This document shows positions 1 through 64,000 of a stretch of 64,000 bases of DNA, one piece after another (within the stretch, counting starts at the first letter, position 1; the number at the start of each line of letters is the position of its first letter). This DNA comes from Hyphomicrobiales bacterium. GTDB lineage: Bacteria > Pseudomonadota > Alphaproteobacteria > Rhizobiales > JAJFHC01. The position numbers and the translations under genes are program-made. The notes below the pieces were generated by a model. It did no database searches and was not told the DNA's origin. It was given only the letters and a program-made list of their open reading frames with translations. The stretch lies in contig CBDHYJ010000081.1 in assembly GCA_965275905.1 (NCBI GenBank), positions 88,392 through 152,391 of the forward strand, read 5' to 3'.

Positions 1-227
1 AGAATGATCTGGCCGGGCGCCGGATAGCTCGTGTTGTTCTCGAACCCGACGCCGAAGTCGAGATCGCCAAGCGGAATCCAGACACCCTCGCCGCTCCAGC
101 GGACATGCACGACCTTGCTCACGAACGGCATCGCCCGCTGGAAAGCAGCACAGGTTTCCGGCGCCTGTTCGGTTTCGAACCGGCCGTCGAACGTGAATGG
201 CCCGGCGGTAACGCGCAAGTCTGACAT
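1..227 (-). CDS. DUF3830 family protein (3' end outside window)
   Basis: Manual translation MSDLRVTAGPFTFDGRFETEQAPETCAAF...HVRWSGEGVWIPLGDLDFGVGFENNTSYPAPGQII; RBS GAAGGA upstream; downstream of thrS. Confidence 0.75.
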   Translation of the reverse strand, partial: MSDLRVTAGPFTFDGRFETEQAPETCAAFQRAMPFVSKVVHVRWSGEGVWIPLGDLDFGVGFENNTSYPAPGQII

Positions 228-265
228 AGGTCCTTCCCGTGATCGCCCGAAGGCAAGAGCTGGGA

Positions 266-2209
266 TCAGGCCGCCGCCCTCACTGCCCTGCGGATCTGGT
301 CGGGCGCCTTTGCCTCTATGACGAGCGCGCCAATGGCCTCGTCCAGCGACGCCGAACTCTGGTCCTTCGAGCCGAGCCTGCGGATAGAGACAGTGCCTTC
401 TTCCGCCTCGCGCTTGCCGCAGACGAACAGCACCGGCACCTTGGCCAATGAATGCTCACGCACCTTGTAGTTGATCTTCTCGTTACGAAGATCGACTTCG
501 GCCGTGAGACCGGCAGCCCGCACGGCGTCCGCCACCTGGAGTGCGTAGTCGTCGGCATCGGACGTGATCGTCGTCACGACAACCTGCAGAGGCGAAAGCC
601 ATAGCGGGAAGTGTCCAGCATGATGCTCCACCAGGATGCCGGTGAAACGTTCCAGCGATCCGAACAGGGCCCTGTGCAGCATCACCGGGCGATGCTTTTC
701 GCCGTCGGCACCGATGTAGAAGGCGTCCAGCCGCTCCGGCAGGTTGAAATCCGCCTGCACGGTGCCGCACTGCCATTCGCGGCCAATCGCATCACGCAGA
801 ACGTAGTCGAGTTTCGGCCCGTAGAAGGCGCCGTCTCCCGGCTCGTACTCGAAGGCCGCCCCGGCCGCCTCGCCCGCCTCGCGGAGCGCCTTTTCGGCTT
901 TGTCCCAGACATCGTCCGAACCAACCCGTTTCTCCGGCCTGTCCGCAAACCGGATCAGCACATCTTCGAATCCGAAGTCCCGGTAGATCGACAGGATCAG
1001 GTCGTTGATCTTGATGGCCTCGTCCTTGAGCTGCTCTTCGGTGCAGAAGACGTGGGCATCGTCCTGCGTGAAGCCGCGCACGCGGAACAGCCCATGAAGG
1101 GCACCGGACGGCTCGTAGCGGTGCACCTTGCCGAATTCGGAGATCCGCATCGGCAGGTCTCGATAGCTCTTGAGGCCGTTCTTGAACAGCTGCACGTGAC
1201 CGGGACAGTTCATCGGCTTGAGCGCGAACACGCGTTCGTCCTCGGTCTGCGTGATGAACATGTTCTCGTGATACTTGTCCCAGTGCCCCGACGCTTCCCA
1301 GAGCGCACGGTCAAGCAGCTGAGGGGTATTCACCTCGACATATTCGGCGTCCTCCTGACGGCGCCGCAAATAGGCCAGGAGGTTCTGGAACAGTTTCCAG
1401 CCCTTCGGATGCCAGAACACGACGCCCGGCCCCTCGTCCTGGAAGTGGTACAGGTCCATCTCGCGGCCGAGCCGCCGGTGATCGCGCTTCTCGGCCTCCT
1501 CCAGCATGTGGAGATAGTTCTTGAGGTCCTTGTCGCTGGCCCAGGCCGTGCCGTAGATCCGCTGGAGCATGGCCTTGCTGGAATCGCCGCGCCAATAGGC
1601 GCCAGCCAGCTTCTGCAGCTTGAACGCACCGCCGATCTTGCCCGTCGACGGCATGTGCGGCCCGCGGCACAGATCAAGCCATTCACCTTGCCGGTAAATG
1701 CGCAGATCTTCGCCTTCCGGAATTGCTTCAACGAGTTCGACCTTGTACTGCTCGCCCTGCGCCGCGAAATACTCTTTCGCCTCGTCACGGGACCAGACTT
1801 CCTTGGTGAATGGCTGATCGCGGCCGATGATCTCTCTCATCTTGGCTTCGATCTTCTCGAGGTCTTCCGGACGGAACGGCTCGTTACGCGCAAAGTCGTA
1901 ATAAAACCCGTTCTCGATCACCGGTCCGATCGTCACCTGGGTACCGGGAAACAGCTCCTGGACGGCTTCCGCCATCACGTGGGCGGCGTCATGCCGAATC
2001 AGTTCCAGAGCGGCATCGTCGTCGCGGGTCACGATGGCGATTTCGGAATCCGTTTCAATGAGATCTGCCAAATCCTTGAGATCGCCGTTCACCTTCATGG
2101 CGACGGCCTTTTTGGACAGGGATTTGGAAATCGATGCCGCGAGATCCGCGCCGGAAATCGGCTGGTCATATTCGCGTTGGGCGCCGTCGGGGAAAGTTAG
2201 CGTAATCAT
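266..2209 (-). CDS. thrS: Threonine--tRNA ligase
   Basis: TGS N-terminus (MITLTFPDG), editing motifs RHDAAH and DLCRGPH, KPMNCP, class II core, anticodon-binding domain; AAGGAG RBS before ATG at 2209. Confidence 0.98.
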
Positions 2210-2221
2210 CTTTTGCTCCTT

Positions 2222-2251
2222 GCTCACTCGCTGCATACCACGCAGGTAAGC
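2222..2251 (-). promoter_or_regulatory. Putative thrS translational operator hairpin with Thr-anticodon-like loop
   Basis: Minus strand GCTTAC-CTGCG-TGGTA-TGCAG-CGA-GTGAGC directly before AAGGAG; loop contains U-GGU-A. Confidence 0.6.
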
Positions 2252-2441
2252 TGTTGGTCGGCGACAGAAAGTATCGCCGATTTCCGGGCTATTTCTGCCC
2301 GCAACCCGTGAGTCGCGTCAAGGCGAAATGCGCCGACCGCCGCGTCCACGAACAGGCGCATGACATAGTCATCGCCGTGCGATATGTCCATGGCCTGAGC
2401 AATGGATACGAAACACAGACCTGTTCCGGGAGGAGATCGCC

Positions 2442-2612
2442 GTGCCTGCTAACGTGAGAGAAATGATTATTCTGGCCGTGCTGGCGATCGCAGGCATTGT
2501 CATTGCGGAGTACATGGGCGGTCCGAGATGGCGCAAGGCGCTGACGGCAGGCGTTCTGGTTGCGCTCCTGGTCACCGGCTGGAAGATCTACACCGGCGAA
2601 ATCGTATTCTGA
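2442..2612 (+). CDS. Small two-TM membrane protein (56 aa)
   Basis: GGAGGAG RBS, GTG start, MPANVREMIILAVLAIAGIVIAEYMGGPRWRKALTAGVLVALLVTGWKIYTGEIVF. Confidence 0.6.
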   Translation: MPANVREMIILAVLAIAGIVIAEYMGGPRWRKALTAGVLVALLVTGWKIYTGEIVF

Positions 2613-2624
2613 CCCAAATTCACT

Positions 2625-2975
2625 CTAACCGCCCGCGTCCAGGAACGCCTTGAGCACAGCGGCACCGCTGTGCTCCACATCCCGCGTCGCAAGGACAAAA
2701 CACACACGGCCCTCCCCGGCCAGCGACTTCAATAGGTCCAACTGTTCCCTGTTCGACTTCAGTTCGTCCTTGTAGCGCTTCCGAAAGTCGTCCCAGCGTT
2801 CGGGCCGGTGATCGTACCATCGCCTGAGTTCGTTGCTCGGGGCGATGTCCTTCAGCCAGTGATCAATCGCAAGTTTATCCTTGGAGACACCACGCGGCCA
2901 CAGTCGCTCAACGAGAATGCGCAGACCATCGTCGTCGGATGGAGGGTCATAGGCACGCTTCAATGAAATTTCCAT
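2625..2975 (-). CDS. DUF488 (YeaO-like) family protein
   Basis: KRAYDPPSDDDGLRILVERLWPRGVSK and APSNELRRWY motifs. Confidence 0.9.
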   Translation of the reverse strand: MEISLKRAYDPPSDDDGLRILVERLWPRGVSKDKLAIDHWLKDIAPSNELRRWYDHRPERWDDFRKRYKDELKSNREQLDLLKSLAGEGRVCFVLATRDVEHSGAAVLKAFLDAGG

Positions 2976-3005
2976 CGGGAATTCCAGACACGGAACGCCG
3001 GCGCT

Positions 3006-3332
3006 CTATTGGAGTGGAGTCGTTTCGCTGATGACCCATTCCTTGTAGGCAGCGTCAAGAAAGTCGATCTCGATCGCGAAAATGCTCGGCGTCTCATAAG
3101 AGTGCAAATCACGAACAAGCGAGGCCAGGTCTTCAAAGCGCCGGGCCGCCGTTCTGAGCACAAGCGGAGTCTCGGTCCTCCGCTCAAGAATCCCGTTCCA
3201 CCGGAACGCACTATTGACCGGAGCGTGAATATTGCACGCCGAAGCAAGGCGGCGTCCGATCGCCTCGTCGGCGATCATCTGAGCTTCTTTTTTGTTGGCA
3301 CAATTGACATAAACGTTGACGACACCGCTCAT
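3006..3332 (-). CDS. cutA: Divalent-cation tolerance protein CutA
   Basis: RLASACNI, HSYETPSI, YKEWV motifs; 108 aa. Confidence 0.85.
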   Translation of the reverse strand: MSGVVNVYVNCANKKEAQMIADEAIGRRLASACNIHAPVNSAFRWNGILERRTETPLVLRTAARRFEDLASLVRDLHSYETPSIFAIEIDFLDAAYKEWVISETTPLQ

Positions 3333-3410
3333 GGCACCCCTCTCCAGCCTGTTTGCCCCGCATCCCGACGTTCGGCAACGCGCAAAAGTTCCTTTACCGC
3401 AAATGCAGAC

Positions 3411-5798
3411 TCAGCGTTCGGCCACCTCCCTCACCGTGACCATGGCACTGCCCTGATTGTTGGCGTAATAGCATTTCCACGGATCACGCTCCTCGAATCC
3501 GTCTTTCGGACTGCAGAAACGATCGCTGTCGAAGGCGTTGATCGCATCGTTGACGAAGAGATAAAGCCTGCCCGTGCGCCAGGCATAGAACCGGAAAGAA
3601 TAAGTCCCCGCGTTGTCGGCTTTCGCCTCGATCCGGAATACGTGGTCACGCGACCGCCCGATCGACCCCATCATCGCGAACCAGTCTTCGGTCCAGAATC
3701 GCCGTGCGAGTGACAGTGATGCCATCTTTATCCGTGTGCCCCAGCTCAATTCGCTCCAGGCCAGTCCGGACGGACTTGCGGTGAACCGGTGATCGCGCCA
3801 CGCCTCCCCGAGTTCGATTGTGATGCTGTATTCGCGGCCCTGCATCAGGTTGAAACCCGAACTCGTGCAAGGATCGTCGGTCGAGAACGCGACGCTTTCA
3901 CCAAGCGGTCTGTCGCGCACCTGACCCGCCGCAGCATGAACGTGTGCACAGACGCTGTTCTGACCCAGTTGGTTGAACAGAACATAGCGCCACACAACGA
4001 TGGACGGCAGGACCAGAAACAGCAGCAGCACCATTACAAGGGGGAACGCATTCTTGGTCCAATACTGGTGAAACCCGCCAGTCGAGCCTCGCCAGGTCTC
4101 GATCCATTGCTTCCGTGGGACTTTGGTCGTGGTCGTGCCGCCGGCAACGTGCGCCCACGCGGCCTCCGCCCTCGCCTGCATGGCCCGCGAAATTGCACCC
4201 GACACGAGATAGGTGACAATGAACCCAGCGACCAGCAGCAGGAACCAAACCGCATGCTGCGTCCAGAACAGCCCGATCTGCTCAGTCCTTGGCAGCGGCA
4301 GATAGTCGAACACGAATGCGAGCCCGCCGACAATCGTCATCCCGAACCCGTCCGCGATCACCGCCCGGTTCGGCAGCCAGATCAAAGGCAGGACCACCAT
4401 CACGCCGGCAATGGCGGTCATTGCGTAATAGAATACCCGGCGCCAGAAGATCAGATCCTCGATACCGCGCTGCGCCTGGCGACGGCTATTGCGCTGGCCT
4501 GCGTCTTCATAGCCGGCAACGTCGGCGGAGACTGTTTCATACGCGGGATCTCCCGATGCTTCGAGGACGACATTGCCGTTTGGATCCCGTTTCGGGCGGA
4601 CAACGTCGTAGTCCTCCGGAATCCCGACGGGCGCGTAGTCTGCGCCGCTCTGCCTGATCCGTTGCAGCGTCGCCTCATGGATCTTGAACCGGTCGATGCG
4701 CACTTCCGGATAGCCGTTGCCGTCCAGATCCTCGTTGCCGAGCCGTTCGAGCATGCGCGGCTTGTACCGGTAGAATGCCGCGAGCCCTCGCCGCGAGTCA
4801 TGGATCTCCCCGTGCTCGGAAGCCCATTGCGCATGGTCGGTATAAGCGTCATCTCGCAACCGAAGGCCTGATCTCGTACGCGCCTCACCGAGCATCCAAA
4901 GCAGCGGCACGAACGACAGACGGTCGTTGGCGTAGCCGCCGCCAACATCCGCATGCATACCCGGAAACCACACCTGATGAGGCCTCGGATCGGGATCGCC
5001 CTGTCCGTCCTTGCTGTACTCCCTTTCCGTCCACAGCACCGGGTGGAACGTATGCCGCGCCTCGTCCAGCGCAAGAGCCTGGCAGGCGTTGTTGACCTTC
5101 CGGGACAGGATCATCCTGGGAAACCGCAGTGGCCAGATCCATTTGTGTATAGCGATCGCCATCTCGTCGATCGGCAGGCCGTAGGCCGAAACCGTGTCGA
5201 ACACACCGATAAACTCTATATCCGGGCGGGGAGAAACACTGAAGTTCTTCCGGAATTCATTGACGTCCGGAGTGTCCAGGATTGCATCGCGGATCCGTCG
5301 AAACAGCCTGGTGACCGGTGCCCGCGCGTTGCGCTTTCTCATGGCGCGGTAGCCAACCCGGACCGCCGACTTGAGACCCTCGTCTGTGGCCAGCGACAGC
5401 TTGACACGCCGGAGCTTCGTCCAGCTCCATATCTCGATCTCTTTGTTCGAGTTGCGATCTATGACACCGCAATGCTCGATCAGCCCCGATAAGACGCGGA
5501 TCGTGAAGGCGCCGCGCGAGAAGCCGAACAGGAAAATCCTGTCGTCACGACCGCTGTAGTGTCGGCACAGTTCCTCGTACAGTTGGCGGACATTGCGGGC
5601 GAGACCGAACCCGAAGGCACCGCCCAACGTCCGCAAAAGCCGGAAACCGCCCGTCCCCACGCCGTCGTCGTAAAATGCCAGTTGGTTGTTGTCACTAAGG
5701 TCGATTGCCTGAAAGATCCGCCAGACATTCGTTTTGGTTATCTTCGCCGCAGAATTGCCGGTCCCGTCGGACAGCAATACAAGATTGCGTACAGTCAT
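3411..5798 (-). CDS. DUF2235 (Tle1-like alpha/beta hydrolase) with central TM segments and C-terminal domain
   Basis: DGTGN, FGFSRGA, VFDTV, HADVGGGY motifs; hydrophobic helices after about residue 455. Confidence 0.85.
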   Translation of the reverse strand: MTVRNLVLLSDGTGNSAAKITKTNVWRIFQAIDLSDNNQLAFYDDGVGTGGFRLLRTLGGAFGFGLARNVRQLYEELCRHYSGRDDRIFLFGFSRGAFTIRVLSGLIEHCGVIDRNSNKEIEIWSWTKLRRVKLSLATDEGLKSAVRVGYRAMRKRNARAPVTRLFRRIRDAILDTPDVNEFRKNFSVSPRPDIEFIGVFDTVSAYGLPIDEMAIAIHKWIWPLRFPRMILSRKVNNACQALALDEARHTFHPVLWTEREYSKDGQGDPDPRPHQVWFPGMHADVGGGYANDRLSFVPLLWMLGEARTRSGLRLRDDAYTDHAQWASEHGEIHDSRRGLAAFYRYKPRMLERLGNEDLDGNGYPEVRIDRFKIHEATLQRIRQSGADYAPVGIPEDYDVVRPKRDPNGNVVLEASGDPAYETVSADVAGYEDAGQRNSRRQAQRGIEDLIFWRRVFYYAMTAIAGVMVVLPLIWLPNRAVIADGFGMTIVGGLAFVFDYLPLPRTEQIGLFWTQHAVWFLLLVAGFIVTYLVSGAISRAMQARAEAAWAHVAGGTTTTKVPRKQWIETWRGSTGGFHQYWTKNAFPLVMVLLLFLVLPSIVVWRYVLFNQLGQNSVCAHVHAAAGQVRDRPLGESVAFSTDDPCTSSGFNLMQGREYSITIELGEAWRDHRFTASPSGLAWSELSWGTRIKMASLSLARRFWTEDWFAMMGSIGRSRDHVFRIEAKADNAGTYSFRFYAWRTGRLYLFVNDAINAFDSDRFCSPKDGFEERDPWKCYYANNQGSAMVTVREVAER

Positions 5799-5933
5799 AG
5801 GGCGCCCCCTTTCCCGGATGACCTATTGAACGCTTGAAAGCCGGACAGGTCAAATCGGGCGGAGCCTGCGGCAGCGCGGGCATTCAATGCGAGGCGCCCG
5901 GCTTTCATGCATGCAGAGCACGATCAGTGGCCG

Positions 5934-7085
5934 TCAGTGCACAATCATGTCTTCCAGCGCTTTCGGGAATTTGGTGATCGGCTCATACCCGTCCTCAGTC
6001 ACGATCACGCTGTCGCCAACCTGGGCACGAAACGTCTTGGTAACGAGCACGCTGCCGTCGACCGCAAAAACCATTCCCGGCTGAAGAACGGTCTTGTCAC
6101 CGAAAACCAGTTGCGGATGTTCCAGGAAACTGAAGCCCGTGGCCCGGCCGCATCGAAACGGGTATTCATAGCCGGCGCTCTGTATGACCTCCGCGTAGGC
6201 TGCGTGGACCTCTTCCGCCGTCACGCCTGATCGAATAACACCGAGCGCTGCAGCCTGACTTTCAACCGCGACCTGATAGACCGATTCCTGCGTCTTGTCA
6301 GCCAGCTCGCTGACCCAGAACATACGGTCAAACCCCAGCTTGAAGCGGTGAAAGTTCGTCATGCCGCAAAAGCACAGGAAGACCGGGTCACCCCGTTCCA
6401 GTCGGCGCCGGCTGGCCCGGTGATGCGGCATGGTCGTCTCGCGGCCTGACGCCATGATCTGCAGGAAGTGTGTGTTCGGCGACATCCGCGCATCCTGATA
6501 ATACCCATCGAGCAGTGCCGCAGCCTTCCGCGTCCCCGCCGCCGAAGTCGCCAGCGCCACTTCATATTCAGGCACACCTTCGCCGATCGCGCGCCGTCCG
6601 GCTTCCATCATCGCCATGGCCACCTCACCCGCATGACGGGCAAGCTGCAATTCCTCGTCCGTCTTTATCATCCTCATGTCGGCGACAATGGGGATCACGT
6701 CGACAATCCGCGTCGGATCAACGATGGCATCAATGTAGTTGCGGACAACCGGCGGCATTTGGCTGGTCTCGAGCGCGACCGCGCCCGCGCCGCTCAGAAG
6801 ACCCGGCAGCGCTTCCCGCCATTCCTCGCCCATCCCGTCGTTCCACGGCTCGAGCCGGTCAACCCTGGCCGCGGCCTGGGCCATATCCAGTTCCATGCTG
6901 GGCGTAATGAGAACACTGGCTCCGTCCTTCGGAACCACCAGAATTGTAGGGCGGCCGAAATCCATATGGAGGTAGTCGTAGTAGCCGGTGAAGTAATAGA
7001 CGCTGTCGTCATCGGTTATCAGAGCAACGTCGATTCCGGCCTCATCAAGACGCGTCCTCAAGGCATCCAGCCTCTGTTCGAACAT
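5934..7085 (-). CDS. M24 (Xaa-Pro peptidase/creatinase) family protein
   Basis: Creatinase_N-like start, RMIKTDEEL, pita-bread domain; canonical metal ligands altered. Confidence 0.8.
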   Translation of the reverse strand: MFEQRLDALRTRLDEAGIDVALITDDDSVYYFTGYYDYLHMDFGRPTILVVPKDGASVLITPSMELDMAQAAARVDRLEPWNDGMGEEWREALPGLLSGAGAVALETSQMPPVVRNYIDAIVDPTRIVDVIPIVADMRMIKTDEELQLARHAGEVAMAMMEAGRRAIGEGVPEYEVALATSAAGTRKAAALLDGYYQDARMSPNTHFLQIMASGRETTMPHHRASRRRLERGDPVFLCFCGMTNFHRFKLGFDRMFWVSELADKTQESVYQVAVESQAAALGVIRSGVTAEEVHAAYAEVIQSAGYEYPFRCGRATGFSFLEHPQLVFGDKTVLQPGMVFAVDGSVLVTKTFRAQVGDSVIVTEDGYEPITKFPKALEDMIVH

Positions 7086-7295
7086 GGCGGTTGCATCTCC
7101 CCTGAATGCTTGCCGGCAGGCACGTCATGCCGGACGCCATAAACGCTAGAGCGCTGCGCCCCGCATTAGCAAGGCGTTATTTTGCTTGAGAAACAGTTGC
7201 GGGATTCCGGTCGACGCAACCCGCGCGAAATCGCCCGAAGAGCGCCTTCCACTTGGAGGCGCTATCAGACAATCCGCGATGCTTGATGTGTACAG

Positions 7296-8066
7296 CTATC
7301 CGCCGAACAGAATGAAACGTCGGTTCAGCGGTTGCACCGGGCGGAAATTGTTCGGAAACAGCTTGGCAAACGCCTCGATCTGCGCCTTGGAAGCGGTGAT
7401 CGGGTTCTTGAGAACATTCCATGCAACAATTTCCGAACAGGGCGGCGTGGTCAGCGACCCGGAATAGCGGAAACCGGCTCGCGAATCCGGAAGCATGGCC
7501 ATCGGGTCGACCTTGTCAGCACTCGAAGCCGTACCTTCCTTTTCAGGTGCCGCCGCCCAGATCGGCTTGAGCGAAGCGTTCTCATCACCTTCCCTGAAGA
7601 ACACGCCTATGACCGCCAGACCGCTGCCGTCAGTCTCCTTGTGAACGAAATGCACTTCCAGCGGAAACTGTTCTCCGTCGACCGTGTGCTCACTCTTGTG
7701 ATGGAAATGGAACTGCAGCAGATCGTACGAGACGCCGTCCATATTCATTATACCGGCGCCGGGCGTATTGACCTGGATCGTGTGACCATTGTTGACGACT
7801 TCGGCAAGCCGCACGGGATTCCAACTGATCGCCTTCTTGCCGATATCGGCATCGACGGCGTTGCTCAGGTCGACCGGCGATTGCCGGGTGCCGGTGCCGC
7901 ACGCTGAATAGGACGGGTCGAGTTTGCCCCAGTTGGCTGGTCCATTCTCGCCACCGTATGACCAATCTGCCTTTCCCGATGCCCACGCGGACTTGGCGGC
8001 AAGACCGGCACATACCGGGCAGGTAGCCGCGACAACCGCGCCGCGGACGAAGGTTCTGCGATCCAT
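7296..8066 (-). CDS. Alpha-class carbonic anhydrase, Tat-exported
   Basis: DRRTFV Tat motif; QSPVD, NNGHT, QFHFH..SEH, EVHFVH, GSLTTPPCSE, RPVQPLN. Confidence 0.95.
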   Translation of the reverse strand: MDRRTFVRGAVVAATCPVCAGLAAKSAWASGKADWSYGGENGPANWGKLDPSYSACGTGTRQSPVDLSNAVDADIGKKAISWNPVRLAEVVNNGHTIQVNTPGAGIMNMDGVSYDLLQFHFHHKSEHTVDGEQFPLEVHFVHKETDGSGLAVIGVFFREGDENASLKPIWAAAPEKEGTASSADKVDPMAMLPDSRAGFRYSGSLTTPPCSEIVAWNVLKNPITASKAQIEAFAKLFPNNFRPVQPLNRRFILFGG

Positions 8067-8152
8067 TTTTCCCTCACAAAAATAACGGCTAGCCGATCTA
8101 AGATGTCGTAGAGGAAACCTGCCGAGTCAAGGGCAAGCCAATCAAAGGATTG

Positions 8153-8614
8153 TCAGTCGGGCAATTCCACCACAATCTCTGATTTGACAGAGTTGGCGAT
8201 GAAACAGGCCTCATGCGACTCGTGATGGAGCTTTTCCGCTTCGGCCCTGTCGGGCGGCTCGCCTTCATATTCAACAATTGGCCGCAGGGTCACGCGTGTG
8301 ACGGCCATCTTGCCGTCGTCGTTCTTTTCCATGATCCCGTCCGCATCGTCAGTGTAGGCGTTCACGACGTAGCCGGCCCGCTGGGCGAAATGAAGGAAGA
8401 ACAGCATATGGCAGCTCGAAAGCGCCGCCACAAACGCCTCTTCCGGATCGACATTCTCTGCCACCGAATAGGGAACACGGACACTCAGCGGCGACGACGA
8501 GGCCGGCACTTCCGCGCCGCCGTCAAATGACCAGACGTGGCCACGGCTGTACCGGCCACTGGCAAAGTCCTCATCGCCGCGACTCCAACGTATCGTCGCC
8601 GTGTAGGTGTGCAT
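8153..8614 (-). CDS. OsmC family protein
   Basis: DPEEAFVAALSSCHML and CFIANSV motifs. Confidence 0.9.
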   Translation of the reverse strand: MHTYTATIRWSRGDEDFASGRYSRGHVWSFDGGAEVPASSSPLSVRVPYSVAENVDPEEAFVAALSSCHMLFFLHFAQRAGYVVNAYTDDADGIMEKNDDGKMAVTRVTLRPIVEYEGEPPDRAEAEKLHHESHEACFIANSVKSEIVVELPD

Positions 8615-8686
8615 CACACGACCCCTTTCGAACCGTCCGGCGCGCGCCCCGCCGGCGACCACCTTGTCCGGAAACGCAGAGTTAAG

Positions 8687-10778
8687 TCACTTCCGTATCG
8701 CGTCGGCGGTCCCCTGAATGAACGCAACAATCTTCGTCACATCATCCTTGGAAAGTTTCCCTTTGAAACTCGGCATTCCCTTGTCGGCGAGAGCATCGCT
8801 GAAAAGGATCTCATCCAGTACCTTTATCGTGTCCGCGCTTGAGAAACCGAGATTCGGAATATTGCCGCCGTTGTTGATGCCGGGCGCGCCATGACAGAAC
8901 ATACAGTTCGCCACATAGAGGCCGGCCCCGTCGGCCACGTTATCCTTGTCATAAGCCACGCCTGCGACCAGCTCTGTTCTGTCATTCGAGGCAACCTGGG
9001 GCATTTCGGCTTTTCCGCCTACCGCGAACGTATAGACCCGGCCCGGTCCGATCGGTCGCCCGTTGCAGCATGCCGTATACGCCGCCCCAGCCGACGGCAA
9101 TGGTCACGAACTGCTGCCCGTCGAGTTCCCAGGTCACGGGCGCTGCGACGACGCCGGAGCCGACGGGAGTCTGCCAGAGAATGGCTCCCGTGGTCGCGTC
9201 ATAAGCCAGGAACCGTCCGTCAGCCGTGCCCTGGAAAACCAGATTGCCCGCGGTGGCCAGCGTTCCGCCGTTCCACGGCGAAACATATTCCTGCCGCCAC
9301 ACCTCTTTCTGGGCCACAGGATCCCATGCCAGCAGATGGCCGAACGGTTTTGCCTTGGGCGGAATTGTGTTCAACATGAACCCCAGGTTCCATCCGAGAT
9401 TGCTGTGCGGCCTGCCTGCAAGGTGGGTGTCCAGCTTGAAGTCCTTGTCATGCTGCTGAACAAGCGGCACGCCCTGGGCCGGAATGTAGACGAGACCGGT
9501 CTGCGGGCTGAACGACATCGGATGCCAGTTATGCGCGCCGAATGCACTGGGAATCGTCTCCCACGGTTTGTCCTTTGAGCGCGCGCCCGGTGTCTCGATC
9601 GGCCGTCCGTTGGCGTCATATCCCTGCGCCCAGGTCACCTCGACAAAATTCTCCGCCGAAAGGAACCGTCCGGAGGTCCGGTCGATAACGTAGAAGAACC
9701 CGTTCTTGGGCGCGTGCAGAAGCACCTTGCGGAGCTTTCCGTCGATGACCAGATCGGCCAGGATGATGTGCTGCGTCGACGTATAGTCCCAGTTGTCGCC
9801 GGGTGTCTCCTGATAGTGCCAGACATACTCGCCGGTGTCGGGATTCAGGGCGACAACAGAAGCGAGGTAGAGATTGTCGCCGCCGCCGGGACTGCGTTTG
9901 TGCCGGTTCCACGGACTGCCGTTTCCGGTGCCGACATACATCAGGTTCAGCTCCGGATCGAAGGCCATGGAATCCCACATCGTGCCGCCGCCGCCGGCGA
10001 TCCAGTATTTCCCGGAGGGGTCCCAGGTCCCGGCGGCCCGTTCCATCGAGATATCCTCGTAAGGCTGAGCCGGATCGCCGGGCACGGAGAACCAGCGCCA
10101 CTTCTGCTCTCCCGTCTTCGCATCATAGGCCGTGATGTAGCCGCGCACCCCGTACTCGGCGCCGCCGTTGCCGATAATCACGTTGCCGTTGTAGACGCGC
10201 GGCGCGCCGGTGATGGTGTACGACTTCTTGCGATCGATGATCGTGTCTTTCTCCCAGACCTTGTCACCGGTCGCGGCATCGATCGCCACAAGCCGTCCGT
10301 CATAGGTCCCCACGAACACCCTGCCTTCGTAGAGTGCGACGCCGCGATTCACGACATCGCAACAACCCTTGTAAGCATAGTCGCGCGGCACCTGCGGATC
10401 GTAGGTCCAGATTGCCTGGCCTGTCTTTGCATCAAGCGCGTGAACGATGCTCCAGGACGCGGTGACATACATGACGCCATCCACGACGATCGGCGTCGCC
10501 TCGACACCCCGCCGCGAATTGAGGCCATAAGACCAGGCAAGCCCGAGCTGGCCGACATTGCCAGTGTTGATTTGATCGAGTCTGCTGAAGCGCGTCTCCG
10601 CGAAGTCGAGACCGTGGCTCAGCCAGTTCTTTGTCTCGGCGTTGTTGGCGATAATGGCCGCCTTGTCGACATTGCTTGTGACAGCCTTGATCCTGTCGGT
10701 TGAAATCGGTTCAGCTTGAACGACACCAATCCCGCAGATCATGGCCAGAGCAGCCGTAACAACACCGATGTGTTTCAT
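8687..10778 (-). pseudogene. Type II quinohemoprotein (PQQ) alcohol dehydrogenase, frameshifted near 9040 before the cytochrome c domain
   Basis: Signal peptide, PQQ propeller with CCDVVNRG and WDY; CMFCHG heme motif lies in a second frame (ORF 8687-9100); may be an assembly artefact. Confidence 0.85.
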
Positions 10779-11067
10779 TCCAATCCTCCCGTGTTTGAGT
10801 CTTCAACGCGCATTCGCCGTTTAGTCCGGCTGGCTATCATGCAGCCGGCGTTATCTCGCGCGCCGGAATCGCTTCGCGTGTCATTTTGGGCAGGACCTGT
10901 CGGCAGCCCCCGGATTTGTCGCGAAGCGGCAGGAGATGATACCCAGAAGAGCGACACAGCAAAAGTCGGCTGACGATCACGATTTGCAATTCCGAAGCCC
11001 GGCCGCGGCCATCGCCCCCCCGGAAAGCTCCGTTGAGTTCGCGACCCGTTGGCCTTACCGTGGACGG

Positions 11068-11619
11068 ATGTCGAAAACGCTATTGATTGCCTTCGTGGTC
11101 CTGATCATCAGCGGACTGTCCGGCCCCGCGATGGCCGGCCCGGAAACCGATGCAGTCTTCGCGCGCATCGCGGACCGGTTGGCGCTGATGAAGCCGGTGG
11201 CAGCCTGGAAGCGCGCCCGGAGCGCGGCCGTCGAGGATCTGGCGCGTGAAGCCGTGGTGCTCGAAAAGGCCACCCGGTCCGCGGCTGACGTCGGGCTGGT
11301 CGCCGAGACGGCCAGACCGTTCTTCCAGGCCCAGATCACGGCGGCCAAGGAAATCCAGACCTGCTGGATCGGCAGGTGGGACAGGAACGAGGCCCAGCCG
11401 CCCGACCCCGTGCCGGACCTGAAGACAGAGATCCGGCCGAAGCTGATTAAGATCGGCGCGGCACTCCTGAGCGACATCAAGGATGCACTCGAAGCCGGAG
11501 CGAGCTTCGACGCCGCGCACTCCGCCGACTTCCTCGCAAAGGTCAAACTCGATTGCCTTTCCGCCGAAGGGCACGCTGCAATCTTCAAGGAGCTCGGCGG
11601 CCTGCGCCTGGCAAACTGA
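11068..11619 (+). CDS. aroQ: Secreted chorismate mutase, AroQ gamma subclass
   Basis: Signal peptide; RLALMKPVAAWK, EDLAREAVVL, FFQAQITAAKEIQ, PDLKTEIRP. Confidence 0.85.
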   Translation: MSKTLLIAFVVLIISGLSGPAMAGPETDAVFARIADRLALMKPVAAWKRARSAAVEDLAREAVVLEKATRSAADVGLVAETARPFFQAQITAAKEIQTCWIGRWDRNEAQPPDPVPDLKTEIRPKLIKIGAALLSDIKDALEAGASFDAAHSADFLAKVKLDCLSAEGHAAIFKELGGLRLAN

Positions 11620-11683
11620 AGTCGATCGCCTGCCGGACCGGTACCGCTCGTCAGCCGGTTCATCTATTTTTTCGGCCAGAGTA

Positions 11684-11735
11684 ATGTACCGCCCGGTATA
11701 TCAATTTGACCATCACTATACCGATCGGTATAGTG
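11684..11735 (+). promoter_or_regulatory. Sigma70 promoter overlapped by two palindromic TetR-type operators
   Basis: TTGACC(11706)-17 nt-TATAGT(11729); perfect 22-bp palindrome CACTATACCGATCGGTATAGTG (11714-11735); related ATGTACCGCCCGGTATAT (11684-11701). Confidence 0.8.
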
Positions 11736-11739
11736 GCCC

Positions 11740-12444
11740 ATGCCTGTCGCTACTGAAACGCTTAACCAGGGAAACATTCGCGCCGGCCGCGAACGCGGGG
11801 AAACCGCTCGCCGCCGAATTCTTGATGCCGCGACAGACATCCTCGGTGCCGAGGGTCTCGACGCCCTGACGACGGCCGCGGTCTGCAAGGCTGCAAACAT
11901 CACCAAACCGTCGCTCTACTGGCACTTCGGCAGCAAGGAAGGATTGCTGGTTGCCATCGTCAAGGATGTCGGCCGGCGCGACTACCGGGCCTTCCGGGAA
12001 GTCGACGTTGCCGGTCTCGGCTGGCAGGCCGCGTTCACGGCGTACATGGACGTGCTTCGACGCCTCGTGATCCACGAAACACCCAACAACTGGCTGATCC
12101 TCGCCGCCATTCTCGAAGGACGGGAAGCAGCGCCTGAAATCGTTGATCTGGTCCGCGACATCCGTGTCCGGCAGATCGAATACCAGGCGAACGACATCGA
12201 GACGCGATGGGGGCTGAAAGGCAACCACAGGCTCATTGCCCACATGTGGCTTTCCTTCGCGAGTTACGTATCCCTGCTCTATCGCGACACTCAGGACAAG
12301 GATCTGGTGGAGGATGCGCTCGATGCCTTTTATCGGGCTTTCTTCCTGATTGCTGCGGCCACCGGCGAAAGCGACGACAGTTCGGCCGACATGGCCGCCC
12401 TGCTCGCCGACATCGGTTATGCCCCGGTCGATCGCGACCGATAA
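11740..12444 (+). CDS. TetR/AcrR family regulator
   Basis: N-terminal HTH RILDAA...KPSLYWHFGSKEGL. Confidence 0.93.
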   Translation: MPVATETLNQGNIRAGRERGETARRRILDAATDILGAEGLDALTTAAVCKAANITKPSLYWHFGSKEGLLVAIVKDVGRRDYRAFREVDVAGLGWQAAFTAYMDVLRRLVIHETPNNWLILAAILEGREAAPEIVDLVRDIRVRQIEYQANDIETRWGLKGNHRLIAHMWLSFASYVSLLYRDTQDKDLVEDALDAFYRAFFLIAAATGESDDSSADMAALLADIGYAPVDRDR

Positions 12445-12460
12445 CACTGGGAGACCTTTG

Positions 12461-13405
12461 ATGACCCAGACCACGCGCTTTTTCGACTCAGAGGAAATTC
12501 GGCCCCTCGCCCGCCGGTCCGATGTGATGGGCGCATTGCTGGTCGCCCATTGCTGGGCCTGCATCTTCGGCGCTATGGCGCTCGTTGTCTGGGCGCCCAA
12601 CCCGTTGACCGTCATCCTCGCCATAATGATCATAGGATCGCGCCAACTCGGCCTGGCGATCCTGATGCACGACGCGGCGCATAACGCCCTTTTCAAGACA
12701 CGCTGGCTCAATGAGTTCGCCGGCACATGGCTTTGCGGCCGGCCAATCCTCGCCGACCTTGCCGCCTACCGGCACTATCACCTTAAGCACCACCGTTTCA
12801 CGCAGACCGACGAGGACCCCGATCTCGTCCTCTCAAAACCGTTCCCCACGACCCGTGCGAGCCTGACGCGCAAGCTGATCCGAGACATCACCGGGCAAAC
12901 CGGTATCAAGCAGCGCGCGCAGCAGATTGCATTCGAGTTTCAGATGGCCGGAGACGTTGACAAGGACGATCCGGCCTACGAACAGTTGAGCCAGAATTTC
13001 AGCGGGCCGAATTTCACAAAGGCCCTGGCTTTGAATCTCGGCTTTCTGGTGTTTCTGGCGGCTCTCGGCGTCTGGTGGCTGTACCCGCTGTTCTGGATTG
13101 TCCCGCTCCTGACCTGGTACCAGTTGGTCCTTCGCGTACGGAATATCGCTGAGCACGGCGCGGTCGAGTTCTCGGACAATCCCCTGAGGAACGTGAGGAC
13201 AACAAGAGCCGGTCCGCTTACCGCCTTCTTTCTCGCGCCATACTGGGTGAATTACCATCTCGAGCACCATCTCGTGATGCATGTCCCCTGCTGGAACCTG
13301 CCGAAGCTTCACGCGTTGATGCTCGACAAGGGCTATGGCGACCGCATGGAGATTGGCGCCAGTTACTGGGATGTGCTGAAGACCGCGAGCTCCAAACCGG
13401 CCTGA
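12461..13405 (+). CDS. Membrane fatty acid desaturase family protein
   Basis: His boxes HDAAH, HLKHH, HLEHH; TM segments. Confidence 0.92.
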   Translation: MTQTTRFFDSEEIRPLARRSDVMGALLVAHCWACIFGAMALVVWAPNPLTVILAIMIIGSRQLGLAILMHDAAHNALFKTRWLNEFAGTWLCGRPILADLAAYRHYHLKHHRFTQTDEDPDLVLSKPFPTTRASLTRKLIRDITGQTGIKQRAQQIAFEFQMAGDVDKDDPAYEQLSQNFSGPNFTKALALNLGFLVFLAALGVWWLYPLFWIVPLLTWYQLVLRVRNIAEHGAVEFSDNPLRNVRTTRAGPLTAFFLAPYWVNYHLEHHLVMHVPCWNLPKLHALMLDKGYGDRMEIGASYWDVLKTASSKPA

Positions 13406-13426
13406 AACGCACCGGCAGCGAATTGC

Positions 13427-14617
13427 CTATTGCTTCGTCTCCCGACCAAGCCGTTCAAGCAAGGAAGCACTCGATTTCCCGTACCGGTCCACCGGCGGCA
13501 AGTTGTGCTTGGCGCGAAGTTCATTCAACGCGGCGCGCGTTCTGCGCCCCCATATGCCATCGATCGGGCCTGGCCTGAAGCCGAGTTCCCTCAACTGAGA
13601 TTGCACGGATCGCAGCGTTTCACGTGATGGCCCGCGGAGTTTGATCGAACCGTTGACCGCATAAATCGAGCACACCGGATTGCCTGTCGTGACATTCCGT
13701 TGCAGCACCCGGTTGCACCGGTAGAGAGCATCAACTGTTGCATCGCGGTCGTTCCCCCAGGCGGTGGAGTATCCGTAATATCCGAACGGTCCAATCGCGA
13801 ATGCCTTCCGCCTCGCGCTGTTGCGGTAGTCCCGCCGAAACTCCCTGCGCGCGGCAGAGCCGATCTGCAGTCCGGTCAGATCCGATGTGTTCTCTTCCGG
13901 CTTTACGCCTGAGTATTCCTGGGCGATCGGTATAACGGCGGTGACCGCTGCGCGCACTTCCGGGTCCCAGGGGGCCGCAATCCGTCCCGCCCCCTCCAGG
14001 GACAGCCAGCTCCTGTTTTCGCCTTCAAAGCCTTCCGAGCAGGCCTCCGCGACCGACTGCTTTCGTTTGTATCTCAATTCGCGGCGCAGGAAGCGGTCCA
14101 CCTTCGGATCACCGACGAGCGCCAGCACAGGCACGTCTTGCGCAAGATTGACGGCGCCCTTGCGGCCGTAACCGCACACCGCTCCGGTCGTCACGACGCC
14201 AGCCAATCCGGTCTTGAGCCGCATCGCAAGCCACGCGCCCTCACCATGCCCCCAGACGTAGACCGGAAGATCCGGATGACGTTCCCGGATCACCGCCAGC
14301 GCGCTCTCGGTCTGACGCTCGCGCAACCGATAAACGCTTTCGCGCACGGGATTGGGCCAGGTACAGGAACGCCTTCGCCGCTTCTCGGCGAAACTGTCCG
14401 GCGCATAGACCTTGTAGCCGGAGCGTTCGAGGTGATCGAACCAGGCATGCACCCAACCCGTTGGTCTAAGGCCGCGGCAATCATGCAGGTGAAGCACAAT
14501 TCCGTTTTCCGCTTCTGCCGTCGACTGGAAGCCTCGCTCCAGGGTGATGTCAGCCTGCGCGGCAACAGGGGCCGCGAGCGCGGCAAGCACTACTCCGTAG
14601 CGCAATCGTCTTCCCAT
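13427..14617 (-). CDS. Exported dienelactone-hydrolase-like protein (catalytic Ser absent) with C-terminal peptidoglycan-binding domain
   Basis: Signal peptide; elbow reads WGHGEGA; PG_binding_1 motif VQSQLRELGFRPGPIDGIWGRRTRAAL. Confidence 0.7.
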   Translation of the reverse strand: MGRRLRYGVVLAALAAPVAAQADITLERGFQSTAEAENGIVLHLHDCRGLRPTGWVHAWFDHLERSGYKVYAPDSFAEKRRRRSCTWPNPVRESVYRLRERQTESALAVIRERHPDLPVYVWGHGEGAWLAMRLKTGLAGVVTTGAVCGYGRKGAVNLAQDVPVLALVGDPKVDRFLRRELRYKRKQSVAEACSEGFEGENRSWLSLEGAGRIAAPWDPEVRAAVTAVIPIAQEYSGVKPEENTSDLTGLQIGSAARREFRRDYRNSARRKAFAIGPFGYYGYSTAWGNDRDATVDALYRCNRVLQRNVTTGNPVCSIYAVNGSIKLRGPSRETLRSVQSQLRELGFRPGPIDGIWGRRTRAALNELRAKHNLPPVDRYGKSSASLLERLGRETKQ

Positions 14618-14684
14618 CCCGCCATACTCCTTTTTTCGCACTTGGCCCCCTGCCAGCAACGCTACCGATTGGTGTCGGACGAGT

Positions 14685-16151
14685 TCATTTGCATTGGGGC
14701 TGGTACCGCGCCAGACCCCAGCCAAAGACCGGATCCTTGCCCGGCGCCCCGAGATCGAGACTGTTTTCCCTGAGCACCCGGCGCACGTCACTGCTTGTCG
14801 TTCCTGCGTTATCGCCAATGATCTCCCCCGCCAGACCTGCAAGGTACGCGCTGGCAAAGGATGTTCCGGACCATAGCGACTTGTTGCGCGTTTTCGGCAG
14901 TGACAAACCTACGCCCGGCGCCACGAAGGAAATGTAATCGCCACGGTTTGCCTTGCGGTATGGTCTGAGCAGTTTGTCTACTGCAGACGCGGACAGGACA
15001 TTCTCGTAGGCACCCGGGAAAGCGGGCTTGGCATTTGGACCGCCGTTTCCGGCGGCCGCGACGATCGTGATACCGCGCGCGGCAACGCTCTCGATCGCCT
15101 TCTTGAGCAATGCGTTAGGCGGCCCACTGAGGCTCATATTGATCACATGAACATCTTGCCCGGTGAGCCAGTCAAGGGCCTGCAGCAGCGCGTCGGTCGT
15201 CGCCTTGACATCGTTTCCGCTCCTGTCGAACACATCCGAAGCGTACAACTGCGCGGCTGGCACGAGTCCGGCGAACTTGTCCGGAACGCTGCCGACGAGC
15301 AGGGCAGCAACGGCAGTCCCGTGCAACGTGGGCACCGGAATGGCGTCTTTCGCGAAACGCGCTGTCTTGATCTTGGCCTGATTGAGTGAAGGGTGTTTCA
15401 CATCGACGCCGGTGTCGACGATACCGATCCTGACGCCCTCGCCACACTCCGCCGTGGTCAACGGCCAGTTGACGAGGACATGACCGAAACAGTCTTTGCT
15501 GGCACAGGGCCCGGCGTTCAGACTGTAGGTGGCATTAGGCGATGCCGAGATATCCGGACGAGCAGAGCGCAGCAGACCCAGCGCTTCGACTGCGTCGTCA
15601 ATTTCTTCGCCGGCAAAAATCGTCATGGTTATGCCGATGTTGGGAAGCCTGACCTCCCGAATGGCTGTCAGGCCAAGTGCCTGCGCCGCATCGACGTCTT
15701 CCGCTCCCAGATCCAGCCCGATGACCTCGCGCCGCGCAGCATCGATTCCACCGCCGGAAGATGCACTGTCACCTGATGGGCCACGTGCCGAGCGGCCTGT
15801 GTTCGACCGGCCAATACCAAACAGGCCGAAGAACCCACCGGACCGCGTCTGTCCGGCGTTGCGGCCGCTGGACGCTCCGGAACCGTCATCACCATCGTCG
15901 CCGTCGTCGCCACCGTCGTCACCGCCGTCGCCATCGCCGTCACCGTCTCCATCCCCGTCGCCGTCGCCGTCCCCGTCGCCGTCTCCATCGCCGTCGCCAT
16001 CCCCGTCACCGTCAGCATAGGCCGGCGTCGTGCCGAAGACTTCCGACTGGACCGGCAACACGATTGCGGCAGCAAACACGAATCCGAAAAGAACGAAGAA
16101 TATGGCCGAAGCGCGACTCCGTGTTGTCCAGATATCCAGAAATTCATTCAT
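14685..16151 (-). CDS. Secreted S8 (subtilisin-like) serine peptidase with N-terminal Asp-Gly repeat
   Basis: Triad VDTG, HGTAVA, GTSFA; AAAGN oxyanion motif; DLGAPGKDPVFGWG; signal ending AYA. Confidence 0.93.
   Translation of the reverse strand: MNEFLDIWTTRSRASAIFFVLFGFVFAAAIVLPVQSEVFGTTPAYADGDGDGDGDGDGDGDGDGDGDGDGDGDGDGGDDGGDDGDDGDDGSGASSGRNAGQTRSGGFFGLFGIGRSNTGRSARGPSGDSASSGGGIDAARREVIGLDLGAEDVDAAQALGLTAIREVRLPNIGITMTIFAGEEIDDAVEALGLLRSARPDISASPNATYSLNAGPCASKDCFGHVLVNWPLTTAECGEGVRIGIVDTGVDVKHPSLNQAKIKTARFAKDAIPVPTLHGTAVAALLVGSVPDKFAGLVPAAQLYASDVFDRSGNDVKATTDALLQALDWLTGQDVHVINMSLSGPPNALLKKAIESVAARGITIVAAAGNGGPNAKPAFPGAYENVLSASAVDKLLRPYRKANRGDYISFVAPGVGLSLPKTRNKSLWSGTSFASAYLAGLAGEIIGDNAGTTSSDVRRVLRENSLDLGAPGKDPVFGWGLARYQPQCK
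15882..16013 (-). repeat. Coding (Asp-Gly)15 tract followed by GDD units
   Basis: GAY-GGN hexamers with mixed synonymous codons. Confidence 0.95.
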
Positions 16152-16216
16152 TTTGGTTTCACCAGATTTGTGGCCGGGACCGGGCCAACTATGGCAGCAG
16201 CCCTGCTCTCCGGAAC

Positions 16217-16245
16217 GACAACAAGCATAACGCATCTTTATTCCC
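16217..16245 (-). promoter_or_regulatory. ECF promoter copy 1 (S8 peptidase operon)
   Basis: GGGAAT-N16-TGTTGTC. Confidence 0.8.
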
Positions 16246-16287
16246 GCCGTGCCTCCACGACGGTGTCCGCTTCATCAAAAGAATCTT

Positions 16288-16316
16288 CGGAATAATCCAT
16301 CCGGCCAGCTGTTGTC
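16288..16316 (+). promoter_or_regulatory. ECF promoter copy 2 (DUF1611 gene)
   Basis: CGGAAT-N16-TGTTGTC. Confidence 0.8.
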
Positions 16317-16385
16317 GACGCAATCAACCCCTCGGTGAAACCCGAAATCCGAATGCAAAAAATGACCGCTGCAAAGGAGTCACTT

Positions 16386-17459
16386 ATGTCAAGCGCAGTC
16401 AATCTGAACAAGCCTGTCCCCGGCGCCGCCAAATGGGCGTTCACAACCCGCCGGGTCAGGCGCTGTGACGCCTCAGGCCTCAGCAGGAAACTCACAGAAG
16501 TCCGTTCGGGCGATCTGGTTCTGACGGAAGTGATCAAGATTGGTCAGCACAAGCGTCTGCAGCTTGCCGAAGGGCGACATTCCGACCTTTTTGATGGCGA
16601 CATCGTCGTCCTGACCTGTGGCGACCGCTATGCCCCGGATCAGTTCGAAGCGATCGCCGAGCTTGATCCGGAAAGCACCGATCTCGTCGCGGGTGGCGGT
16701 ATTGTCGGACGGGCCCGGAAATCGCACGGCAGAATGGCGACACCGACCCAACTCAAGCCCCTCGGCCTGCTGACGGATACCGACGGCAAGGTCATCAACA
16801 TCGAACGATACGCACTCCCCTTCAAACCGGAACGCTTCGACCTTCCTGTCATTGTCGTTGTCGGAACTTCGATGAATTCCGGCAAAACGACCACGGCATT
16901 CAGCCTGGCTCACGGCCTCAGCAAAGCCGGATACCGGGTCGCCGGGATGAAGGCTACGGGAACCGGCGCCTTCGGTGACTTCAACGCCTTCCGCGACGCC
17001 GGCGTTCCTATTGTTGCCGATTTCACGGATGTCGGGATGGCATCGACATATCGGCAACCTCTCGACCGTATTGAGAATGGTTTTGCCACCCTGGTCGCCT
17101 ACGCTGCCGCTTCGGGCGCGAACATCGCGGTCGTCGAACTTGCCGATGGTGTCTGCCAGTCCGAGACTGCGGAACTGCTGGATCGTCAGAGTTTCCGAAA
17201 CCGGATGTCGGGCCTGTTGTTTGCCGCCCCTGACGCCCTGAGCGTTGCCGGCGGAGTTACCCATCTGCGCAGCCTCGGTATTGAACCCCTCGCCGTTTCA
17301 GGCCTGGTCAGTTGTTCGCCGTTGGCTGCCGATGAAGCTGAAGCCCTGTCATCGATTTCGGTCGCAACAGCGAAACAGTTGTGCGACCCAGACTACGCCG
17401 CCACCCTGGTCGCCGGATTCATGGCGAATGGTGACCCGGAAAACCGCCGGGTCGCCTGA
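16386..17459 (+). CDS. DUF1611 domain P-loop protein
   Basis: GDRYAPDQFEA, Walker A-like GTSMNSGKTT, KATGTG, DFTDVG, ELADG; AAGGAG RBS. Confidence 0.85.
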   Translation: MSSAVNLNKPVPGAAKWAFTTRRVRRCDASGLSRKLTEVRSGDLVLTEVIKIGQHKRLQLAEGRHSDLFDGDIVVLTCGDRYAPDQFEAIAELDPESTDLVAGGGIVGRARKSHGRMATPTQLKPLGLLTDTDGKVINIERYALPFKPERFDLPVIVVVGTSMNSGKTTTAFSLAHGLSKAGYRVAGMKATGTGAFGDFNAFRDAGVPIVADFTDVGMASTYRQPLDRIENGFATLVAYAAASGANIAVVELADGVCQSETAELLDRQSFRNRMSGLLFAAPDALSVAGGVTHLRSLGIEPLAVSGLVSCSPLAADEAEALSSISVATAKQLCDPDYAATLVAGFMANGDPENRRVA

Positions 17460-17479
17460 AGAGTTTCCTCCTCCCCTCT

Positions 17480-17528
17480 GCGGTGAAGGCCTGGCTGTTG
17501 GGCCAGGTCTTCGCCGCCCCCTTTTTTT
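17480..17528 (+). terminator. Intrinsic terminator after DUF1611 gene
   Basis: GCGGTGAAGGCCTGGC/GCCAGGTCTTCGCCGC stem then T-run; preceded by CCTCCTCCC. Confidence 0.75.
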
Positions 17529-17700
17529 ATACTCTCCTGCGTCAAACATGACATCCGGGCGACCTGCCGATTGTTGTAGGCTGGTGGCCCCGCGCACGCC
17601 ATCGGCGCCGGCACCTTCTGACGCAGGGCAAAGTCCGGCAAAGCTCCATACAATCCAACGGTCAGGTCAGCGAAAAAATGACTGAATGTGTCAAAAAAAT

Positions 17701-17729
17701 GGGAATTTATTCTGCGACCGACTGTTGTC
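17701..17729 (+). promoter_or_regulatory. ECF promoter copy 3 (likely autoregulatory, sigma operon)
   Basis: GGGAAT-N16-TGTTGTC upstream of the sigma gene. Confidence 0.8.
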
Positions 17730-17772
17730 CCAGCGTAACAGCCGCAATCATGCGTCAAGGCGATCACCAGAG

Positions 17773-18285
17773 ATGACCGACACGAAATCACATCTGATCG
17801 CGATGTTGCCGCGATTGCGACGGTTCTGCAGAGGACTGACCGGCTCCGAAGTCGAGGGCGACGAGCTGACTCAGATGGCCTGCGAACGGGCACTATCCCG
17901 ACTGCATTTGTGGCAGGAAGGAACACGTCTCGACAGCTGGCTCTACAAAATAGCGCAGAACCTTTGGATCAACCGGATGCGTCAGGAAAAGGCGCGCAAC
18001 ACGGTGGCGGACATGGATCAGTTGGCAACAGTCGTCGGCGGCGACACGAGAACCGAAGTGGAGACGCGAAATCTCTACGGCAAGACCATGGCCGCCATGG
18101 GTGAGCTTCCCGACGATCAGCGTGAGGTTCTGATACTGGTTTGTGTCGAGGGCTTCTCCTACAAGGAAGCCGCCGAGACACTGGATCTGAAGGTCGGCAC
18201 CGTAATGAGCCGCTTGTCGCGCGCACGGGTGCGGCTGTGGGAGATGGTTCATGGCGAACACACTGCGCCTCGTCAGTCGCAATAG
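17773..18285 (+). CDS. ECF RNA polymerase sigma factor
   Basis: LPRLRRFC, WLYKIAQNLWIN, region 4 SYKEAAETLDLKVGTVMSRLSRAR. Confidence 0.95.
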   Translation: MTDTKSHLIAMLPRLRRFCRGLTGSEVEGDELTQMACERALSRLHLWQEGTRLDSWLYKIAQNLWINRMRQEKARNTVADMDQLATVVGGDTRTEVETRNLYGKTMAAMGELPDDQREVLILVCVEGFSYKEAAETLDLKVGTVMSRLSRARVRLWEMVHGEHTAPRQSQ

Positions 18286-18293
18286 GAATCACG

Positions 18294-19082
18294 ATGATGA
18301 CCACAAAGATCGACGATGAAACATTGATGGCGTATGTCGACGGCGTTCTGCCTGACGAGCAACACGCCGAAGTGACCGCACAGATTCTTCAGGATCCGGA
18401 GTTGCGCGCACGGGCCGACATGCTTCGTGGCGGTGCCGCGCTAGCCCGGCAGGCACTGGACGCGACATTGAGAGAACCGCTGCCTGAGTCCCTGTTGCAA
18501 CCTTTCGACACAAAAAATGCGGAAGAAGAAGACCGGAATGTCGTTGATTTTGCGAAAGCGCGACAATCGCGCTGGAGCACACCATTCCAGGGATTGGGGA
18601 TGGCAGCCGCGGCCTGCGTAACACTTGTTGCCGGAGGTCTGATCGGTTTCTGGCTGCACGGCACCAGCTCTGATTCCGGTGCTCTCGACCCCCGCATTGC
18701 GCAGGTGCTGACGACGGCGAACAGCGGCACGGTGGTGCCGATTTCAACCGGAAATGACTCCGCGGACGTGTTGCCCCTTCTGACTTATGTCGACAACAGG
18801 GGACGGCACTGCCGCCACTACGTTCACCGTGAATCGTCGCCGGACAGCAAACAGGCCTTTGATGGCGTCGCATGTCGTGAGCCTTCGGGCAACTGGTCGC
18901 CGGTCATAACCGTGATGATCGACGCGGCGGACAGCAGCGAGACGGTGTACACGACGGCAAGCGGCGGAATGACGTCGCCGGTTGACGATTTCATCAAAGG
19001 CTCGATCTCCGGAGCCCCCGTTGTCGGACCGGCGGAACGCGACCTGATCAGGGACGGTTGGAAAAAGTCGATTGCGAACTAG
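18294..19082 (+). CDS. Transmembrane anti-sigma factor
   Basis: DDETLMAYVDG N-terminus, single TM, periplasmic domain with CRHY...VACR. Confidence 0.85.
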   Translation: MMTTKIDDETLMAYVDGVLPDEQHAEVTAQILQDPELRARADMLRGGAALARQALDATLREPLPESLLQPFDTKNAEEEDRNVVDFAKARQSRWSTPFQGLGMAAAACVTLVAGGLIGFWLHGTSSDSGALDPRIAQVLTTANSGTVVPISTGNDSADVLPLLTYVDNRGRHCRHYVHRESSPDSKQAFDGVACREPSGNWSPVITVMIDAADSSETVYTTASGGMTSPVDDFIKGSISGAPVVGPAERDLIRDGWKKSIAN

Positions 19083-20930
19083 ATGCTCAAGCGGACCCGT
19101 CGAAAGAGTATTATCGAACGAATGCAGAGATGGCTCTCATCCGGCCTCTTCAGTAGCGCGCCAGGACCAGTAACGGCTGGCCTTCTCGTCGCCCTGGTCA
19201 TGATCGCTCTGGCAATGGACCCCGAGGCCAACGCCGCCAAGTCGTCGCGCGAGGATGTGACCGCTGCAAGCGATGCACAGAACAAGGCGGCCGCTCAGAA
19301 CATGGGCGCCATCACGTCGGCGCTGTGGCACGGCACAGCCTTGCCCGAAAGAATTCCTGCAATCCTTAAACGTGACGACGTGGCCGTCTACCTGGCGGTG
19401 CGGAAGCAGGGCATCAGGATCGCGGACATCTGGACCCGGCCGGCAACCGGAATGGACGCCTTGCGAAGCGCGATCGACCAGGTGAAACGCAGCAGCCAGG
19501 CCGCCGCGACCGGAGAGGTGGCGGAGCTTGTTTTTGCGTATGCATTCAGGGCCGTTCCCCCGCCCAAGCAGAAGGCGGTTTTCTCGAATCTGTCACGAGG
19601 CATTTACGGTATCGAAATCAAACACGGCGAAACGCTGCAGCGCTTCAGCCCTACCCAGATGATCGCATCGAACCGCTCATTCGATCGCGTGATCAAGCGT
19701 TTCTCTGAACGCCACAAGGTCGACGTGGTCAACAATGCCGACGCACTCTCCATCAGGCGCTTTGCCGCTGAACAGTATCTCATACACCTCAAGTCGAACC
19801 ATCGTTCGGTGCGCATGTTTCGGGGCAACCGTCTGGTCCGCGATGATTTCGTGACACAGGGTGCAATCGCGTCTCTCGCGCAAAGGATGTCGGACTGGAT
19901 GATCCGGAATGTCCGTGACAGCGGGCGCATGACGTACAAATACTGGCCGAGTTCAGGCAAGGAATCGTCGGCGAACAACATGATCAGGCAGTGGATGGCT
20001 ACTGTCTCGCTTATCCGTGTCGGGCGTCACTACGGTGATCAGTCCGTATTCGAGACAGCGGGACGGAATATCGCCTACAACCTTCGCAAATTTTACATGG
20101 ATGACGGCACGTTCGGCTCAGTCGAATATGGCGGCAAGGCGAAACTCGGTGCGATCGCCCTCGCCGCGCTTGCGCTTCACGAGCACCCCGGCGGAGAGGC
20201 GCTCAGAACCATCGAACGCAGGTTGCGGAACACGGTCCTGAGGCTCCAGGCTGACGACGGTTCGTTCCGGACATTTCTCAAGCCGGCGAGCCGAAACGAC
20301 AATCAGAATTTCTATCCGGGCGAGGCACTGGTCTATCTGGCAAGTGTCTATGCGCAGACACAGGACGGCGATCTGCTCAAGAGGATCAGGAAGAGCATCG
20401 ATTATTACTGGCAGTGGCATCAGGACAACCGGAATCCCGCCTTCGTCCCCTGGCATACGATGGCCTACAGCCAGGTGTGGCGACAGACGCGCGACTCCGA
20501 TCTTGTCGACAAGATCTTTGCCATGAACGATTGGCTCCTCGGAATGCAGCAGCCCGCGTCAGAGCGCTTTCCCGATACCGACGGTCGTTTCTATGACCGT
20601 AAACGCCGCCAGTTCGGGCCGCCGCACGCCTCATCCACCGGCGTCTACCTGGAGAGCCTTATTCAGGCGTTCCGCGTCGCGCGGGAAACAGGAGACAACG
20701 TTCGGACCGAGAAGTACCGTATCGCCATTCTCCGCGGACTTCGCAGCCTGATGCAGCTCGAGTTCAGAGACAATGTCGACATGTTTTACGTCTCCAAACG
20801 TGATCTCGTTCGTGGCGGCATCCGCACGACGGTTTACGACAACACGATCCGCGTCGACAACGTTCAGCACAATCTGATGGCCGTTCTGGAAATCCTGAAC
20901 GCATTCGAACCCGCCGATTATCTGCCCTGA
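19083..20930 (+). CDS. Membrane-anchored or exported protein with AMMECR1-like N-domain and alpha/alpha-toroid-like C-domain
   Basis: Hydrophobic N-terminal segment; VYLAVRKQG and RGIYGIEI...FSP; C-terminal NNMIRQ, FYPGEA, IRVDNVQH; ATG abuts anti-sigma stop. Confidence 0.6.
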   Translation: MLKRTRRKSIIERMQRWLSSGLFSSAPGPVTAGLLVALVMIALAMDPEANAAKSSREDVTAASDAQNKAAAQNMGAITSALWHGTALPERIPAILKRDDVAVYLAVRKQGIRIADIWTRPATGMDALRSAIDQVKRSSQAAATGEVAELVFAYAFRAVPPPKQKAVFSNLSRGIYGIEIKHGETLQRFSPTQMIASNRSFDRVIKRFSERHKVDVVNNADALSIRRFAAEQYLIHLKSNHRSVRMFRGNRLVRDDFVTQGAIASLAQRMSDWMIRNVRDSGRMTYKYWPSSGKESSANNMIRQWMATVSLIRVGRHYGDQSVFETAGRNIAYNLRKFYMDDGTFGSVEYGGKAKLGAIALAALALHEHPGGEALRTIERRLRNTVLRLQADDGSFRTFLKPASRNDNQNFYPGEALVYLASVYAQTQDGDLLKRIRKSIDYYWQWHQDNRNPAFVPWHTMAYSQVWRQTRDSDLVDKIFAMNDWLLGMQQPASERFPDTDGRFYDRKRRQFGPPHASSTGVYLESLIQAFRVARETGDNVRTEKYRIAILRGLRSLMQLEFRDNVDMFYVSKRDLVRGGIRTTVYDNTIRVDNVQHNLMAVLEILNAFEPADYLP

Positions 20931-20934
20931 GCAC

Positions 20935-21966
20935 TCAAGGCAGCCAGGGAAGCGCCAGATACGGATGGTTCACCCAGTACCACCAGTTGTGGTGGAGAAA
21001 CTGGCTGACAAAGATCTGAACGACGAGGCCAAACCAGATCACGAGCAGAAGCAGGCTCCGAATGAGCCGCGTGAGCAACCAGGACCGATGCGGCGGCGTT
21101 CCGCTTGAGCCCCAACCCTCGACGAGTGAAGCAACCACGGTGCCTTGCCAGATACCCGCATCTTCACCGACCACGACCCGGCGTGCGGCGGAAGCATAGA
21201 GCCGGGCCGCCCATGCGCGCAGGATCAGCAAGGAAACGAACACGTACCCGCCGCCGAGAAACACAACCAAGGACTTGATGCCGTTGACCTCGTTTTCCGG
21301 AAGATCGGCAAACCCCGGAATCAGGCCCTCGACGAAGACCGGGAGCCCACGCAAGCCAAAGATCGGCAACGCGCCCAAAACCGAAAACGCGGCAAGCAGC
21401 ACATAGCCCCACCCCGCACCGCCGATAAGGCGCCTCACCCGCCGGGTTTCGAAAAATGCACGCCATTGCTGTTCCACCGCCTGATGCGCAAGGCCCATCG
21501 GCAGATAGATCATCACGAAGAGTCCGAGCGTAACGCCTAGCAGACCGACAACCGGACCGACCCAGGACTGTTCATAGCCCTTGTTGAACGAGTTTTCCCA
21601 GCCGGCCCACCAGGATAATAGCCATAGCGCCGTGAATGGCAGTGTCGCGAGCGCGAGACTGAGCAGACCGCCCGCACCGGTTCGAATGTTGTTCCAGAGG
21701 CCACCGAAGAGGCGGCCTCGCACTCCGGTGCCGCGCGCGCCGAGGATCCACCCCGCCGGCTGATGCTCGAATGATGCGTCAAGGCGGCGCAATGCTACGC
21801 GCCGCATAAGGCCCATGAGCCAGCCCAGCACGATGATCGCGGTCACCGGCGTCACGCAGAGCAGAGAACCGATCAGCAGATTTTTCAGTCCGCCGATCAG
21901 CCGCGCGAACAGGCCACGGCGCATTGGCGCGTCGATCCTCGCCGATATCACCGCCGCGTCCGCCAT
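20935..21966 (-). CDS. Multi-pass membrane protein (DUF4013-like)
   Basis: Several TM segments, AGWENSFNKGYEQ loop; TGATG overlap with upstream gene. Confidence 0.65.
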   Translation of the reverse strand: MADAAVISARIDAPMRRGLFARLIGGLKNLLIGSLLCVTPVTAIIVLGWLMGLMRRVALRRLDASFEHQPAGWILGARGTGVRGRLFGGLWNNIRTGAGGLLSLALATLPFTALWLLSWWAGWENSFNKGYEQSWVGPVVGLLGVTLGLFVMIYLPMGLAHQAVEQQWRAFFETRRVRRLIGGAGWGYVLLAAFSVLGALPIFGLRGLPVFVEGLIPGFADLPENEVNGIKSLVVFLGGGYVFVSLLILRAWAARLYASAARRVVVGEDAGIWQGTVVASLVEGWGSSGTPPHRSWLLTRLIRSLLLLVIWFGLVVQIFVSQFLHHNWWYWVNHPYLALPWLP

Positions 21967-23117
21967 CAAGCGAAGATCTCCGAAAGTGGACTGTCTTCGG
22001 CCGCTCTTGCCTCGAACCCCATGATCGCCGCCACCGTCGGAGCGATCGCAGTTTGATCGACAGCCTTGTCGAGGACCCTGTCCCGGACGATGCCAGGGCC
22101 GCAAACCAGAGCCCAGATTTCGTGCGCCGCGCGTGTGTTGAAATGATGCTGAAATGGCAGGGCCAGAAGCGGATTCGCGTCGCGGCCGCAGTCAGGCACG
22201 ACGACGAAAGCCGTGCGGTCGCGATAGTGCGGGTCGGAATCGACGGCCTTAACCAGACGGGCCAGGCCTTCGTCGATCACCGCGATCGCCCGCGTGTAAT
22301 GCGAAGCGTTGCCCCAGTGCACATAGTCCGGATCCTGGTAATTGATCATCATGAGCCGGGGCTTCAGCTCCGCCATGGCCCGCAGCGCCAGTTCCGTCAA
22401 CAGCCGGTCGCCGCGCGGATTGACAAGACCGCTGTCTCCATAGTGCTTCCGCCAGCCCGCCCAGAATTGCTCGATCGGTCCGGACTGCCTGGGCGCAACC
22501 TTGCGCGCATCCGCCGCCAGCAGCTTGTCGTATTCCTTCCTTGCGTCGGCAAGCGCCTCATCCGTTCCCTGCCCGGCCTTGAGAATCTGCGCCAGCTTGT
22601 AGAGCTTGAACCGGTGCAGGCTCAGCATTTCCGAGCGGTAGGAGATACCGTAGTGACGGTGCACACCGTAGGTGAAGAACTCTTCCTGCGGGCGATCCTC
22701 GCCGTTGACCAGCAGAGCCTGGTGTGACGGCACATTGAACGCCTGCCTGAAATATTCGAAAAGCGTCGGCTGCGTCGGCTCGAGGCGGTCGCGCAGGAAC
22801 TTCGAGCCGGCGTCGCGGTAGCCAAGATACCGGCCGGTCAGGATGTTCAGCGTGCCCTCGGCATGAGAGGTCTCGACACCATCGAGCTGCGCGATCGTCA
22901 CGTTGGGAATTAACACACCGCGCTTCGCCATGGTGTTCAGAAAGAACGGTGCGTGCGTATGCCTGGGGTCTATCGTCTCGCGCCGCCTCACGCCGCCGCC
23001 GAAACGCACGATTATGACGTTTGGCCCGGTATACGCGGCCGCCGTCGCACTGACAGGCGCCAGAGACGTCCCGATGCCCGCGGCAAGACCGGCGTTGAAT
23101 GTCCGGCGGTCGATCAT
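21966..23117 (-). CDS. Tat-exported alkaline-phosphatase-superfamily-like protein
   Basis: IDRRTF Tat signal; PNVIIVRFGGGVR, DPDYVHWG, VPDCGR, DQTAIAPTVA. Confidence 0.6.
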   Translation of the reverse strand: MIDRRTFNAGLAAGIGTSLAPVSATAAAYTGPNVIIVRFGGGVRRRETIDPRHTHAPFFLNTMAKRGVLIPNVTIAQLDGVETSHAEGTLNILTGRYLGYRDAGSKFLRDRLEPTQPTLFEYFRQAFNVPSHQALLVNGEDRPQEEFFTYGVHRHYGISYRSEMLSLHRFKLYKLAQILKAGQGTDEALADARKEYDKLLAADARKVAPRQSGPIEQFWAGWRKHYGDSGLVNPRGDRLLTELALRAMAELKPRLMMINYQDPDYVHWGNASHYTRAIAVIDEGLARLVKAVDSDPHYRDRTAFVVVPDCGRDANPLLALPFQHHFNTRAAHEIWALVCGPGIVRDRVLDKAVDQTAIAPTVAAIMGFEARAAEDSPLSEIFA

Positions 23118-23304
23118 CTGCTCGTGTCCCTCCTTTGCCGCTACCGCAAAATCCGGGCATCCCGCAGCTCTGACGGACTGCCGATGCCAGAGTGAAATCG
23201 CAAAGGCGGACAGACCGTCGTGCAAATGATGCAAAGGCGATCATTGCACTTTCGGCCTGAACGGCCGATGAACCGTTTCGAACCAGTCGTCCGGCGCCCC
23301 AGGG

Positions 23305-23592
23305 TCAGACGCCCTGGACCAGAATCGCGTCGCCGCGGGAGATCTTCAGACGCAGTTCCCGTGCGTCCGCGTACTCCTCCGAGTGATACCAGGACTGCGC
23401 GGCGTCGACCGAAGGGAATTCGATGACCACGACGCGCTGGTGAGCCATTTCGCCTTCCAGCACGTCAACAGGTCCTCCCCGGACGAGAAACCTGCCGCCG
23501 AAATGCTCGATCGACTTAGGCGACATCGACTTGTAGCGGTCGAAAGCGTCCTGATCGAAGACGGTCTCCTGAAAGATCACATACCCTTTCAC
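23305..23592 (-). CDS. DUF1330 protein
   Basis: GGRFLVRGG, VIEFPS, WYHSEEY; AGGAGG RBS before GTG. Confidence 0.9.
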   Translation of the reverse strand: MKGYVIFQETVFDQDAFDRYKSMSPKSIEHFGGRFLVRGGPVDVLEGEMAHQRVVVIEFPSVDAAQSWYHSEEYADARELRLKISRGDAILVQGV

Positions 23593-23605
23593 GGCAGGCC
23601 CTCCT

Positions 23606-23902
23606 TTACCCTCCGGAAACGGCGGGAACGACAAACACTTCCGCTCCCGGCGACAGCCTGGTGTCCAGGACCGCGCGCTCGCCGTCCACGAAGATGTTCA
23701 CATGACGCCGGATCTGCGGCGTGGAATCGCACAACCGGTCCCGCATGCCCGGCCACCGCGCGTCCAGTTCGTCGAGCAGATCACCGACTGTACCGGCCGA
23801 AATCTGAAGCTCGCTACGGGCGCCCGGAAAGAGGCTGACCAGCGCCGACGTGAGCACGACATTTACCGTCGGCTGATCCGGCAGGGATGCGTCGTCCGGC
23901 AT
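23606..23902 (-). CDS. MoaD/ThiS family ubiquitin-like protein
   Basis: RRHVNIFVDG, C-terminal PAVSGG. Confidence 0.9.
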   Translation of the reverse strand: MPDDASLPDQPTVNVVLTSALVSLFPGARSELQISAGTVGDLLDELDARWPGMRDRLCDSTPQIRRHVNIFVDGERAVLDTRLSPGAEVFVVPAVSGG

Positions 23903-23928
23903 GACTGTCTCTCTCCTCGTCCCGGCCT

Positions 23929-24994
23929 TCACTCCACGACCAGCGTCTCAACCGACAGGATTGACGGCAGATGCTGCGCGATGCACTGCCAGCTTTCGCC
24001 CTCATCCGCGCTGGCAAAGAGCGAGCCGGAACTTGTGCCGAAATACACACCGGCCGGCTCCATACTGTCCGTGGTCATGGCCTGGCGCAAGACGCCCAGA
24101 TAGGCGTTTTCCTGTGGCAGGCCTTCGCGCAGGTCCTGCCAGGTCTCGCCACGGTCCCGCGTCCGCCAGACCGCGGTCTTGCCGTCCGGCAATGTCCCCG
24201 TTCAACGGCAGCAGGAACAGCGTGTCCGGATCGCGCGGGTGGACCGCGGCCGGGAATCCGAAGGTCGACGGCAGCCCCTCCTCGATACTCTCCCAGTTCA
24301 GTCCGCCGTCCTCGCTGCGATACATGCCGCAGTGGTTCTGCTGGTAGAGCCGGTCCGGCTTGCCTGGCGCCATGACAAGGCAGTGCACGCACTGGCCGTA
24401 TTCCGGATACCTGTGCCCTTCCGGCATGAAGTCGGCTCTGGTGCCCGTGTTTCTCGGCTGCCAGGAGGTGCCTCCATCGGCCGTGTGGAAAACGCCCGCC
24501 GTCGAAATCCCGACCCAGATCTGCTGATCGTCGCCGGGGTGCTGCACGAGGGAATGAAGGATCAGTCCGCCGCCGCCTGGCTCCCAGTCCTGCCGGGACG
24601 GATGCTCGCGAAGCCCGGCAATGTGCTGCCACGTCTCCCCGTCGTCATCGCTCCGGAACAGCCCTGCCGGTTCGACGCCCGCATAGAGACGTCCGTTTCC
24701 CGGGCTCAGGCTCCAGACCGATTTGATCGGCTCCTCGCCCGGCTGATAGGCCAGTCCCTCGCTCGAATGCGACCACGTCGAACCGAGATCGTCCGATTTC
24801 CACACCGCCGGCCCGAACCACTCGTTGCCGCCGCCGCCGTAGATGGTTCCGCTTTCCTCGTCGGCTATGACATGGTTCATGGGCCAGCATTCGCAGTACG
24901 GGCCCCGCAACTGCCACGACGTGCGGTCTTCATCGCCATCGAGGACGAACGCGCCCTTCTTCGTGCCCAGAAGGATCAGGAGTTTCCTGCCCAT
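23929..24994 (-). pseudogene. BNR/Asp-box beta-propeller protein, frameshifted near 24185
   Basis: Asp-box repeats (SDDLGSTW, SDDDGETW, SEDGGLNW) continue in a second frame (TRDRGETW, SADEGESW); may be an assembly artefact. Confidence 0.85.
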
Positions 24995-25053
24995 CGTCGA
25001 CCTCCCTCGTCTGATCGACTTTCAGGATAACATCATATGACGACGTCAATGCG

Positions 25054-25944
25054 TCACACGGCGGACGCATTCCAGGATCGCGCCTCGTCGACGATCCAGT
25101 CCCTGAAGGCCCGCAGCGCCGGATTGGACAGTGCATCAACGGGATAGACCAGGAAGTAGCCGTACTCGCTCAGGGCATCTGAAGAGATGTAAAACAGATT
25201 GCCGGCGTCAAGCTCGGGGCGGACAAGTTCGTCATAGAGCGCAACCCCCTGGCCATCGATCACGGCCTGAACGCGGACATTGGGATCAGGGATCACGAGC
25301 CCGTCCCGCGCCGACCGGTAAGGCAGGCCCGCCACCCGGTGCCAGTCCCGCCACGCCGGACTGCCCTCCCGGTCGCGCAGCAGGGTGAGCCCGGGCAGGA
25401 CGGCTTCCAGTCCCCTTTCGCCGACGTCTTCGGCGATCGCTTGGCCGGCGGTCGGAATGGCCGGGCACCGGAACAGGCGCTCCACCTCCATGTCCCTCCA
25501 GTCACCGTTGCCCCACCGTATCGCCATGTCGATGGCCTGCGCACGCAGGTCGAACAGATCGATCAGGGGCTGCAGCCGCAGTGTTATGTCGGGATGGTCC
25601 GCCATGAAGGTCATCAGACGCGGCGACAGCCAGCGCGACGCGAAGTAAGTCGCCATGCCGATGGTTATGCTGTCGGCCCTCTCCTCCCTCAGGCGCCCGA
25701 TCTCCTGCTCGACATCGTGGAATGCCGCCTGGGAGACGTGCCACAGCCGTTTGCCTTTCTCGGTCAGCGCGATACCGCGATGCAGACGGGTGAAGACCGG
25801 AAACCCGAGTTCCTCTTCAAGGCGCGCGATCTGGTAGCTGACCGCGCCCTTGGTCAGATTCAACTCGTCCGCCGCGGTGGTGAAGCTTGAATGCCTCGCC
25901 ACGACATCGAATACGCGAAGGTTTTCATAGGATCGAAAGCGCAT
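25054..25944 (-). CDS. LysR family regulator (GcvA-like)
   Basis: SFTTAADELNLTKGAVSYQIARLEEELG; WLSPRL. Confidence 0.95.
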   Translation of the reverse strand: MRFRSYENLRVFDVVARHSSFTTAADELNLTKGAVSYQIARLEEELGFPVFTRLHRGIALTEKGKRLWHVSQAAFHDVEQEIGRLREERADSITIGMATYFASRWLSPRLMTFMADHPDITLRLQPLIDLFDLRAQAIDMAIRWGNGDWRDMEVERLFRCPAIPTAGQAIAEDVGERGLEAVLPGLTLLRDREGSPAWRDWHRVAGLPYRSARDGLVIPDPNVRVQAVIDGQGVALYDELVRPELDAGNLFYISSDALSEYGYFLVYPVDALSNPALRAFRDWIVDEARSWNASAV

Positions 25945-25952
25945 CCATTCCG

Positions 25953-25995
25953 TTTAAATTAATTAAACTAACTGAGCAAATCATTTGGATTGCGG
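25953..25995. promoter_or_regulatory. AT-rich LysR-type binding region in a divergent promoter
   Basis: TTTAAATTAATTAAACTAA between lysR and the mttB-like gene. Confidence 0.5.
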
Positions 25996-26108
25996 CGCGC
26001 ATGAAGCCTGTGATTTGCTGCATTTGCGTTCAGGATTGCCGGCAGCCCGGAAACTTGCGTCGACTCTATAGGATTTTCGAACAGAATATTTGATCGGGTG
26101 GATTGACG

Positions 26109-27680
26109 ATGATCGGCCTGGAAACCACAGAGCATGCACGTTCACACGCACCGCACGGTAACCGCCGCGGCGGCAGAACGGCCCGCGTAGCGAGGCGCGC
26201 CGCGGGGAGAGCCCCGACGGCGCCAGCGGTGCTGAAGCGAAACGTGCCGGTGTACAACCTGCTCGACGAGGAAGAACTCCGGAGGCTTGAAGCGCAGGCC
26301 GACTGGATCCTGAAGGAGATCGGCGTCGAGTTTCACGGCGACGAGGAGTCGCTCTCCCTGTTTCAGGACGCCGGCGCGTCCGTTGACGGGCACAGGGTCA
26401 GATTTGACGAGGGACTCGTCCGGTCGCTCTGCCGGACCGCCCCGCAACAGTTCCGGATGCATGGCCGGGATCCGGCGCGGACCATCACGGTCGGCGGCGA
26501 TCATGTCGTTCTGACACCGGCATACGGTCCGCCCTTCGTCACGGACCTCGACGATGGGCGCCGTTACGCAACGATCGAGGACTTCCGGAACTTCGTGAAG
26601 CTGGGTTACGCGACGCCCTGGCTGCATCATTCGGGCGGCACGGTCTGCGAACCGGTCGACATACCGGTGAACAAGCGTCATCTCGACATGGTCTACGGGC
26701 ATCTGCGCTTCTCCACCAAGCCGTTCATGGGGTCGGTGACCGCCCCGGAGCGGGCCGAGGATTCGATCTCCATGGCGCGTATCGTTTTCGGCGACGCGTA
26801 CCTGGACGATCATTGCGTCATCCAGGGCAACATCAACGTCAATTCACCCCTGGCGTTCGACGACACAATGACCGGCGCGCTCAAGGCCTACGCCCGCGCC
26901 AATCAGGGCGTGGTGCTGTCACCGTTCATCCTGGGCGGCGCCATGGGCCCGGTGACGCAGCCGGCCCTCATCGCACAATCCCATGCGGAAGCCATGGTCG
27001 GCATCGCCCTCACCCAGCTCGTGCGGAAGGGCGCACCCGTCGTTTACGGCAATTTCCTCACGACCATGAACCTCAAGACGGGGGCGCCGACCTTCGGCAC
27101 GCCGGAAGCCACGCTTTCGACCTACGCCATCGGCCAGCTATGCCGGCGTCTCGGCCTGCCCCTGCGGTGCGGCGGTCACCTCACGGCGTCGAAGGTGGCG
27201 GACGGACAGGCCATGCAGGAGTCGGCCGACAGCATGAACGCCGGGCTGATGGCGGGCGCCAACTTCATACTGCACGCGGCAGGCTGGCTGGAGGGCGGCC
27301 TCTCCATGGGATACGAGAAGTTCGTTATCGACCTCGACCGCTGCGGCATGATGCACCGCGCCGCCGCGGGCCTCACTCTGAATGAAAATGAACTGGGTAC
27401 GGCCGCATTCCGGCAGGCCGGCCCAGGCGAGAACTTCTTCGGAACGGAACATACCCTCGAGAACTTCGAAACGGCCAATTACATGTCCGAGCTCGCCGAC
27501 ACCCGGTCCTTTGAGCAGTGGTCCGAGGACGGCGCCGAGACGATCGAAGTTCGCGCCAACCGGCAGTGGAAGAAGATGCTGGCCGAATTCGAAGCGCCGG
27601 CCATCGATCCCGCCATTGATGAAGCTCTCCTTGATTTCGTGGAGCGCAAGAAACGCTCCGCCCCGGACCAGTGGTTCTGA
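26109..27680 (+). CDS. Trimethylamine methyltransferase (MttB) family protein, non-pyrrolysine
   Basis: NVNSPL, GAMGPVT, GAPTFGTPE, HAAGWLEGGL; no in-frame amber codon. Confidence 0.93.
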   Translation: MIGLETTEHARSHAPHGNRRGGRTARVARRAAGRAPTAPAVLKRNVPVYNLLDEEELRRLEAQADWILKEIGVEFHGDEESLSLFQDAGASVDGHRVRFDEGLVRSLCRTAPQQFRMHGRDPARTITVGGDHVVLTPAYGPPFVTDLDDGRRYATIEDFRNFVKLGYATPWLHHSGGTVCEPVDIPVNKRHLDMVYGHLRFSTKPFMGSVTAPERAEDSISMARIVFGDAYLDDHCVIQGNINVNSPLAFDDTMTGALKAYARANQGVVLSPFILGGAMGPVTQPALIAQSHAEAMVGIALTQLVRKGAPVVYGNFLTTMNLKTGAPTFGTPEATLSTYAIGQLCRRLGLPLRCGGHLTASKVADGQAMQESADSMNAGLMAGANFILHAAGWLEGGLSMGYEKFVIDLDRCGMMHRAAAGLTLNENELGTAAFRQAGPGENFFGTEHTLENFETANYMSELADTRSFEQWSEDGAETIEVRANRQWKKMLAEFEAPAIDPAIDEALLDFVERKKRSAPDQWF

Positions 27681-27739
27681 CGGTCGTCGCCGCCGATCCC
27701 GATCGATGCGACCGGCCATCTGCAGAAGGAACAATCGAA

Positions 27740-28843
27740 ATGACTGAATCGACGCGCGAATCCGCCCTCGCCTCACGACACCGCGCCCTGGGATCGGATC
27801 TTGAGGACTGGAACGGCATGGGCACGGCCTGGAGCTACAGCACGAACCCGAACGACGAGCATGATGCCGTGCGCGAGGCGGCCGGCCTGTTCGACATGTC
27901 GCCGCTGAAAAAAGTGTTCCTGAGGGGCCCGGATGCGGAGAAAGTCGCCGACCATGTCATGACCCGCGACATGTCGCGGGTGACACCGGGAAAAGCCGCG
28001 TACGGCGCCGTCCTGACCGAACGCGGAACCGTCTGTGACGATGCCATCGTCGCCAATAACGGCGGTGATGAATGGATGCTCTGCCACGGCTCGGGCGAGA
28101 GCATGGAGCGCCTGACGGAATCCGCGCAAGGGCTGAATGTCGACGTCGAACTCGACGACGACCTGCACAACATTTCGCTGCAGGGTCCGAAAGCACTGAG
28201 CCTGCTCAATGCCAATTCGTCGACTGACCTGTCCGCGCTGCCCTATTTCGGGCACCACGGGACCGAACTGTTCGGTCACAAGTGCCACGTCTCCCGGACC
28301 GGCTATTCCGGCGAGCGCGGCTACGAGATTTTCGCCGACCGTGCGGTCGTCGGCAACCTCTGGGACAATATCCTCGGTCACGGGGAAGCGGACGGCGTCA
28401 TGCCGTGTTCGTTCGCGGCCCTGGACAAGGTCCGGGTCGAGGCGGGCCTGCTTTTCTTCGGCTATGACATGACGGACGAGCATTCCCCCTGGGAGGTCGG
28501 CCTCGGGTTCACCGTCAGCCGCAAGAAGCCGGACTTCCGGGGCCGGAACGCGGCGTTCGACCTTGAAGGCAGGGAACGCTTCGTGCTGGCGGGCATCAGC
28601 GCCGATCATGATGACATGCTTGCCGGCGGTGAACGGCTGCTTCATGACGGCACGGACGTTGGCGTGGTCAACAGCCCGGCCTGGTCGCACCGCATGAACA
28701 AGTCCCTCGCCCTCGTTCATCTGAGCCCTTCTGCCGCGGCCGCCGGCACGACACTTCAGGTCCTGGGCGACGGGATCGACTGCTCCGCGGTCGTTGAAAC
28801 CATTCCCTTCTTCGATCCCGGCAAGACAAGGACGCACGCCTAG
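27740..28843 (+). CDS. Aminomethyltransferase (GcvT-like) family protein
   Basis: AGLFDMS, LQGPKA, SRTGYSGERGYEI, RVEAGL, PFFDP. Confidence 0.92.
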   Translation: MTESTRESALASRHRALGSDLEDWNGMGTAWSYSTNPNDEHDAVREAAGLFDMSPLKKVFLRGPDAEKVADHVMTRDMSRVTPGKAAYGAVLTERGTVCDDAIVANNGGDEWMLCHGSGESMERLTESAQGLNVDVELDDDLHNISLQGPKALSLLNANSSTDLSALPYFGHHGTELFGHKCHVSRTGYSGERGYEIFADRAVVGNLWDNILGHGEADGVMPCSFAALDKVRVEAGLLFFGYDMTDEHSPWEVGLGFTVSRKKPDFRGRNAAFDLEGRERFVLAGISADHDDMLAGGERLLHDGTDVGVVNSPAWSHRMNKSLALVHLSPSAAAAGTTLQVLGDGIDCSAVVETIPFFDPGKTRTHA

Positions 28844-29008
28844 CACCCATTCCGGTCGTGCAGATTCACCGAAACGCCGCGTAACGCCGACACGGCCTCA
28901 AGCATCCAACCGTCCGGACAGTTCGACATTCGTGCGATCCGGGCCCACACTGTCAGGTGGCCCGGTCGCGCGAAGTGGCGCAACACGGGCAGAAAGGACG
29001 GCAGGGCA

Positions 29009-30355
29009 ATGGCGGAAAACTACGACATCATCATTATTGGCGGCGGCAACGCCGGCTTCGGCGTATCGGCAATCGCCCATGAGGCCGGCAAGTCGATCGC
29101 ATTCATCGAAGAGCGGGACTTTGGCGGCACCTGTCCCAATCGCGGGTGCACCCCGAAGAAGGTTCTGGTCGCGGCGGCGCATGCCCTCCACGAGATCGAG
29201 TGCGCCGCAACCCACGGGATAACCGTTGGCGAACCGAAACTGGACTGGGGCGCCCTGATCAGGCGCGAGAAAGACATGATCGGGTTCATTCCGGACGCGA
29301 TGAAAGGCGTGGCGGAGAAACGCGGCGACATCTTTACGGGGTCCGCGAAGTTCACCGGACCGAATTCGGTTGAGGTCGACGGCACGACGCTGGAAGGCGA
29401 AAACATCGTCATCGCAACCGGGTCGAAGCCCCGGCCCTTGCCGATCCCCGGGGCGGAACTGATGGTTACATCGGACGAAGTGCTTTCAGAAGAGGAACAG
29501 CCCGGCGAGGTTGTCTTCATCGGCGGCGGCGTCATCGCCATGGAATTCAGCCACGTCTACGCGCGGGCAGGCACGAAGGTGACGATCCTCGAGGTCATGC
29601 CACGCTTGCTGCCGCGCATCGAGGCGGATGCCGTCGCGGCCATACAGGCCGAAAGCGAACGCATCGGCGTGGATATCAAGACCGGTGTCAACGTTCGCGA
29701 AATTTCGCGCGCTGACGGAAAACTCAGGGTCACGTTCGAACATAATGATGTCGAGACATCCGTTGACGCGGATCGCGTCGTCAACGGCGCCGGCCGCATC
29801 GCCAATGTCGATACGCTGGATCTGGAGGCGGGCAATGTCGAGCATGATCGCATTGCCGTTTCGATAGACGAGTATCTGCGCTCGACCTCCAACCCTTCGG
29901 TCTGGGTCTGCGGCGACGCGCTCGTCACGTCGGCGCAATTGTCGCCGCTCGCAACGTACGAGGGGCGCATCGTCGGCCGCAATATCGTCGACGGTCCGAC
30001 CGCAAAACCGGACTACGCGGTGGTGCCGAGCTGTGTCTACACGGTTCCCGCACTGGCGACTGTCGGCCTGACCGAGGAAGAAGCCGCCAGCCAGGCCATC
30101 ACCTTCAGAGCCTCGGTCAACGACATGACCGGCTGGTTCTCGGGCAAGAGTTATGCGGAGACGGTCGCCTGGGCCAAGGTGCTCATCGAAGAAGGCTCGG
30201 ACCGGATCATCGGAGCGCACATTGTCGGCCACCAGGGCGAGGACCTCATCCACCTCATCGCGTTCGCCATGCGCCACGGCATCACGGCCGGAGCGATCAA
30301 GGAAGACATCTTCGCCTTCCCGACATTCTCCTCGGACGTCAAGAACCTGCTCTAG
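29009..30355 (+). CDS. Pyridine nucleotide-disulfide oxidoreductase (glutathione reductase-like)
   Basis: GGGNAG, GGTCPNRGCTPKK, GGGVIAME; C-terminal AFPT in place of HPT. Confidence 0.9.
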   Translation: MAENYDIIIIGGGNAGFGVSAIAHEAGKSIAFIEERDFGGTCPNRGCTPKKVLVAAAHALHEIECAATHGITVGEPKLDWGALIRREKDMIGFIPDAMKGVAEKRGDIFTGSAKFTGPNSVEVDGTTLEGENIVIATGSKPRPLPIPGAELMVTSDEVLSEEEQPGEVVFIGGGVIAMEFSHVYARAGTKVTILEVMPRLLPRIEADAVAAIQAESERIGVDIKTGVNVREISRADGKLRVTFEHNDVETSVDADRVVNGAGRIANVDTLDLEAGNVEHDRIAVSIDEYLRSTSNPSVWVCGDALVTSAQLSPLATYEGRIVGRNIVDGPTAKPDYAVVPSCVYTVPALATVGLTEEEAASQAITFRASVNDMTGWFSGKSYAETVAWAKVLIEEGSDRIIGAHIVGHQGEDLIHLIAFAMRHGITAGAIKEDIFAFPTFSSDVKNLL

Positions 30356-30386
30356 AGGGAGTTTGGTTCAGTTTGAACCTAAGCGC

Positions 30387-30758
30387 ATGAAACGACTCGT
30401 CATCGAGGAGCATCGCCGCAGCTATTCCGATCCGATAGCGCTGCAGAAGGGCGAGACGTTGAAGCTGTCCGGACGGGAAGAGATCTGGGATGGCCACAAA
30501 TGGTTGTGGGCGCAGTCCGGAGACGGCCGTGAAGGCTGGATTCCTGATGAACTGGCCGTCAGAGACGGAAACCGGATGATTGCGGCATACGACTACTCGG
30601 CGCTCGAACTGAGCGTTACGCCCGGCGAGATCGTCAATGCCGTGCGCGAAACCCATGGATGGGTGTGGTGCCGAAAGGAAAGCGGCGAAGTGGGCTGGCT
30701 TCCGACGCAAGTTCTGGAAAAGCCTGAAGCCAGCCCCAGCCCCGCCCTCACCTCGTGA
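30387..30758 (+). CDS. Tandem bacterial SH3 domain protein
   Basis: Two SH3-like halves (EGWIP; YDYSALELSV...VGWLP); alternative TTG start at 30363. Confidence 0.8.
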   Translation: MKRLVIEEHRRSYSDPIALQKGETLKLSGREEIWDGHKWLWAQSGDGREGWIPDELAVRDGNRMIAAYDYSALELSVTPGEIVNAVRETHGWVWCRKESGEVGWLPTQVLEKPEASPSPALTS

Positions 30759-31254
30759 CTTCGGCGCTCGCCACCTGTTTTACGTAGGGGCGAAACTTCA
30801 ACGCCACTTTCCCGCCGGCCTTGGCCGTGTACCAGTTCCCCTTCCGGGACAGTTTCCCGCACATCGTCTCGCCGTCCGCCCAGGATTTCCACTCGACGCA
30901 AAGAGCGCTGCCCTTAAGCCACCAGCGTCCGGTATCGGATGCCATGAACGTGCTGCCCTTGAGCGTGCCGTTGTCTTTGGCCGAAATGGTGAGGACGTGC
31001 CCATCGACACGCGCTTCATATTTGCCGGGAAAGAGGCCCCTGATCTCTTTGGAATTCAAAGACGCCGATCCGGCGGATGCGGAGATAATGGAAAACAGCG
31101 TTATCGCGAGGAGCGCTGTCACGGTCAGAAATGCGTTGAATATGATCCGGTCGGGAGAAGTTCGCTCGGCCGATATGGCTGCCGGCCGGTCGGTCGTATT
31201 TATGGATCTGTTGAGTTCTTTGGCTGCTGTTGTCCGTCGGGTGGTGAGGTTCAT
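30748..31254 (-). CDS. Hypothetical exported protein
   Basis: GGGAG RBS, hydrophobic segment, small beta domain with DTGRWW...LCVEW...C. Confidence 0.7.
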   Translation of the reverse strand: MNLTTRRTTAAKELNRSINTTDRPAAISAERTSPDRIIFNAFLTVTALLAITLFSIISASAGSASLNSKEIRGLFPGKYEARVDGHVLTISAKDNGTLKGSTFMASDTGRWWLKGSALCVEWKSWADGETMCGKLSRKGNWYTAKAGGKVALKFRPYVKQVASAEVTR

Positions 31255-31335
31255 GGGAGTCTCCCTTTTGTCGTCACCGTTGTCTGGACGAACCGCATAA
31301 ACGCCCCACGGTCCGAGTTGCTGCCTTGCTCGTTC

Positions 31336-31474
31336 GGCCCTCCCCACTCCCGGATCAGACCGTTCCGGGGGCATCCATCAATGGACGATCGTCCCGGGAG
31401 TGGGATGGCCAGCCCCCCACTTAGCCGACGGCTAAGTCGGCCGGAACTGGTGGAGGTAAGCCCGCTGGCTTCCG
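31336..31474. other. Highly structured intergenic element
   Basis: Stem CCCACTCCCGG(31343)/CCGGGAGTGGG(31394); palindrome ACTTAGCCG-A-CGGCTAAGT (31419-31437). Confidence 0.5.
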
Positions 31475-31565
31475 TTACGTTAATGGGAAGTTGACGCTGC
31501 GATAACAAGGGCGGGAGCCCCGGAAACCTGAAGAATCGCCGCAGAAGGCACCGATTGATGTTCTT

Positions 31566-31603
31566 TTAACGCGCCATTGACGCGCGTTTGACGGAGGTTT
31601 CAC
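31566..31603 (+). promoter_or_regulatory. Four direct repeats TT(A/G/C)AC at 11-bp period (OmpR/CtrA-type site array)
   Basis: TTAAC-N6-TTGAC-N6-TTGAC-N6-TTCAC. Confidence 0.55.
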
Positions 31604-31684
31604 TGCCGAGGGCTAAATGACAGATGTAGGCAACAAACAGAGCAACCGGCATCTGCCCCGGGAGGGGGCAAAAAGGAGAAGACG

Positions 31685-31855
31685 ATGATCGCGGCCTCTA
31701 ATCAGACAGCAGTTCACGCTCAGGACAACGCCATTTTTGCGCTTATCGTGAAAGCCGCAACCGTGTCAGCCCAAACGGTAGATCGTTGGCTTACGCAGCG
31801 CAGCGCACTGCGCCGCCACTTTGCATATGAAACCGGATCCAGCCGGATCCACTGA
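31685..31855 (+). CDS. Small protein (56 aa)
   Basis: AAGGAG RBS, MIAASNQTAVHAQDNAIFALIVKAATVSAQTVDRWLTQRSALRRHFAYETGSSRIH, terminator downstream. Confidence 0.6.
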   Translation: MIAASNQTAVHAQDNAIFALIVKAATVSAQTVDRWLTQRSALRRHFAYETGSSRIH

Positions 31856-31933
31856 GGCCGGCAACCTCGTTTAGTTGCCAAAACGTCAGCGGAATCTGTC
31901 CCGAGCCCTCGGTTCTGCTGGCGCAAACACCGG

Positions 31934-31965
31934 AACCGCCCCCTTTCCCTCAAGGGGGCGGTTTT
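31934..31965 (+). terminator. Intrinsic terminator
   Basis: Perfect 12-bp stem AACCGCCCCCTT/AAGGGGGCGGTT ending in a T-run. Confidence 0.8.
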
Positions 31966-32095
31966 GCGTTGAAGGCATGCACAAAAAGTAGGCGGCAGTG
32001 ACACCCGATCAGGTCACCGCCACCTCAGGCCGATTGCCCCCGGTCGGGCTCCTCAGACGCCAGAATCGCGGAGGCATGTGCTTTGTGACGTGAAG

Positions 32096-32686
32096 TCAGG
32101 CAGACTGGGCGACCTCAACCTCATCACCGTAAACTTCGGCGTAGCGCTGCAGAGGCAGCATGTCGAAAATCATGTGGATGCGCTCCTGTTCGCCATCGTT
32201 ATACGCCTCGTGCATCTCATTGTTGTCGAACCACCACAGCTCGCCCTCACGCATCCGGATCTCCTCGTCGCCACACTTCATGTAGCTGCCGGCCGAGCTC
32301 TGGAGGATGAGATGATAGCGATCGCGAACCCGGTAATACTCGCCGCGGTCGATATGGGGATACACCCGCCGGCCCGGCATCAGCCTGACGATCTTGGCCC
32401 GCCCCATCTCGGCGTAGTGCTCGGTCGCAAACTCCTGAAGAAAACGGCGGGCGAGAACGAACTTCTTTGAAGAGGTCGTGTATCGGCTCTCATGCACATC
32501 ACGGCGTTCTCGGCCATTGATCTTGGATTTGACCAGCCCTCGCAGCGGTATGGCCTGCGCCTCACGCTGGACAGCAATCTTGTCCTGGCGTCCTGTACTC
32601 AATCCCCAGGCGTCGGGTACCGATGCGATCTCGTCCAGGAACGGCTTCACGTCGACGCCATCATTCAATTTGCGGAAGTACTTCAT
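32096..32686 (-). CDS. Aspartyl/asparaginyl beta-hydroxylase domain protein (Fe/2-oxoglutarate)
   Basis: YPHIDRG (HxD), WWFDN..MHEA, RIHMIFD. Confidence 0.9.
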   Translation of the reverse strand: MKYFRKLNDGVDVKPFLDEIASVPDAWGLSTGRQDKIAVQREAQAIPLRGLVKSKINGRERRDVHESRYTTSSKKFVLARRFLQEFATEHYAEMGRAKIVRLMPGRRVYPHIDRGEYYRVRDRYHLILQSSAGSYMKCGDEEIRMREGELWWFDNNEMHEAYNDGEQERIHMIFDMLPLQRYAEVYGDEVEVAQSA

Positions 32687-32726
32687 GGGTCTTCACTCCT
32701 CTGGCTGGCTTGTCATTGGGTTGAAA

Positions 32727-34439
32727 TCAGTTCACGAGGCGTAACGGATGGTCCGTGGCGACCAATGCCTTGACCGCCTCGGCATCCAAGACCTCCAGCT
32801 TTCCGTTTTCGAGGTGCACAACACGATCCGCCGTCGCGGCCCGGGCGGGATCATGTGTGATGTAGATCACCGTGCAGCCGGCCTTCTCGAGAGTCTGATC
32901 GAGCAGCAAATTCGCGCCGCGGTCGAGATTGGCATCGGCCTCGTCGAGCAGGAGCACCCGCGGCTTGACCAGCAGGGCGCGCGCGAGAGCGATGCGCGCG
33001 CGTTCGCCGGTTGACAATCCCTCACCCTTCTCAGAAACCCGCGTCTTGAGGCCCTTGGGCAAACTCTCGACGAGGCCATCCAGGCCCAGTTCGGCAATCA
33101 CAGCCCGGATCTCGTCGTCGGTGCGCTCCTCGGCACCGTATGTCAGATTGAAGCGCAAGGTGCCGCGCAGCAGAGGAAGATCCGGTGAAACGATCGCAAA
33201 TGCGCTGCGAATGTCGTCCCAGACGGTTTCTTTCAGATCCTCACCGTCGAGCAAGACCTTGCCGCTTTCCGGCTCGTAGATGCCAGCGATCACGCGCAGC
33301 AGTGTGGACTTGCCGGCGCCGTTCGGGCCGGTAACGGCAATGCGCTCGCCAGGACTGATCGCGAGGTTCACCTCGTCGAGCGTTTGTCCGAACGAAACGT
33401 CTTTGAGAACCACCTGGCCCGGACCGTCGGAGAGTGACGCACCCGTGTTGTCCCGATGGTTGCGGCCGACAGACGGCAAGGCCAGGAGCCGTTCCTGTTT
33501 TTCCCGGGCTATGATGGCGCCGTTCCAGTATTCGTAGACACGACCAAGGTCCTGAAGCCGGGGCGCAAGCAGTCCGGCGACAACCATTGCGGCGACCACC
33601 GCGCCGGGACTCGCATGCCCCATCGAGACCTGCACGGCGCCGACAAACAGGGCACAGACGCCGGCCAGGCTGCCGCTGGCCTCGGACAGCGCGCGGAGCA
33701 AGCCCACCACGCGTGCCCTTCCGATCATGGCCAACCGCAAACGCTGGCTCAGGCGCCTGAATCTCTGTCTTTCACGGTCTTCCTGTCCGAATGCCTCGAC
33801 GACGCCGATATGCGAAACGCGGTCGTTCAGCATCGCCGCGAGCCTGCCGCGGCGACGACGGGTCTCGCGCGTCTGCACCCGCAGGCGCGGGCCGATCAGG
33901 AAAGCAAGCGTCAGAGCCACTGTGACGGCCACGGCAACGGCCATCGCGACCACCGGCTCAACAAAGCTGAGCGCGGCGATGGCGAGGAAGGCCGCAAGGC
34001 CACTGACCGTCAGGCGGGCAAGTCCCAGACTGACCCATTGTCGCAGAGCTGTGAGGTCACCGACGAAACGCAGCACGATGGCGCCGCGACTCATCTGGCG
34101 CGCACCCTCCGCGCCGATCATGGCAATGTGACGGAACAGCGTGAGCCGGACGGAATGAATGTAACTCTGGCCAAGTTCCTCGGCATCGACCTGGCTGCGC
34201 CACCGCAACCAGGCTGTCACGATGATGCAGAGTGTCAGACCGCCAGCGAAAACGCCCGCCGACGCAAAGTCCGCCGCAGCGCTGGAGAGCACGAGAGTGT
34301 CAAATCCGCGCTTGACCAGCAATGCGGTTAGAACGGCCGTCCCCGCCTGGGCCACTCCATTGGCGACCAGATACGAAAAACTAAGGCGGCGTTTTCCTGA
34401 TAGCACCGTCGGCAACGGCATGAGCAACCTCGCTGGCAT
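32727..34439 (-). CDS. ABC exporter, fused TMD and NBD
   Basis: TM domain, GPNGAGKST, LSTGE signature, LLLDEA, ITHD; start uncertain (34439 or 34421). Confidence 0.93.
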   Translation of the reverse strand: MPARLLMPLPTVLSGKRRLSFSYLVANGVAQAGTAVLTALLVKRGFDTLVLSSAAADFASAGVFAGGLTLCIIVTAWLRWRSQVDAEELGQSYIHSVRLTLFRHIAMIGAEGARQMSRGAIVLRFVGDLTALRQWVSLGLARLTVSGLAAFLAIAALSFVEPVVAMAVAVAVTVALTLAFLIGPRLRVQTRETRRRRGRLAAMLNDRVSHIGVVEAFGQEDRERQRFRRLSQRLRLAMIGRARVVGLLRALSEASGSLAGVCALFVGAVQVSMGHASPGAVVAAMVVAGLLAPRLQDLGRVYEYWNGAIIAREKQERLLALPSVGRNHRDNTGASLSDGPGQVVLKDVSFGQTLDEVNLAISPGERIAVTGPNGAGKSTLLRVIAGIYEPESGKVLLDGEDLKETVWDDIRSAFAIVSPDLPLLRGTLRFNLTYGAEERTDDEIRAVIAELGLDGLVESLPKGLKTRVSEKGEGLSTGERARIALARALLVKPRVLLLDEADANLDRGANLLLDQTLEKAGCTVIYITHDPARAATADRVVHLENGKLEVLDAEAVKALVATDHPLRLVN

Positions 34440-34457
34440 TCATGACAGATTCAGCCA

Positions 34458-34486
34458 GACAACGGTCGGGGCGCGGAATTATTCCC
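34458..34486 (-). promoter_or_regulatory. ECF promoter copy 4 (ABC exporter/hydroxylase operon)
   Basis: GGGAAT-N16-CGTTGTC. Confidence 0.75.
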
Positions 34487-34583
34487 GTGCCTTCGCAATC
34501 GAATTGCTGCGGAGAGGGCGCAAGTTCAAAAAAGTGAATGAAACGATAGAGTTATAGCCCGATCTTGAATCAATTCGTGCCGA

Positions 34584-35987
34584 TCAGACTCTGACGATCT
34601 TGCCCGGATTCATGATGTTCTGCGGATCGATGGCGGTCTTGATGGCCGCCATAAAGTCGGTCGCAGGGCCGAGTTCACGCTCCAGATAGGGCATCTTTCC
34701 CTGGCCGATGCCGTGCTCGCCCGTGCACGTTCCTTCCATGGAAATGGCGAGATCGTTGAGCCAGCCAATATACCGGTCCGCCCGGGCGGTTTCCTCGGCA
34801 CTGTCCTGGTCGACCAGCAGCAGAACGTGAAAGTTGCCGTCGCCCACATGGCCGACAATCGGCGCCAGAAACTCGAACTCTTCCGCCTTCTGCTGCGCGG
34901 CGGCCACGCATTCGGCCAGACGCGAAATCGGAACGCACACGTCCGTGGAGTGCCCTTGCGCGCCCGGCCGCAACTGCAGCGCCGCCCAGTAAGCGTCATG
35001 GCGTGCCTGCCAGAGCTTGTTGCGCTCCTCTGCATTCGCGGTCCAGACGAACCCCTCGCCTCCGAACTCGCCAGAAAGTTCACCAAAGGCTTCCGCCTGC
35101 TCGCCGACGGCACTTTCACTGCCATGAAATTCCAGCAAAAGCAGCGGTTGTTCCGGCAGATCCAGGCCGGAATATGCATTTGTCGCCCTCACCATCAGGG
35201 CATCGAGCAACTCGATGCGCGCCACCGGAATACCGTACTGGATAGTCGCGATAACGGTGTCGCAGGCGGCTTCCACACTGGGGAAACTGCAGGTCGCCGA
35301 GGAGATCGCTTCGGGAATGCCGTGCAGCTTCAGTGTGAGTTCCGTGATGACGCCGAGCGTACCTTCGGCCCCGACCAGCAACCGCGTCAGGTCGTAACCG
35401 GCCGAGCTTTTCTTCGCGCGCTGGGCGGTCTTGATGATCCGCCCGTCCGGCATCACGGCCGTCAGGCCGAGCACGTTGTCTTTCATGGTGCCGTACCGCA
35501 CGGCATTCGTCCCTGACGCCCGGGTCGAGGCCATCCCGCCGAGACTGGCGTCAGCACCGGGATCGATCGGAAAGAACAGTCCCGTATCGCGGATGAATTC
35601 GTTCAACTGCTTACGGGTCACCCCGGGCTGCACGACACAGTCAAGGTCTTCGGTGTGAACGGCAAGAACCTGGTTCATGTCGCGAAAGTCTATTGAGATT
35701 CCACCGGCGGGCGCGTTGACATGGCCTTCGAGCGATGTGCCTGCACCGAACGGAATGACGGGCACACGGTATTCCGCACAGACACGCACGATCTCCGCCA
35801 CCTCTTCGGTCGATGCGGGAGTGACCACCGCGTCCGGTGCCTGATTGGTGATCCACGTGGTTGTATGGGCGTGCTGCTCCCGAACAGCACCACCGGTCTG
35901 GAGACGTTCGCCAAACTGCTGCCTGAGGACGTCAATCGCCGTCTCAATCCCAGCATCGTTTCGGGGCAACGCCGCAATTACAGCCAT
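34584..35987 (-). CDS. FAD-linked oxidase, D-lactate dehydrogenase/GlcD family
   Basis: GAGTSLEGH, PIDPGA, GHVGDGNFH, GEHGIG, MNPGK. Confidence 0.92.
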   Translation of the reverse strand: MAVIAALPRNDAGIETAIDVLRQQFGERLQTGGAVREQHAHTTTWITNQAPDAVVTPASTEEVAEIVRVCAEYRVPVIPFGAGTSLEGHVNAPAGGISIDFRDMNQVLAVHTEDLDCVVQPGVTRKQLNEFIRDTGLFFPIDPGADASLGGMASTRASGTNAVRYGTMKDNVLGLTAVMPDGRIIKTAQRAKKSSAGYDLTRLLVGAEGTLGVITELTLKLHGIPEAISSATCSFPSVEAACDTVIATIQYGIPVARIELLDALMVRATNAYSGLDLPEQPLLLLEFHGSESAVGEQAEAFGELSGEFGGEGFVWTANAEERNKLWQARHDAYWAALQLRPGAQGHSTDVCVPISRLAECVAAAQQKAEEFEFLAPIVGHVGDGNFHVLLLVDQDSAEETARADRYIGWLNDLAISMEGTCTGEHGIGQGKMPYLERELGPATDFMAAIKTAIDPQNIMNPGKIVRV

Positions 35988-36045
35988 GTCTGCTTTCTCC
36001 GGTCCGGCAAGGTTCCGCAGTTCTGGTTTGAACAACGCAGGCGGA

Positions 36046-36059
36046 TTGATCTGCATCAA
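36046..36059. promoter_or_regulatory. FNR/FixK box
   Basis: Consensus TTGAT-CTGC-ATCAA in a divergent intergenic region. Confidence 0.8.
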
Positions 36060-36172
36060 CGTCCGGCCGCGCACGCATGGTAGTCAGAGTGGCAAAGATA
36101 GCCACTTAAACCCTTACCCCGCCAGACACATTTTGTCCGTCTGTTTCCCGGGGCCATCATCGAGGCAGTCTG

Positions 36173-36439
36173 ATGAACCACAAACATCGCAAGGTCTTGC
36201 ATTCCCTGTTTGCCCACCCGGTCAGCGCAAACATTTCAACCCGCGCTGTCGAAGCGGTTATCAAGGAACTGGGCGGCGAGATCGAGCAGCGTCATGGCGG
36301 CAGGTGGGGCGTCCGGCTGAACGAGCATTTCGCCGAGTTCTCTCACAACGCGCATTCGCTCCACCCGAACCAGGTTCGCCAGATGGCAAAGTTCCTGAAG
36401 TCGGCCGGCGTGGATCCGGATCAGGACTATCCGCTCTAG
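36173..36439 (+). CDS. HicA-like small protein with no adjacent HicB
   Basis: KHRKVLHSLFAHPVSANI...FLKSAGVDP pattern. Confidence 0.65.
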   Translation: MNHKHRKVLHSLFAHPVSANISTRAVEAVIKELGGEIEQRHGGRWGVRLNEHFAEFSHNAHSLHPNQVRQMAKFLKSAGVDPDQDYPL

Positions 36440-36475
36440 GACTTGATTTCCGATCCGAGGGGAGAAACCGGGATC

Positions 36476-37162
36476 ATGCGCGCTCGCGACATCATGACGT
36501 CACCGGTCTTCACGGTGGCCCCCAGGACACCGCTTGTAGAGGTTGTCAATCTGATGCTCGACCGCCGGATCAGCGCGGTTCCAGTGGTCGATGACGGCGG
36601 CATGCTTCTGGGGATTGTAAGCGAAGGCGATCTGCTCCGCCGGAAGGAACTGGGGATTGCGCCGGAACAATCCTGGTGGCTGAAGGCCCTGGGCGCAAAG
36701 GCCGCTCTGGCCGACGAGTTCGTCAGGGCCCATGCCACCCGCGCCGAGGAAGTGATGACCGAGGATGTCCATGCAATTGGCGAAGACACGCCTTTGCCTG
36801 ATATCGCGAAACTTCTGGAGCGCAACCGGATAAAGCGCGTGCCGGTCGTTTCAAATGGCAGGGTCACCGGAATTGTGAGCCGCGCCAACCTGCTGCAGGC
36901 GCTCTCCGTGAACCCGGCGAACACCGTCCCGCATCCGACAGACACCGACAGAGTGATCCGCGCCCGGGTTCTGGAACACTTTGCCCGGAACAACGCCATG
37001 GATATCTCCCACCTCAACCTCGTTGTGCAGGACGCAAAGGTCTTTCTTTGGGGAAGTCTCGCGTCCGTGGCAGACCGCGACGCATTGATCGACCAGGCAG
37101 GCCGTGTTCCGGGCGTGGCCGATGTTGTCGACAACACGCAGGTGTCGGAAGCGAAGCGTTAG
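36476..37162 (+). CDS. CBS pair plus BON domain protein
   Basis: ARDIMTSPV, GIVSEGDLL, IKRVPVV, C-terminal VPGVADVVDN. Confidence 0.92.
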   Translation: MRARDIMTSPVFTVAPRTPLVEVVNLMLDRRISAVPVVDDGGMLLGIVSEGDLLRRKELGIAPEQSWWLKALGAKAALADEFVRAHATRAEEVMTEDVHAIGEDTPLPDIAKLLERNRIKRVPVVSNGRVTGIVSRANLLQALSVNPANTVPHPTDTDRVIRARVLEHFARNNAMDISHLNLVVQDAKVFLWGSLASVADRDALIDQAGRVPGVADVVDNTQVSEAKR

Positions 37163-37165
37163 GCC

Positions 37166-37321
37166 GTGTTGGCGAACGCAATACCGCTGATCGCCGGCGC
37201 CGCCTTCTGGGTCTACCACAGGCTCAAGGAGAGAATTGAGTTCCCTGAGCATGAGATTCGGCGGCTGAGGCAAGTACTGGACACTTTAAAGCTGCCCGAA
37301 GTGAAGCCCACATTTGATTGA
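37166..37321 (+). CDS. Possible 51-aa membrane-anchored peptide
   Basis: GTG 4 nt after the CBS-BON stop; MLANAIPLIAGAAFWVYHRLKERIEF...; no clear RBS. Confidence 0.3.
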   Translation: MLANAIPLIAGAAFWVYHRLKERIEFPEHEIRRLRQVLDTLKLPEVKPTFD

Positions 37322-37342
37322 ACCCGGAAGCAGGAGACCCCG

Positions 37343-38893
37343 TCAATCTTCCGACTCACCAAGCGCGCTCGCGAGGCGATCACAATACGTCTCGACCACT
37401 TTTACGCGCGCAAACCGCTTGTCGTTGCCCTCGACCAGTGTCCACGGCGCCGCGGATGTGCTGGTGTACTGAACCATGTCGTCCACGGCCTGTTCGTAGT
37501 CGTTCCATTTGTCGCGATTGCGCCAGTCCTCGTCAGTCAGCTTCCAGCGCTTGTGCGGGGTTTTCTCGCGCAACTTAAACCGCGCCAGTTGTTCGTCCTT
37601 GGAAATATGGATCCAGTACTTCAGGAGCACGATGCCGTGTTCGATGAGCTGTTCCTCGAAATCGTTGATCTCACCGAACGACCTTTGCCACTCATCCTCT
37701 GTCGCAAATCCCTCGATCCGCTCCACCAGAACGCGCCCGTACCAGGACCGATCGAAAATCGTGATATAGCCCGCACGGGACAGATTGCGCCAGAAACGCC
37801 AGAGATAGTGCTGCGCCTTCTCCTCGTCTGTCGGCGCCGCAATGCCGTGGACCTGATAGTTCCGCGATTCGAGCGCCATGTTCACGCGTCTGATCGCACC
37901 GCCCTTGCCTGCAGCGTCGGGCCCTTCAAAGAGCAGTATGCTCGAGATCTTTTCTTCCTTGGCTCTCAGGTGAAGCCTGTGCAGGCGCGCCTGGAGTTCG
38001 ACCAGTCGCTCGGCGTAGTCCGCCTTCTTCAGCTTCTTCGCCATGTCGAGCCGGCTGAGCACGGTGATCGCGTTGGCGGACAGTTGATCCTGACGCGGCG
38101 CCTTGCCGCCGTTCGGGGATTTGGATTTCTTGGCGACCGCCGCCTTTCCGACTTTCCCGGCGACGGCATGTTGACGTGCGGCTTCCGTCAGCTTTCGACG
38201 CAGGCCGTCCCGCAGGATGGTGGCAACCGTGACCGAACGGTAGTTGGCATCCGCGCCTTCGACGACGGTCCAGGGCGCCACGCCCCGGTTTGTCCGCGCG
38301 ATCACCTGTTCGGCGGTGTCGATGAAATTGTCGTAGATTTTCCAGTTTTCCCAGTCGCGCTTGGTCACGCGTGCCCGGGTCAGGGGATCTCCTTCGAGAC
38401 TCTTCAGCCGCTTCTCCTGGGCATCCCGGCTGAGGTGCATCCAGAATTTATGGACCAGCGCTCCATCCCGGGCGAGCGCGTGCTCGAACCGTATGATCCG
38501 CTCAAGCCTCTTGAGGAACGTCGCCTCGTCAGTGGCACCGTGAACGCGATCAAGCACCACCTTTGAGTACCAGGCACTCAGGAACATGCCGATACGCCCG
38601 CGCGGCGGCAGGTCGCGCCAGTACTGCCAGAACTCGGGGCGTTCCCGTTCATCATCGCCCGGTTCGTCATACGCCCGGGTCACGAGCCAGCGCGCATCCA
38701 TCCATTCATTGAGCAGGCTGACACTTTCCCCCTTCCCCGCGCCGTCAACACCGGCAAAAAGCATGATCACCTGGAATTGCTGTCCCCGCCGCAATTCGTC
38801 CTGCAGTTCCAGCAGGTCTTCGCGCAGCGCCGGCGCCATCTTCTTGAAATCCGCCTTCGAGATGGTTCTGCCGAGTTCGGCTGTTTCAAACAT
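37343..38893 (-). CDS. pap: Polyphosphate:AMP phosphotransferase (two-domain PPK2)
   Basis: MFETAELG start; two PPK2 domains GVDGAGKG and EGPDAAGKGG; DRSWYGR. Confidence 0.93.
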   Translation of the reverse strand: MFETAELGRTISKADFKKMAPALREDLLELQDELRRGQQFQVIMLFAGVDGAGKGESVSLLNEWMDARWLVTRAYDEPGDDERERPEFWQYWRDLPPRGRIGMFLSAWYSKVVLDRVHGATDEATFLKRLERIIRFEHALARDGALVHKFWMHLSRDAQEKRLKSLEGDPLTRARVTKRDWENWKIYDNFIDTAEQVIARTNRGVAPWTVVEGADANYRSVTVATILRDGLRRKLTEAARQHAVAGKVGKAAVAKKSKSPNGGKAPRQDQLSANAITVLSRLDMAKKLKKADYAERLVELQARLHRLHLRAKEEKISSILLFEGPDAAGKGGAIRRVNMALESRNYQVHGIAAPTDEEKAQHYLWRFWRNLSRAGYITIFDRSWYGRVLVERIEGFATEDEWQRSFGEINDFEEQLIEHGIVLLKYWIHISKDEQLARFKLREKTPHKRWKLTDEDWRNRDKWNDYEQAVDDMVQYTSTSAAPWTLVEGNDKRFARVKVVETYCDRLASALGESED

Positions 38894-38980
38894 GACTTTC
38901 CCCTCAAGTCAGGCGTCCGCAGGGCAAGGTCCCTGCCCGCCACAAGACTCCGAGCTTAACAAGTGAACCAATCCGTCCGA

Positions 38981-38994
38981 TTGACCTGGGTCAA
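38981..38994. promoter_or_regulatory. FNR/FixK-like box upstream of pap
   Basis: Palindrome TTGAC-CTGG-GTCAA. Confidence 0.6.
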
Positions 38995-39256
38995 ACAAGG
39001 CGCAGCACTGACGGAGAAAAAACAGTCAGCGCAGACACTTAGACCGTCATCCTGAAGCCCTTGTTCCATCAGCATAGTCGGAATTCGCCGGTCTGAACAA
39101 ATCGCCGATGAAAATCAGGCGTCTTTTTTGCGTTTTTCCGTCACGTTGAATTCTTGATCCGGAAAGTCCTCCGGGCCTGTCTTGCCATCGTCGCGCTGTG
39201 CCTGGGCGGCGCGCGCCGGCAATCACCTGTTAATACGCTGTCTCTAAACTGGCTTC

Positions 39257-39805
39257 ATGATTCCCGAGATCCTGAACCGAGCCGTTTCCAGTCATCAGTC
39301 CGGCGGCGCCTGGCGTCCGCGGCTGACCGCGATAGCGTTGGCGCTCGGGCTACTGACATTTGTCGCGGCGTTCTTCGGTCCAACCGTCCAGATCTGGGAT
39401 GACAGTCTTCGGGAACAAGCCGTTTCGACTGCCGAGCAACCAATCACCGTGCTCGGTGTCACGATGACCATGCGCTACGCGAAAGTCGAAAAGCGCGGAC
39501 TTCTGCGGCAACCGATGGTCATCTTCCTGATCGCGGTTCTCACGGGCGCATTCGCCGCCGTTTCGATCGGGCTGCGGAGCTTCGCGAAGGGCCGTCAGAA
39601 TTTGTCCGCCGGCCTTGCCGTTCTGGCGGGCGGAGGCGCGGTGGTTATGACCTTCATCCTGGTGCCCGCATCCTGGATGTTCTTTGTCATGCTGATACCG
39701 GGCATGGCCGCAATGGTCGCCGCGGCGACATTTGCAACCGGCAGCCCCGCGGCGGCAGACATGCCGCCGCCGGCCGGCTTCGACGCCGGCGGCAACGGAC
39801 TCTGA
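39257..39805 (+). CDS. Hypothetical membrane protein
   Basis: About 4 hydrophobic segments; start uncertain. Confidence 0.6.
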   Translation: MIPEILNRAVSSHQSGGAWRPRLTAIALALGLLTFVAAFFGPTVQIWDDSLREQAVSTAEQPITVLGVTMTMRYAKVEKRGLLRQPMVIFLIAVLTGAFAAVSIGLRSFAKGRQNLSAGLAVLAGGGAVVMTFILVPASWMFFVMLIPGMAAMVAAATFATGSPAAADMPPPAGFDAGGNGL

Positions 39806-39848
39806 AACGACTGTCTTTCAAGTGCGCGAACGCAAATGCTGACCGGCA

Positions 39849-40685
39849 TCAGCGCTCCGCCCATAGCGAGAAACTCAGCGGCAGCCACGGCCTGTCAGGC
39901 CAGCGCCACATGCCGTGCTCATCGGCCACCTGGCATTCATACATGCGCCACGGCGCGGAATCGTGCTCATGCAGCCACTTGAGCGTGAGCCCGGCATCGA
40001 TGAGCGCGGTCAGTATGTCCCCCATCGGATGGACCCACTCGAAACAGGCCTCGCTCTTGAGTGCCGGAGCATCGCCCACATAGTCCTTGGGGTCCCGCTC
40101 GACATAGGGCTCCTTGGCAAAGTACGGCCAGAAGTAACCCGGCAATGTGCTGCCTTCGACCCGGGTCTCGTCGTCAAAGACGAATGCCGACGGATGTCCT
40201 TCCGCCATGTAGAGCGCGCCACCGGGCTTGAGGAAATGCGCAACCACATTCGCCCATCCCCTTATGTCCGGCAGCCAGTTGATCGCACCCCATGTGACAA
40301 AGACCCGGTCAAAGGAGGCCGGCTCCGGCAGGACCGTCGGAGCGTCGTAGAGATCGCCCTGCACGAAACGCGCGCGGCCGTCCAGGCCGAGCTCCGCGGC
40401 GAGAGATCCGGCCGCATGGACCGCCTTGCCGGAAAAGTCATATCCGACGACATCCGCACCCCTTTGGGCGAGTGTCAGGGAATCGCGCCCGAAATGGCAT
40501 TGCAGGTGCAGAACCCGCAGATCATCGACCGGTCCGAGCTCCGCCTCCTCGATCGGGTGCAATTGGCCCTTCCCGGCACGCAGGTCCGAGAGGTCGTATT
40601 CCGCCGCATCGAGGTGCAGATCGACCATCTCGTCCCATGTGGATTGGTTGGCGGTGCGCCAGTCGCCGTCCTTTGAACCGGTCAT
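39849..40685 (-). CDS. Class I SAM-dependent methyltransferase
   Basis: VLHLQCHFGRD, FDRVF, LKPGG. Confidence 0.9.
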   Translation of the reverse strand: MTGSKDGDWRTANQSTWDEMVDLHLDAAEYDLSDLRAGKGQLHPIEEAELGPVDDLRVLHLQCHFGRDSLTLAQRGADVVGYDFSGKAVHAAGSLAAELGLDGRARFVQGDLYDAPTVLPEPASFDRVFVTWGAINWLPDIRGWANVVAHFLKPGGALYMAEGHPSAFVFDDETRVEGSTLPGYFWPYFAKEPYVERDPKDYVGDAPALKSEACFEWVHPMGDILTALIDAGLTLKWLHEHDSAPWRMYECQVADEHGMWRWPDRPWLPLSFSLWAER

Positions 40686-40983
40686 GATCGCCTGCTTCCA
40701 GTAAATTTCCGTCGCCACCGATTAGCAGAGTGGTTCACCGGAGGACAGCCAATTTGAGGATGGATCGAGGACCGCGATTCTATACGACGTCATCCTTGCC
40801 GGAGCGAAGCGACCGCAAGGATCCAATTACCGGTTCATCTGACCGCAGAAAACGCCATTGGATTCTCGGTCTCGCTGTACGCTCGACCAAGAATGACGGC
40901 TCACCGGGCAACCGGTTTGTCGATGCCGGGGAATTCCATTCGCAGACTGCGGTAACTGCACTCGCCGGACCGGTAGCGCCGCC

Positions 40984-41961
40984 TCACGCCACCTTGTCGA
41001 GCAACGGCTTGAGGCTGGGATGAATATTGGGCGACTCGGTCTTGATGAAGACCAGAAGCGCCCGCTCGGTGTCGTCGAACGTGCCGTCTTTTCCGATCCT
41101 GTCGGCGAGCCAGTCCGCCTCGTCCATCGTCACGCTTTCCGAAGCGGCGATCTCGACGGCCCGCCGCGCGGCGATGTCGGATTCCTCATACTTGTAGGCA
41201 TCGACGACACCCCGCAGGCCGCCGGCCAGAATCTTCCCGACGAATTGCCCGACGCCGGCCTCGGTGTCGTCGAGCCAGGCCTCGCGCCGGAGTGCCTCTT
41301 CCCGGTCGGGCGACTGATATCCGCGCGCCGCCATGAGATAATTGGCGACCGCCTTGACGAACAGATCGGTCCAGCTTGCGTCATTGGCGCCATGCGTCAC
41401 GGCATCGTTGATGTCGAACAGCATCTCCGCCTCCGCGCGCGAGACCGCGACACCCGCCCGGCCGCCGCAGGCGTAGAGGACGCGCCGCAGCAGGTCGACT
41501 TCCGCGCGGCCGATCTGCCCGGGCTTGAGTTCAAGCCCGCTCCGCGTCGGCCCCTCGCCCTTCAGCACCGCGTTCTTGACGTGCTCCATGGCGAACCGCT
41601 GCAGGCCCTCCGGAACCTCGCTGCTGGTTTCGAGCACCTTGATCATGGCTTCGAGTTCGGTTGCGTTCTTGACGATCCCGTCTTTTGAGACGCGGTCGAT
41701 CAGCCAGTCCCCGTTTTCCGCCGACACATAGCCGTGGGGTTCGCTCTGGTGCACCGCATAGTCAACAATCGCCTCGACGAAAAAGTCCGCCCAGGAACTG
41801 TCGTACCAGTCGCACAGGTCATTGAGCCGGAACAGCGCATCGGCCTCGTGGGCACTGATACGGTGGTCGCCGCCATACATGACCCGGCGCAGCATGCCGA
41901 CGTCTTCGGCGTCGATATGTCCTTTGGAAATAAGTGTTTCGAAATCCACCTGAGTGCTCAT
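40984..41961 (-). CDS. Conserved hypothetical protein with internal repeats
   Basis: Repeated EAxxLFxxND and WxDxFV units; AGGAG RBS. Confidence 0.75.
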   Translation of the reverse strand: MSTQVDFETLISKGHIDAEDVGMLRRVMYGGDHRISAHEADALFRLNDLCDWYDSSWADFFVEAIVDYAVHQSEPHGYVSAENGDWLIDRVSKDGIVKNATELEAMIKVLETSSEVPEGLQRFAMEHVKNAVLKGEGPTRSGLELKPGQIGRAEVDLLRRVLYACGGRAGVAVSRAEAEMLFDINDAVTHGANDASWTDLFVKAVANYLMAARGYQSPDREEALRREAWLDDTEAGVGQFVGKILAGGLRGVVDAYKYEESDIAARRAVEIAASESVTMDEADWLADRIGKDGTFDDTERALLVFIKTESPNIHPSLKPLLDKVA

Positions 41962-42156
41962 CGGATCTTCTCCTAATATCCGCTGTCACCAACCGATGTG
42001 GCCCTATGGCGGTCGATCGTGCCCTCTAACACTTTCCAAAATCCTAACGGATTCCCGGCGAGACACACCCGAGGCCGGTGTCGATGACACGTGATTTCGC
42101 CATCGGCGCGACCTGGGATAGGCTTTATGTGCTGGGGTAACCGGAGGAATTCACTC

Positions 42157-42435
42157 ATGGCACTGCGCAGATACATCATTGAACGCGACATTCCGGAAGT
42201 CGGAACCTTCGAACGCGAGCAACTCCGTGGCGCCGCCGCCAAATCGAATGAGGTGCTTCAGGACCTCGGTCCCGATATCCAGTGGGTCGAGAGCTTTGTC
42301 GCCGGCGACAAGACGTTCTGCGTTTATCTCGCAAAGGACGAGGATATCATCCAAAAGCATGCGGAGATCAGCGGCTTCCCGGCGACGAAGGTCACCGAAA
42401 TCTCGAAAATGATCGACCCGACGACCGCGGCTTGA
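42157..42435 (+). CDS. DUF4242 protein
   Basis: YIIERDIP, DKTFCVYLA, HAEISGFPA; GGAGG RBS. Confidence 0.9.
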   Translation: MALRRYIIERDIPEVGTFEREQLRGAAAKSNEVLQDLGPDIQWVESFVAGDKTFCVYLAKDEDIIQKHAEISGFPATKVTEISKMIDPTTAA

Positions 42436-42453
42436 TGCACTCATCAAGAACCG

Positions 42454-42541
42454 TCGTCATCCCCGCGCAGGCGGGGATCCAGAACGACAGAAATGCAGGT
42501 TGCGAATCTGCTCTGGATTCCCGCTTTCGCGGGAATGACGA
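42454..42541. repeat. REP-like composite palindromic element
   Basis: TCGTCATCCCCGCGCAGGCGGGGATCCAG ... CTGGATTCCCGCTTTCGCGGGAATGACGA between convergent genes. Confidence 0.85.
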
Positions 42542-42553
42542 TTTCCTTTCCCG

Positions 42554-44458
42554 CTAACCGATCGGACCGCCGTCGTCGCGGGTCACGGCAACGATGGCCG
42601 AACGCGGCACGGTCTCGCCGCCGTCCGGGAAGTGGCTGTCGCCCTTCTCGCCCGGATGCTGGATTCCGACGAACAGCGACTTGCGGTCGGAACTCCAGGC
42701 AAACCCGGTGATCTCGCACTCCTTCGGGCCGACCATGAAGCGCTTGATTTCGCCGTTTGCCGGATCGCCAACCAGCATCTGGTTGTTACCCATGCCCTCG
42801 AAGTCGCCCTTGTTCGTGTAATTGCCGTCGGTCTGGATCCACAACAGTCCGGTGCTGTCGAAGGCCAGACCGTCGGGCCCGTTGAACATGTTGTCGGACG
42901 TAATGTTGGCCGAACCGGCATACTCGTAGGACAGCACCTTGGGATTGCCCGCAAGGACGAACAGATCCCATGCAAAGCCCGGGGCCGTGTGATCATCGTC
43001 ATCGGGAGTCCAGCGCACGATCTGGCCGAAATCGTTGGCAACGCGCGGGTTTGGACCGTTCGCGCGGGTGTCGTCACCACCCTTGTTCGGCCTTTTCCCA
43101 CGATTCTTGTTGTTGGTGAGACAGCAATAGATCTGGCTGCTCTTCGGGTCAGCCGCCACCCATTCGGGCCGGTCCATGGTCGTCGCGCCGACGGCGGACG
43201 CCGCCTGGCGCGTGCGAATACAGATCTCGGCCTGCGAAGACAGGCCGGTCGATTCTGGTGTCAACGCAACCCATTCGCCATGCATGTTGTCCGCGAATTT
43301 GGCAACGTAGAGTGTGCCGCTCTCGAGCAGATTCCGGTTATTGCCGCCTGCCGCATACTTGCCGTCACTGACGAACCGGTAGATGAACTCGCCGCGCTCG
43401 TCATCGCCCATATAGACAACCACCTGGCCGTTCTTCGCCAGGACCACTTCGGCATTTTCGTGCTTAAAGCGGCCAAGAGCTGTGAGCTTGCGCGGCACGA
43501 ATGTCGGGTCCAGCGGATCGACCTCGACCACGTATCCGGCCCGGTGCGGCTCGTTCGGATGCTTCGACATGTCGAAACGCTCGTCCGCCAGCGCCCAGTT
43601 GTAGCCCCAGTCCTTCTTGCCGAGGCCGTATCGCTTCTGGTCGCCGTTTGGCTCGAAGTCATCAGCACTCGCCGAGAAGTAGCCGTTGAAATTTTCCTCG
43701 CAGGCGAGATAGGTGCCCCAGGGTGTCCGGCCGTTGCCGCAGTTGTTCCAGGTGCCGAGCGATGTCGTGCCGGTCGAGTCCGCCGCCGTCTTCAGCAGAT
43801 CGTGGCCGCGCGCAGGCCCGGTGATTTCGGTCGGCGTGTCCGCGGTGACCCTGCGGTTATAGGAGGAATCCTTCACGATCTGCCATTTGCCGTCCTTCTG
43901 GGCGATCTCCACCATGGTCAGGCCGTGCGCGGCCTTGCCCTTGCGCACGTCATCGGCATCCTCGGGAAGTTTCGTCGCTCGATTGCCGTAGATGATGCTG
44001 CGGTTGGTGTATTCGTTGTTGACGGCAAGGACGTGCTTGTCGCCGTCCGCAAACAGCGACATGCCGTCGTTATTGTCGCCGAAAGCCAGTTCCTGGCTCT
44101 CGCCGGTCCCACGCGTTGTCTGATCGAACGCCATGCTTTTCGACCAAAGCTCATCGCCCCATCGCGCGACGGTGTGCCAGCTGTAGCCCGGAGGTACTGT
44201 CACCGTATCGAGCGTGTTGGCGGCGACCGCCTCGAAACCGAGCCGGCTCGCGGTCGCAGCCGCCGCCGGGGTCGGCGTCAACGCGGACGTGCCCATCACG
44301 AACGCCGTCGTCCCGACGGCAACGCTGCCGGCAAGGAATTCCCTGCGGCTCACGGCACGCTCGACAACCTCCTCGAAGCCTGTGACCTCCGGCCCCGGAT
44401 TGCGCAGTTCGTCGAATTCATCGAAAGAAAGCTCGCATTGAGCTGTGGTGTCTGACAT
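42554..44458 (-). CDS. phoX: PhoX family alkaline phosphatase (DUF839), Tat-exported
   Basis: SRREFL, GDNNDG, NCGNG.TPWGTYLACEEN, GRFKHE, MDRPE, QTDG, IQHPG. Confidence 0.95.
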   Translation of the reverse strand: MSDTTAQCELSFDEFDELRNPGPEVTGFEEVVERAVSRREFLAGSVAVGTTAFVMGTSALTPTPAAAATASRLGFEAVAANTLDTVTVPPGYSWHTVARWGDELWSKSMAFDQTTRGTGESQELAFGDNNDGMSLFADGDKHVLAVNNEYTNRSIIYGNRATKLPEDADDVRKGKAAHGLTMVEIAQKDGKWQIVKDSSYNRRVTADTPTEITGPARGHDLLKTAADSTGTTSLGTWNNCGNGRTPWGTYLACEENFNGYFSASADDFEPNGDQKRYGLGKKDWGYNWALADERFDMSKHPNEPHRAGYVVEVDPLDPTFVPRKLTALGRFKHENAEVVLAKNGQVVVYMGDDERGEFIYRFVSDGKYAAGGNNRNLLESGTLYVAKFADNMHGEWVALTPESTGLSSQAEICIRTRQAASAVGATTMDRPEWVAADPKSSQIYCCLTNNKNRGKRPNKGGDDTRANGPNPRVANDFGQIVRWTPDDDDHTAPGFAWDLFVLAGNPKVLSYEYAGSANITSDNMFNGPDGLAFDSTGLLWIQTDGNYTNKGDFEGMGNNQMLVGDPANGEIKRFMVGPKECEITGFAWSSDRKSLFVGIQHPGEKGDSHFPDGGETVPRSAIVAVTRDDGGPIG

Positions 44459-44676
44459 GTCTTGACCCCCTTGTCTTTTCAGTTGGCTGTATTTTCAGCA
44501 CCTCTCGATCCGCGCTGCTTCAGCAATGCGGAAGATGTCCCGCCAACCTCAAACCAAATCACAACATGACTATGACGATCCGGCACGCGCATAATGTCGC
44601 ACGATGTCATGAGACCTGAACGGACTGCGGGTGAAGTGACAGAAACAACAGGGGCCACGATTCCCGGGAAATGCAC

Positions 44677-45192
44677 ATGCTCGACCGACTGTTTCGGAAG
44701 AAAAAATCGAGGGTCTTCCTGGGAACCATCGCGGTCGCGCCGAGGACTGACTTGAAGCGGTTCCTCGACGAACCCGACATATTCGCTGGCACCAGCCTGG
44801 ATCAGGGTGTCCGCAAGAGTCTAGAGGACCTGTTCGCGCTTCCGCCCGCGGCGGATGTGGAACAACCGGGCGACACCGATCTTGGTGTCGATATCATGGT
44901 CACGAGATTTCAGCTGGGCGAAGCGTTATTCATCGGCCTCGGCAGATTTGGCTTACCCATCTTCTGGAGACCCAAAGTGATGGTGTCTTCGCGTCTCTTC
45001 TACCTGCGGTCTGGAAAAACGAAAGCAGCGTTTTCCGTCGCCGAAAAAGTGAAATGGCGGCATTTCCTCAAGAGAGCGCTCAATCCGGCTATCATTTTCG
45101 GGATCAGATCGATGTATGACGAACAGGATCTGGATCATCTTTTGCAGAATGCCTGCCACAAGCTGCTGCTGAAGATGAACAAGAGAGTCTGA
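44677..45192 (+). CDS. Hypothetical protein
   Basis: Only plausible ORF between phoX and yidD. Confidence 0.6.
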   Translation: MLDRLFRKKKSRVFLGTIAVAPRTDLKRFLDEPDIFAGTSLDQGVRKSLEDLFALPPAADVEQPGDTDLGVDIMVTRFQLGEALFIGLGRFGLPIFWRPKVMVSSRLFYLRSGKTKAAFSVAEKVKWRHFLKRALNPAIIFGIRSMYDEQDLDHLLQNACHKLLLKMNKRV

Positions 45193-45194
45193 GA

Positions 45195-45560
45195 TCACTC
45201 CTCGTAAAACCGCTCCGTAATATGCCGTCCGGTCCAGCGGCCGTAGCGCCACGAGGTCAGAAGCCCGTGGTCCGCCGGCCAGTCTTCGGGCACGGGGTCG
45301 AGGCCCTGGCTGCCCCAGGGGTGGCATCGCATCAGACGCGACACTGTCAGCCAGCCGCCCCGCCAGGCGCCGTGGCGGGAGATCGCCTCTTCGGCATAGG
45401 TCGAACAGCTCGGGACATGACGGCACGTGGCCGGCAGAAATGGTGACAAGAACCACCGGTAAGCTGTTATCGGCGCACGCAAAACGGCGACGGCGACACG
45501 CTGCGATACCGACCGCGTGCTTGCCCGGGCATCTGCCTTTGTCGTTGTCATTTGTGTCAT
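45195..45560 (-). CDS. yidD: Membrane protein insertion efficiency factor
   Basis: [16 protein letters not shown]...DPVP. Confidence 0.93.
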
Positions 45561-45590
45561 CCGGCCATCAATGCTTGTGGCCCTGCGGCG

Positions 45591-46043
45591 TCACTCGGCG
45601 GCGGCGCTCTCCGCCCGTTTGGCTTCGATCTGGCCAATCGCATCCTCGACCGCATCGAAAGTCAGCAAGGTCGAGGCATGCCGGGCCTTGAAGTCGCGCA
45701 CCGGCTCCAGAATGGCGAGATCCGCCCACTTGCCCTCCGGTGGCGGTCCGTCTTCCTTGAGCATAGCCCGCATTTGCTGCCCGATTTCCCGCAGTTCACC
45801 GGCGGTCGAGCCGATCACATTATGCGCCATGATCGACGATGACGCCTGCCCGAGGGCGCAGGCTTTGACGTCATGCCCAAACGCGGTGACGACATCGCCA
45901 TCCATTTTCAGGTCGATCGCGACTTTGCTGCCACAAAGACGGCTATGAGCGACTGCGGTCGCGTCCGGCTCCTCAAGCCTTTGAAGCAGCGGAATATCAG
46001 CCGCAAACTGCAAGATCCGCTTGTTGTAGACTTCGTTGAGCAT
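45591..46043 (-). CDS. IscU/NifU-N-like Fe-S scaffold protein
   Basis: HSRLCGS, VKACALGQASS, RHAS. Confidence 0.9.
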   Translation of the reverse strand: MLNEVYNKRILQFAADIPLLQRLEEPDATAVAHSRLCGSKVAIDLKMDGDVVTAFGHDVKACALGQASSSIMAHNVIGSTAGELREIGQQMRAMLKEDGPPPEGKWADLAILEPVRDFKARHASTLLTFDAVEDAIGQIEAKRAESAAAE

Positions 46044-46219
46044 AGTCTTCCGCCATCGCTGCCACGGCGTCGTCCACCGAATGACTCTTTGTACGACCCC
46101 ACCGCAATATAGGTCGCAACGTCGTACCGACCATCACCTGTTGAAGCGGTTTGCCAGCTCTCTGCCTCCGCTCCATTCAGTCAGGTCCGCCAGGGGATTA
46201 AACCCTGCGGACCCGCGAC

Positions 46220-46256
46220 TGTATACCCCTTCGCCTGTCAATGAACAATTGCTGCA
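46220..46256 (-). promoter_or_regulatory. 37-bp motif copy A (promoter-like)
   Basis: Plus strand TGTATACCC-N13-TGAACAATTGCTGCA; minus strand TTGTTC-N17-TATACA; similar copy at 52323. Confidence 0.5.
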
Positions 46257-46536
46257 TGCCACCGTGGCCAAGGCCTTCAAACCACCAATTGCGAAAATCC
46301 ATTGGCACGGACTGTAAGGATCGTTTCCAGGCACTGTCAGCCAACAAAACCGTATACTCGCGCGTGCCTGGCGACACAACTTCACATCACGAAAATCTAA
46401 TGGGCTTGATTAAATTGATTTATTTACGGGTGTTTTACTTTAAATACCGATCTCGTTTCGCGGAAATACAATTTTAATTCAAATTTTCTACAACGGATTT
46501 ATCGAAGTTTACTTTTACGTTGCGGGAGATGCGATC

Positions 46537-47085
46537 ATGAAGGGCATCGTTTTTTGTGAATTCCTGGACATGGTCGACAGCGTGTTTTCGCCTGAAATGA
46601 CGGAGACACTGATCGACAGTTGCGACCTGGCCTCTGGCGGCGCCTATACCGCCGTCGGAACATACGATCACGATGAGATCATCACTCTGGTCGCTGCCTT
46701 ATCCAAAGAGACCGGTGCCCCGGTTCCCGAATTGGTCAAATCGTTCGGCATTCATCTGTTCGGCCGTTTTGTAGAGCTCTATCCGGACTTTTTTGAAGGC
46801 GTCGACGATGCCTATGATTTTCTGGAAAGTGTTGACGCCAAGATTCATGTCGACGTCAAGAAGCTGTATCCGGAAGCGGAGCTTCCCTCGATTGATTGCG
46901 AGCGGGTCGACGAGGCCCGGTTTGTCCTGCTCTATGAATCCGGCCGCGCCATGGGCGACCTTGCTGAAGGTCTGATCGAAAGTGCCATCACGCATTTCGG
47001 ACAGCCGATCGAAATGGTTCGTCATGATCTGAGTTCGGGCAGTCAACAGCGGGTCAGGTTCGAACTCACCAGGTCCGGTGCCTGA
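46537..47085 (+). CDS. H-NOX (heme NO-binding) protein
   Basis: MKGIVF, proximal His in IHVDVKKLYP, YxSxR (YESGR). Confidence 0.95.
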   Translation: MKGIVFCEFLDMVDSVFSPEMTETLIDSCDLASGGAYTAVGTYDHDEIITLVAALSKETGAPVPELVKSFGIHLFGRFVELYPDFFEGVDDAYDFLESVDAKIHVDVKKLYPEAELPSIDCERVDEARFVLLYESGRAMGDLAEGLIESAITHFGQPIEMVRHDLSSGSQQRVRFELTRSGA

Positions 47086-47088
47086 GCC

Positions 47089-48429
47089 ATGACGCCGGAC
47101 ATGTACGAAAAGCGGCTGGCGCGGGAGAAAAAAGCCCGCGCGGCAGCCGAGGCGCTGCTTGAGTCGAAGAGTGCGGAACTCTTCGATGCCAACGAGCAGC
47201 TCAAAAAGACTGCATCCGAACTCGAATTGCAGAGCTCCCAACTGAGCGCAATCTTCGACAACGCGCTGGCCGGAATCTGCGTTGCGAATTCCGACCGCAT
47301 GATCGTGAATGCGAACGCTTACGCTCACCGTGTGCTGGGTTACGAAGAAGGGGCGCTGAAGGGCAAACAGCTCACCGAGGTTTTCTGCCCGGACTACGTA
47401 GCGGCTACCGGCGCCGTGGGGCTCAATGCCGTGGACCTGTCGAAACGGTCTGGCGAGGAGACAACGGGCATAACAAGGGCCAACGCGTCTGTACCCCTGG
47501 AGATGTCGCCCTCCGAGCTGTTTCTCGGCGAGCAACGCTTCACGCTCTGGATCTTTCAGGACATTACGCAGCGCAAGGCTGATGAGGAGGCGCACAGACA
47601 GCTGGAAAAAGAACTGCTGCAGGCGCAGAAGCTCGAATCGCTTGGCACGCTCGCCAGTGGAATAGCGCACGAGATCAACACGCCCGTACAGTTCATAGGA
47701 GACAATCTGCATTTCCTCGCCGATGCGCTTCGCGAACTGCTTGACCTCTGCAAGCACGAGCCCGAAGAACGCCGGCCTGCTGCGATCAAAGGCAGCCGGA
47801 ATTCAAGCGATGGAGCATCGGATCTGAATTATTTCGAGACCGAGGTTCCCGATGCGATTTCCCAGAGCATCGAGGGGATCGACCGCATTTCCGAAATTGT
47901 CTCCGCAGTACGGGAATTCTCCCATCCCGGCACCAGGGAGAAGACTGAAGTCGAATTGCAGAGGGCCATTGAATCCACAATTACGATCGCCCGGAACCAG
48001 TGGAAATACATTGCCGAACTGGATACCGAATTCGATCCCGAGGCAAAGACCGCATATTGCGTTCCCGGCGAATTCAATCAGGTCATTGTCAACCTGATCG
48101 TCAACGCCGCCGAAGCCATCGGAGACGTCGAGAACGGCGGACAGGGACACATCAAGGTCTCGACCGCCGCCGTCGAAGATGGTGTCGAGATCAGGGTCGC
48201 CGACAACGGCTGCGGAATTCCGGCAGAAGTGCAGCCCAACATTTTCGATCCGTTCTTCACCACCAAAGACGTCGGCAAGGGTACGGGTCAGGGCCTGTCG
48301 CTTGTTCATTCGATCGTTGTCCAGAAACACGGCGGCAGGATCCGCTTCGAGACCGCCCCGGAAACGGGAACGACGTTCATCGTGTTCCTGCCGCATGGGG
48401 CGGAGGACATTACGCAACACGTCGCCTGA
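47089..48429 (+). CDS. Soluble PAS-domain histidine kinase
   Basis: Coiled coil, [35 protein letters not shown]. Confidence 0.95.
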
Positions 48430-48438
48430 GGAAGTGTC

Positions 48439-49626
48439 ATGAACAAAAAAGTGCTGTTTGTTGACGACGACACCCGGATCCTGAGCGCGTTCCAGCGCCG
48501 GTTACGCCGGAACTTCGATTTCCAGATCGCGTCCAGCGCACAGGACGCCCTTGAGATACTCTCAAAGGACGGTCCGTTCGCCGTTGTGATCAGTGACCAG
48601 CAGATGCCAGGCATGAAGGGCATCGAATTCCTCAAGGAGGTGATGACGCGCGACCCGATGACCGTGCGGATCATGCTGACCGGCAATGCCGATCGGGAGA
48701 CGGCCGTCGCCTCGGTCAACGACAGCGCCGTCTACCGCTATCTGAACAAGCCCTGTCCGATTGAAGTGATCGCCGAAACGATCGACGAAGCCATCAGGGA
48801 GTATGGCACGGCGGCGGCGGAGAAGAAGCTGCTTGAGGAAACCCTGGCGGGAAGCGTGAAGGTCCTTGTCGACGTCCTGGCTGCGAATGAGCCCGAGGCA
48901 TTCAACGCGGTTGCGAACCTGCGCAAGAACGGGCAGCGCTTTGCAAGATTCCTGAAACTGAGGAAGACGTGGACACTGGACATGGCGATCATGCTGTCGC
49001 CCATCGGCCAGGTCATGCTGCCACCCCAGTTGAGAGCAAAGCTGGCGCTGGGAAAGCCGCTGAACGACGTCGAACAGGACCTTGCCCGCAGAGCGCCGGA
49101 AGTTGCCCGCAATCTCCTGCTCAACATCCCCCGCTTGAAGGACGTTGCCGACAGCATCTACTACATGGATAAGGGATATGACGGATCGGGTTTTCCGGAT
49201 GACAGGGTCGCGGGCGACGAGATCCCGTTGAATGCGCGCATTCTCTGCCTGCTCAAACACCTGACCGGCGCCGAGCACCAGGGGCTGCCGGATGCCGACG
49301 CTTTCGAAGCGCTCGATGCAAAAGCTCATCTGTTCGACCGTGATCTCCTTGCGCAAATGCGCACCTGCTTCCTGAACCCGGCAGCGAGCGAAGAAACGCA
49401 GATTGTCAAAAGATCTTTGAAAATCGCGGAACTGCTGCCCGGGGACAAAGCCGTCAATGACGTGAAGACGCAATCCGGCGAACTCGTGCTTGCCCGTGGC
49501 AATGAGTTCTCCGACGCGGTGATTGAGCGGATCAGACAGTTTCACAAGATGCGGCCTCTGGCCGAGCCCGTCGAGATAACGCGGGAAATCACAGTCCCCG
49601 TTGACGGCGACAAGGATGCGGCCTAG
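48439..49626 (+). CDS. Response regulator with degenerate HD-GYP domain
   Basis: REC (FVDDD, SDQQMP); LSPIGQ in place of LHDIGK; YDGSGFP. Confidence 0.88.
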   Translation: MNKKVLFVDDDTRILSAFQRRLRRNFDFQIASSAQDALEILSKDGPFAVVISDQQMPGMKGIEFLKEVMTRDPMTVRIMLTGNADRETAVASVNDSAVYRYLNKPCPIEVIAETIDEAIREYGTAAAEKKLLEETLAGSVKVLVDVLAANEPEAFNAVANLRKNGQRFARFLKLRKTWTLDMAIMLSPIGQVMLPPQLRAKLALGKPLNDVEQDLARRAPEVARNLLLNIPRLKDVADSIYYMDKGYDGSGFPDDRVAGDEIPLNARILCLLKHLTGAEHQGLPDADAFEALDAKAHLFDRDLLAQMRTCFLNPAASEETQIVKRSLKIAELLPGDKAVNDVKTQSGELVLARGNEFSDAVIERIRQFHKMRPLAEPVEITREITVPVDGDKDAA

Positions 49627-49665
49627 CGGTCGGATCCGGACCGGACAGGTTGGTCGGATTTGAAC

Positions 49666-50724
49666 ATGAACCCCGGCGGTGCAGCACATATTCTCTATGT
49701 CGACGACGACGCGAATTGCCTGCGCGGCTTCGAACGGACCTTGCGGAAGTCGAGGCCCGAGTACGAACTGACGCTGTCCGATGATCCGGCCGAAGCACTG
49801 CAGCGATTCAACGACCAGGACTTCGACCTGCTCGTAACTGACATACAAATGCCGGGCATGACGGGCATTGACCTGCTCCGTGAGACCCGCCAATCCAAGC
49901 CCCATATCCCGAGCATGATCCTGAGCGGCATCGCGGACTTTCCCATGGCGCTGACGGCCATCAACGAGCTTCAGGTTTTCCGGCTGCTCACGAAACCGTG
50001 CCCCCTGCATTGCCTGGTGGATGCGATCGACGAGGTCCTCGACAGACCGGATCGCCATTCCCCTTCACGTGGCGGCAAGGCGAAAATCGTGAACGAGCTC
50101 AGGCTCGATCTTGCGTTCGACCTCGTAACCATCGGATTGATAGTCATCGATGCGGATGGGGTGGTTCATCATTCAAACCTCAGCGCCAACGCCCTGATCG
50201 ACGGCAATGACGGACTTCTGGTTACACCGTCCGGTCTCTTGAAGTCGTCGGTTCCCGCCGACTCCGAAGCGCTGATGCGCTGTGTCGCGCGGGCTCTGAA
50301 CGATGAGTTGGATGATGCCGTAGGACCGAACGTGGTCCGGCTGTCGCGGCCCTCAATGAAGCGGAATCTCTCGGTCTTCGCTGCTGCGGTACCGACCGCC
50401 GGCTCCGGACAATCCGGGAGTCAACTGGCCGCATTGTTCGTCCTGGATCCGGAACAGCATGCAACGCCATCGCCGGACGTCGTTGCCGATATGTTCGGGC
50501 TTACCCTCAGCGAGGCTACGATCGCATGGCATTTGATGTTGGGCGAAACGATTCAGACCGCCGCTGACCGCTCTGGCGTGACGGTGAACACCGCAAGGAC
50601 CTATCTGAAGCGTGTTTTCAGCAAAACGGACACGACAAAGCAGTCGGAACTGGTGAGCCTGATCCTGCGCTCCACTTTTGGCATGGCCGCGAATACCTCG
50701 CCTGACCTCAGGGATGCCGAATAG
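49666..50724 (+). CDS. Response regulator with PAS-like and LuxR-type HTH domains
   Basis: REC (YVDDD, TDIQMP); FGLTLSE...VNTARTYLKRVFSKT. Confidence 0.88.
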   Translation: MNPGGAAHILYVDDDANCLRGFERTLRKSRPEYELTLSDDPAEALQRFNDQDFDLLVTDIQMPGMTGIDLLRETRQSKPHIPSMILSGIADFPMALTAINELQVFRLLTKPCPLHCLVDAIDEVLDRPDRHSPSRGGKAKIVNELRLDLAFDLVTIGLIVIDADGVVHHSNLSANALIDGNDGLLVTPSGLLKSSVPADSEALMRCVARALNDELDDAVGPNVVRLSRPSMKRNLSVFAAAVPTAGSGQSGSQLAALFVLDPEQHATPSPDVVADMFGLTLSEATIAWHLMLGETIQTAADRSGVTVNTARTYLKRVFSKTDTTKQSELVSLILRSTFGMAANTSPDLRDAE

Positions 50725-50755
50725 GCACCGTCGTCTGGCGGATGCTTCCCAGGCC

Positions 50756-51967
50756 CTATGCGTCGGTTAAATGGGCATCCCCGGTCATGCCGGTTCCGGG
50801 CGCCGCCAGCGGAATAATCAGCTCGACGTCGGCATTGCGGCCGGCCGAACGGTTTTCCTCCACCTGGAGTTCGCCGCCATGGAGCCTTGCGACTTCACGT
50901 GCATAGGAAAGTGCCAGGCCAAGTTCACCCAGCCGGCTCCGAGAGCGATGTAGGCTTCGGTTGATCTCGACAACTTTCGGATCGTTGTAGGCTATCGCTT
51001 CCCCCGCGGTCTCGTTGCTCAGGCAGATATGCAGTGCGGTCTCCGAGGCGCGCAGTTCAAGCCGCAGACTGTCGCCCTTTCTGGAAAACAGCAGCGCATT
51101 CGACACCAAAGTCGTGACCGCGCCCAGAAGCAGCGATTTGTCTCCGACAATCGTTTCCGGACCGGTGTCCGAAATGAAGGAGAACTGCACGCCGCTTCGG
51201 GGAGCGGTCACGGCCAGGTGCTGTCGACAATGGTCCAGGAGACCCGCGACGGAAATGCGATGCATTGAATTGGGCTCGGGCAAGGAGCAGAGCTTGAAGT
51301 AATCCGTGATCCGGTCGGCCGCGTCGTCGATCTTCGAACATCCGCGCTTTATGTTGATCACGAGGTCGCCCATTTGGTCGGCCGCGAGGCCGCCGGACAC
51401 AAGTTGATCGGCGCTCTCAAGGATATGCTGCAGAGGCGAACGCATTTCGTGAAAGACCGCATGCTTGAATGTGGATAGCGTCTGCTGCATCGAGGACGCA
51501 ACGATCTCGTTGCGGCCCGATGCCAGCCTGTCGTCGTAGTTGCGCAATGCCATCATTATGGCGTCCACAAGATCGGGAGCCCGGCAGGGTTTCATCAGGT
51601 AACGCGCCACCTCGACCTCGTTTATGGCTTCAATGGCACTCTCGCAACTCGGGCTTCCGGTGAGTATGACCAGCGATGCATTCGGGTGCAGTGCCTTGGC
51701 CTCCTTCAGGAACGTGAGGCCATCCATTTGCGGCATCTGCAGGTCACTGACGATAACCGCAACGTTCCGCGCCGTAACGAGGTGGTTCAACGCCGCGAGG
51801 GGACAATCGATCGCTTTGATATCGGTATGATGCCGCAGTGTTCGCTTCACACCCAGAAGGGCCGACAGTTCATCGTCAACAAACAGCACTTCCGGCGCAT
51901 CGACAGCCATGTCGCGCAGATCGCCTTCCCTGGCCGTCGCCGGCATACCGAAAATATTATCGTTCAT
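50756..51967 (-). CDS. REC domain fused to histidine-kinase-like domain with degenerate ATPase boxes
   Basis: FVDDE, SDLQMP, FHEMRSPL, LVSNA, LHGG; DxGxG box absent; start uncertain. Confidence 0.8.
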   Translation of the reverse strand: MNDNIFGMPATAREGDLRDMAVDAPEVLFVDDELSALLGVKRTLRHHTDIKAIDCPLAALNHLVTARNVAVIVSDLQMPQMDGLTFLKEAKALHPNASLVILTGSPSCESAIEAINEVEVARYLMKPCRAPDLVDAIMMALRNYDDRLASGRNEIVASSMQQTLSTFKHAVFHEMRSPLQHILESADQLVSGGLAADQMGDLVINIKRGCSKIDDAADRITDYFKLCSLPEPNSMHRISVAGLLDHCRQHLAVTAPRSGVQFSFISDTGPETIVGDKSLLLGAVTTLVSNALLFSRKGDSLRLELRASETALHICLSNETAGEAIAYNDPKVVEINRSLHRSRSRLGELGLALSYAREVARLHGGELQVEENRSAGRNADVELIIPLAAPGTGMTGDAHLTDA

Positions 51968-52322
51968 TTCCCTCATGGATCGCCTCATCCGTCTCTTTGT
52001 TGGTTCGGATTGTCGGACAAAAACCCGGTTTTCACAGTCCCCATTTGGTGACTGCGACCGTTTTGACACCATTTACCGGTCACAACGGCACGAACGGGAC
52101 AGCATTGCCGGTGAAGGGCCGCGCCGGGCGACAGACCTCGGAAAACAGTCGATTTTCGCGGAATAAGGGCGGTCGAACGTTGTCAAAAATGACGATGACA
52201 CCAATATATGACGCCGGAACAAGCCCGGCCTGGTGCAAAGTCTGAACCGAACCGGGCAGATACGCGTAAACCATATGTATCCGCCAGCGTGCGTGGCCCG
52301 CTTGCGGCACTGCAGACAGGGA

Positions 52323-52359
52323 TGTATACCCTCGGACAGACAATTGAATAATTGCCGCA
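52323..52359 (-). promoter_or_regulatory. 37-bp motif copy B (promoter-like)
   Basis: Plus strand TGTATACCC-N13-TGAATAATTGCCGCA; minus strand TTATTC-N17-TATACA. Confidence 0.5.
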
Positions 52360-52498
52360 GGATTTGGGATAAGTCCCATCGCCTCGAAGCGCACATTCCG
52401 GCTTCCCTTGAATCGGGACCGTGCTCCGGCGTAAGCCGGTTAAGACGCGAGGACCACCTCTATGACAGGCGGCACGCCTTTGCCAAGGAGTGCGCAAC

Positions 52499-53119
52499 AT
52501 GGATGCGTTTTTGAAGAAGATTGCGAACGACGACCTGCCCGCCGTGACCCGTCCGAGCCGGGAAGAAGCTGAAGAAGCCGTGCGGACGCTGATCGCATGG
52601 ACCGGCGACAACCCGGCACGGGAAGGCCTGATCGACACGCCGCGCCGGGTCGTGAAAGCCTACGAGGAATTCTTCGCCGGATACAACGATGACCCGGACA
52701 CGGTCCTGTCCCGCACGTTCGAGGAAGTCGGCGGCTATGACGACATCGTCATGCTGCGCGACATCGATTTCAATTCGCACTGCGAACATCACATGGTGCC
52801 GTTCATCGGCAAGATCCACATTGCCTACCTGCCCACCGACAGGGTCGTGGGCATTTCCAAACTCGCACGGGTCGCGGAGATCTATGGCCGCCGCCTGCAG
52901 ACGCAGGAAACGATGACGGCGCAGGTCGCCAAGAGTGTCGATGAAGCGCTGTCGCCGCGCGGCGTCGCCGTCCTGATCGACGCCGTCCACCAGTGCATGT
53001 CGATGCGCGGTATCGGCAAGCGAAACGTTTCGACGATCACGACGCAGTTCATCGGCGAATTCAAGACCGACCCGGCGCTCCAGGCCCGGTTCATGCACCT
53101 CTGCCGCGCCGACAGCTAG
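52499..53119 (+). CDS. folE: GTP cyclohydrolase I
   Basis: [32 protein letters not shown]. Confidence 0.97.
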
Positions 53120-53149
53120 ACCGCGCAATCGTCAATCGGGAGAGCATTC

Positions 53150-53638
53150 ATGTCACAGGATCAGGATACGTCGTTCGCTACCCGCGTTAGCGTTGAGCAG
53201 GTCGAGGAAGGCCACGTTCTGGCCCCCAAGTTCGACGACGAAGGACTCCTGCCGGTCGTCACCACAGATGCCGGCAGCGGTGATGTGCTGATGCTCGGAT
53301 ACATGAACGCCGAAGCGCTCAAGAGGACGATCGAGACCGGGGAAGCCCACTACTGGAGCCGGTCACGAAAGGTGCTCTGGCACAAGGGCGCTTCGAGCGG
53401 ACTTGTTCAGAAGGTCGTCGACATGCGTATCGACGACGATCAGGACGCGGTCTGGCTCAAGGTCGATGTGGCCGGATCCGGGGCAAGCTGCCATGTCGGG
53501 TACATGTCGTGCTTTTACCGTTCGATACCGACGGGAGAGGCCCCCTCTCCCGATCTGCGGCTGGAATATCGCGAGACCGAAAAGACCTTCGATCCGATGG
53601 AAGTCTATGGCGACGTTCCCAATCCGACGCAACTCTGA
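53150..53638 (+). CDS. hisI: Phosphoribosyl-AMP cyclohydrolase
   Basis: YWSRSR..LWHKG, IDDDQD, SCHVGYMSCFY. Confidence 0.96.
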   Translation: MSQDQDTSFATRVSVEQVEEGHVLAPKFDDEGLLPVVTTDAGSGDVLMLGYMNAEALKRTIETGEAHYWSRSRKVLWHKGASSGLVQKVVDMRIDDDQDAVWLKVDVAGSGASCHVGYMSCFYRSIPTGEAPSPDLRLEYRETEKTFDPMEVYGDVPNPTQL

Positions 53639-53696
53639 ATTCCCGCGGGCAATTCATTAAAATTTAGCGCGTATCCGGTTATGATCCTCCGCAAAG

Positions 53697-54674
53697 GTGG
53701 AGTGCATGTTCTGGAAACCGGCTAGCGTAAAGAGTGTTTCCGACCGATCCGATTCCGGCGGCGGCGAACCGGAGTATTTCCCGTCAGGACCACGGCTGGG
53801 TATTGCTCTGGGCAGCGGTGCCGCGCGCGGTTGGGCGCATATCGGGGTGATCGAGCGGCTGCTCGAAGAGGGCATCGTCCCGGACGTGGTCGCGGGCGCC
53901 TCGATCGGCGCGCTCGTGGGCGGCTGCCACGCCGCCGGCAAGCTGGACAAGCTCAAGGAATTCGCCCTCAGCCTGACCCGGCGGCGCGTGTTCGGCCTGC
54001 TGGACATTACCTGGCGCGGCAGCGGCCTCATAAGCGGCAACAAGCTGACGGAACTGCTGGACGACCAGTTGGGGGACCTTCAGGTCGAGAACCTTGAGCG
54101 GCCGTTCATCTGCATCGCAACCGAATTGGCGACGGGTCACGAACTGTGGTTGAAGCGCGGCCGCCTGGTCGACGCGATGCGGGCCTCTTACGCTCTGCCC
54201 GGCGTGTTCCAGCCGGTCTACTTCCAGCATCACTGGCTCATCGACGGCGCGGTCGTCAATCCGATCCCGGTCTCCGCCTGCCGCGCGCTCGGCGCACGTG
54301 TCGTCCTCGCCGTGAACCTGAATACCGATGCCTTCGGTGCGGGGACGGTTATTCAATCGCCGGCCATAGACCCCATGATCCTCAAGCACCGGGTTCGGAA
54401 ACCCGACGCCGCACGGGACGCCGGAGCCGATCTGCCGGGAATTACGGAAGTGCTCGTCGCCGCATTCAATATCTCGCAGGACCGTCTGTCGCGATCCAGG
54501 CTGGCCGGAGACCCGCCCGACATCGTCATATCTCCGCGCGCAAACGGCGTCGGGCTGTTCGATTTCGATCAGGCGCAGATGAGCATCGACATGGGGCGCG
54601 AAGCGGTTGAGAGCGCCCTGCCGAGCATCAAGAACCTGATGCGTGCCTTCGAACTGGCCGATACCGAGGAATAG
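53697..54674 (+). CDS. Patatin-like phospholipase (RssA-like)
   Basis: GSGAARG, GASIG, DGA motifs; start uncertain. Confidence 0.93.
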   Translation: MECMFWKPASVKSVSDRSDSGGGEPEYFPSGPRLGIALGSGAARGWAHIGVIERLLEEGIVPDVVAGASIGALVGGCHAAGKLDKLKEFALSLTRRRVFGLLDITWRGSGLISGNKLTELLDDQLGDLQVENLERPFICIATELATGHELWLKRGRLVDAMRASYALPGVFQPVYFQHHWLIDGAVVNPIPVSACRALGARVVLAVNLNTDAFGAGTVIQSPAIDPMILKHRVRKPDAARDAGADLPGITEVLVAAFNISQDRLSRSRLAGDPPDIVISPRANGVGLFDFDQAQMSIDMGREAVESALPSIKNLMRAFELADTEE

Positions 54675-54694
54675 GCGGAGCACGCCCTTCGCGG

Positions 54695-55126
54695 TCAGCC
54701 GGTGGCGATATACGCCCGCATGGCCTCGGCTTCCTGTTCGGCTTCCGAGATCCTCTGCTTGACCACGTCACCGATCGAAATGATGCCCACCAGTTTGCCA
54801 TCGGCAACGACGGGCAGATGCCGGAAGCGGCCCGCCGTCATGCGCTCCATCAGCGCGGCGACACTCTCGCTCTCACCACAGGTCACGACATCGCGGGTCA
54901 TGAATTCACGCGCGTGTTGCGACAGGGCGGCGTCGCCTTGCGCCGACAGCGCCCTGACAATGTCGCGTTCCGAAATAATCCCGCACAGGCCGCCCGTGTC
55001 ATCCACGACCACGATCGCGCCGACCTTGTGCTCGGCAAGAAAGTGAACGATTTCCATCAGGCTTGCTTCGGCCTTGGCCGTGGCAACGTCCCTTCCCTTC
55101 ATATTGAGAATGGTGGCTACATTCAT
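54695..55126 (-). CDS. CBS domain protein
   Basis: GIISERD, RHLPV, ISIGDVVK. Confidence 0.93.
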   Translation of the reverse strand: MNVATILNMKGRDVATAKAEASLMEIVHFLAEHKVGAIVVVDDTGGLCGIISERDIVRALSAQGDAALSQHAREFMTRDVVTCGESESVAALMERMTAGRFRHLPVVADGKLVGIISIGDVVKQRISEAEQEAEAMRAYIATG

Positions 55127-55446
55127 TGCATCCTCCAAAGTGCATCTGTTTCAGGCGGAACGTGTTCGCGCGGGGCTCATTTCATGAGCCCGGGGGAAAC
55201 CGATCGTGACGCCGTCCCATCGCCCGCAGGCGGAATACGGCCGTTCCACCGTTCCACGATGCGGAAATGATGCGACACCCTCCCGGTTCTGACAAGTATT
55301 CAGATTATGGAATGGTGAACCGCCGTACCCCTCCCTGAATTTGCCCGACCGTTTGACAGGCCAAAAGCAAGTGGCCCGGCGAGTGCGCGACGGATAAAAT
55401 TGTGCTGGGGCGCCTGCTGATTCCCGAATGGAGAACACCTCAGGTT

Positions 55447-56790
55447 ATGCTGGACAGTGCCTACAAGCGCAGGGTGGGACGTGATCTTCCCTCATGGGTC
55501 GAGAACGGATGGGTTGACGCGGAAAAAGCTGACACGCTGCTGGCCTCTATCAAGGTCAGGAGCCTGCAGAGCCGGCTGCCCGGCATCATCGGAATGCTTG
55601 GCGCCATCCTCCTCGCTTTTGCCGCAATGACGTTCGTGGCTGCGAACTGGCACGACATTCCGAAGCTCGGCCGGGTGGGAATCCTGATTGCCGCACTGTG
55701 GGCAAGTTACGCGGCGGCGGCATGGCTCAAGGCCAGAGGCTGGTCTGCGTTCTTCGAAGCCGCCGTCGCGCTCGGCTGTGGCATTTTCGGCGCGAACATC
55801 ATGCTGATCGCCCAGATGTACCACATCGACCGGCACTACCCGGACGGCGTGATGGTCTGGGGCGCCGGTACGCTTATTGCCGCCGTGCTCAGCCGGTCTA
55901 CTGCCGCCGCCATATTCGGGTTTGGCCTGCTGGCGCTGTGGACCGGTCAGGAGACACTGGAATTCGACGTCATCGGCCACTGGAAGTTTTTGTGGCTCTG
56001 GACCCCCGCGGCGATCATCGTGTTTTTCTTCCGCTGGACCGGCGCGGTGAATGCGGCGGGCATAGCCCTGTTCTTCTGGATAGCCGTGACGGTCTTCAGT
56101 CTCGCGGATGAATACAATTGGCCCGATCCGGCGCTGTTGGCGATCCTGGCACTCATGTCCGTGGCGTTTTTCATGGCAGCCGTGCGGAGCGAACAATACA
56201 GCGAACAATCGGGAAGAATCCCGTCATTCGGACTCAGCTCCCAGTGTCTGCTCGTGTTCATGGGTCTTGTCTTTCTGCTGCAGATCGTGATCGTCGACGA
56301 CGCACACGGCGACACCCGGCTTGCGATGATCACCGGCGGTCTGGAGGACAATCCCTGGATCGCACTTCTGATCGGCGCGGCACTCGCCGCAGCGGCTTGC
56401 GTGGTATTCCTGATTTCGCGCGGCGGCATTGGTCGCATCGATGCCCTGATCCTGCTGGCCGCGATTGCAGCGATAGCTGTCTCCCCCCTGATCACGGCGC
56501 TGAAACTCAGCTTTATCATTGCCTTCGCCGTCGGCATCATTGCGCTCTCCATCTGGCTGATCAATCTGGGCCAGCGCCGTCACCACAATGCAGCCATCAA
56601 CATCGGCTTTCTGTCATTCGCGGCGGAGACGCTCTACGTCTATTTCGAAACGCTCGGAACCTTGCTCGACACCGCCCTGTTCTTCCTCGTCGGCGGGGCT
56701 GGTCTTGTCGTCCTTGCGTTCGGTCTCGAACGGATACGCCGCAAACTTATAGGCACGCCACCTGCGACAAGCGCGGAGGCTCAGGCATGA
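55447..56790 (+). CDS. DUF2157 membrane protein
   Basis: FVAANW, LIAQMYHI; many TM segments. Confidence 0.9.
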   Translation: MLDSAYKRRVGRDLPSWVENGWVDAEKADTLLASIKVRSLQSRLPGIIGMLGAILLAFAAMTFVAANWHDIPKLGRVGILIAALWASYAAAAWLKARGWSAFFEAAVALGCGIFGANIMLIAQMYHIDRHYPDGVMVWGAGTLIAAVLSRSTAAAIFGFGLLALWTGQETLEFDVIGHWKFLWLWTPAAIIVFFFRWTGAVNAAGIALFFWIAVTVFSLADEYNWPDPALLAILALMSVAFFMAAVRSEQYSEQSGRIPSFGLSSQCLLVFMGLVFLLQIVIVDDAHGDTRLAMITGGLEDNPWIALLIGAALAAAACVVFLISRGGIGRIDALILLAAIAAIAVSPLITALKLSFIIAFAVGIIALSIWLINLGQRRHHNAAINIGFLSFAAETLYVYFETLGTLLDTALFFLVGGAGLVVLAFGLERIRRKLIGTPPATSAEAQA

Positions 56791-57389
56791 GCACGAAGGC
56801 TTCACGAGCGACATTGGCCATTCTTCTTGTGGCACTGATCCAGTCGGCGGTGCTCGGCTGGATGGTCTGGGAGCGTATCTCGCTCCTGCAAGACGGGCGC
56901 GCAATCGTGCTCGATGTTGAGCCGGTCGACCCGCGGGACCTGTTCCGCGGCGACTACGTCATCCTCGCCTATCCCATTTCCACGCTCGAAGCGGACGAGC
57001 TTGAGGGTGACGACACATTCGACAGGCATGACCACATTTACGTGGCGCTCACACCCGGTCCGGACGGGACCTGGCTGCCGCGATCAATTCACAGGGCAAA
57101 GCCGAAGGACTCGTCGGACGACGCGGTCTTCCTGCGCGGGACCGTGACGAGGATCTACAACAAGCCCAAGACCAAGGCCGGCGAAACCTGCGTTCAGGAC
57201 TGCCCCACTCTCACCGTCAAATACGGGATCGAAAGTTACTTCGTGCCGGAAGGCGAAGGCCGGCGGCTCGAAAACCTGCGCAATGACAGACGCATGCAGG
57301 TCGCCGCACGCGTCGCCGACTCCGGCGAAGCGGCCATAGCCGGCCTCGCTATTGACGGAAAGGTCCAGTACGAGGACCCGCTGTTCTAG
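56787..57389 (+). CDS. GDYXXLXY domain protein
   Basis: PVDPRDLFRGDYVILAY, YGIESYFVPEG; ATGA overlap. Confidence 0.93.
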   Translation: MSTKASRATLAILLVALIQSAVLGWMVWERISLLQDGRAIVLDVEPVDPRDLFRGDYVILAYPISTLEADELEGDDTFDRHDHIYVALTPGPDGTWLPRSIHRAKPKDSSDDAVFLRGTVTRIYNKPKTKAGETCVQDCPTLTVKYGIESYFVPEGEGRRLENLRNDRRMQVAARVADSGEAAIAGLAIDGKVQYEDPLF

Positions 57390-57401
57390 AGCGGGATGGG
57401 G

Positions 57402-58157
57402 TCAGGACAAATAGGGGCCATTATTGCTGCGAAGCCGCGGTCCCCAAATGCGATCGAAAATGCCGAACAGCAGGAGCCCCGCAACGAAACCTCCGACATG
57501 CGCCTCCCACGCCACGCCGGCGCTTCGCTCGCTCAGGTCGATCGCCCCGGTTCCGGAGAGGTAATTCATCCCTGCCCAGACGGCCAGAATGATCAGTGCA
57601 TTCTGGTCGCGCAGCACATTCGCCAGGGGTGCAGGACCGCGCTCTATTGGCGTTGTCCGAAAGATCGGTCCGCCCTGCTCGTGACCGTACAGCAGCCTTA
57701 TGGCGGCGGCGAACTGACCGGACACGGCAGCCGACGCTCCGACCATGATGATCATTTCGCCCCAGTTGACGGCAAGCTGCGTAACCGCTCCGGCCAGAAC
57801 GCAGACAAAGCTGAAGATCAGGAATCCGGTCGGAGAAAGCCGCCGGGCCACCGCGCTGCCGAACGCCAGCATGAAAATGCCGTTCAGCAGTAGATGCATC
57901 AAGTCGCCGTGAATGAGGGCATGGCTGAAGAAAGTCCAGATCTCGGCGGGGAAGCCGCCGGGAAAGGCGCCGAGAGACGGATCTGCGGCGGCATAGCGCG
58001 CCGGTATAAACGCGAAGACAAGCAGGAATTCGAGATCTTCGTTTCCCGAAAGCAGTTGTCTGTAGACGTGCACGCAGACCAGAACGGCCAGCGAACCGAT
58101 GATAACGGCCGGCGCGTTGATTGCCGGAGGTTCCTTGTAACCGTGAGTGTTCAGCAA
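57402..58157 (-). CDS. Rhomboid family intramembrane serine protease
   Basis: HLLLN, GASAA, WEAHVGG; AAGGAG before TTG start. Confidence 0.92.
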   Translation of the reverse strand: MLNTHGYKEPPAINAPAVIIGSLAVLVCVHVYRQLLSGNEDLEFLLVFAFIPARYAAADPSLGAFPGGFPAEIWTFFSHALIHGDLMHLLLNGIFMLAFGSAVARRLSPTGFLIFSFVCVLAGAVTQLAVNWGEMIIMVGASAAVSGQFAAAIRLLYGHEQGGPIFRTTPIERGPAPLANVLRDQNALIILAVWAGMNYLSGTGAIDLSERSAGVAWEAHVGGFVAGLLLFGIFDRIWGPRLRSNNGPYLS

Positions 58158-58557
58158 GACGGCTCCTTCAGTCCGGAGGTTTCCGTTCAGACATCCATTG
58201 AACCGGTTACGCACATTCGCTCAACCGGACAATTCATATAGCGCCAAAGCGTTAACAGCCCAGCGCAATAGATGAAGCCCTGTGCCGGATTGGCACATTC
58301 CGGCCCGATCCCGTACGGCAGTTTGCCGTTAAATCGGTGATTTGCCGGCGGTCCCCATCGCACTTGCCCCGGATTTTGGCCAAACAGGCGCCAGACGCCG
58401 TGATCGCCGGCTTCTGGCACGAAATCTGCGACCTCTGACACGAAAGCACCAGCACCTGGGTACGGGTGTGTCAAAGCCGGACGGTCAGTTTCTGGCCGTC
58501 CGGCAGCACCAGCCCCGACAACGAGCTGATAATTTGCAAACGGGGGTCTTAAGGACC

Positions 58558-59184
58558 ATGAAACTCGCAACCACCAGATCGCTTTTCGACTACTGGAACA
58601 GCCTGCGTGGAGACAGGGCGATGCCTCATCGTCGGCAGATAGACCCTGCAATGTTCAAGAATGCCCTGCCTCAGGTCTTTATCCTTGAGCGCCTGGACGA
58701 GTTCACCTATCCGTTCCGCATTGCGGGCACCGGCCTCTGCAGTCAGTTTGGCCGGGAACTGACCGGCGATGACTTTCTGGAAATGTGGTCGCCCGCGGAA
58801 CGCGAAGGTCTTGAGTCCCTTCTGCTGAGCGTAACCGAGGACGGAGCCTGCTCTGTGCTCGGCATTGCGTGCGAAACGGAATGCGAGCGCTCCCTGGAGA
58901 TGGAAGTCGTCCTGATGCCGCTGACCCTGGACGCAGACCACGCGACACAGGTGATCGGCGCGATAACGCCTTACAAGAAGGAATACTGGTTCGGCCACGA
59001 ACGTATCGTGCGCCAGTCCATAAAGAGCCTGCGCCTCCTTTGGCCCGACGGCATGCCGACCCCGCTCGTCGACGGCAAACCGAGCATCATGGATCGGCCC
59101 GCATCGCATCCCGCCCGCAAGAGAGCCGATGCAGAGGGCAACCCGAAACTGGTCGTCATCGACGGCGGCCTCTCCGGCGGATAA
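58558..59184 (+). CDS. PAS_5 (DUF1457) domain protein
   Basis: LFDYWNSLRG, FRIAGTGLC, LVVIDGG tail. Confidence 0.9.
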   Translation: MKLATTRSLFDYWNSLRGDRAMPHRRQIDPAMFKNALPQVFILERLDEFTYPFRIAGTGLCSQFGRELTGDDFLEMWSPAEREGLESLLLSVTEDGACSVLGIACETECERSLEMEVVLMPLTLDADHATQVIGAITPYKKEYWFGHERIVRQSIKSLRLLWPDGMPTPLVDGKPSIMDRPASHPARKRADAEGNPKLVVIDGGLSGG

Positions 59185-59297
59185 CGCAGGAAACCTGCCC
59201 GAACAGCAGGGCCCAAGATCCCGTATCGGCAACTGTCCGTTAACCAGAAGCACTGTATCTTTGCGGTGAAACTGGCCGAAACCGGTCGGCTCAGTGT

Positions 59298-59927
59298 GTG
59301 ACTTTGCTGAAATCGGGTGCCGAATTGGCTGACCTCGCGAGATCATTCGATTCAGAAAACAAACGCGTCTTCCCGCGCATTCCCGTCAGCTTGCCTGGCC
59401 GGTACATGCTCTCGGACCGTCGCGAATTCGACTGCGAAATCCGCGATATTTCCGGAAGCGGTCTGTCACTGCTCGGACCGGAAGCAGGTGCCCCCTGCGA
59501 ACGTGTCGTGGTCTATGTCTCTGAGATCGGCCGGCTGGAAGGTATTCTCGTCCGCACATTCGAAGGCGGTTTCGCAATCGAATTCCTGCTTACCCCGTTC
59601 AAGCAGGAGAAGCTGCTCAGCACATTGGAGTGGCTGCAGCAGAAGGGTGAAAAGGGCCTTGCCGAAAAGCGCCGCCATGAGCGCACGGTTCCCGAAAAGC
59701 CGGGATCGAGCTTTACTCTCCCTGATGGACGGACGTATCCGTGTGAAGTGATCGACATGTCGATCAGCGGAGCGTCGATCCGCGTCAGCGTCATGCCCAG
59801 TCTCGGCACACCGGTCCACCTGGGAAAGATGCGCGGCGTGGTCTCCCGGCATCACCCCGAAGGCGTTGCCATCAAGTTCAGCGACGTTCCCGAAGCGGGA
59901 TCCATTTCAGACCATTTCGGGGCGTAA
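59298..59927 (+). CDS. Tandem PilZ domain protein
   Basis: RVFPR..DISGSG and RRHER..DMSISG. Confidence 0.92.
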   Translation: MTLLKSGAELADLARSFDSENKRVFPRIPVSLPGRYMLSDRREFDCEIRDISGSGLSLLGPEAGAPCERVVVYVSEIGRLEGILVRTFEGGFAIEFLLTPFKQEKLLSTLEWLQQKGEKGLAEKRRHERTVPEKPGSSFTLPDGRTYPCEVIDMSISGASIRVSVMPSLGTPVHLGKMRGVVSRHHPEGVAIKFSDVPEAGSISDHFGA

Positions 59928-60163
59928 TTCCGCAATAACCTGGCGGAAAGTCTGCGCCTCAGGCGTTCTCCACGGCATTTTTTTTCGCATCTGTTGAAGA
60001 TTTTTTCGCCCCCTGGAGCGGGTGGATTTGCACGCACTGAGACGCGCGCATTCACCGCGCGCGCGTTCATCCGACGCGCGGGCGATTCTTCAACCCATTG
60101 ATTTGTCTCTGCTTTTTGCCCGGTGAATTCATTACAATTTTAATCAAATTCGAAAAGCTAAAA

Positions 60164-60203
60164 TTTTACTCAAATACAAATCAAGTTTTACTCAAATATA
60201 AAT
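60164..60203 (+). repeat. 18-bp AT-rich direct repeat at 22-bp period
   Basis: TTTTACTCAAATACAAAT and TTTTACTCAAATATAAAT. Confidence 0.75.
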
Positions 60204-60262
60204 AGAATGAACCCAAGTATATTTCCGTGATCGAAAATCCTCTGTGACACATTGGCGTCACT

Positions 60263-60928
60263 ATGAGGACAGGGACACAATATTTTCGGCACGCCCGACA
60301 GGGGATCATCTTTGCAGTAGCAGCGATGATGGCGCTGACGGTTGATGCCACCGCTTCCCAGAGCAATCACTCGCTCCAGGGAACGTCACGCGCGAAAGCC
60401 TTCATGACGGTGTACGGCAAAACGCTGCCGCCGATCGGGCACGTGCAATTCTGTCAACGCCACACGGAAGAATGTGGAAATGGCTCGGGAGTGGCCAAGC
60501 GCGTAAAGCTGAACGATGTCCGCTGGGACGAGCTCGTAAAGGTCAACGACTACGTCAATCGCCGCATCGAGCCGGTAACGGATCAGGCCCTCTACAACAC
60601 ACCGGAGAACTGGACCTATCCCGAACAGTACGGCGACTGCGAGGATTATGTCCTCCTGAAACAGCGCTACCTGATCAATCTGGGATGGCCGGTAGAGGCG
60701 CTTCTGATCACGGTAGTCCGCGACCACAAAAACGAAGGTCACGCCGTTCTTACGGTGGCGACGGATGCCGGCGACTTCATTCTGGACAACCAGAACCCGG
60801 ACATACTGCCGTGGCACACCACCGGATACACCTATTACAAGCGCCAGTCCCAGGAACACCCGTTCCAGTGGGTCTCGGTCAGGAGAGGCACGCAGGCGCG
60901 GGCAAACACAGTGACGGGGGTACGCTGA
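60263..60928 (+). CDS. Transglutaminase-like cysteine peptidase (BTLCP, LapG-like)
   Basis: PPIGHVQFC, GDCEDY, GHAVL, LDN. Confidence 0.93.
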   Translation: MRTGTQYFRHARQGIIFAVAAMMALTVDATASQSNHSLQGTSRAKAFMTVYGKTLPPIGHVQFCQRHTEECGNGSGVAKRVKLNDVRWDELVKVNDYVNRRIEPVTDQALYNTPENWTYPEQYGDCEDYVLLKQRYLINLGWPVEALLITVVRDHKNEGHAVLTVATDAGDFILDNQNPDILPWHTTGYTYYKRQSQEHPFQWVSVRRGTQARANTVTGVR

Positions 60929-60956
60929 GACAGGCGTGAAAGACAAACAGTTCTGA

Positions 60957-61046
60957 GGCCCGGTTAGTCCCCCCTCCCCCATCCCCAATAACCGGGCCCC
61001 AAGCGGAGCCGGTCCTGCGTCCCCTCAGGACCGGCTCTATCTTTTT
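60957..61046 (+). terminator. Two hairpins with C-rich loops, the second an intrinsic terminator
   Basis: GGCCCGGTTA/TAACCGGGCC and GAGCCGGTCCTG/CAGGACCGGCTC followed by T-run. Confidence 0.75.
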
Positions 61047-61075
61047 GAAGCTTCCGGCGGGGCTGACGAGAGAAG

Positions 61076-61603
61076 CTACTTAGCAGCCAGCCCGGTCTTG
61101 TATCGCTGCCAGTTTTCGACGTAGTGGTCGGCCAGGGTGGCGATGTGAGCCGCCTGTTCGTCCGAAATCTCGCGCACGACCCGGCCGGGCGATCCCATCA
61201 CCAACGAATTGTCCGGAATGGTCTTGCCTTCGGGAATCAGGGCATGGGCACCGATGATGCAATTGCGGCCGATGACGGAGCCGTTCAGGATCGTACTGCC
61301 GATGCCGATCAGCGTGTTTTCGGCAATGGTGCAGCCATGCAGCATCGCCATGTGCCCGACAGTGACATTCGGGCCGATATCCAGCGGATACCCCATATCC
61401 GTGTGCAGAACGCAACCGTCCTGGATGTTGGAGTTCTCGCCAATGGTGATCCATTCATTGTCACCCCGGAGCACGGCTCCGAACCAGACGCTTGAGGCGG
61501 ACTTGAGCCTGACGCGTCCGAGGACGACGGCTGTGGGGGCAATCCAGTAGCGGCCGTCCTCAGGCAGGTCCGGCTCTATGCCATCGAGCGTGAATTCCGA
61601 CAT
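61076..61603 (-). CDS. Gamma carbonic anhydrase family protein
   Basis: [19 protein letters not shown], hexapeptide repeats. Confidence 0.95.
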
Positions 61604-61646
61604 GCCTGCCGCGCCTCCTCGCAAAGGACATCACTGCTTTCTGATT

Positions 61647-61976
61647 CTAGATATGACCCGATGCCCTCAGGGCGACATAAATATTCAGGATGAACACGCC
61701 CGAAAGCAGGCTCCAGGCTGCTGAAATCGCGGTGCTCAGAGCCAGCCAGTGCCCTGATCGCCGCTCGATCAGGCGGGCGCGGATTGCATTTCGCATGATG
61801 ACCGCCGGTCCAGCGAGCACGAGCGTCATAATGCCGAACATGAGCAGGACCCGGTTCATGTCGAGCAGCTCAAATGTCATCTGCCGGTTTGTGACCAGTT
61901 GAAAAAAGCTCCCCATCAGCCCGCCGGCGACGAACCCCGTCGCAATCGCAAATACATAAACAAACAACACACTCAT
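61647..61976 (-). CDS. Small membrane protein (DUF6949-like)
   Basis: Three hydrophobic segments, AGPAVIMRNAIR. Confidence 0.75.
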   Translation of the reverse strand: MSVLFVYVFAIATGFVAGGLMGSFFQLVTNRQMTFELLDMNRVLLMFGIMTLVLAGPAVIMRNAIRARLIERRSGHWLALSTAISAAWSLLSGVFILNIYVALRASGHI

Positions 61977-62125
61977 TACACTAACATCCCTGTCGGATCG
62001 CAATAGACCGTCACGGGCGTCCCGAACGCACTCGCCAGTTGACCCGGTCGGAAGACACAGAGCAATCTCCGTACCAGAACAACACCGTTACAAATCGGGT
62101 CAACGCCCCCCTCAACGGTGCGAGA

Positions 62126-62140
62126 ATAACACTTTTTTAA
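62126..62140. promoter_or_regulatory. CtrA-like box
   Basis: ATAA-N7-TTAA, 7/8 match to TTAA-N7-TTAA. Confidence 0.45.
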
Positions 62141-62320
62141 CCACCGTCAGGCGGCAATCGCACGGGTTTCGGGAACAAGGTAAAGATTCTTGTTTCAGTT
62201 TGGGACAGCCGGGCGGCCCGGGCTGGATGACTGCCGAAAACAGCTCAGCAGATCCTGCCAGCTACGGCCTGTCGCGACCTCAGGCGTTCTCGGTGAGCGT
62301 GCGGATCGGACGACGATCCG

Positions 62321-62536
62321 CTACATGTTTTCGAGATCAAATTCCAGGATCGCCATCTGGAACGAATAGGAAAGATCGTCGTCATCGTCGTCGCGGAACA
62401 TGACTCCGATGAACTCGTCTCCGATGTAAACCTCTGCCGAGTCGTCCTTCTGGGGACGCTGCCTCACCTCGATCGTGTCGAGGCGAAAGGTGGTACGCAT
62501 GTACTTTTCTAGTTTCAGGATCTCGTTGCGGTCCAC
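62321..62536 (-). CDS. DUF3126 family protein
   Basis: DSAEVYIGDEFIG...SYSFQMAILE; GGAG before GTG. Confidence 0.9.
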   Translation of the reverse strand: MDRNEILKLEKYMRTTFRLDTIEVRQRPQKDDSAEVYIGDEFIGVMFRDDDDDDLSYSFQMAILEFDLENM

Positions 62537-62659
62537 CGGGCTGGCTCCCTGTTGAATGCGGAAAGTTGGAAACGCGCTGTTGTATCGCCGGAATCGGCGG
62601 TCTGCAATGGAGCGACGCAAATTTCTTCACTTCCCCGCACCGGTTGCACAGCCGCCTGA

Positions 62660-63496
62660 TCAGATCTGGGAATCGTCGGAAACCTCGAGCATGTGATCCA
62701 TCTTCCGTGCAGGCTCGTTGCAGCCCGCAAATCCGACAATGCGCGCGGGCACACCGGCCACGGTCCGGTTTGACGGCACATCGTGAAGCACGACGCTGCC
62801 CGATGCGACCCTCGAGCATTCTCCGATCTCGATATTCCCGAGGATCTTGGCTCCGGCCCCGATCAGCACTCCGCGCCGGATCTTCGGATGACGGTCGCCG
62901 CCCTCCTTGCCGGTTCCGCCCAGGGTGACGGCCTGGAGGATGGAAACCTCGTCTTCCACGACCGCCGTCCCGCCGATCACGAGGCCCGTGGCGTGATCAA
63001 CCATGATCCCCCGCCCGATACGGGCGGCCGGATGGATATCGACCTGAAAGACCTCTGACGACCTGCTCTGCAGGTAGAGCGCGAAGTCGCTGCGGGCCAT
63101 ATGCCAGAGACGGTGCGCCATCCGGAAAACCTGGAGGGCGTGGAATCCCTTGAAATAGAGGAACGGCTCGATGAAACGGTCGCATGCCGGATCGCGGTCC
63201 TGCGTCGCAACGATGTCGGCCCGCGCCGCCGCCCCGATCTCGGGGTCCTCCCTTATGGCTTCGTCAAAGGCCAACCTGACAAGGTCGCCGTGAACGTCCT
63301 CATGCTCGATCCGCTGGCCCAGGCGATGCGCGAGCGCGTCCTCGAACCTGTCGTGGCTTAACACCGCCGCATGAACGAAACCGGCGATCGCCGGCTCCCG
63401 AGCTACGATCGCCTCCGCCTCGTCGCGTATGCGTCTCCAGACAGGATCGACCGCGTCAACGGACTTCTGCACAGAGCTTTGGGTCTGGCTTGGCAT
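62660..63496 (-). CDS. cysE: Serine O-acetyltransferase
   Basis: DRDPAC, KGFHALQ, DIHPAA, DHATG, GGTGK, RHPK. Confidence 0.97.
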   Translation of the reverse strand: MPSQTQSSVQKSVDAVDPVWRRIRDEAEAIVAREPAIAGFVHAAVLSHDRFEDALAHRLGQRIEHEDVHGDLVRLAFDEAIREDPEIGAAARADIVATQDRDPACDRFIEPFLYFKGFHALQVFRMAHRLWHMARSDFALYLQSRSSEVFQVDIHPAARIGRGIMVDHATGLVIGGTAVVEDEVSILQAVTLGGTGKEGGDRHPKIRRGVLIGAGAKILGNIEIGECSRVASGSVVLHDVPSNRTVAGVPARIVGFAGCNEPARKMDHMLEVSDDSQI

Positions 63497-63674
63497 GAAC
63501 GAATCTCCAGCGGGCGCATCCAGAATACATCTAGTTGCACCAAAAGGCCTTTCAATGACAACAGGGAACAGGGTCACCGTGCCCAGAAACCTCCGCGCCC
63601 TGCGCCAGTCTGCGCCCGCAATGCCTTATCCTGAATCGAATGTTCAACGCGCCTTCTCAAGCGATTGAAATGAC

Positions 63675-64000
63675 TCACAGATCGTCGAGAAACGCCAGAA
63701 CGGCGTCCGTGAACACGTCATTGCGGTCGCCGGCAACCATGTGACCGGCATCGCTGACATCGGCATACCGTGCGTGCGGCACGTATTCCAGGAATTCGCG
63801 CACGTGCTCCTCGCTTACAAGTTCGCTTTGCCGTCCGCGCACAAGCAGCACCGGCAATTTCAGAGCCCGCGCTGCGGCAATGTTCCGCGCTTGAGCTTTT
63901 TCCCGGTCTTCAGCAGTCGATTGCCGTGCATTGAGAAACCTGGGGTCCCAATGCCATCTGTAACGGCCGTCTTCACCCAACCGCAGGTTCTTTGTCAGGC
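63675..64000 (-). CDS. Alpha/beta hydrolase (5' part outside window)
   Basis: WHWDP, PVLLVRG, AGHMVAGD. Confidence 0.85.
   Translation of the reverse strand, partial: LTKNLRLGEDGRYRWHWDPRFLNARQSTAEDREKAQARNIAAARALKLPVLLVRGRQSELVSEEHVREFLEYVPHARYADVSDAGHMVAGDRNDVFTDAVLAFLDDL

Follow-up and report, generated by a model that had tools for sequence, protein, structure and literature searches.

A predicted ECF26-type sigma factor regulon joining an acidic-tract subtilase and an aspartyl hydroxylase-like operon in a Hyphomicrobiales bacterium

Introduction

The closest described counterpart of the locus reported here is that of RpoE6 (EcfR6) of Sinorhizobium meliloti, an ECF26 sigma factor encoded in an operon with a single-pass anti-sigma factor. 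ECF26 promoters have a published consensus of GGAATA at −35 and GT at −10, and the protease gene divergent from rpoE6 is described as 'widely conserved' (Lang et al. 2018, mSphere, PMC6180224). The promoter at the S. meliloti locus is of the GGAATA...GTT type and, in the account given there, autoregulated. The RpoE6 regulon has been measured, comprising the protease and hypothetical proteins, and the parts of that study that treat RpoE6 give no function for it (Lang et al. 2018, PMC6180224).

A second set of comparisons concerns the hydroxylation of aspartate. In animals, ASPH hydroxylates Asp and Asn in EGF-like domains and acts on proteins destined for secretion. The lipid hydroxylases LpxO and OlsC belong to the same Pfam family and take part in membrane remodelling linked to envelope stress. 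CinX is the Asp hydroxylase of the peptide natural product cinnamycin and, to our knowledge, bacterial peptidyl β-hydroxy-Asp has otherwise been described in no more than a few such products. SmaO with SmaX is a bacterial instance of Asp hydroxylation in ribosomal peptides (Kim et al. 2025, JACS, PMC12186529).

Here we analyse a 64,000-nt stretch of a Hyphomicrobiales genome (the window), in which a preliminary description had put forward a candidate undescribed system. That claim needs qualifying, the S. meliloti RpoE6 regulon having already been measured; what stands is that RpoE6 was given no function in the account of that regulon.

Results

An ECF26-type sigma factor with its anti-sigma factor

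The features of the window are collected in Table 1. The sigma factor contains sigma-70 regions 2 and 4 only, and its length falls in the range of ECF26 factors (~170–200 aa). It is 42.5% identical to the sigma factor of the S. meliloti locus in which VOC, S8, sigma and anti-sigma genes lie together, and 42–51% identical to sigma factors in the same context within the order. The anti-sigma gene begins 9 nt after the sigma stop codon, as expected of ECF26; its product matches NCBIfam NF052375 below the cut-off of that model (E 6e-10), and full-length anti-sigma homologs likewise follow the sigma homologs elsewhere. The S8 subtilase gene is located on the opposite strand 1.6 kb upstream, separated by a single gene, and is directly divergent from the sigma gene in many homolog loci. 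Judged by these features, together with the GGAATA/GT(T) motif found before the sigma gene and three other units, the window sigma factor is an ECF26-type factor like RpoE6. The preliminary description was right to see an ECF26-like triad of sigma factor, anti-sigma factor and subtilase. An S8 gene stands beside the sigma homolog in 16 of 20 loci of the order.

The window nevertheless differs from the S. meliloti locus in several respects. The tract of the subtilase is (Asp-Gly)n rather than poly-Asp, the S. meliloti locus has VOC and DUF6065 genes, the map of the S. meliloti locus has no DUF1611-like gene, and the window regulon is dispersed. Neither a hydroxylase nor a homolog of the 615-residue protein p615 was found in the one S. 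meliloti locus inspected (14.5 kb), and Sinorhizobium was absent among nine plasmid records with a DUF1611-like homolog. DUF6065 and the hydroxylase proved unrelated.

Table 1. Features of the window and one linked gene on another contig (C14). G001 is a second genome of the same genus; promoters are predicted.
Feature	Coordinates	Strand	Basis
Secreted protein, C-terminal peptidoglycan-binding domain, downstream of subtilase	13427..14617	−	PG_binding_1
S8 subtilase, secreted or membrane-anchored, 488 aa	14685..16151	−	Peptidase_S8 (PF00082), 112 bits; kept in G001
ECF26-type promoter, subtilase operon	16217..16244	−	Exact match; −35 GGAATAA, −10 TGTTGTC; kept in G001, spacer changed
ECF26-type promoter, DUF1611-like gene	16289..16316	+	Exact match; kept in G001; back to back with subtilase promoter
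Cytoplasmic P-loop protein (DUF1611-like / dethiobiotin-synthetase-like), N-terminal domain uncharacterised	16386..17459	+	Weak DUF1611_C and CbiA matches; ATG 16386, AAGGAG box
Intrinsic-terminator-like hairpin between DUF1611-like and sigma units	17480..17517	+	17 pairs and T run
ECF26-type autoregulatory promoter, sigma / anti-sigma / 615-aa protein operon	17702..17729	+	Exact match; kept in G001
ECF sigma factor, ECF26 / RpoE6-like, 170 aa	17773..18285	+	Sigma70_r2 and Sigma70_r4_2; start ATG 17773
Single-pass anti-sigma factor: N-terminal anti-sigma domain, one membrane helix, periplasmic C-terminal domain	18294..19082	+	Sequence features; NCBIfam NF052375
615-aa protein p615, unnamed family, N-terminal hydrophobic segment, probably exported	19083..20930	+	1036 relatives
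Cytoplasmic Fe(II)/2-oxoglutarate oxygenase, aspartyl/asparaginyl β-hydroxylase family, 196 aa	32096..32686	−	PF05118
ABC exporter, membrane domain and ATPase in one chain	32727..34439	−	ABC_membrane and ABC_tran; start ATG 34439 or 34421
ECF26-type promoter, ABC exporter / Asp-hydroxylase-like operon	34458..34485	−	Exact match; kept in G001
Alpha/beta hydrolase, other contig	C14:34972-35973		Upstream ECF26-like site, conserved in G001

Four sites share a rare and conserved promoter-type motif

The 28-nt pattern GGAAT-N16-YGTTGTC has four exact matches in the window against 0.03 expected from shuffled sequence, and none of 100 shuffles reached four. The four copies with a fixed 16-nt spacer reported earlier are thus confirmed by exact search, apart from their 29-nt spans, which were one base too long at one end. 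Correcting the subtilase start from 16235 to ATG 16151 places its promoter upstream of the gene, which begins 65 nt downstream of the site. With starts so corrected, all four sites are, as had been claimed, intergenic and oriented to a gene start, one of them before the sigma gene.

Across the genome (5,391,093 bases, both strands) the strict pattern occurs eight times, compared with about 0.8 estimated from base composition. A position weight matrix derived from the core of the four sites in the window gave 8 matches at ≥20 bits versus 0 in the reversed genome, 9 versus 1 at ≥18 bits and 15 versus 5 at ≥16 bits. In G001 (~80% DNA identity) all four window sites are found at orthologous positions, the GGAAT and YGTTGTC boxes being identical and the spacers diverged, and the strict pattern occurs eight times versus none for its reverse. 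At least three further putative promoters on other contigs are also conserved in G001. Two of the strict matches in the window's own genome are weak: C72:2383 appears intragenic, and C66:37939 is not conserved in G001.

The motif also precedes homologous genes elsewhere. It is found before subtilase homologs in other genomes, in similar form upstream of most sigma homologs in the order, before the DUF1611-like gene in all nine of the 20 sigma loci that have it as well as in genomes G215 and G144, and directly before the hydroxylase gene in G144, G031 and G090. T is found invariably at the fifth base, usually with an AA extension; the form recognised by the sigma factor would be GGAATAA-N15/16-YGTTGTC. 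The sites behave as promoters of this sigma factor would: one stands ahead of the sigma gene itself, and the motif is that of the ECF26 consensus.

A cluster contiguous elsewhere is dispersed in this genus

Elsewhere in the order, and also in marine metagenomes, the genes for the subtilase, sigma factor, anti-sigma factor, DUF1611-like protein, hydroxylase, hydrolase and ABC exporter form one contiguous cluster with the same promoter type. Indeed, all seven are contiguous in G215 and G144, with motifs before several genes including that of the hydroxylase. A DUF1611-like gene is present in 9 of the 20 sigma-homolog loci of the order, and in all eight loci mapped it is directly followed by an ABC-type gene, for five of which the window exporter is the best match in its own genome. 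Rhodobacterales plasmids carry hydroxylase, hydrolase, DUF1611 and ABC genes together, and also S8, sigma, anti-sigma, hydrolase, DUF1611-like and ABC genes. Among 80 metagenome hydroxylase loci, many of them short, we found the hydrolase in 39, the DUF1611-like gene in 33, the ABC gene in 31 (up to 65% identity), the sigma gene in 13 and the subtilase in 9. Five further hydroxylase-bearing genomes all have the sigma/subtilase pair, in four of them on another contig.

These comparisons bear on two proposals of the preliminary description. The first, that the ABC/hydroxylase operon about 17 kb away belongs to the same module, is supported by comparison, since its homologs adjoin this sigma type behind the same motif in G215, G144, Rhodobacterales plasmids and metagenome contigs; ABC, hydroxylase and DUF1611-like homologs do cluster with this sigma factor elsewhere. 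The second counted eight genes in four transcription units. Comparison agrees with a single regulon, which would be larger than that count, with the additional conserved promoters on other contigs noted above. We infer that in this genus the cluster has come apart into five or more transcription units, of which the window has four while the hydrolase gene lies on another contig, each keeping its own sigma-dependent promoter, and that these together form one regulon. p615 and the peptidoglycan-binding protein would be additions of this genus; the latter is 82% identical in G001, was seen only in this genus and had no homolog in any other locus examined.

Cytoplasmic enzymes and exporter

The hydroxylase matches PF05118 at 64.8 bits (cut-off 22.6), and 14 homologs all share His111, Asp113 and His159, which line up with the His residues of ASPH, as expected of an iron-binding site. 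Among solved structures its closest relatives are human ASPH oxygenase domains (E 2.6e-4, ~95 residues aligned), matches as good as or better than that to NCBIfam LpxO (E 1.1e-4, 21 bits versus a cut-off of 500). It differs from ASPH in having the full His-x-Asp...His triad and in lacking the TPR and membrane parts, and is soluble, without the membrane segments of LpxO. SmaO/SmaX and CinX, as far as they have been described, are likewise Fe(II)/2-oxoglutarate enzymes clustered with an exporter and proteases, but neither an HD-domain partner nor a lanthionine synthetase or a short precursor gene was seen here.

The preliminary description had named the P-loop protein DUF1611. A P-loop match does exceed the cut-off (27 versus 25 bits, E 3.4e-6), though narrowly and over ~43–45 residues (profile positions 9–50 of 201), and the N-terminal DUF1611 domain has no Pfam match in the window protein. 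Only this C-terminal stretch matches, and we therefore call the protein DUF1611-like. Its family profile finds only BioD P-loops in the PDB (E 0.005), and the conserved N-terminal 150 residues have no known relative. Homologs in the conserved cluster are 38–59% identical and are labelled by NCBI 'DUF1611 domain-containing protein' or 'dethiobiotin synthase'. The DUF1611 family includes the D-glutamate N-acetyltransferase DgcN; likeness of the window protein to this family and to dethiobiotin synthetase is limited to the P-loop region.

The ABC protein has an ABC_membrane domain followed by ABC_tran, as in exporters, and is 57–65% identical to the ABC gene product encoded directly upstream of the hydroxylase in metagenome loci. 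No specific NCBIfam subfamily reached its cut-off. The C14 hydrolase is 55% identical to the product of the gene 3′ of the ABC gene in G050.

Acidic tracts and the p615 family

The PF00082 match of the subtilase covers the full catalytic domain (profile positions 1–288 of 288). Ahead of it lie an N-terminal hydrophobic segment, an (Asp-Gly)n tract coded by 15924-16013 and a Gly/Ser-rich and basic linker. The layout conserved among homologs runs from the hydrophobic segment through Ala-x-Ala-Asp-Asp, an acidic tract, Gly-rich and Arg-rich stretches to the catalytic domain. An acidic tract, defined as at least 10 Asp/Glu per 20-residue window before the catalytic part, is present in 18 of 26 linked subtilases, including that of S. 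meliloti. This N-terminal poly-Asp or Asp-Gly tract across relatives had escaped the preliminary description.

Within the order, the type of tract tracks the hydroxylase: the median share of Asp residues that have Asp as the next residue is 0.18 where the genome carries the hydroxylase (9 subtilases) versus 0.82 where it does not (14 subtilases), in a comparison of few and related genomes. The trend is weak in the metagenome set (median 0.56). Since 14 of 16 genomes without the hydroxylase have poly-Asp subtilases, the tract does not need the enzyme. No other Asp-rich coding feature was found in the hydroxylase loci.

The p615 gene begins at the base directly after the anti-sigma stop codon. 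Its product has no Pfam or NCBIfam match, and the family gives weak hints of an alpha/alpha-toroid. It had been described as an AMMECR1-like fusion, which we could not sustain: PF01871 has no match in the window protein and one match among 28 family members, at E 0.15. An AMMECR1 tag is carried by 12–13% of members in Atlas clusters, and the likeness is remote at most.

Across at least eight phyla, p615 relatives lie beside secreted (Gly-Asp)n proteins. (Gly-Asp)n open reading frames occur in 29 of 80 p615 loci (1.1 Mb) versus two places in the 5.39 Mb genome of the window and none of the 20 sigma loci, and in cyanobacteria, G523 and G079 the (Gly-Asp)n protein gene lies directly upstream. In 13 of the 80 p615 loci the homolog is fused or adjacent to a hydroxylase domain 46–52% identical to the window hydroxylase, the fused form being that of cyanobacteria; in a class-wide sample, p615 adjoins the hydroxylase in two of three hydroxylase-bearing genomes. 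These associations give what is, at the level of gene neighbourhoods, a second and independent link of the hydroxylase family to acidic tracts. The association has bounds. p615 is found in none of the 80 metagenome hydroxylase loci and in 1 of 40 relatives, and the window query found no hydroxylase in five genomes having p615 and (Gly-Asp)n proteins. None of the 13 hydroxylase-linked p615 homologs has the N-terminal hydrophobic segment present in window p615, which therefore probably resides in a different compartment from the hydroxylase.

Discussion

We consider it probable, taking both parts together, that the window encodes the regulon of an ECF26-type sigma/anti-sigma pair and a mechanism of tract hydroxylation. 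An envelope signal would free the sigma factor from its membrane anti-sigma factor. Before the subtilase precursor is exported, the cytoplasmic oxygenase would hydroxylate Asp in its (Asp-Gly)n tract, and exported p615 may bind or further process the tract, with the P-loop protein, hydrolase and ABC exporter acting in the same pathway. That the hydroxylase modifies Asp in acidic tracts is, taken singly, the best reading of its function but a tentative one. The candidate substrate would be a low-complexity tract rather than a folded EGF domain as for ASPH, and the tail of a 488-aa enzyme, unlike the peptides of SmaO and CinX. This account leaves the roles of the P-loop protein, hydrolase and exporter unexplained.

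An alternative keeps the regulon but has the hydroxylase act on something other than protein. With the P-loop protein and hydrolase it would make or remodel either a membrane lipid or a small molecule, to be carried over the inner membrane by the ABC exporter. One candidate product is an Asp-derived compound and another, by analogy with LpxO/OlsC, a hydroxylated lipid, and the subtilase would be a separate effector of the same stress response. The window hydroxylase clade (57–78% identity) is found most tightly with the hydrolase, P-loop and ABC genes, so a substrate made or handled by those three is equally natural. In many genomes and contigs these four genes are tightly packed as an operon on one strand, frequently lacking a subtilase within 10 kb; the three enzymes have no clear signal peptides in this genome, and the ABC protein resembles MsbA-type and type-I exporters, below cut-offs. 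Lipid hydroxylases share the Pfam family, but the LpxO match is weak and no better than that to human ASPH, and the enzyme is soluble. Moreover, the second hydroxylase clade, fused to p615 beside (Gly-Asp)n proteins, has no exporter, P-loop or hydrolase gene nearby, and every one of the five further hydroxylase-bearing genomes has the acidic-tract subtilase and sigma pair. We regard this alternative as possible though on the unlikely side; the modified amino acid or peptide, made and exported, of the preliminary description is one of two live readings.

Compatible with either the small-molecule alternative or Asp-tract hydroxylation is a signalling role for the subtilase, in which the membrane-proximal polyanionic tract would sense divalent cations or cationic peptides and the protease would cleave the periplasmic domain of the anti-sigma factor to free the sigma factor, by analogy with the regulated proteolysis of other anti-sigma factors. 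The conserved layout places the acidic tract near the hydrophobic segment ahead of the catalytic domain, and no other neighbour of this sigma type is as constant as the protease (16 of 20 loci here; also reported by Lang et al. 2018, PMC6180224). The protease gene, however, itself lies under the putative sigma promoter, so cleavage of the anti-sigma factor would give runaway positive feedback, and we think this role rather doubtful.

It is most improbable that the four sites arose by chance, belong to a dispersed repeat or serve another sigma factor, such as the general-stress factor EcfG with its GGAAC-N16-CGTT promoter. Two of the eight genome-wide strict matches are weak, and the RpoE6 consensus is stated to resemble that of ECF15 (Lang et al. 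2018, PMC6180224), but against this stand the excess over expectation and the empty reversed controls (strict pattern in G001; matrix at ≥20 bits), boxes conserved while spacers vary, an invariant T at the fifth base with its usual AA extension, sites that all face gene starts, and a motif that accompanies this sigma type at 20 or more loci of the order.

ECF26/RpoE6-type sigma factors are common in Alphaproteobacteria, yet the published regulon study, in its account of RpoE6, gave it no function. The window and its relatives define the cargo of this sigma type as an acidic-tail subtilase and an operon of four genes, encoding a P-loop protein, an exporter, an Asp-hydroxylase-like enzyme and a hydrolase, and so offer a concrete biochemical hypothesis for RpoE6-type sigma factors. 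The window also illustrates how genes can scatter without leaving their regulon, each piece keeping its own putative promoter, an arrangement that annotation based on neighbourhood would miss.

A wider proposal, more speculative than probable, is that bacteria of many phyla possess a dedicated, so far overlooked system for modifying the poly-Asp or (Gly-Asp)n tracts that are genetically templated in their secreted proteins. Before export, an oxygenase of the ASPH family would convert tract Asp to β-hydroxy-Asp, with the p615 family as tract-specific partner enzyme, fused in cyanobacteria and periplasmic elsewhere; in Alphaproteobacteria the system would be wired to the ECF26 envelope-stress sigma factor and decorate the tail of its hallmark subtilase. 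If true, this would place a strongly metal-binding polyanion at the cell surface. Cyanobacteria, Alphaproteobacteria and other phyla repeatedly combine (Gly-Asp)n or poly-Asp tracts with the Asp-hydroxylase family and the unnamed family of 600 residues, and this recurrence makes protein Asp hydroxylation on low-complexity tracts directly testable.

An RpoE6-like sigma factor with a published core

The window sigma has 170 aa, consists of regions 2 and 4 alone and is followed by a single-pass anti-sigma. It shares 42.5% identity with the sigma encoded at an S. meliloti megaplasmid locus, whose gene order (VOC protein, S8 peptidase, sigma, anti-sigma, hypothetical protein and DUF6065 protein) is that of SMa0139–SMa0148 in Lang et al. 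2018 (PMC6180224). According to that paper, S. meliloti RpoE6 is assigned to group ECF26, with the group consensus −35 GGAATA / −10 GT; a protease gene divergent from rpoE6 is a widely conserved arrangement; the RpoE6-dependent promoters listed follow the pattern GGAATA...CGTT; and the study could assign RpoE6 no function. The window system belongs to the ECF26/RpoE6-like kind. The sequence identity and the matching locus order bear out the ECF26-like triad of sigma, anti-sigma and subtilase that the preliminary description had named. SMa0148 is not the DUF1611-like gene: no Sinorhizobium plasmid was among the nine records with a DUF1611-like homolog, and the SMa0148 position holds the DUF6065 protein, which is unrelated to the hydroxylase.

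In many relatives the sigma gene ends with another ECF26-type motif, immediately ahead of the anti-sigma gene (Table). It resembles the internal ecfR6 promoter reported for S. meliloti by Lang et al. 2018 (PMC6180224); the strict pattern has no match at this place in the window.

The core triad and its promoter type are already published. The literature searched on DUF1611, ECF26, RpoE6 and beta-hydroxylase contained no description of the present cluster, and the main text of Casas-Pastor 2021 gives no protease, hydroxylase or DUF1611 for ECF26; its supplements may hold subgroup neighbourhood tables. In the literature and text passages covered, we found neither a four-gene hydroxylase operon as part of the RpoE6/ECF26 regulon, nor an acidic tract described as characteristic of the protease, nor an association of the hydroxylase and (Gly-Asp)n with p615, the 615-aa protein encoded next to the anti-sigma. 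The SmaO/SmaX paper (PMC12186529) aside, no related literature on Asp-Gly or Gly-Asp repeats was among the matches listed.

A common putative promoter type precedes dispersed units

Four copies of GGAAT-N16-YGTTGTC with an exact spacer had been described in the window, each intergenic and facing a gene. All four were recovered; their coordinates were right except that each span included one surplus base at one end, and all four are intergenic and face genes once the gene starts are corrected (Table). Four matches compare with 0.03 expected, and none of 100 shuffles gave four. A strong terminator-like hairpin lies between the sigma unit and the unit of the DUF1611-like gene, and no sigma-70-like promoters were predicted in the intergenic spacers of these units.

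The strict motif has eight matches in the whole 5.39-Mb assembly (G000). The genome scan proposed earlier, run with a position weight matrix (PWM) in which the four window sites were represented by their core positions only, gave eight matches at ≥20 bits against none in the reversed genome; with the spacer included the PWM was overfitted and matched only its own training sites. In G001, a genome of the same genus with ∼80% DNA identity, all eight genes are kept, and the four sites lie at orthologous places with both boxes intact and the spacers altered. Genome-wide, G001 has eight strict matches against none with the reversed pattern. These comparisons show a putative sigma-specific promoter type ahead of at least seven units. 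Two of the sites outside the window stand in tandem, ahead of a DASS/CitMHS-type carboxylate transporter and then glycerate kinase, a hint of a metabolic arm of the regulon.

The genes between both window parts of the regulon are unrelated to it (LysR, MttB-type methyltransferase, GcvT-like, flavoprotein, BNR and SH3 proteins). Among them, an MttB-family methyltransferase (739 bits), a GcvT-like aminomethyltransferase and a divergent LysR gene resemble a standard unit for methylamine or betaine demethylation. The gene convergent with the peptidoglycan-binding gene encodes a membrane di-iron protein of the desaturase/hydroxylase family (NCBIfam GntB-like at E 1.1e-34, which is below the cut-off), a 26%-identical homolog of which directly follows an ECF26-linked subtilase in genome G031.

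Table: Coordinates of motif sites, genes and other features in the window, elsewhere in the genome (C, contigs of G000) and in loci of other genomes (L)
Feature	Position	Strand	Remark
Di-iron gene	12350–13405	+	
Peptidoglycan-binding gene	13427–14617	−	
Subtilase gene	14685–16151	−	ATG 16151; ORF-finder start 16235 would cross its own promoter
(Asp-Gly)n coding	15924–16013		
Motif	16217–16244	−	
Motif	16289–16316	+	
DUF1611-like gene	16386–17459	+	ATG 16386, AAGGAG box ahead
Hairpin	17480–17517		
Motif	17702–17729	+	
Sigma gene	17773–18285	+	start 17773
LysR gene	25054–25944	−	
MttB and GcvT-like genes	26103–28843	+	
Hydroxylase gene	32096–32686	−	
ABC gene	32727–34439	−	start 34439, or in-frame ATG 34421
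Motif	34458–34485	−	
Motif	C35:73906		ahead of small secreted protein; kept in G001
Motif	C79:82349		ahead of glycerate kinase; kept in G001
Motif	C14:34874		ends in GTTGTA; ahead of 333-aa serine-hydrolase-like protein; kept in G001
Motif	C79:80691		ahead of DASS-type carboxylate transporter; core-position PWM
Motif	C66:37939		MlaC-like gene 402 nt away; not kept in G001
Motif	C72:2383		apparently intragenic
(Gly-Asp)n protein gene	C75:89998–95169	−	
(Gly-Asp)n runs, coding	C75:93925–94173		
Motif at sigma gene end	L121 9732		
Motif at sigma gene end	L126 9498		
Motif at sigma gene end	L130 9849		
Motif at sigma gene end	L132 9764		
Motif at sigma gene end	L250 12671		
Motif at sigma gene end	L251 7350		
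Di-iron homolog, G031	L257 3221–4099		
HTTM-domain and DUF393 proteins	L159 3347–5215		Paracoccus albus plasmid
2OG-Fe(II) oxygenase and DUF4399	L158 5628–6799		Sulfitobacter plasmid

The gene set is contiguous in other genomes

The anti-sigma served as query against 401 genomes of the order, and 20 kb was taken around 20 full-length matches. A subtilase homolog is present at 16 of these 20 loci and a DUF1611-like homolog (38–45% identity) at nine. The GGAATA...CGTT motif precedes the DUF1611-like homolog at all nine, and an ABC-type gene of 516–621 aa directly follows it at each of the eight loci mapped; the window ABC gene is the best G000 match for five of these ABC proteins, and three have no match. 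These three, of loci L121, L126 and L127, lack a match even to ATPase domains of G000, and one plasmid ABC homolog is annotated only as 'transmembrane domain-containing'; certain lineages may have a degenerate ATPase half.

The hydroxylase is present in 8 of 400 other genomes of the order sample. G215 and G144 hold subtilase, sigma, anti-sigma, DUF1611-like, hydroxylase, hydrolase and ABC genes in a contiguous stretch of ∼8 kb, with ECF26-type motifs ahead of the subtilase, sigma, DUF1611-like and hydroxylase genes. Hydroxylase, hydrolase, DUF1611-like and ABC genes are consecutive in G031, G090 and G135, preceded by the motif in the first two; all three, like G384, have the sigma–subtilase pair on a separate contig. 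The hydrolase encoded behind the conserved ECF26-like site on C14 is 55% identical to the product of the gene after the ABC gene in G050, and 26–28% identical to plasmid hydrolases.

Annotated Rhodobacterales plasmids carry similar rows of genes. That of Paracoccus liaowanqingii encodes an S8 peptidase, sigma, a hypothetical protein in the anti-sigma position, an alpha/beta hydrolase, a 'dethiobiotin synthase' (the DUF1611-like protein) and an ABC protein; the layout in Paracoccus albus is similar. On the P. albus plasmid, HTTM-domain and DUF393 proteins are encoded ∼1–3 kb from the hydrolase/DUF1611/ABC cluster; HTTM is annotated as the vitamin-K-dependent Glu carboxylase family, which also makes calcium-binding acidic residues. 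A Sulfitobacter plasmid has, in a row, an aspartyl/asparaginyl beta-hydroxylase (65% identical to that of the window), a hydrolase-like gene, a DUF1611 protein and an ABC transporter; just upstream of its hydroxylase-like gene lie a second putative 2OG-Fe(II) oxygenase (TIGR02466/PF13759) and DUF4399.

Among 80 metagenome contigs with close hydroxylase homologs (57–78% identity; 0.72 Mb in total, many of 1–5 kb), 39 carry the hydrolase, 33 the DUF1611-like gene and 31 the ABC gene (≤65% identity), directly upstream of the hydroxylase. Sigma was found on 13, subtilase on nine and anti-sigma on two, p615 and the peptidoglycan-binding protein on none of the 80. Clustering of the ABC exporter, hydroxylase and DUF1611 genes with this sigma elsewhere, proposed earlier as a check, was thus observed, since homologs co-occur with it in genomes of the order, plasmids and metagenome contigs. 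Homology and gene order show a conserved gene set, and on this basis the window regulon is a scattered version of a gene cluster that other genomes keep in one piece.

Acidic tracts are conserved on the protease

The window subtilase comprises a hydrophobic N-terminal segment, (Asp-Gly)n, a Gly/Ser-rich and basic stretch, and the S8 domain. Of 26 linked homologs whose upstream part is complete, 18 reach 10 or more Asp/Glu within 20 residues, and shorter poly-Asp runs occur in several others. The tract regularly begins behind an Ala-x-Ala-Asp-Asp motif, with a Gly-rich and then an Arg-rich stretch next; the S. meliloti protease is organised likewise. These sequences show acidic tracts to be a conserved feature of the hallmark protease. 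The subtilases of L257–L260 and L250 and P0242 of S. meliloti run from acidic tract through Gly-rich and strongly basic Arg-rich stretches to the folded part, an order that amounts to a built-in polyanion/polycation pair.

The subtilase tracts are the sole Asp-rich coding features in hydroxylase-bearing loci. A short Asp-rich precursor gene was sought in the hydroxylase operons and rejected: there is none besides these tracts, and none downstream of the window hydroxylase gene. Within the order, the fraction of Asp residues that have Asp as the next residue has a median of 0.18 in hydroxylase-bearing genomes (nine subtilases; alternating Asp-Gly/Ser tracts) and 0.82 in genomes lacking the hydroxylase (14 subtilases; mostly homopolymeric tracts); metagenome loci give 0.56. 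Tract type may track hydroxylase presence within the order, a hint from small and related samples.

p615 relatives lie beside (Gly-Asp)n proteins

Neither Pfam nor NCBIfam gave a match to p615, and its profile matched no PDB sequence at E ≤10. Atlas cluster tags of its homologue P0020 are AMMECR1 (12%), C5-epim_C, GH127 and GH88, and Pfam, run on 28 family members, gave only weak toroid-type hints. The fold to be expected would be an alpha/alpha toroid behind an N-terminal alpha/beta domain. The family has 1036 relatives at E ≤0.001 among 8000 candidates scored (42–57% identity across phyla), and many of its His, Asp, Glu, Arg and Tyr residues are invariant.

Species genomes scanned for p615 gave 352 loci, 80 of which were kept. 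At 13 of the 80 a hydroxylase homolog (46–52% identity to that of the window) adjoins p615: the two form one ORF of 759–838 aa in 12 cyanobacteria and are adjacent genes in one Hyphomicrobiales MAG. ORFs in which (Gly-Asp) runs of ≥3 cover at least 12 residues occur at 29 of the 80, most immediately beside p615, in Cyanobacteria, Planctomycetota, Myxococcota, Chloroflexota, Actinomycetota, Bacillota, Alphaproteobacteria, and Verrucomicrobiota-related and Ignavibacteria-type MAGs. Their products are diverse (small secreted, adhesin-like, an amidase). As background, (Gly-Asp)n is encoded at two places in G000 and at none in the 20 sigma loci (0.39 Mb). Besides the window subtilase gene, the only such place in G000 is a C75 gene for a 1723-aa protein with two long runs, which adjoins HlyD-type and ABC type I secretion genes and has no ECF26 motif upstream.

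A class-wide sample had the hydroxylase in 3 of 400 other genomes, with p615 adjacent in two of the three; in G523 a (Gly-Asp)n lipoprotein gene lies directly ahead of the hydroxylase. The hydroxylase is not a constant companion of p615, as the query used did not find it in five genomes having p615 and (Gly-Asp)n proteins. Nor is p615 a regular part of ECF26 clusters: a profile search of the ORFs of 103 loci gave one remote relative and 102 loci with none. That relative, at L125 in G118, is a secreted 361-aa protein encoded divergently from sigma and remotely homologous to the C-terminal half of p615 (hhalign 95.4%).

An N-terminal hydrophobic segment is present in 43 and absent from 35 of 78 p615 homologs, and all 13 hydroxylase-linked homologs lack it. 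Window p615 is probably exported, because positive charges precede such a segment; this is not certain because the annotated 576-aa form begins inside it.

Possible modification of Asp-rich tracts

Two separate clades of one oxygenase family are shown by these comparisons, each beside genes for predicted secreted proteins with Asp-rich low-complexity tracts. The window hydroxylase has a full iron-binding triad and no signal peptide. From these features, the promoter type, the gene set and the acidic tracts, we infer that the oxygenase would hydroxylate tract Asp before export and that p615 would act on the tract after hydroxylation/export. Against this, poly-Asp proteases occur without the hydroxylase, and p615 and the hydroxylase are each widespread without the other. 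Moreover, the window hydroxylase clade is tied most tightly to the hydrolase, P-loop and ABC genes, whose role tract modification leaves unexplained. The main rival is a pathway for a small molecule or lipid with the ABC exporter as its last step. A further, non-exclusive idea is that the protease tract may be a cation sensor feeding back on the anti-sigma. That hydroxylase, p615 and tract may represent a new protein-tract modification system is a tentative proposal, which we regard as possible, if somewhat unlikely.
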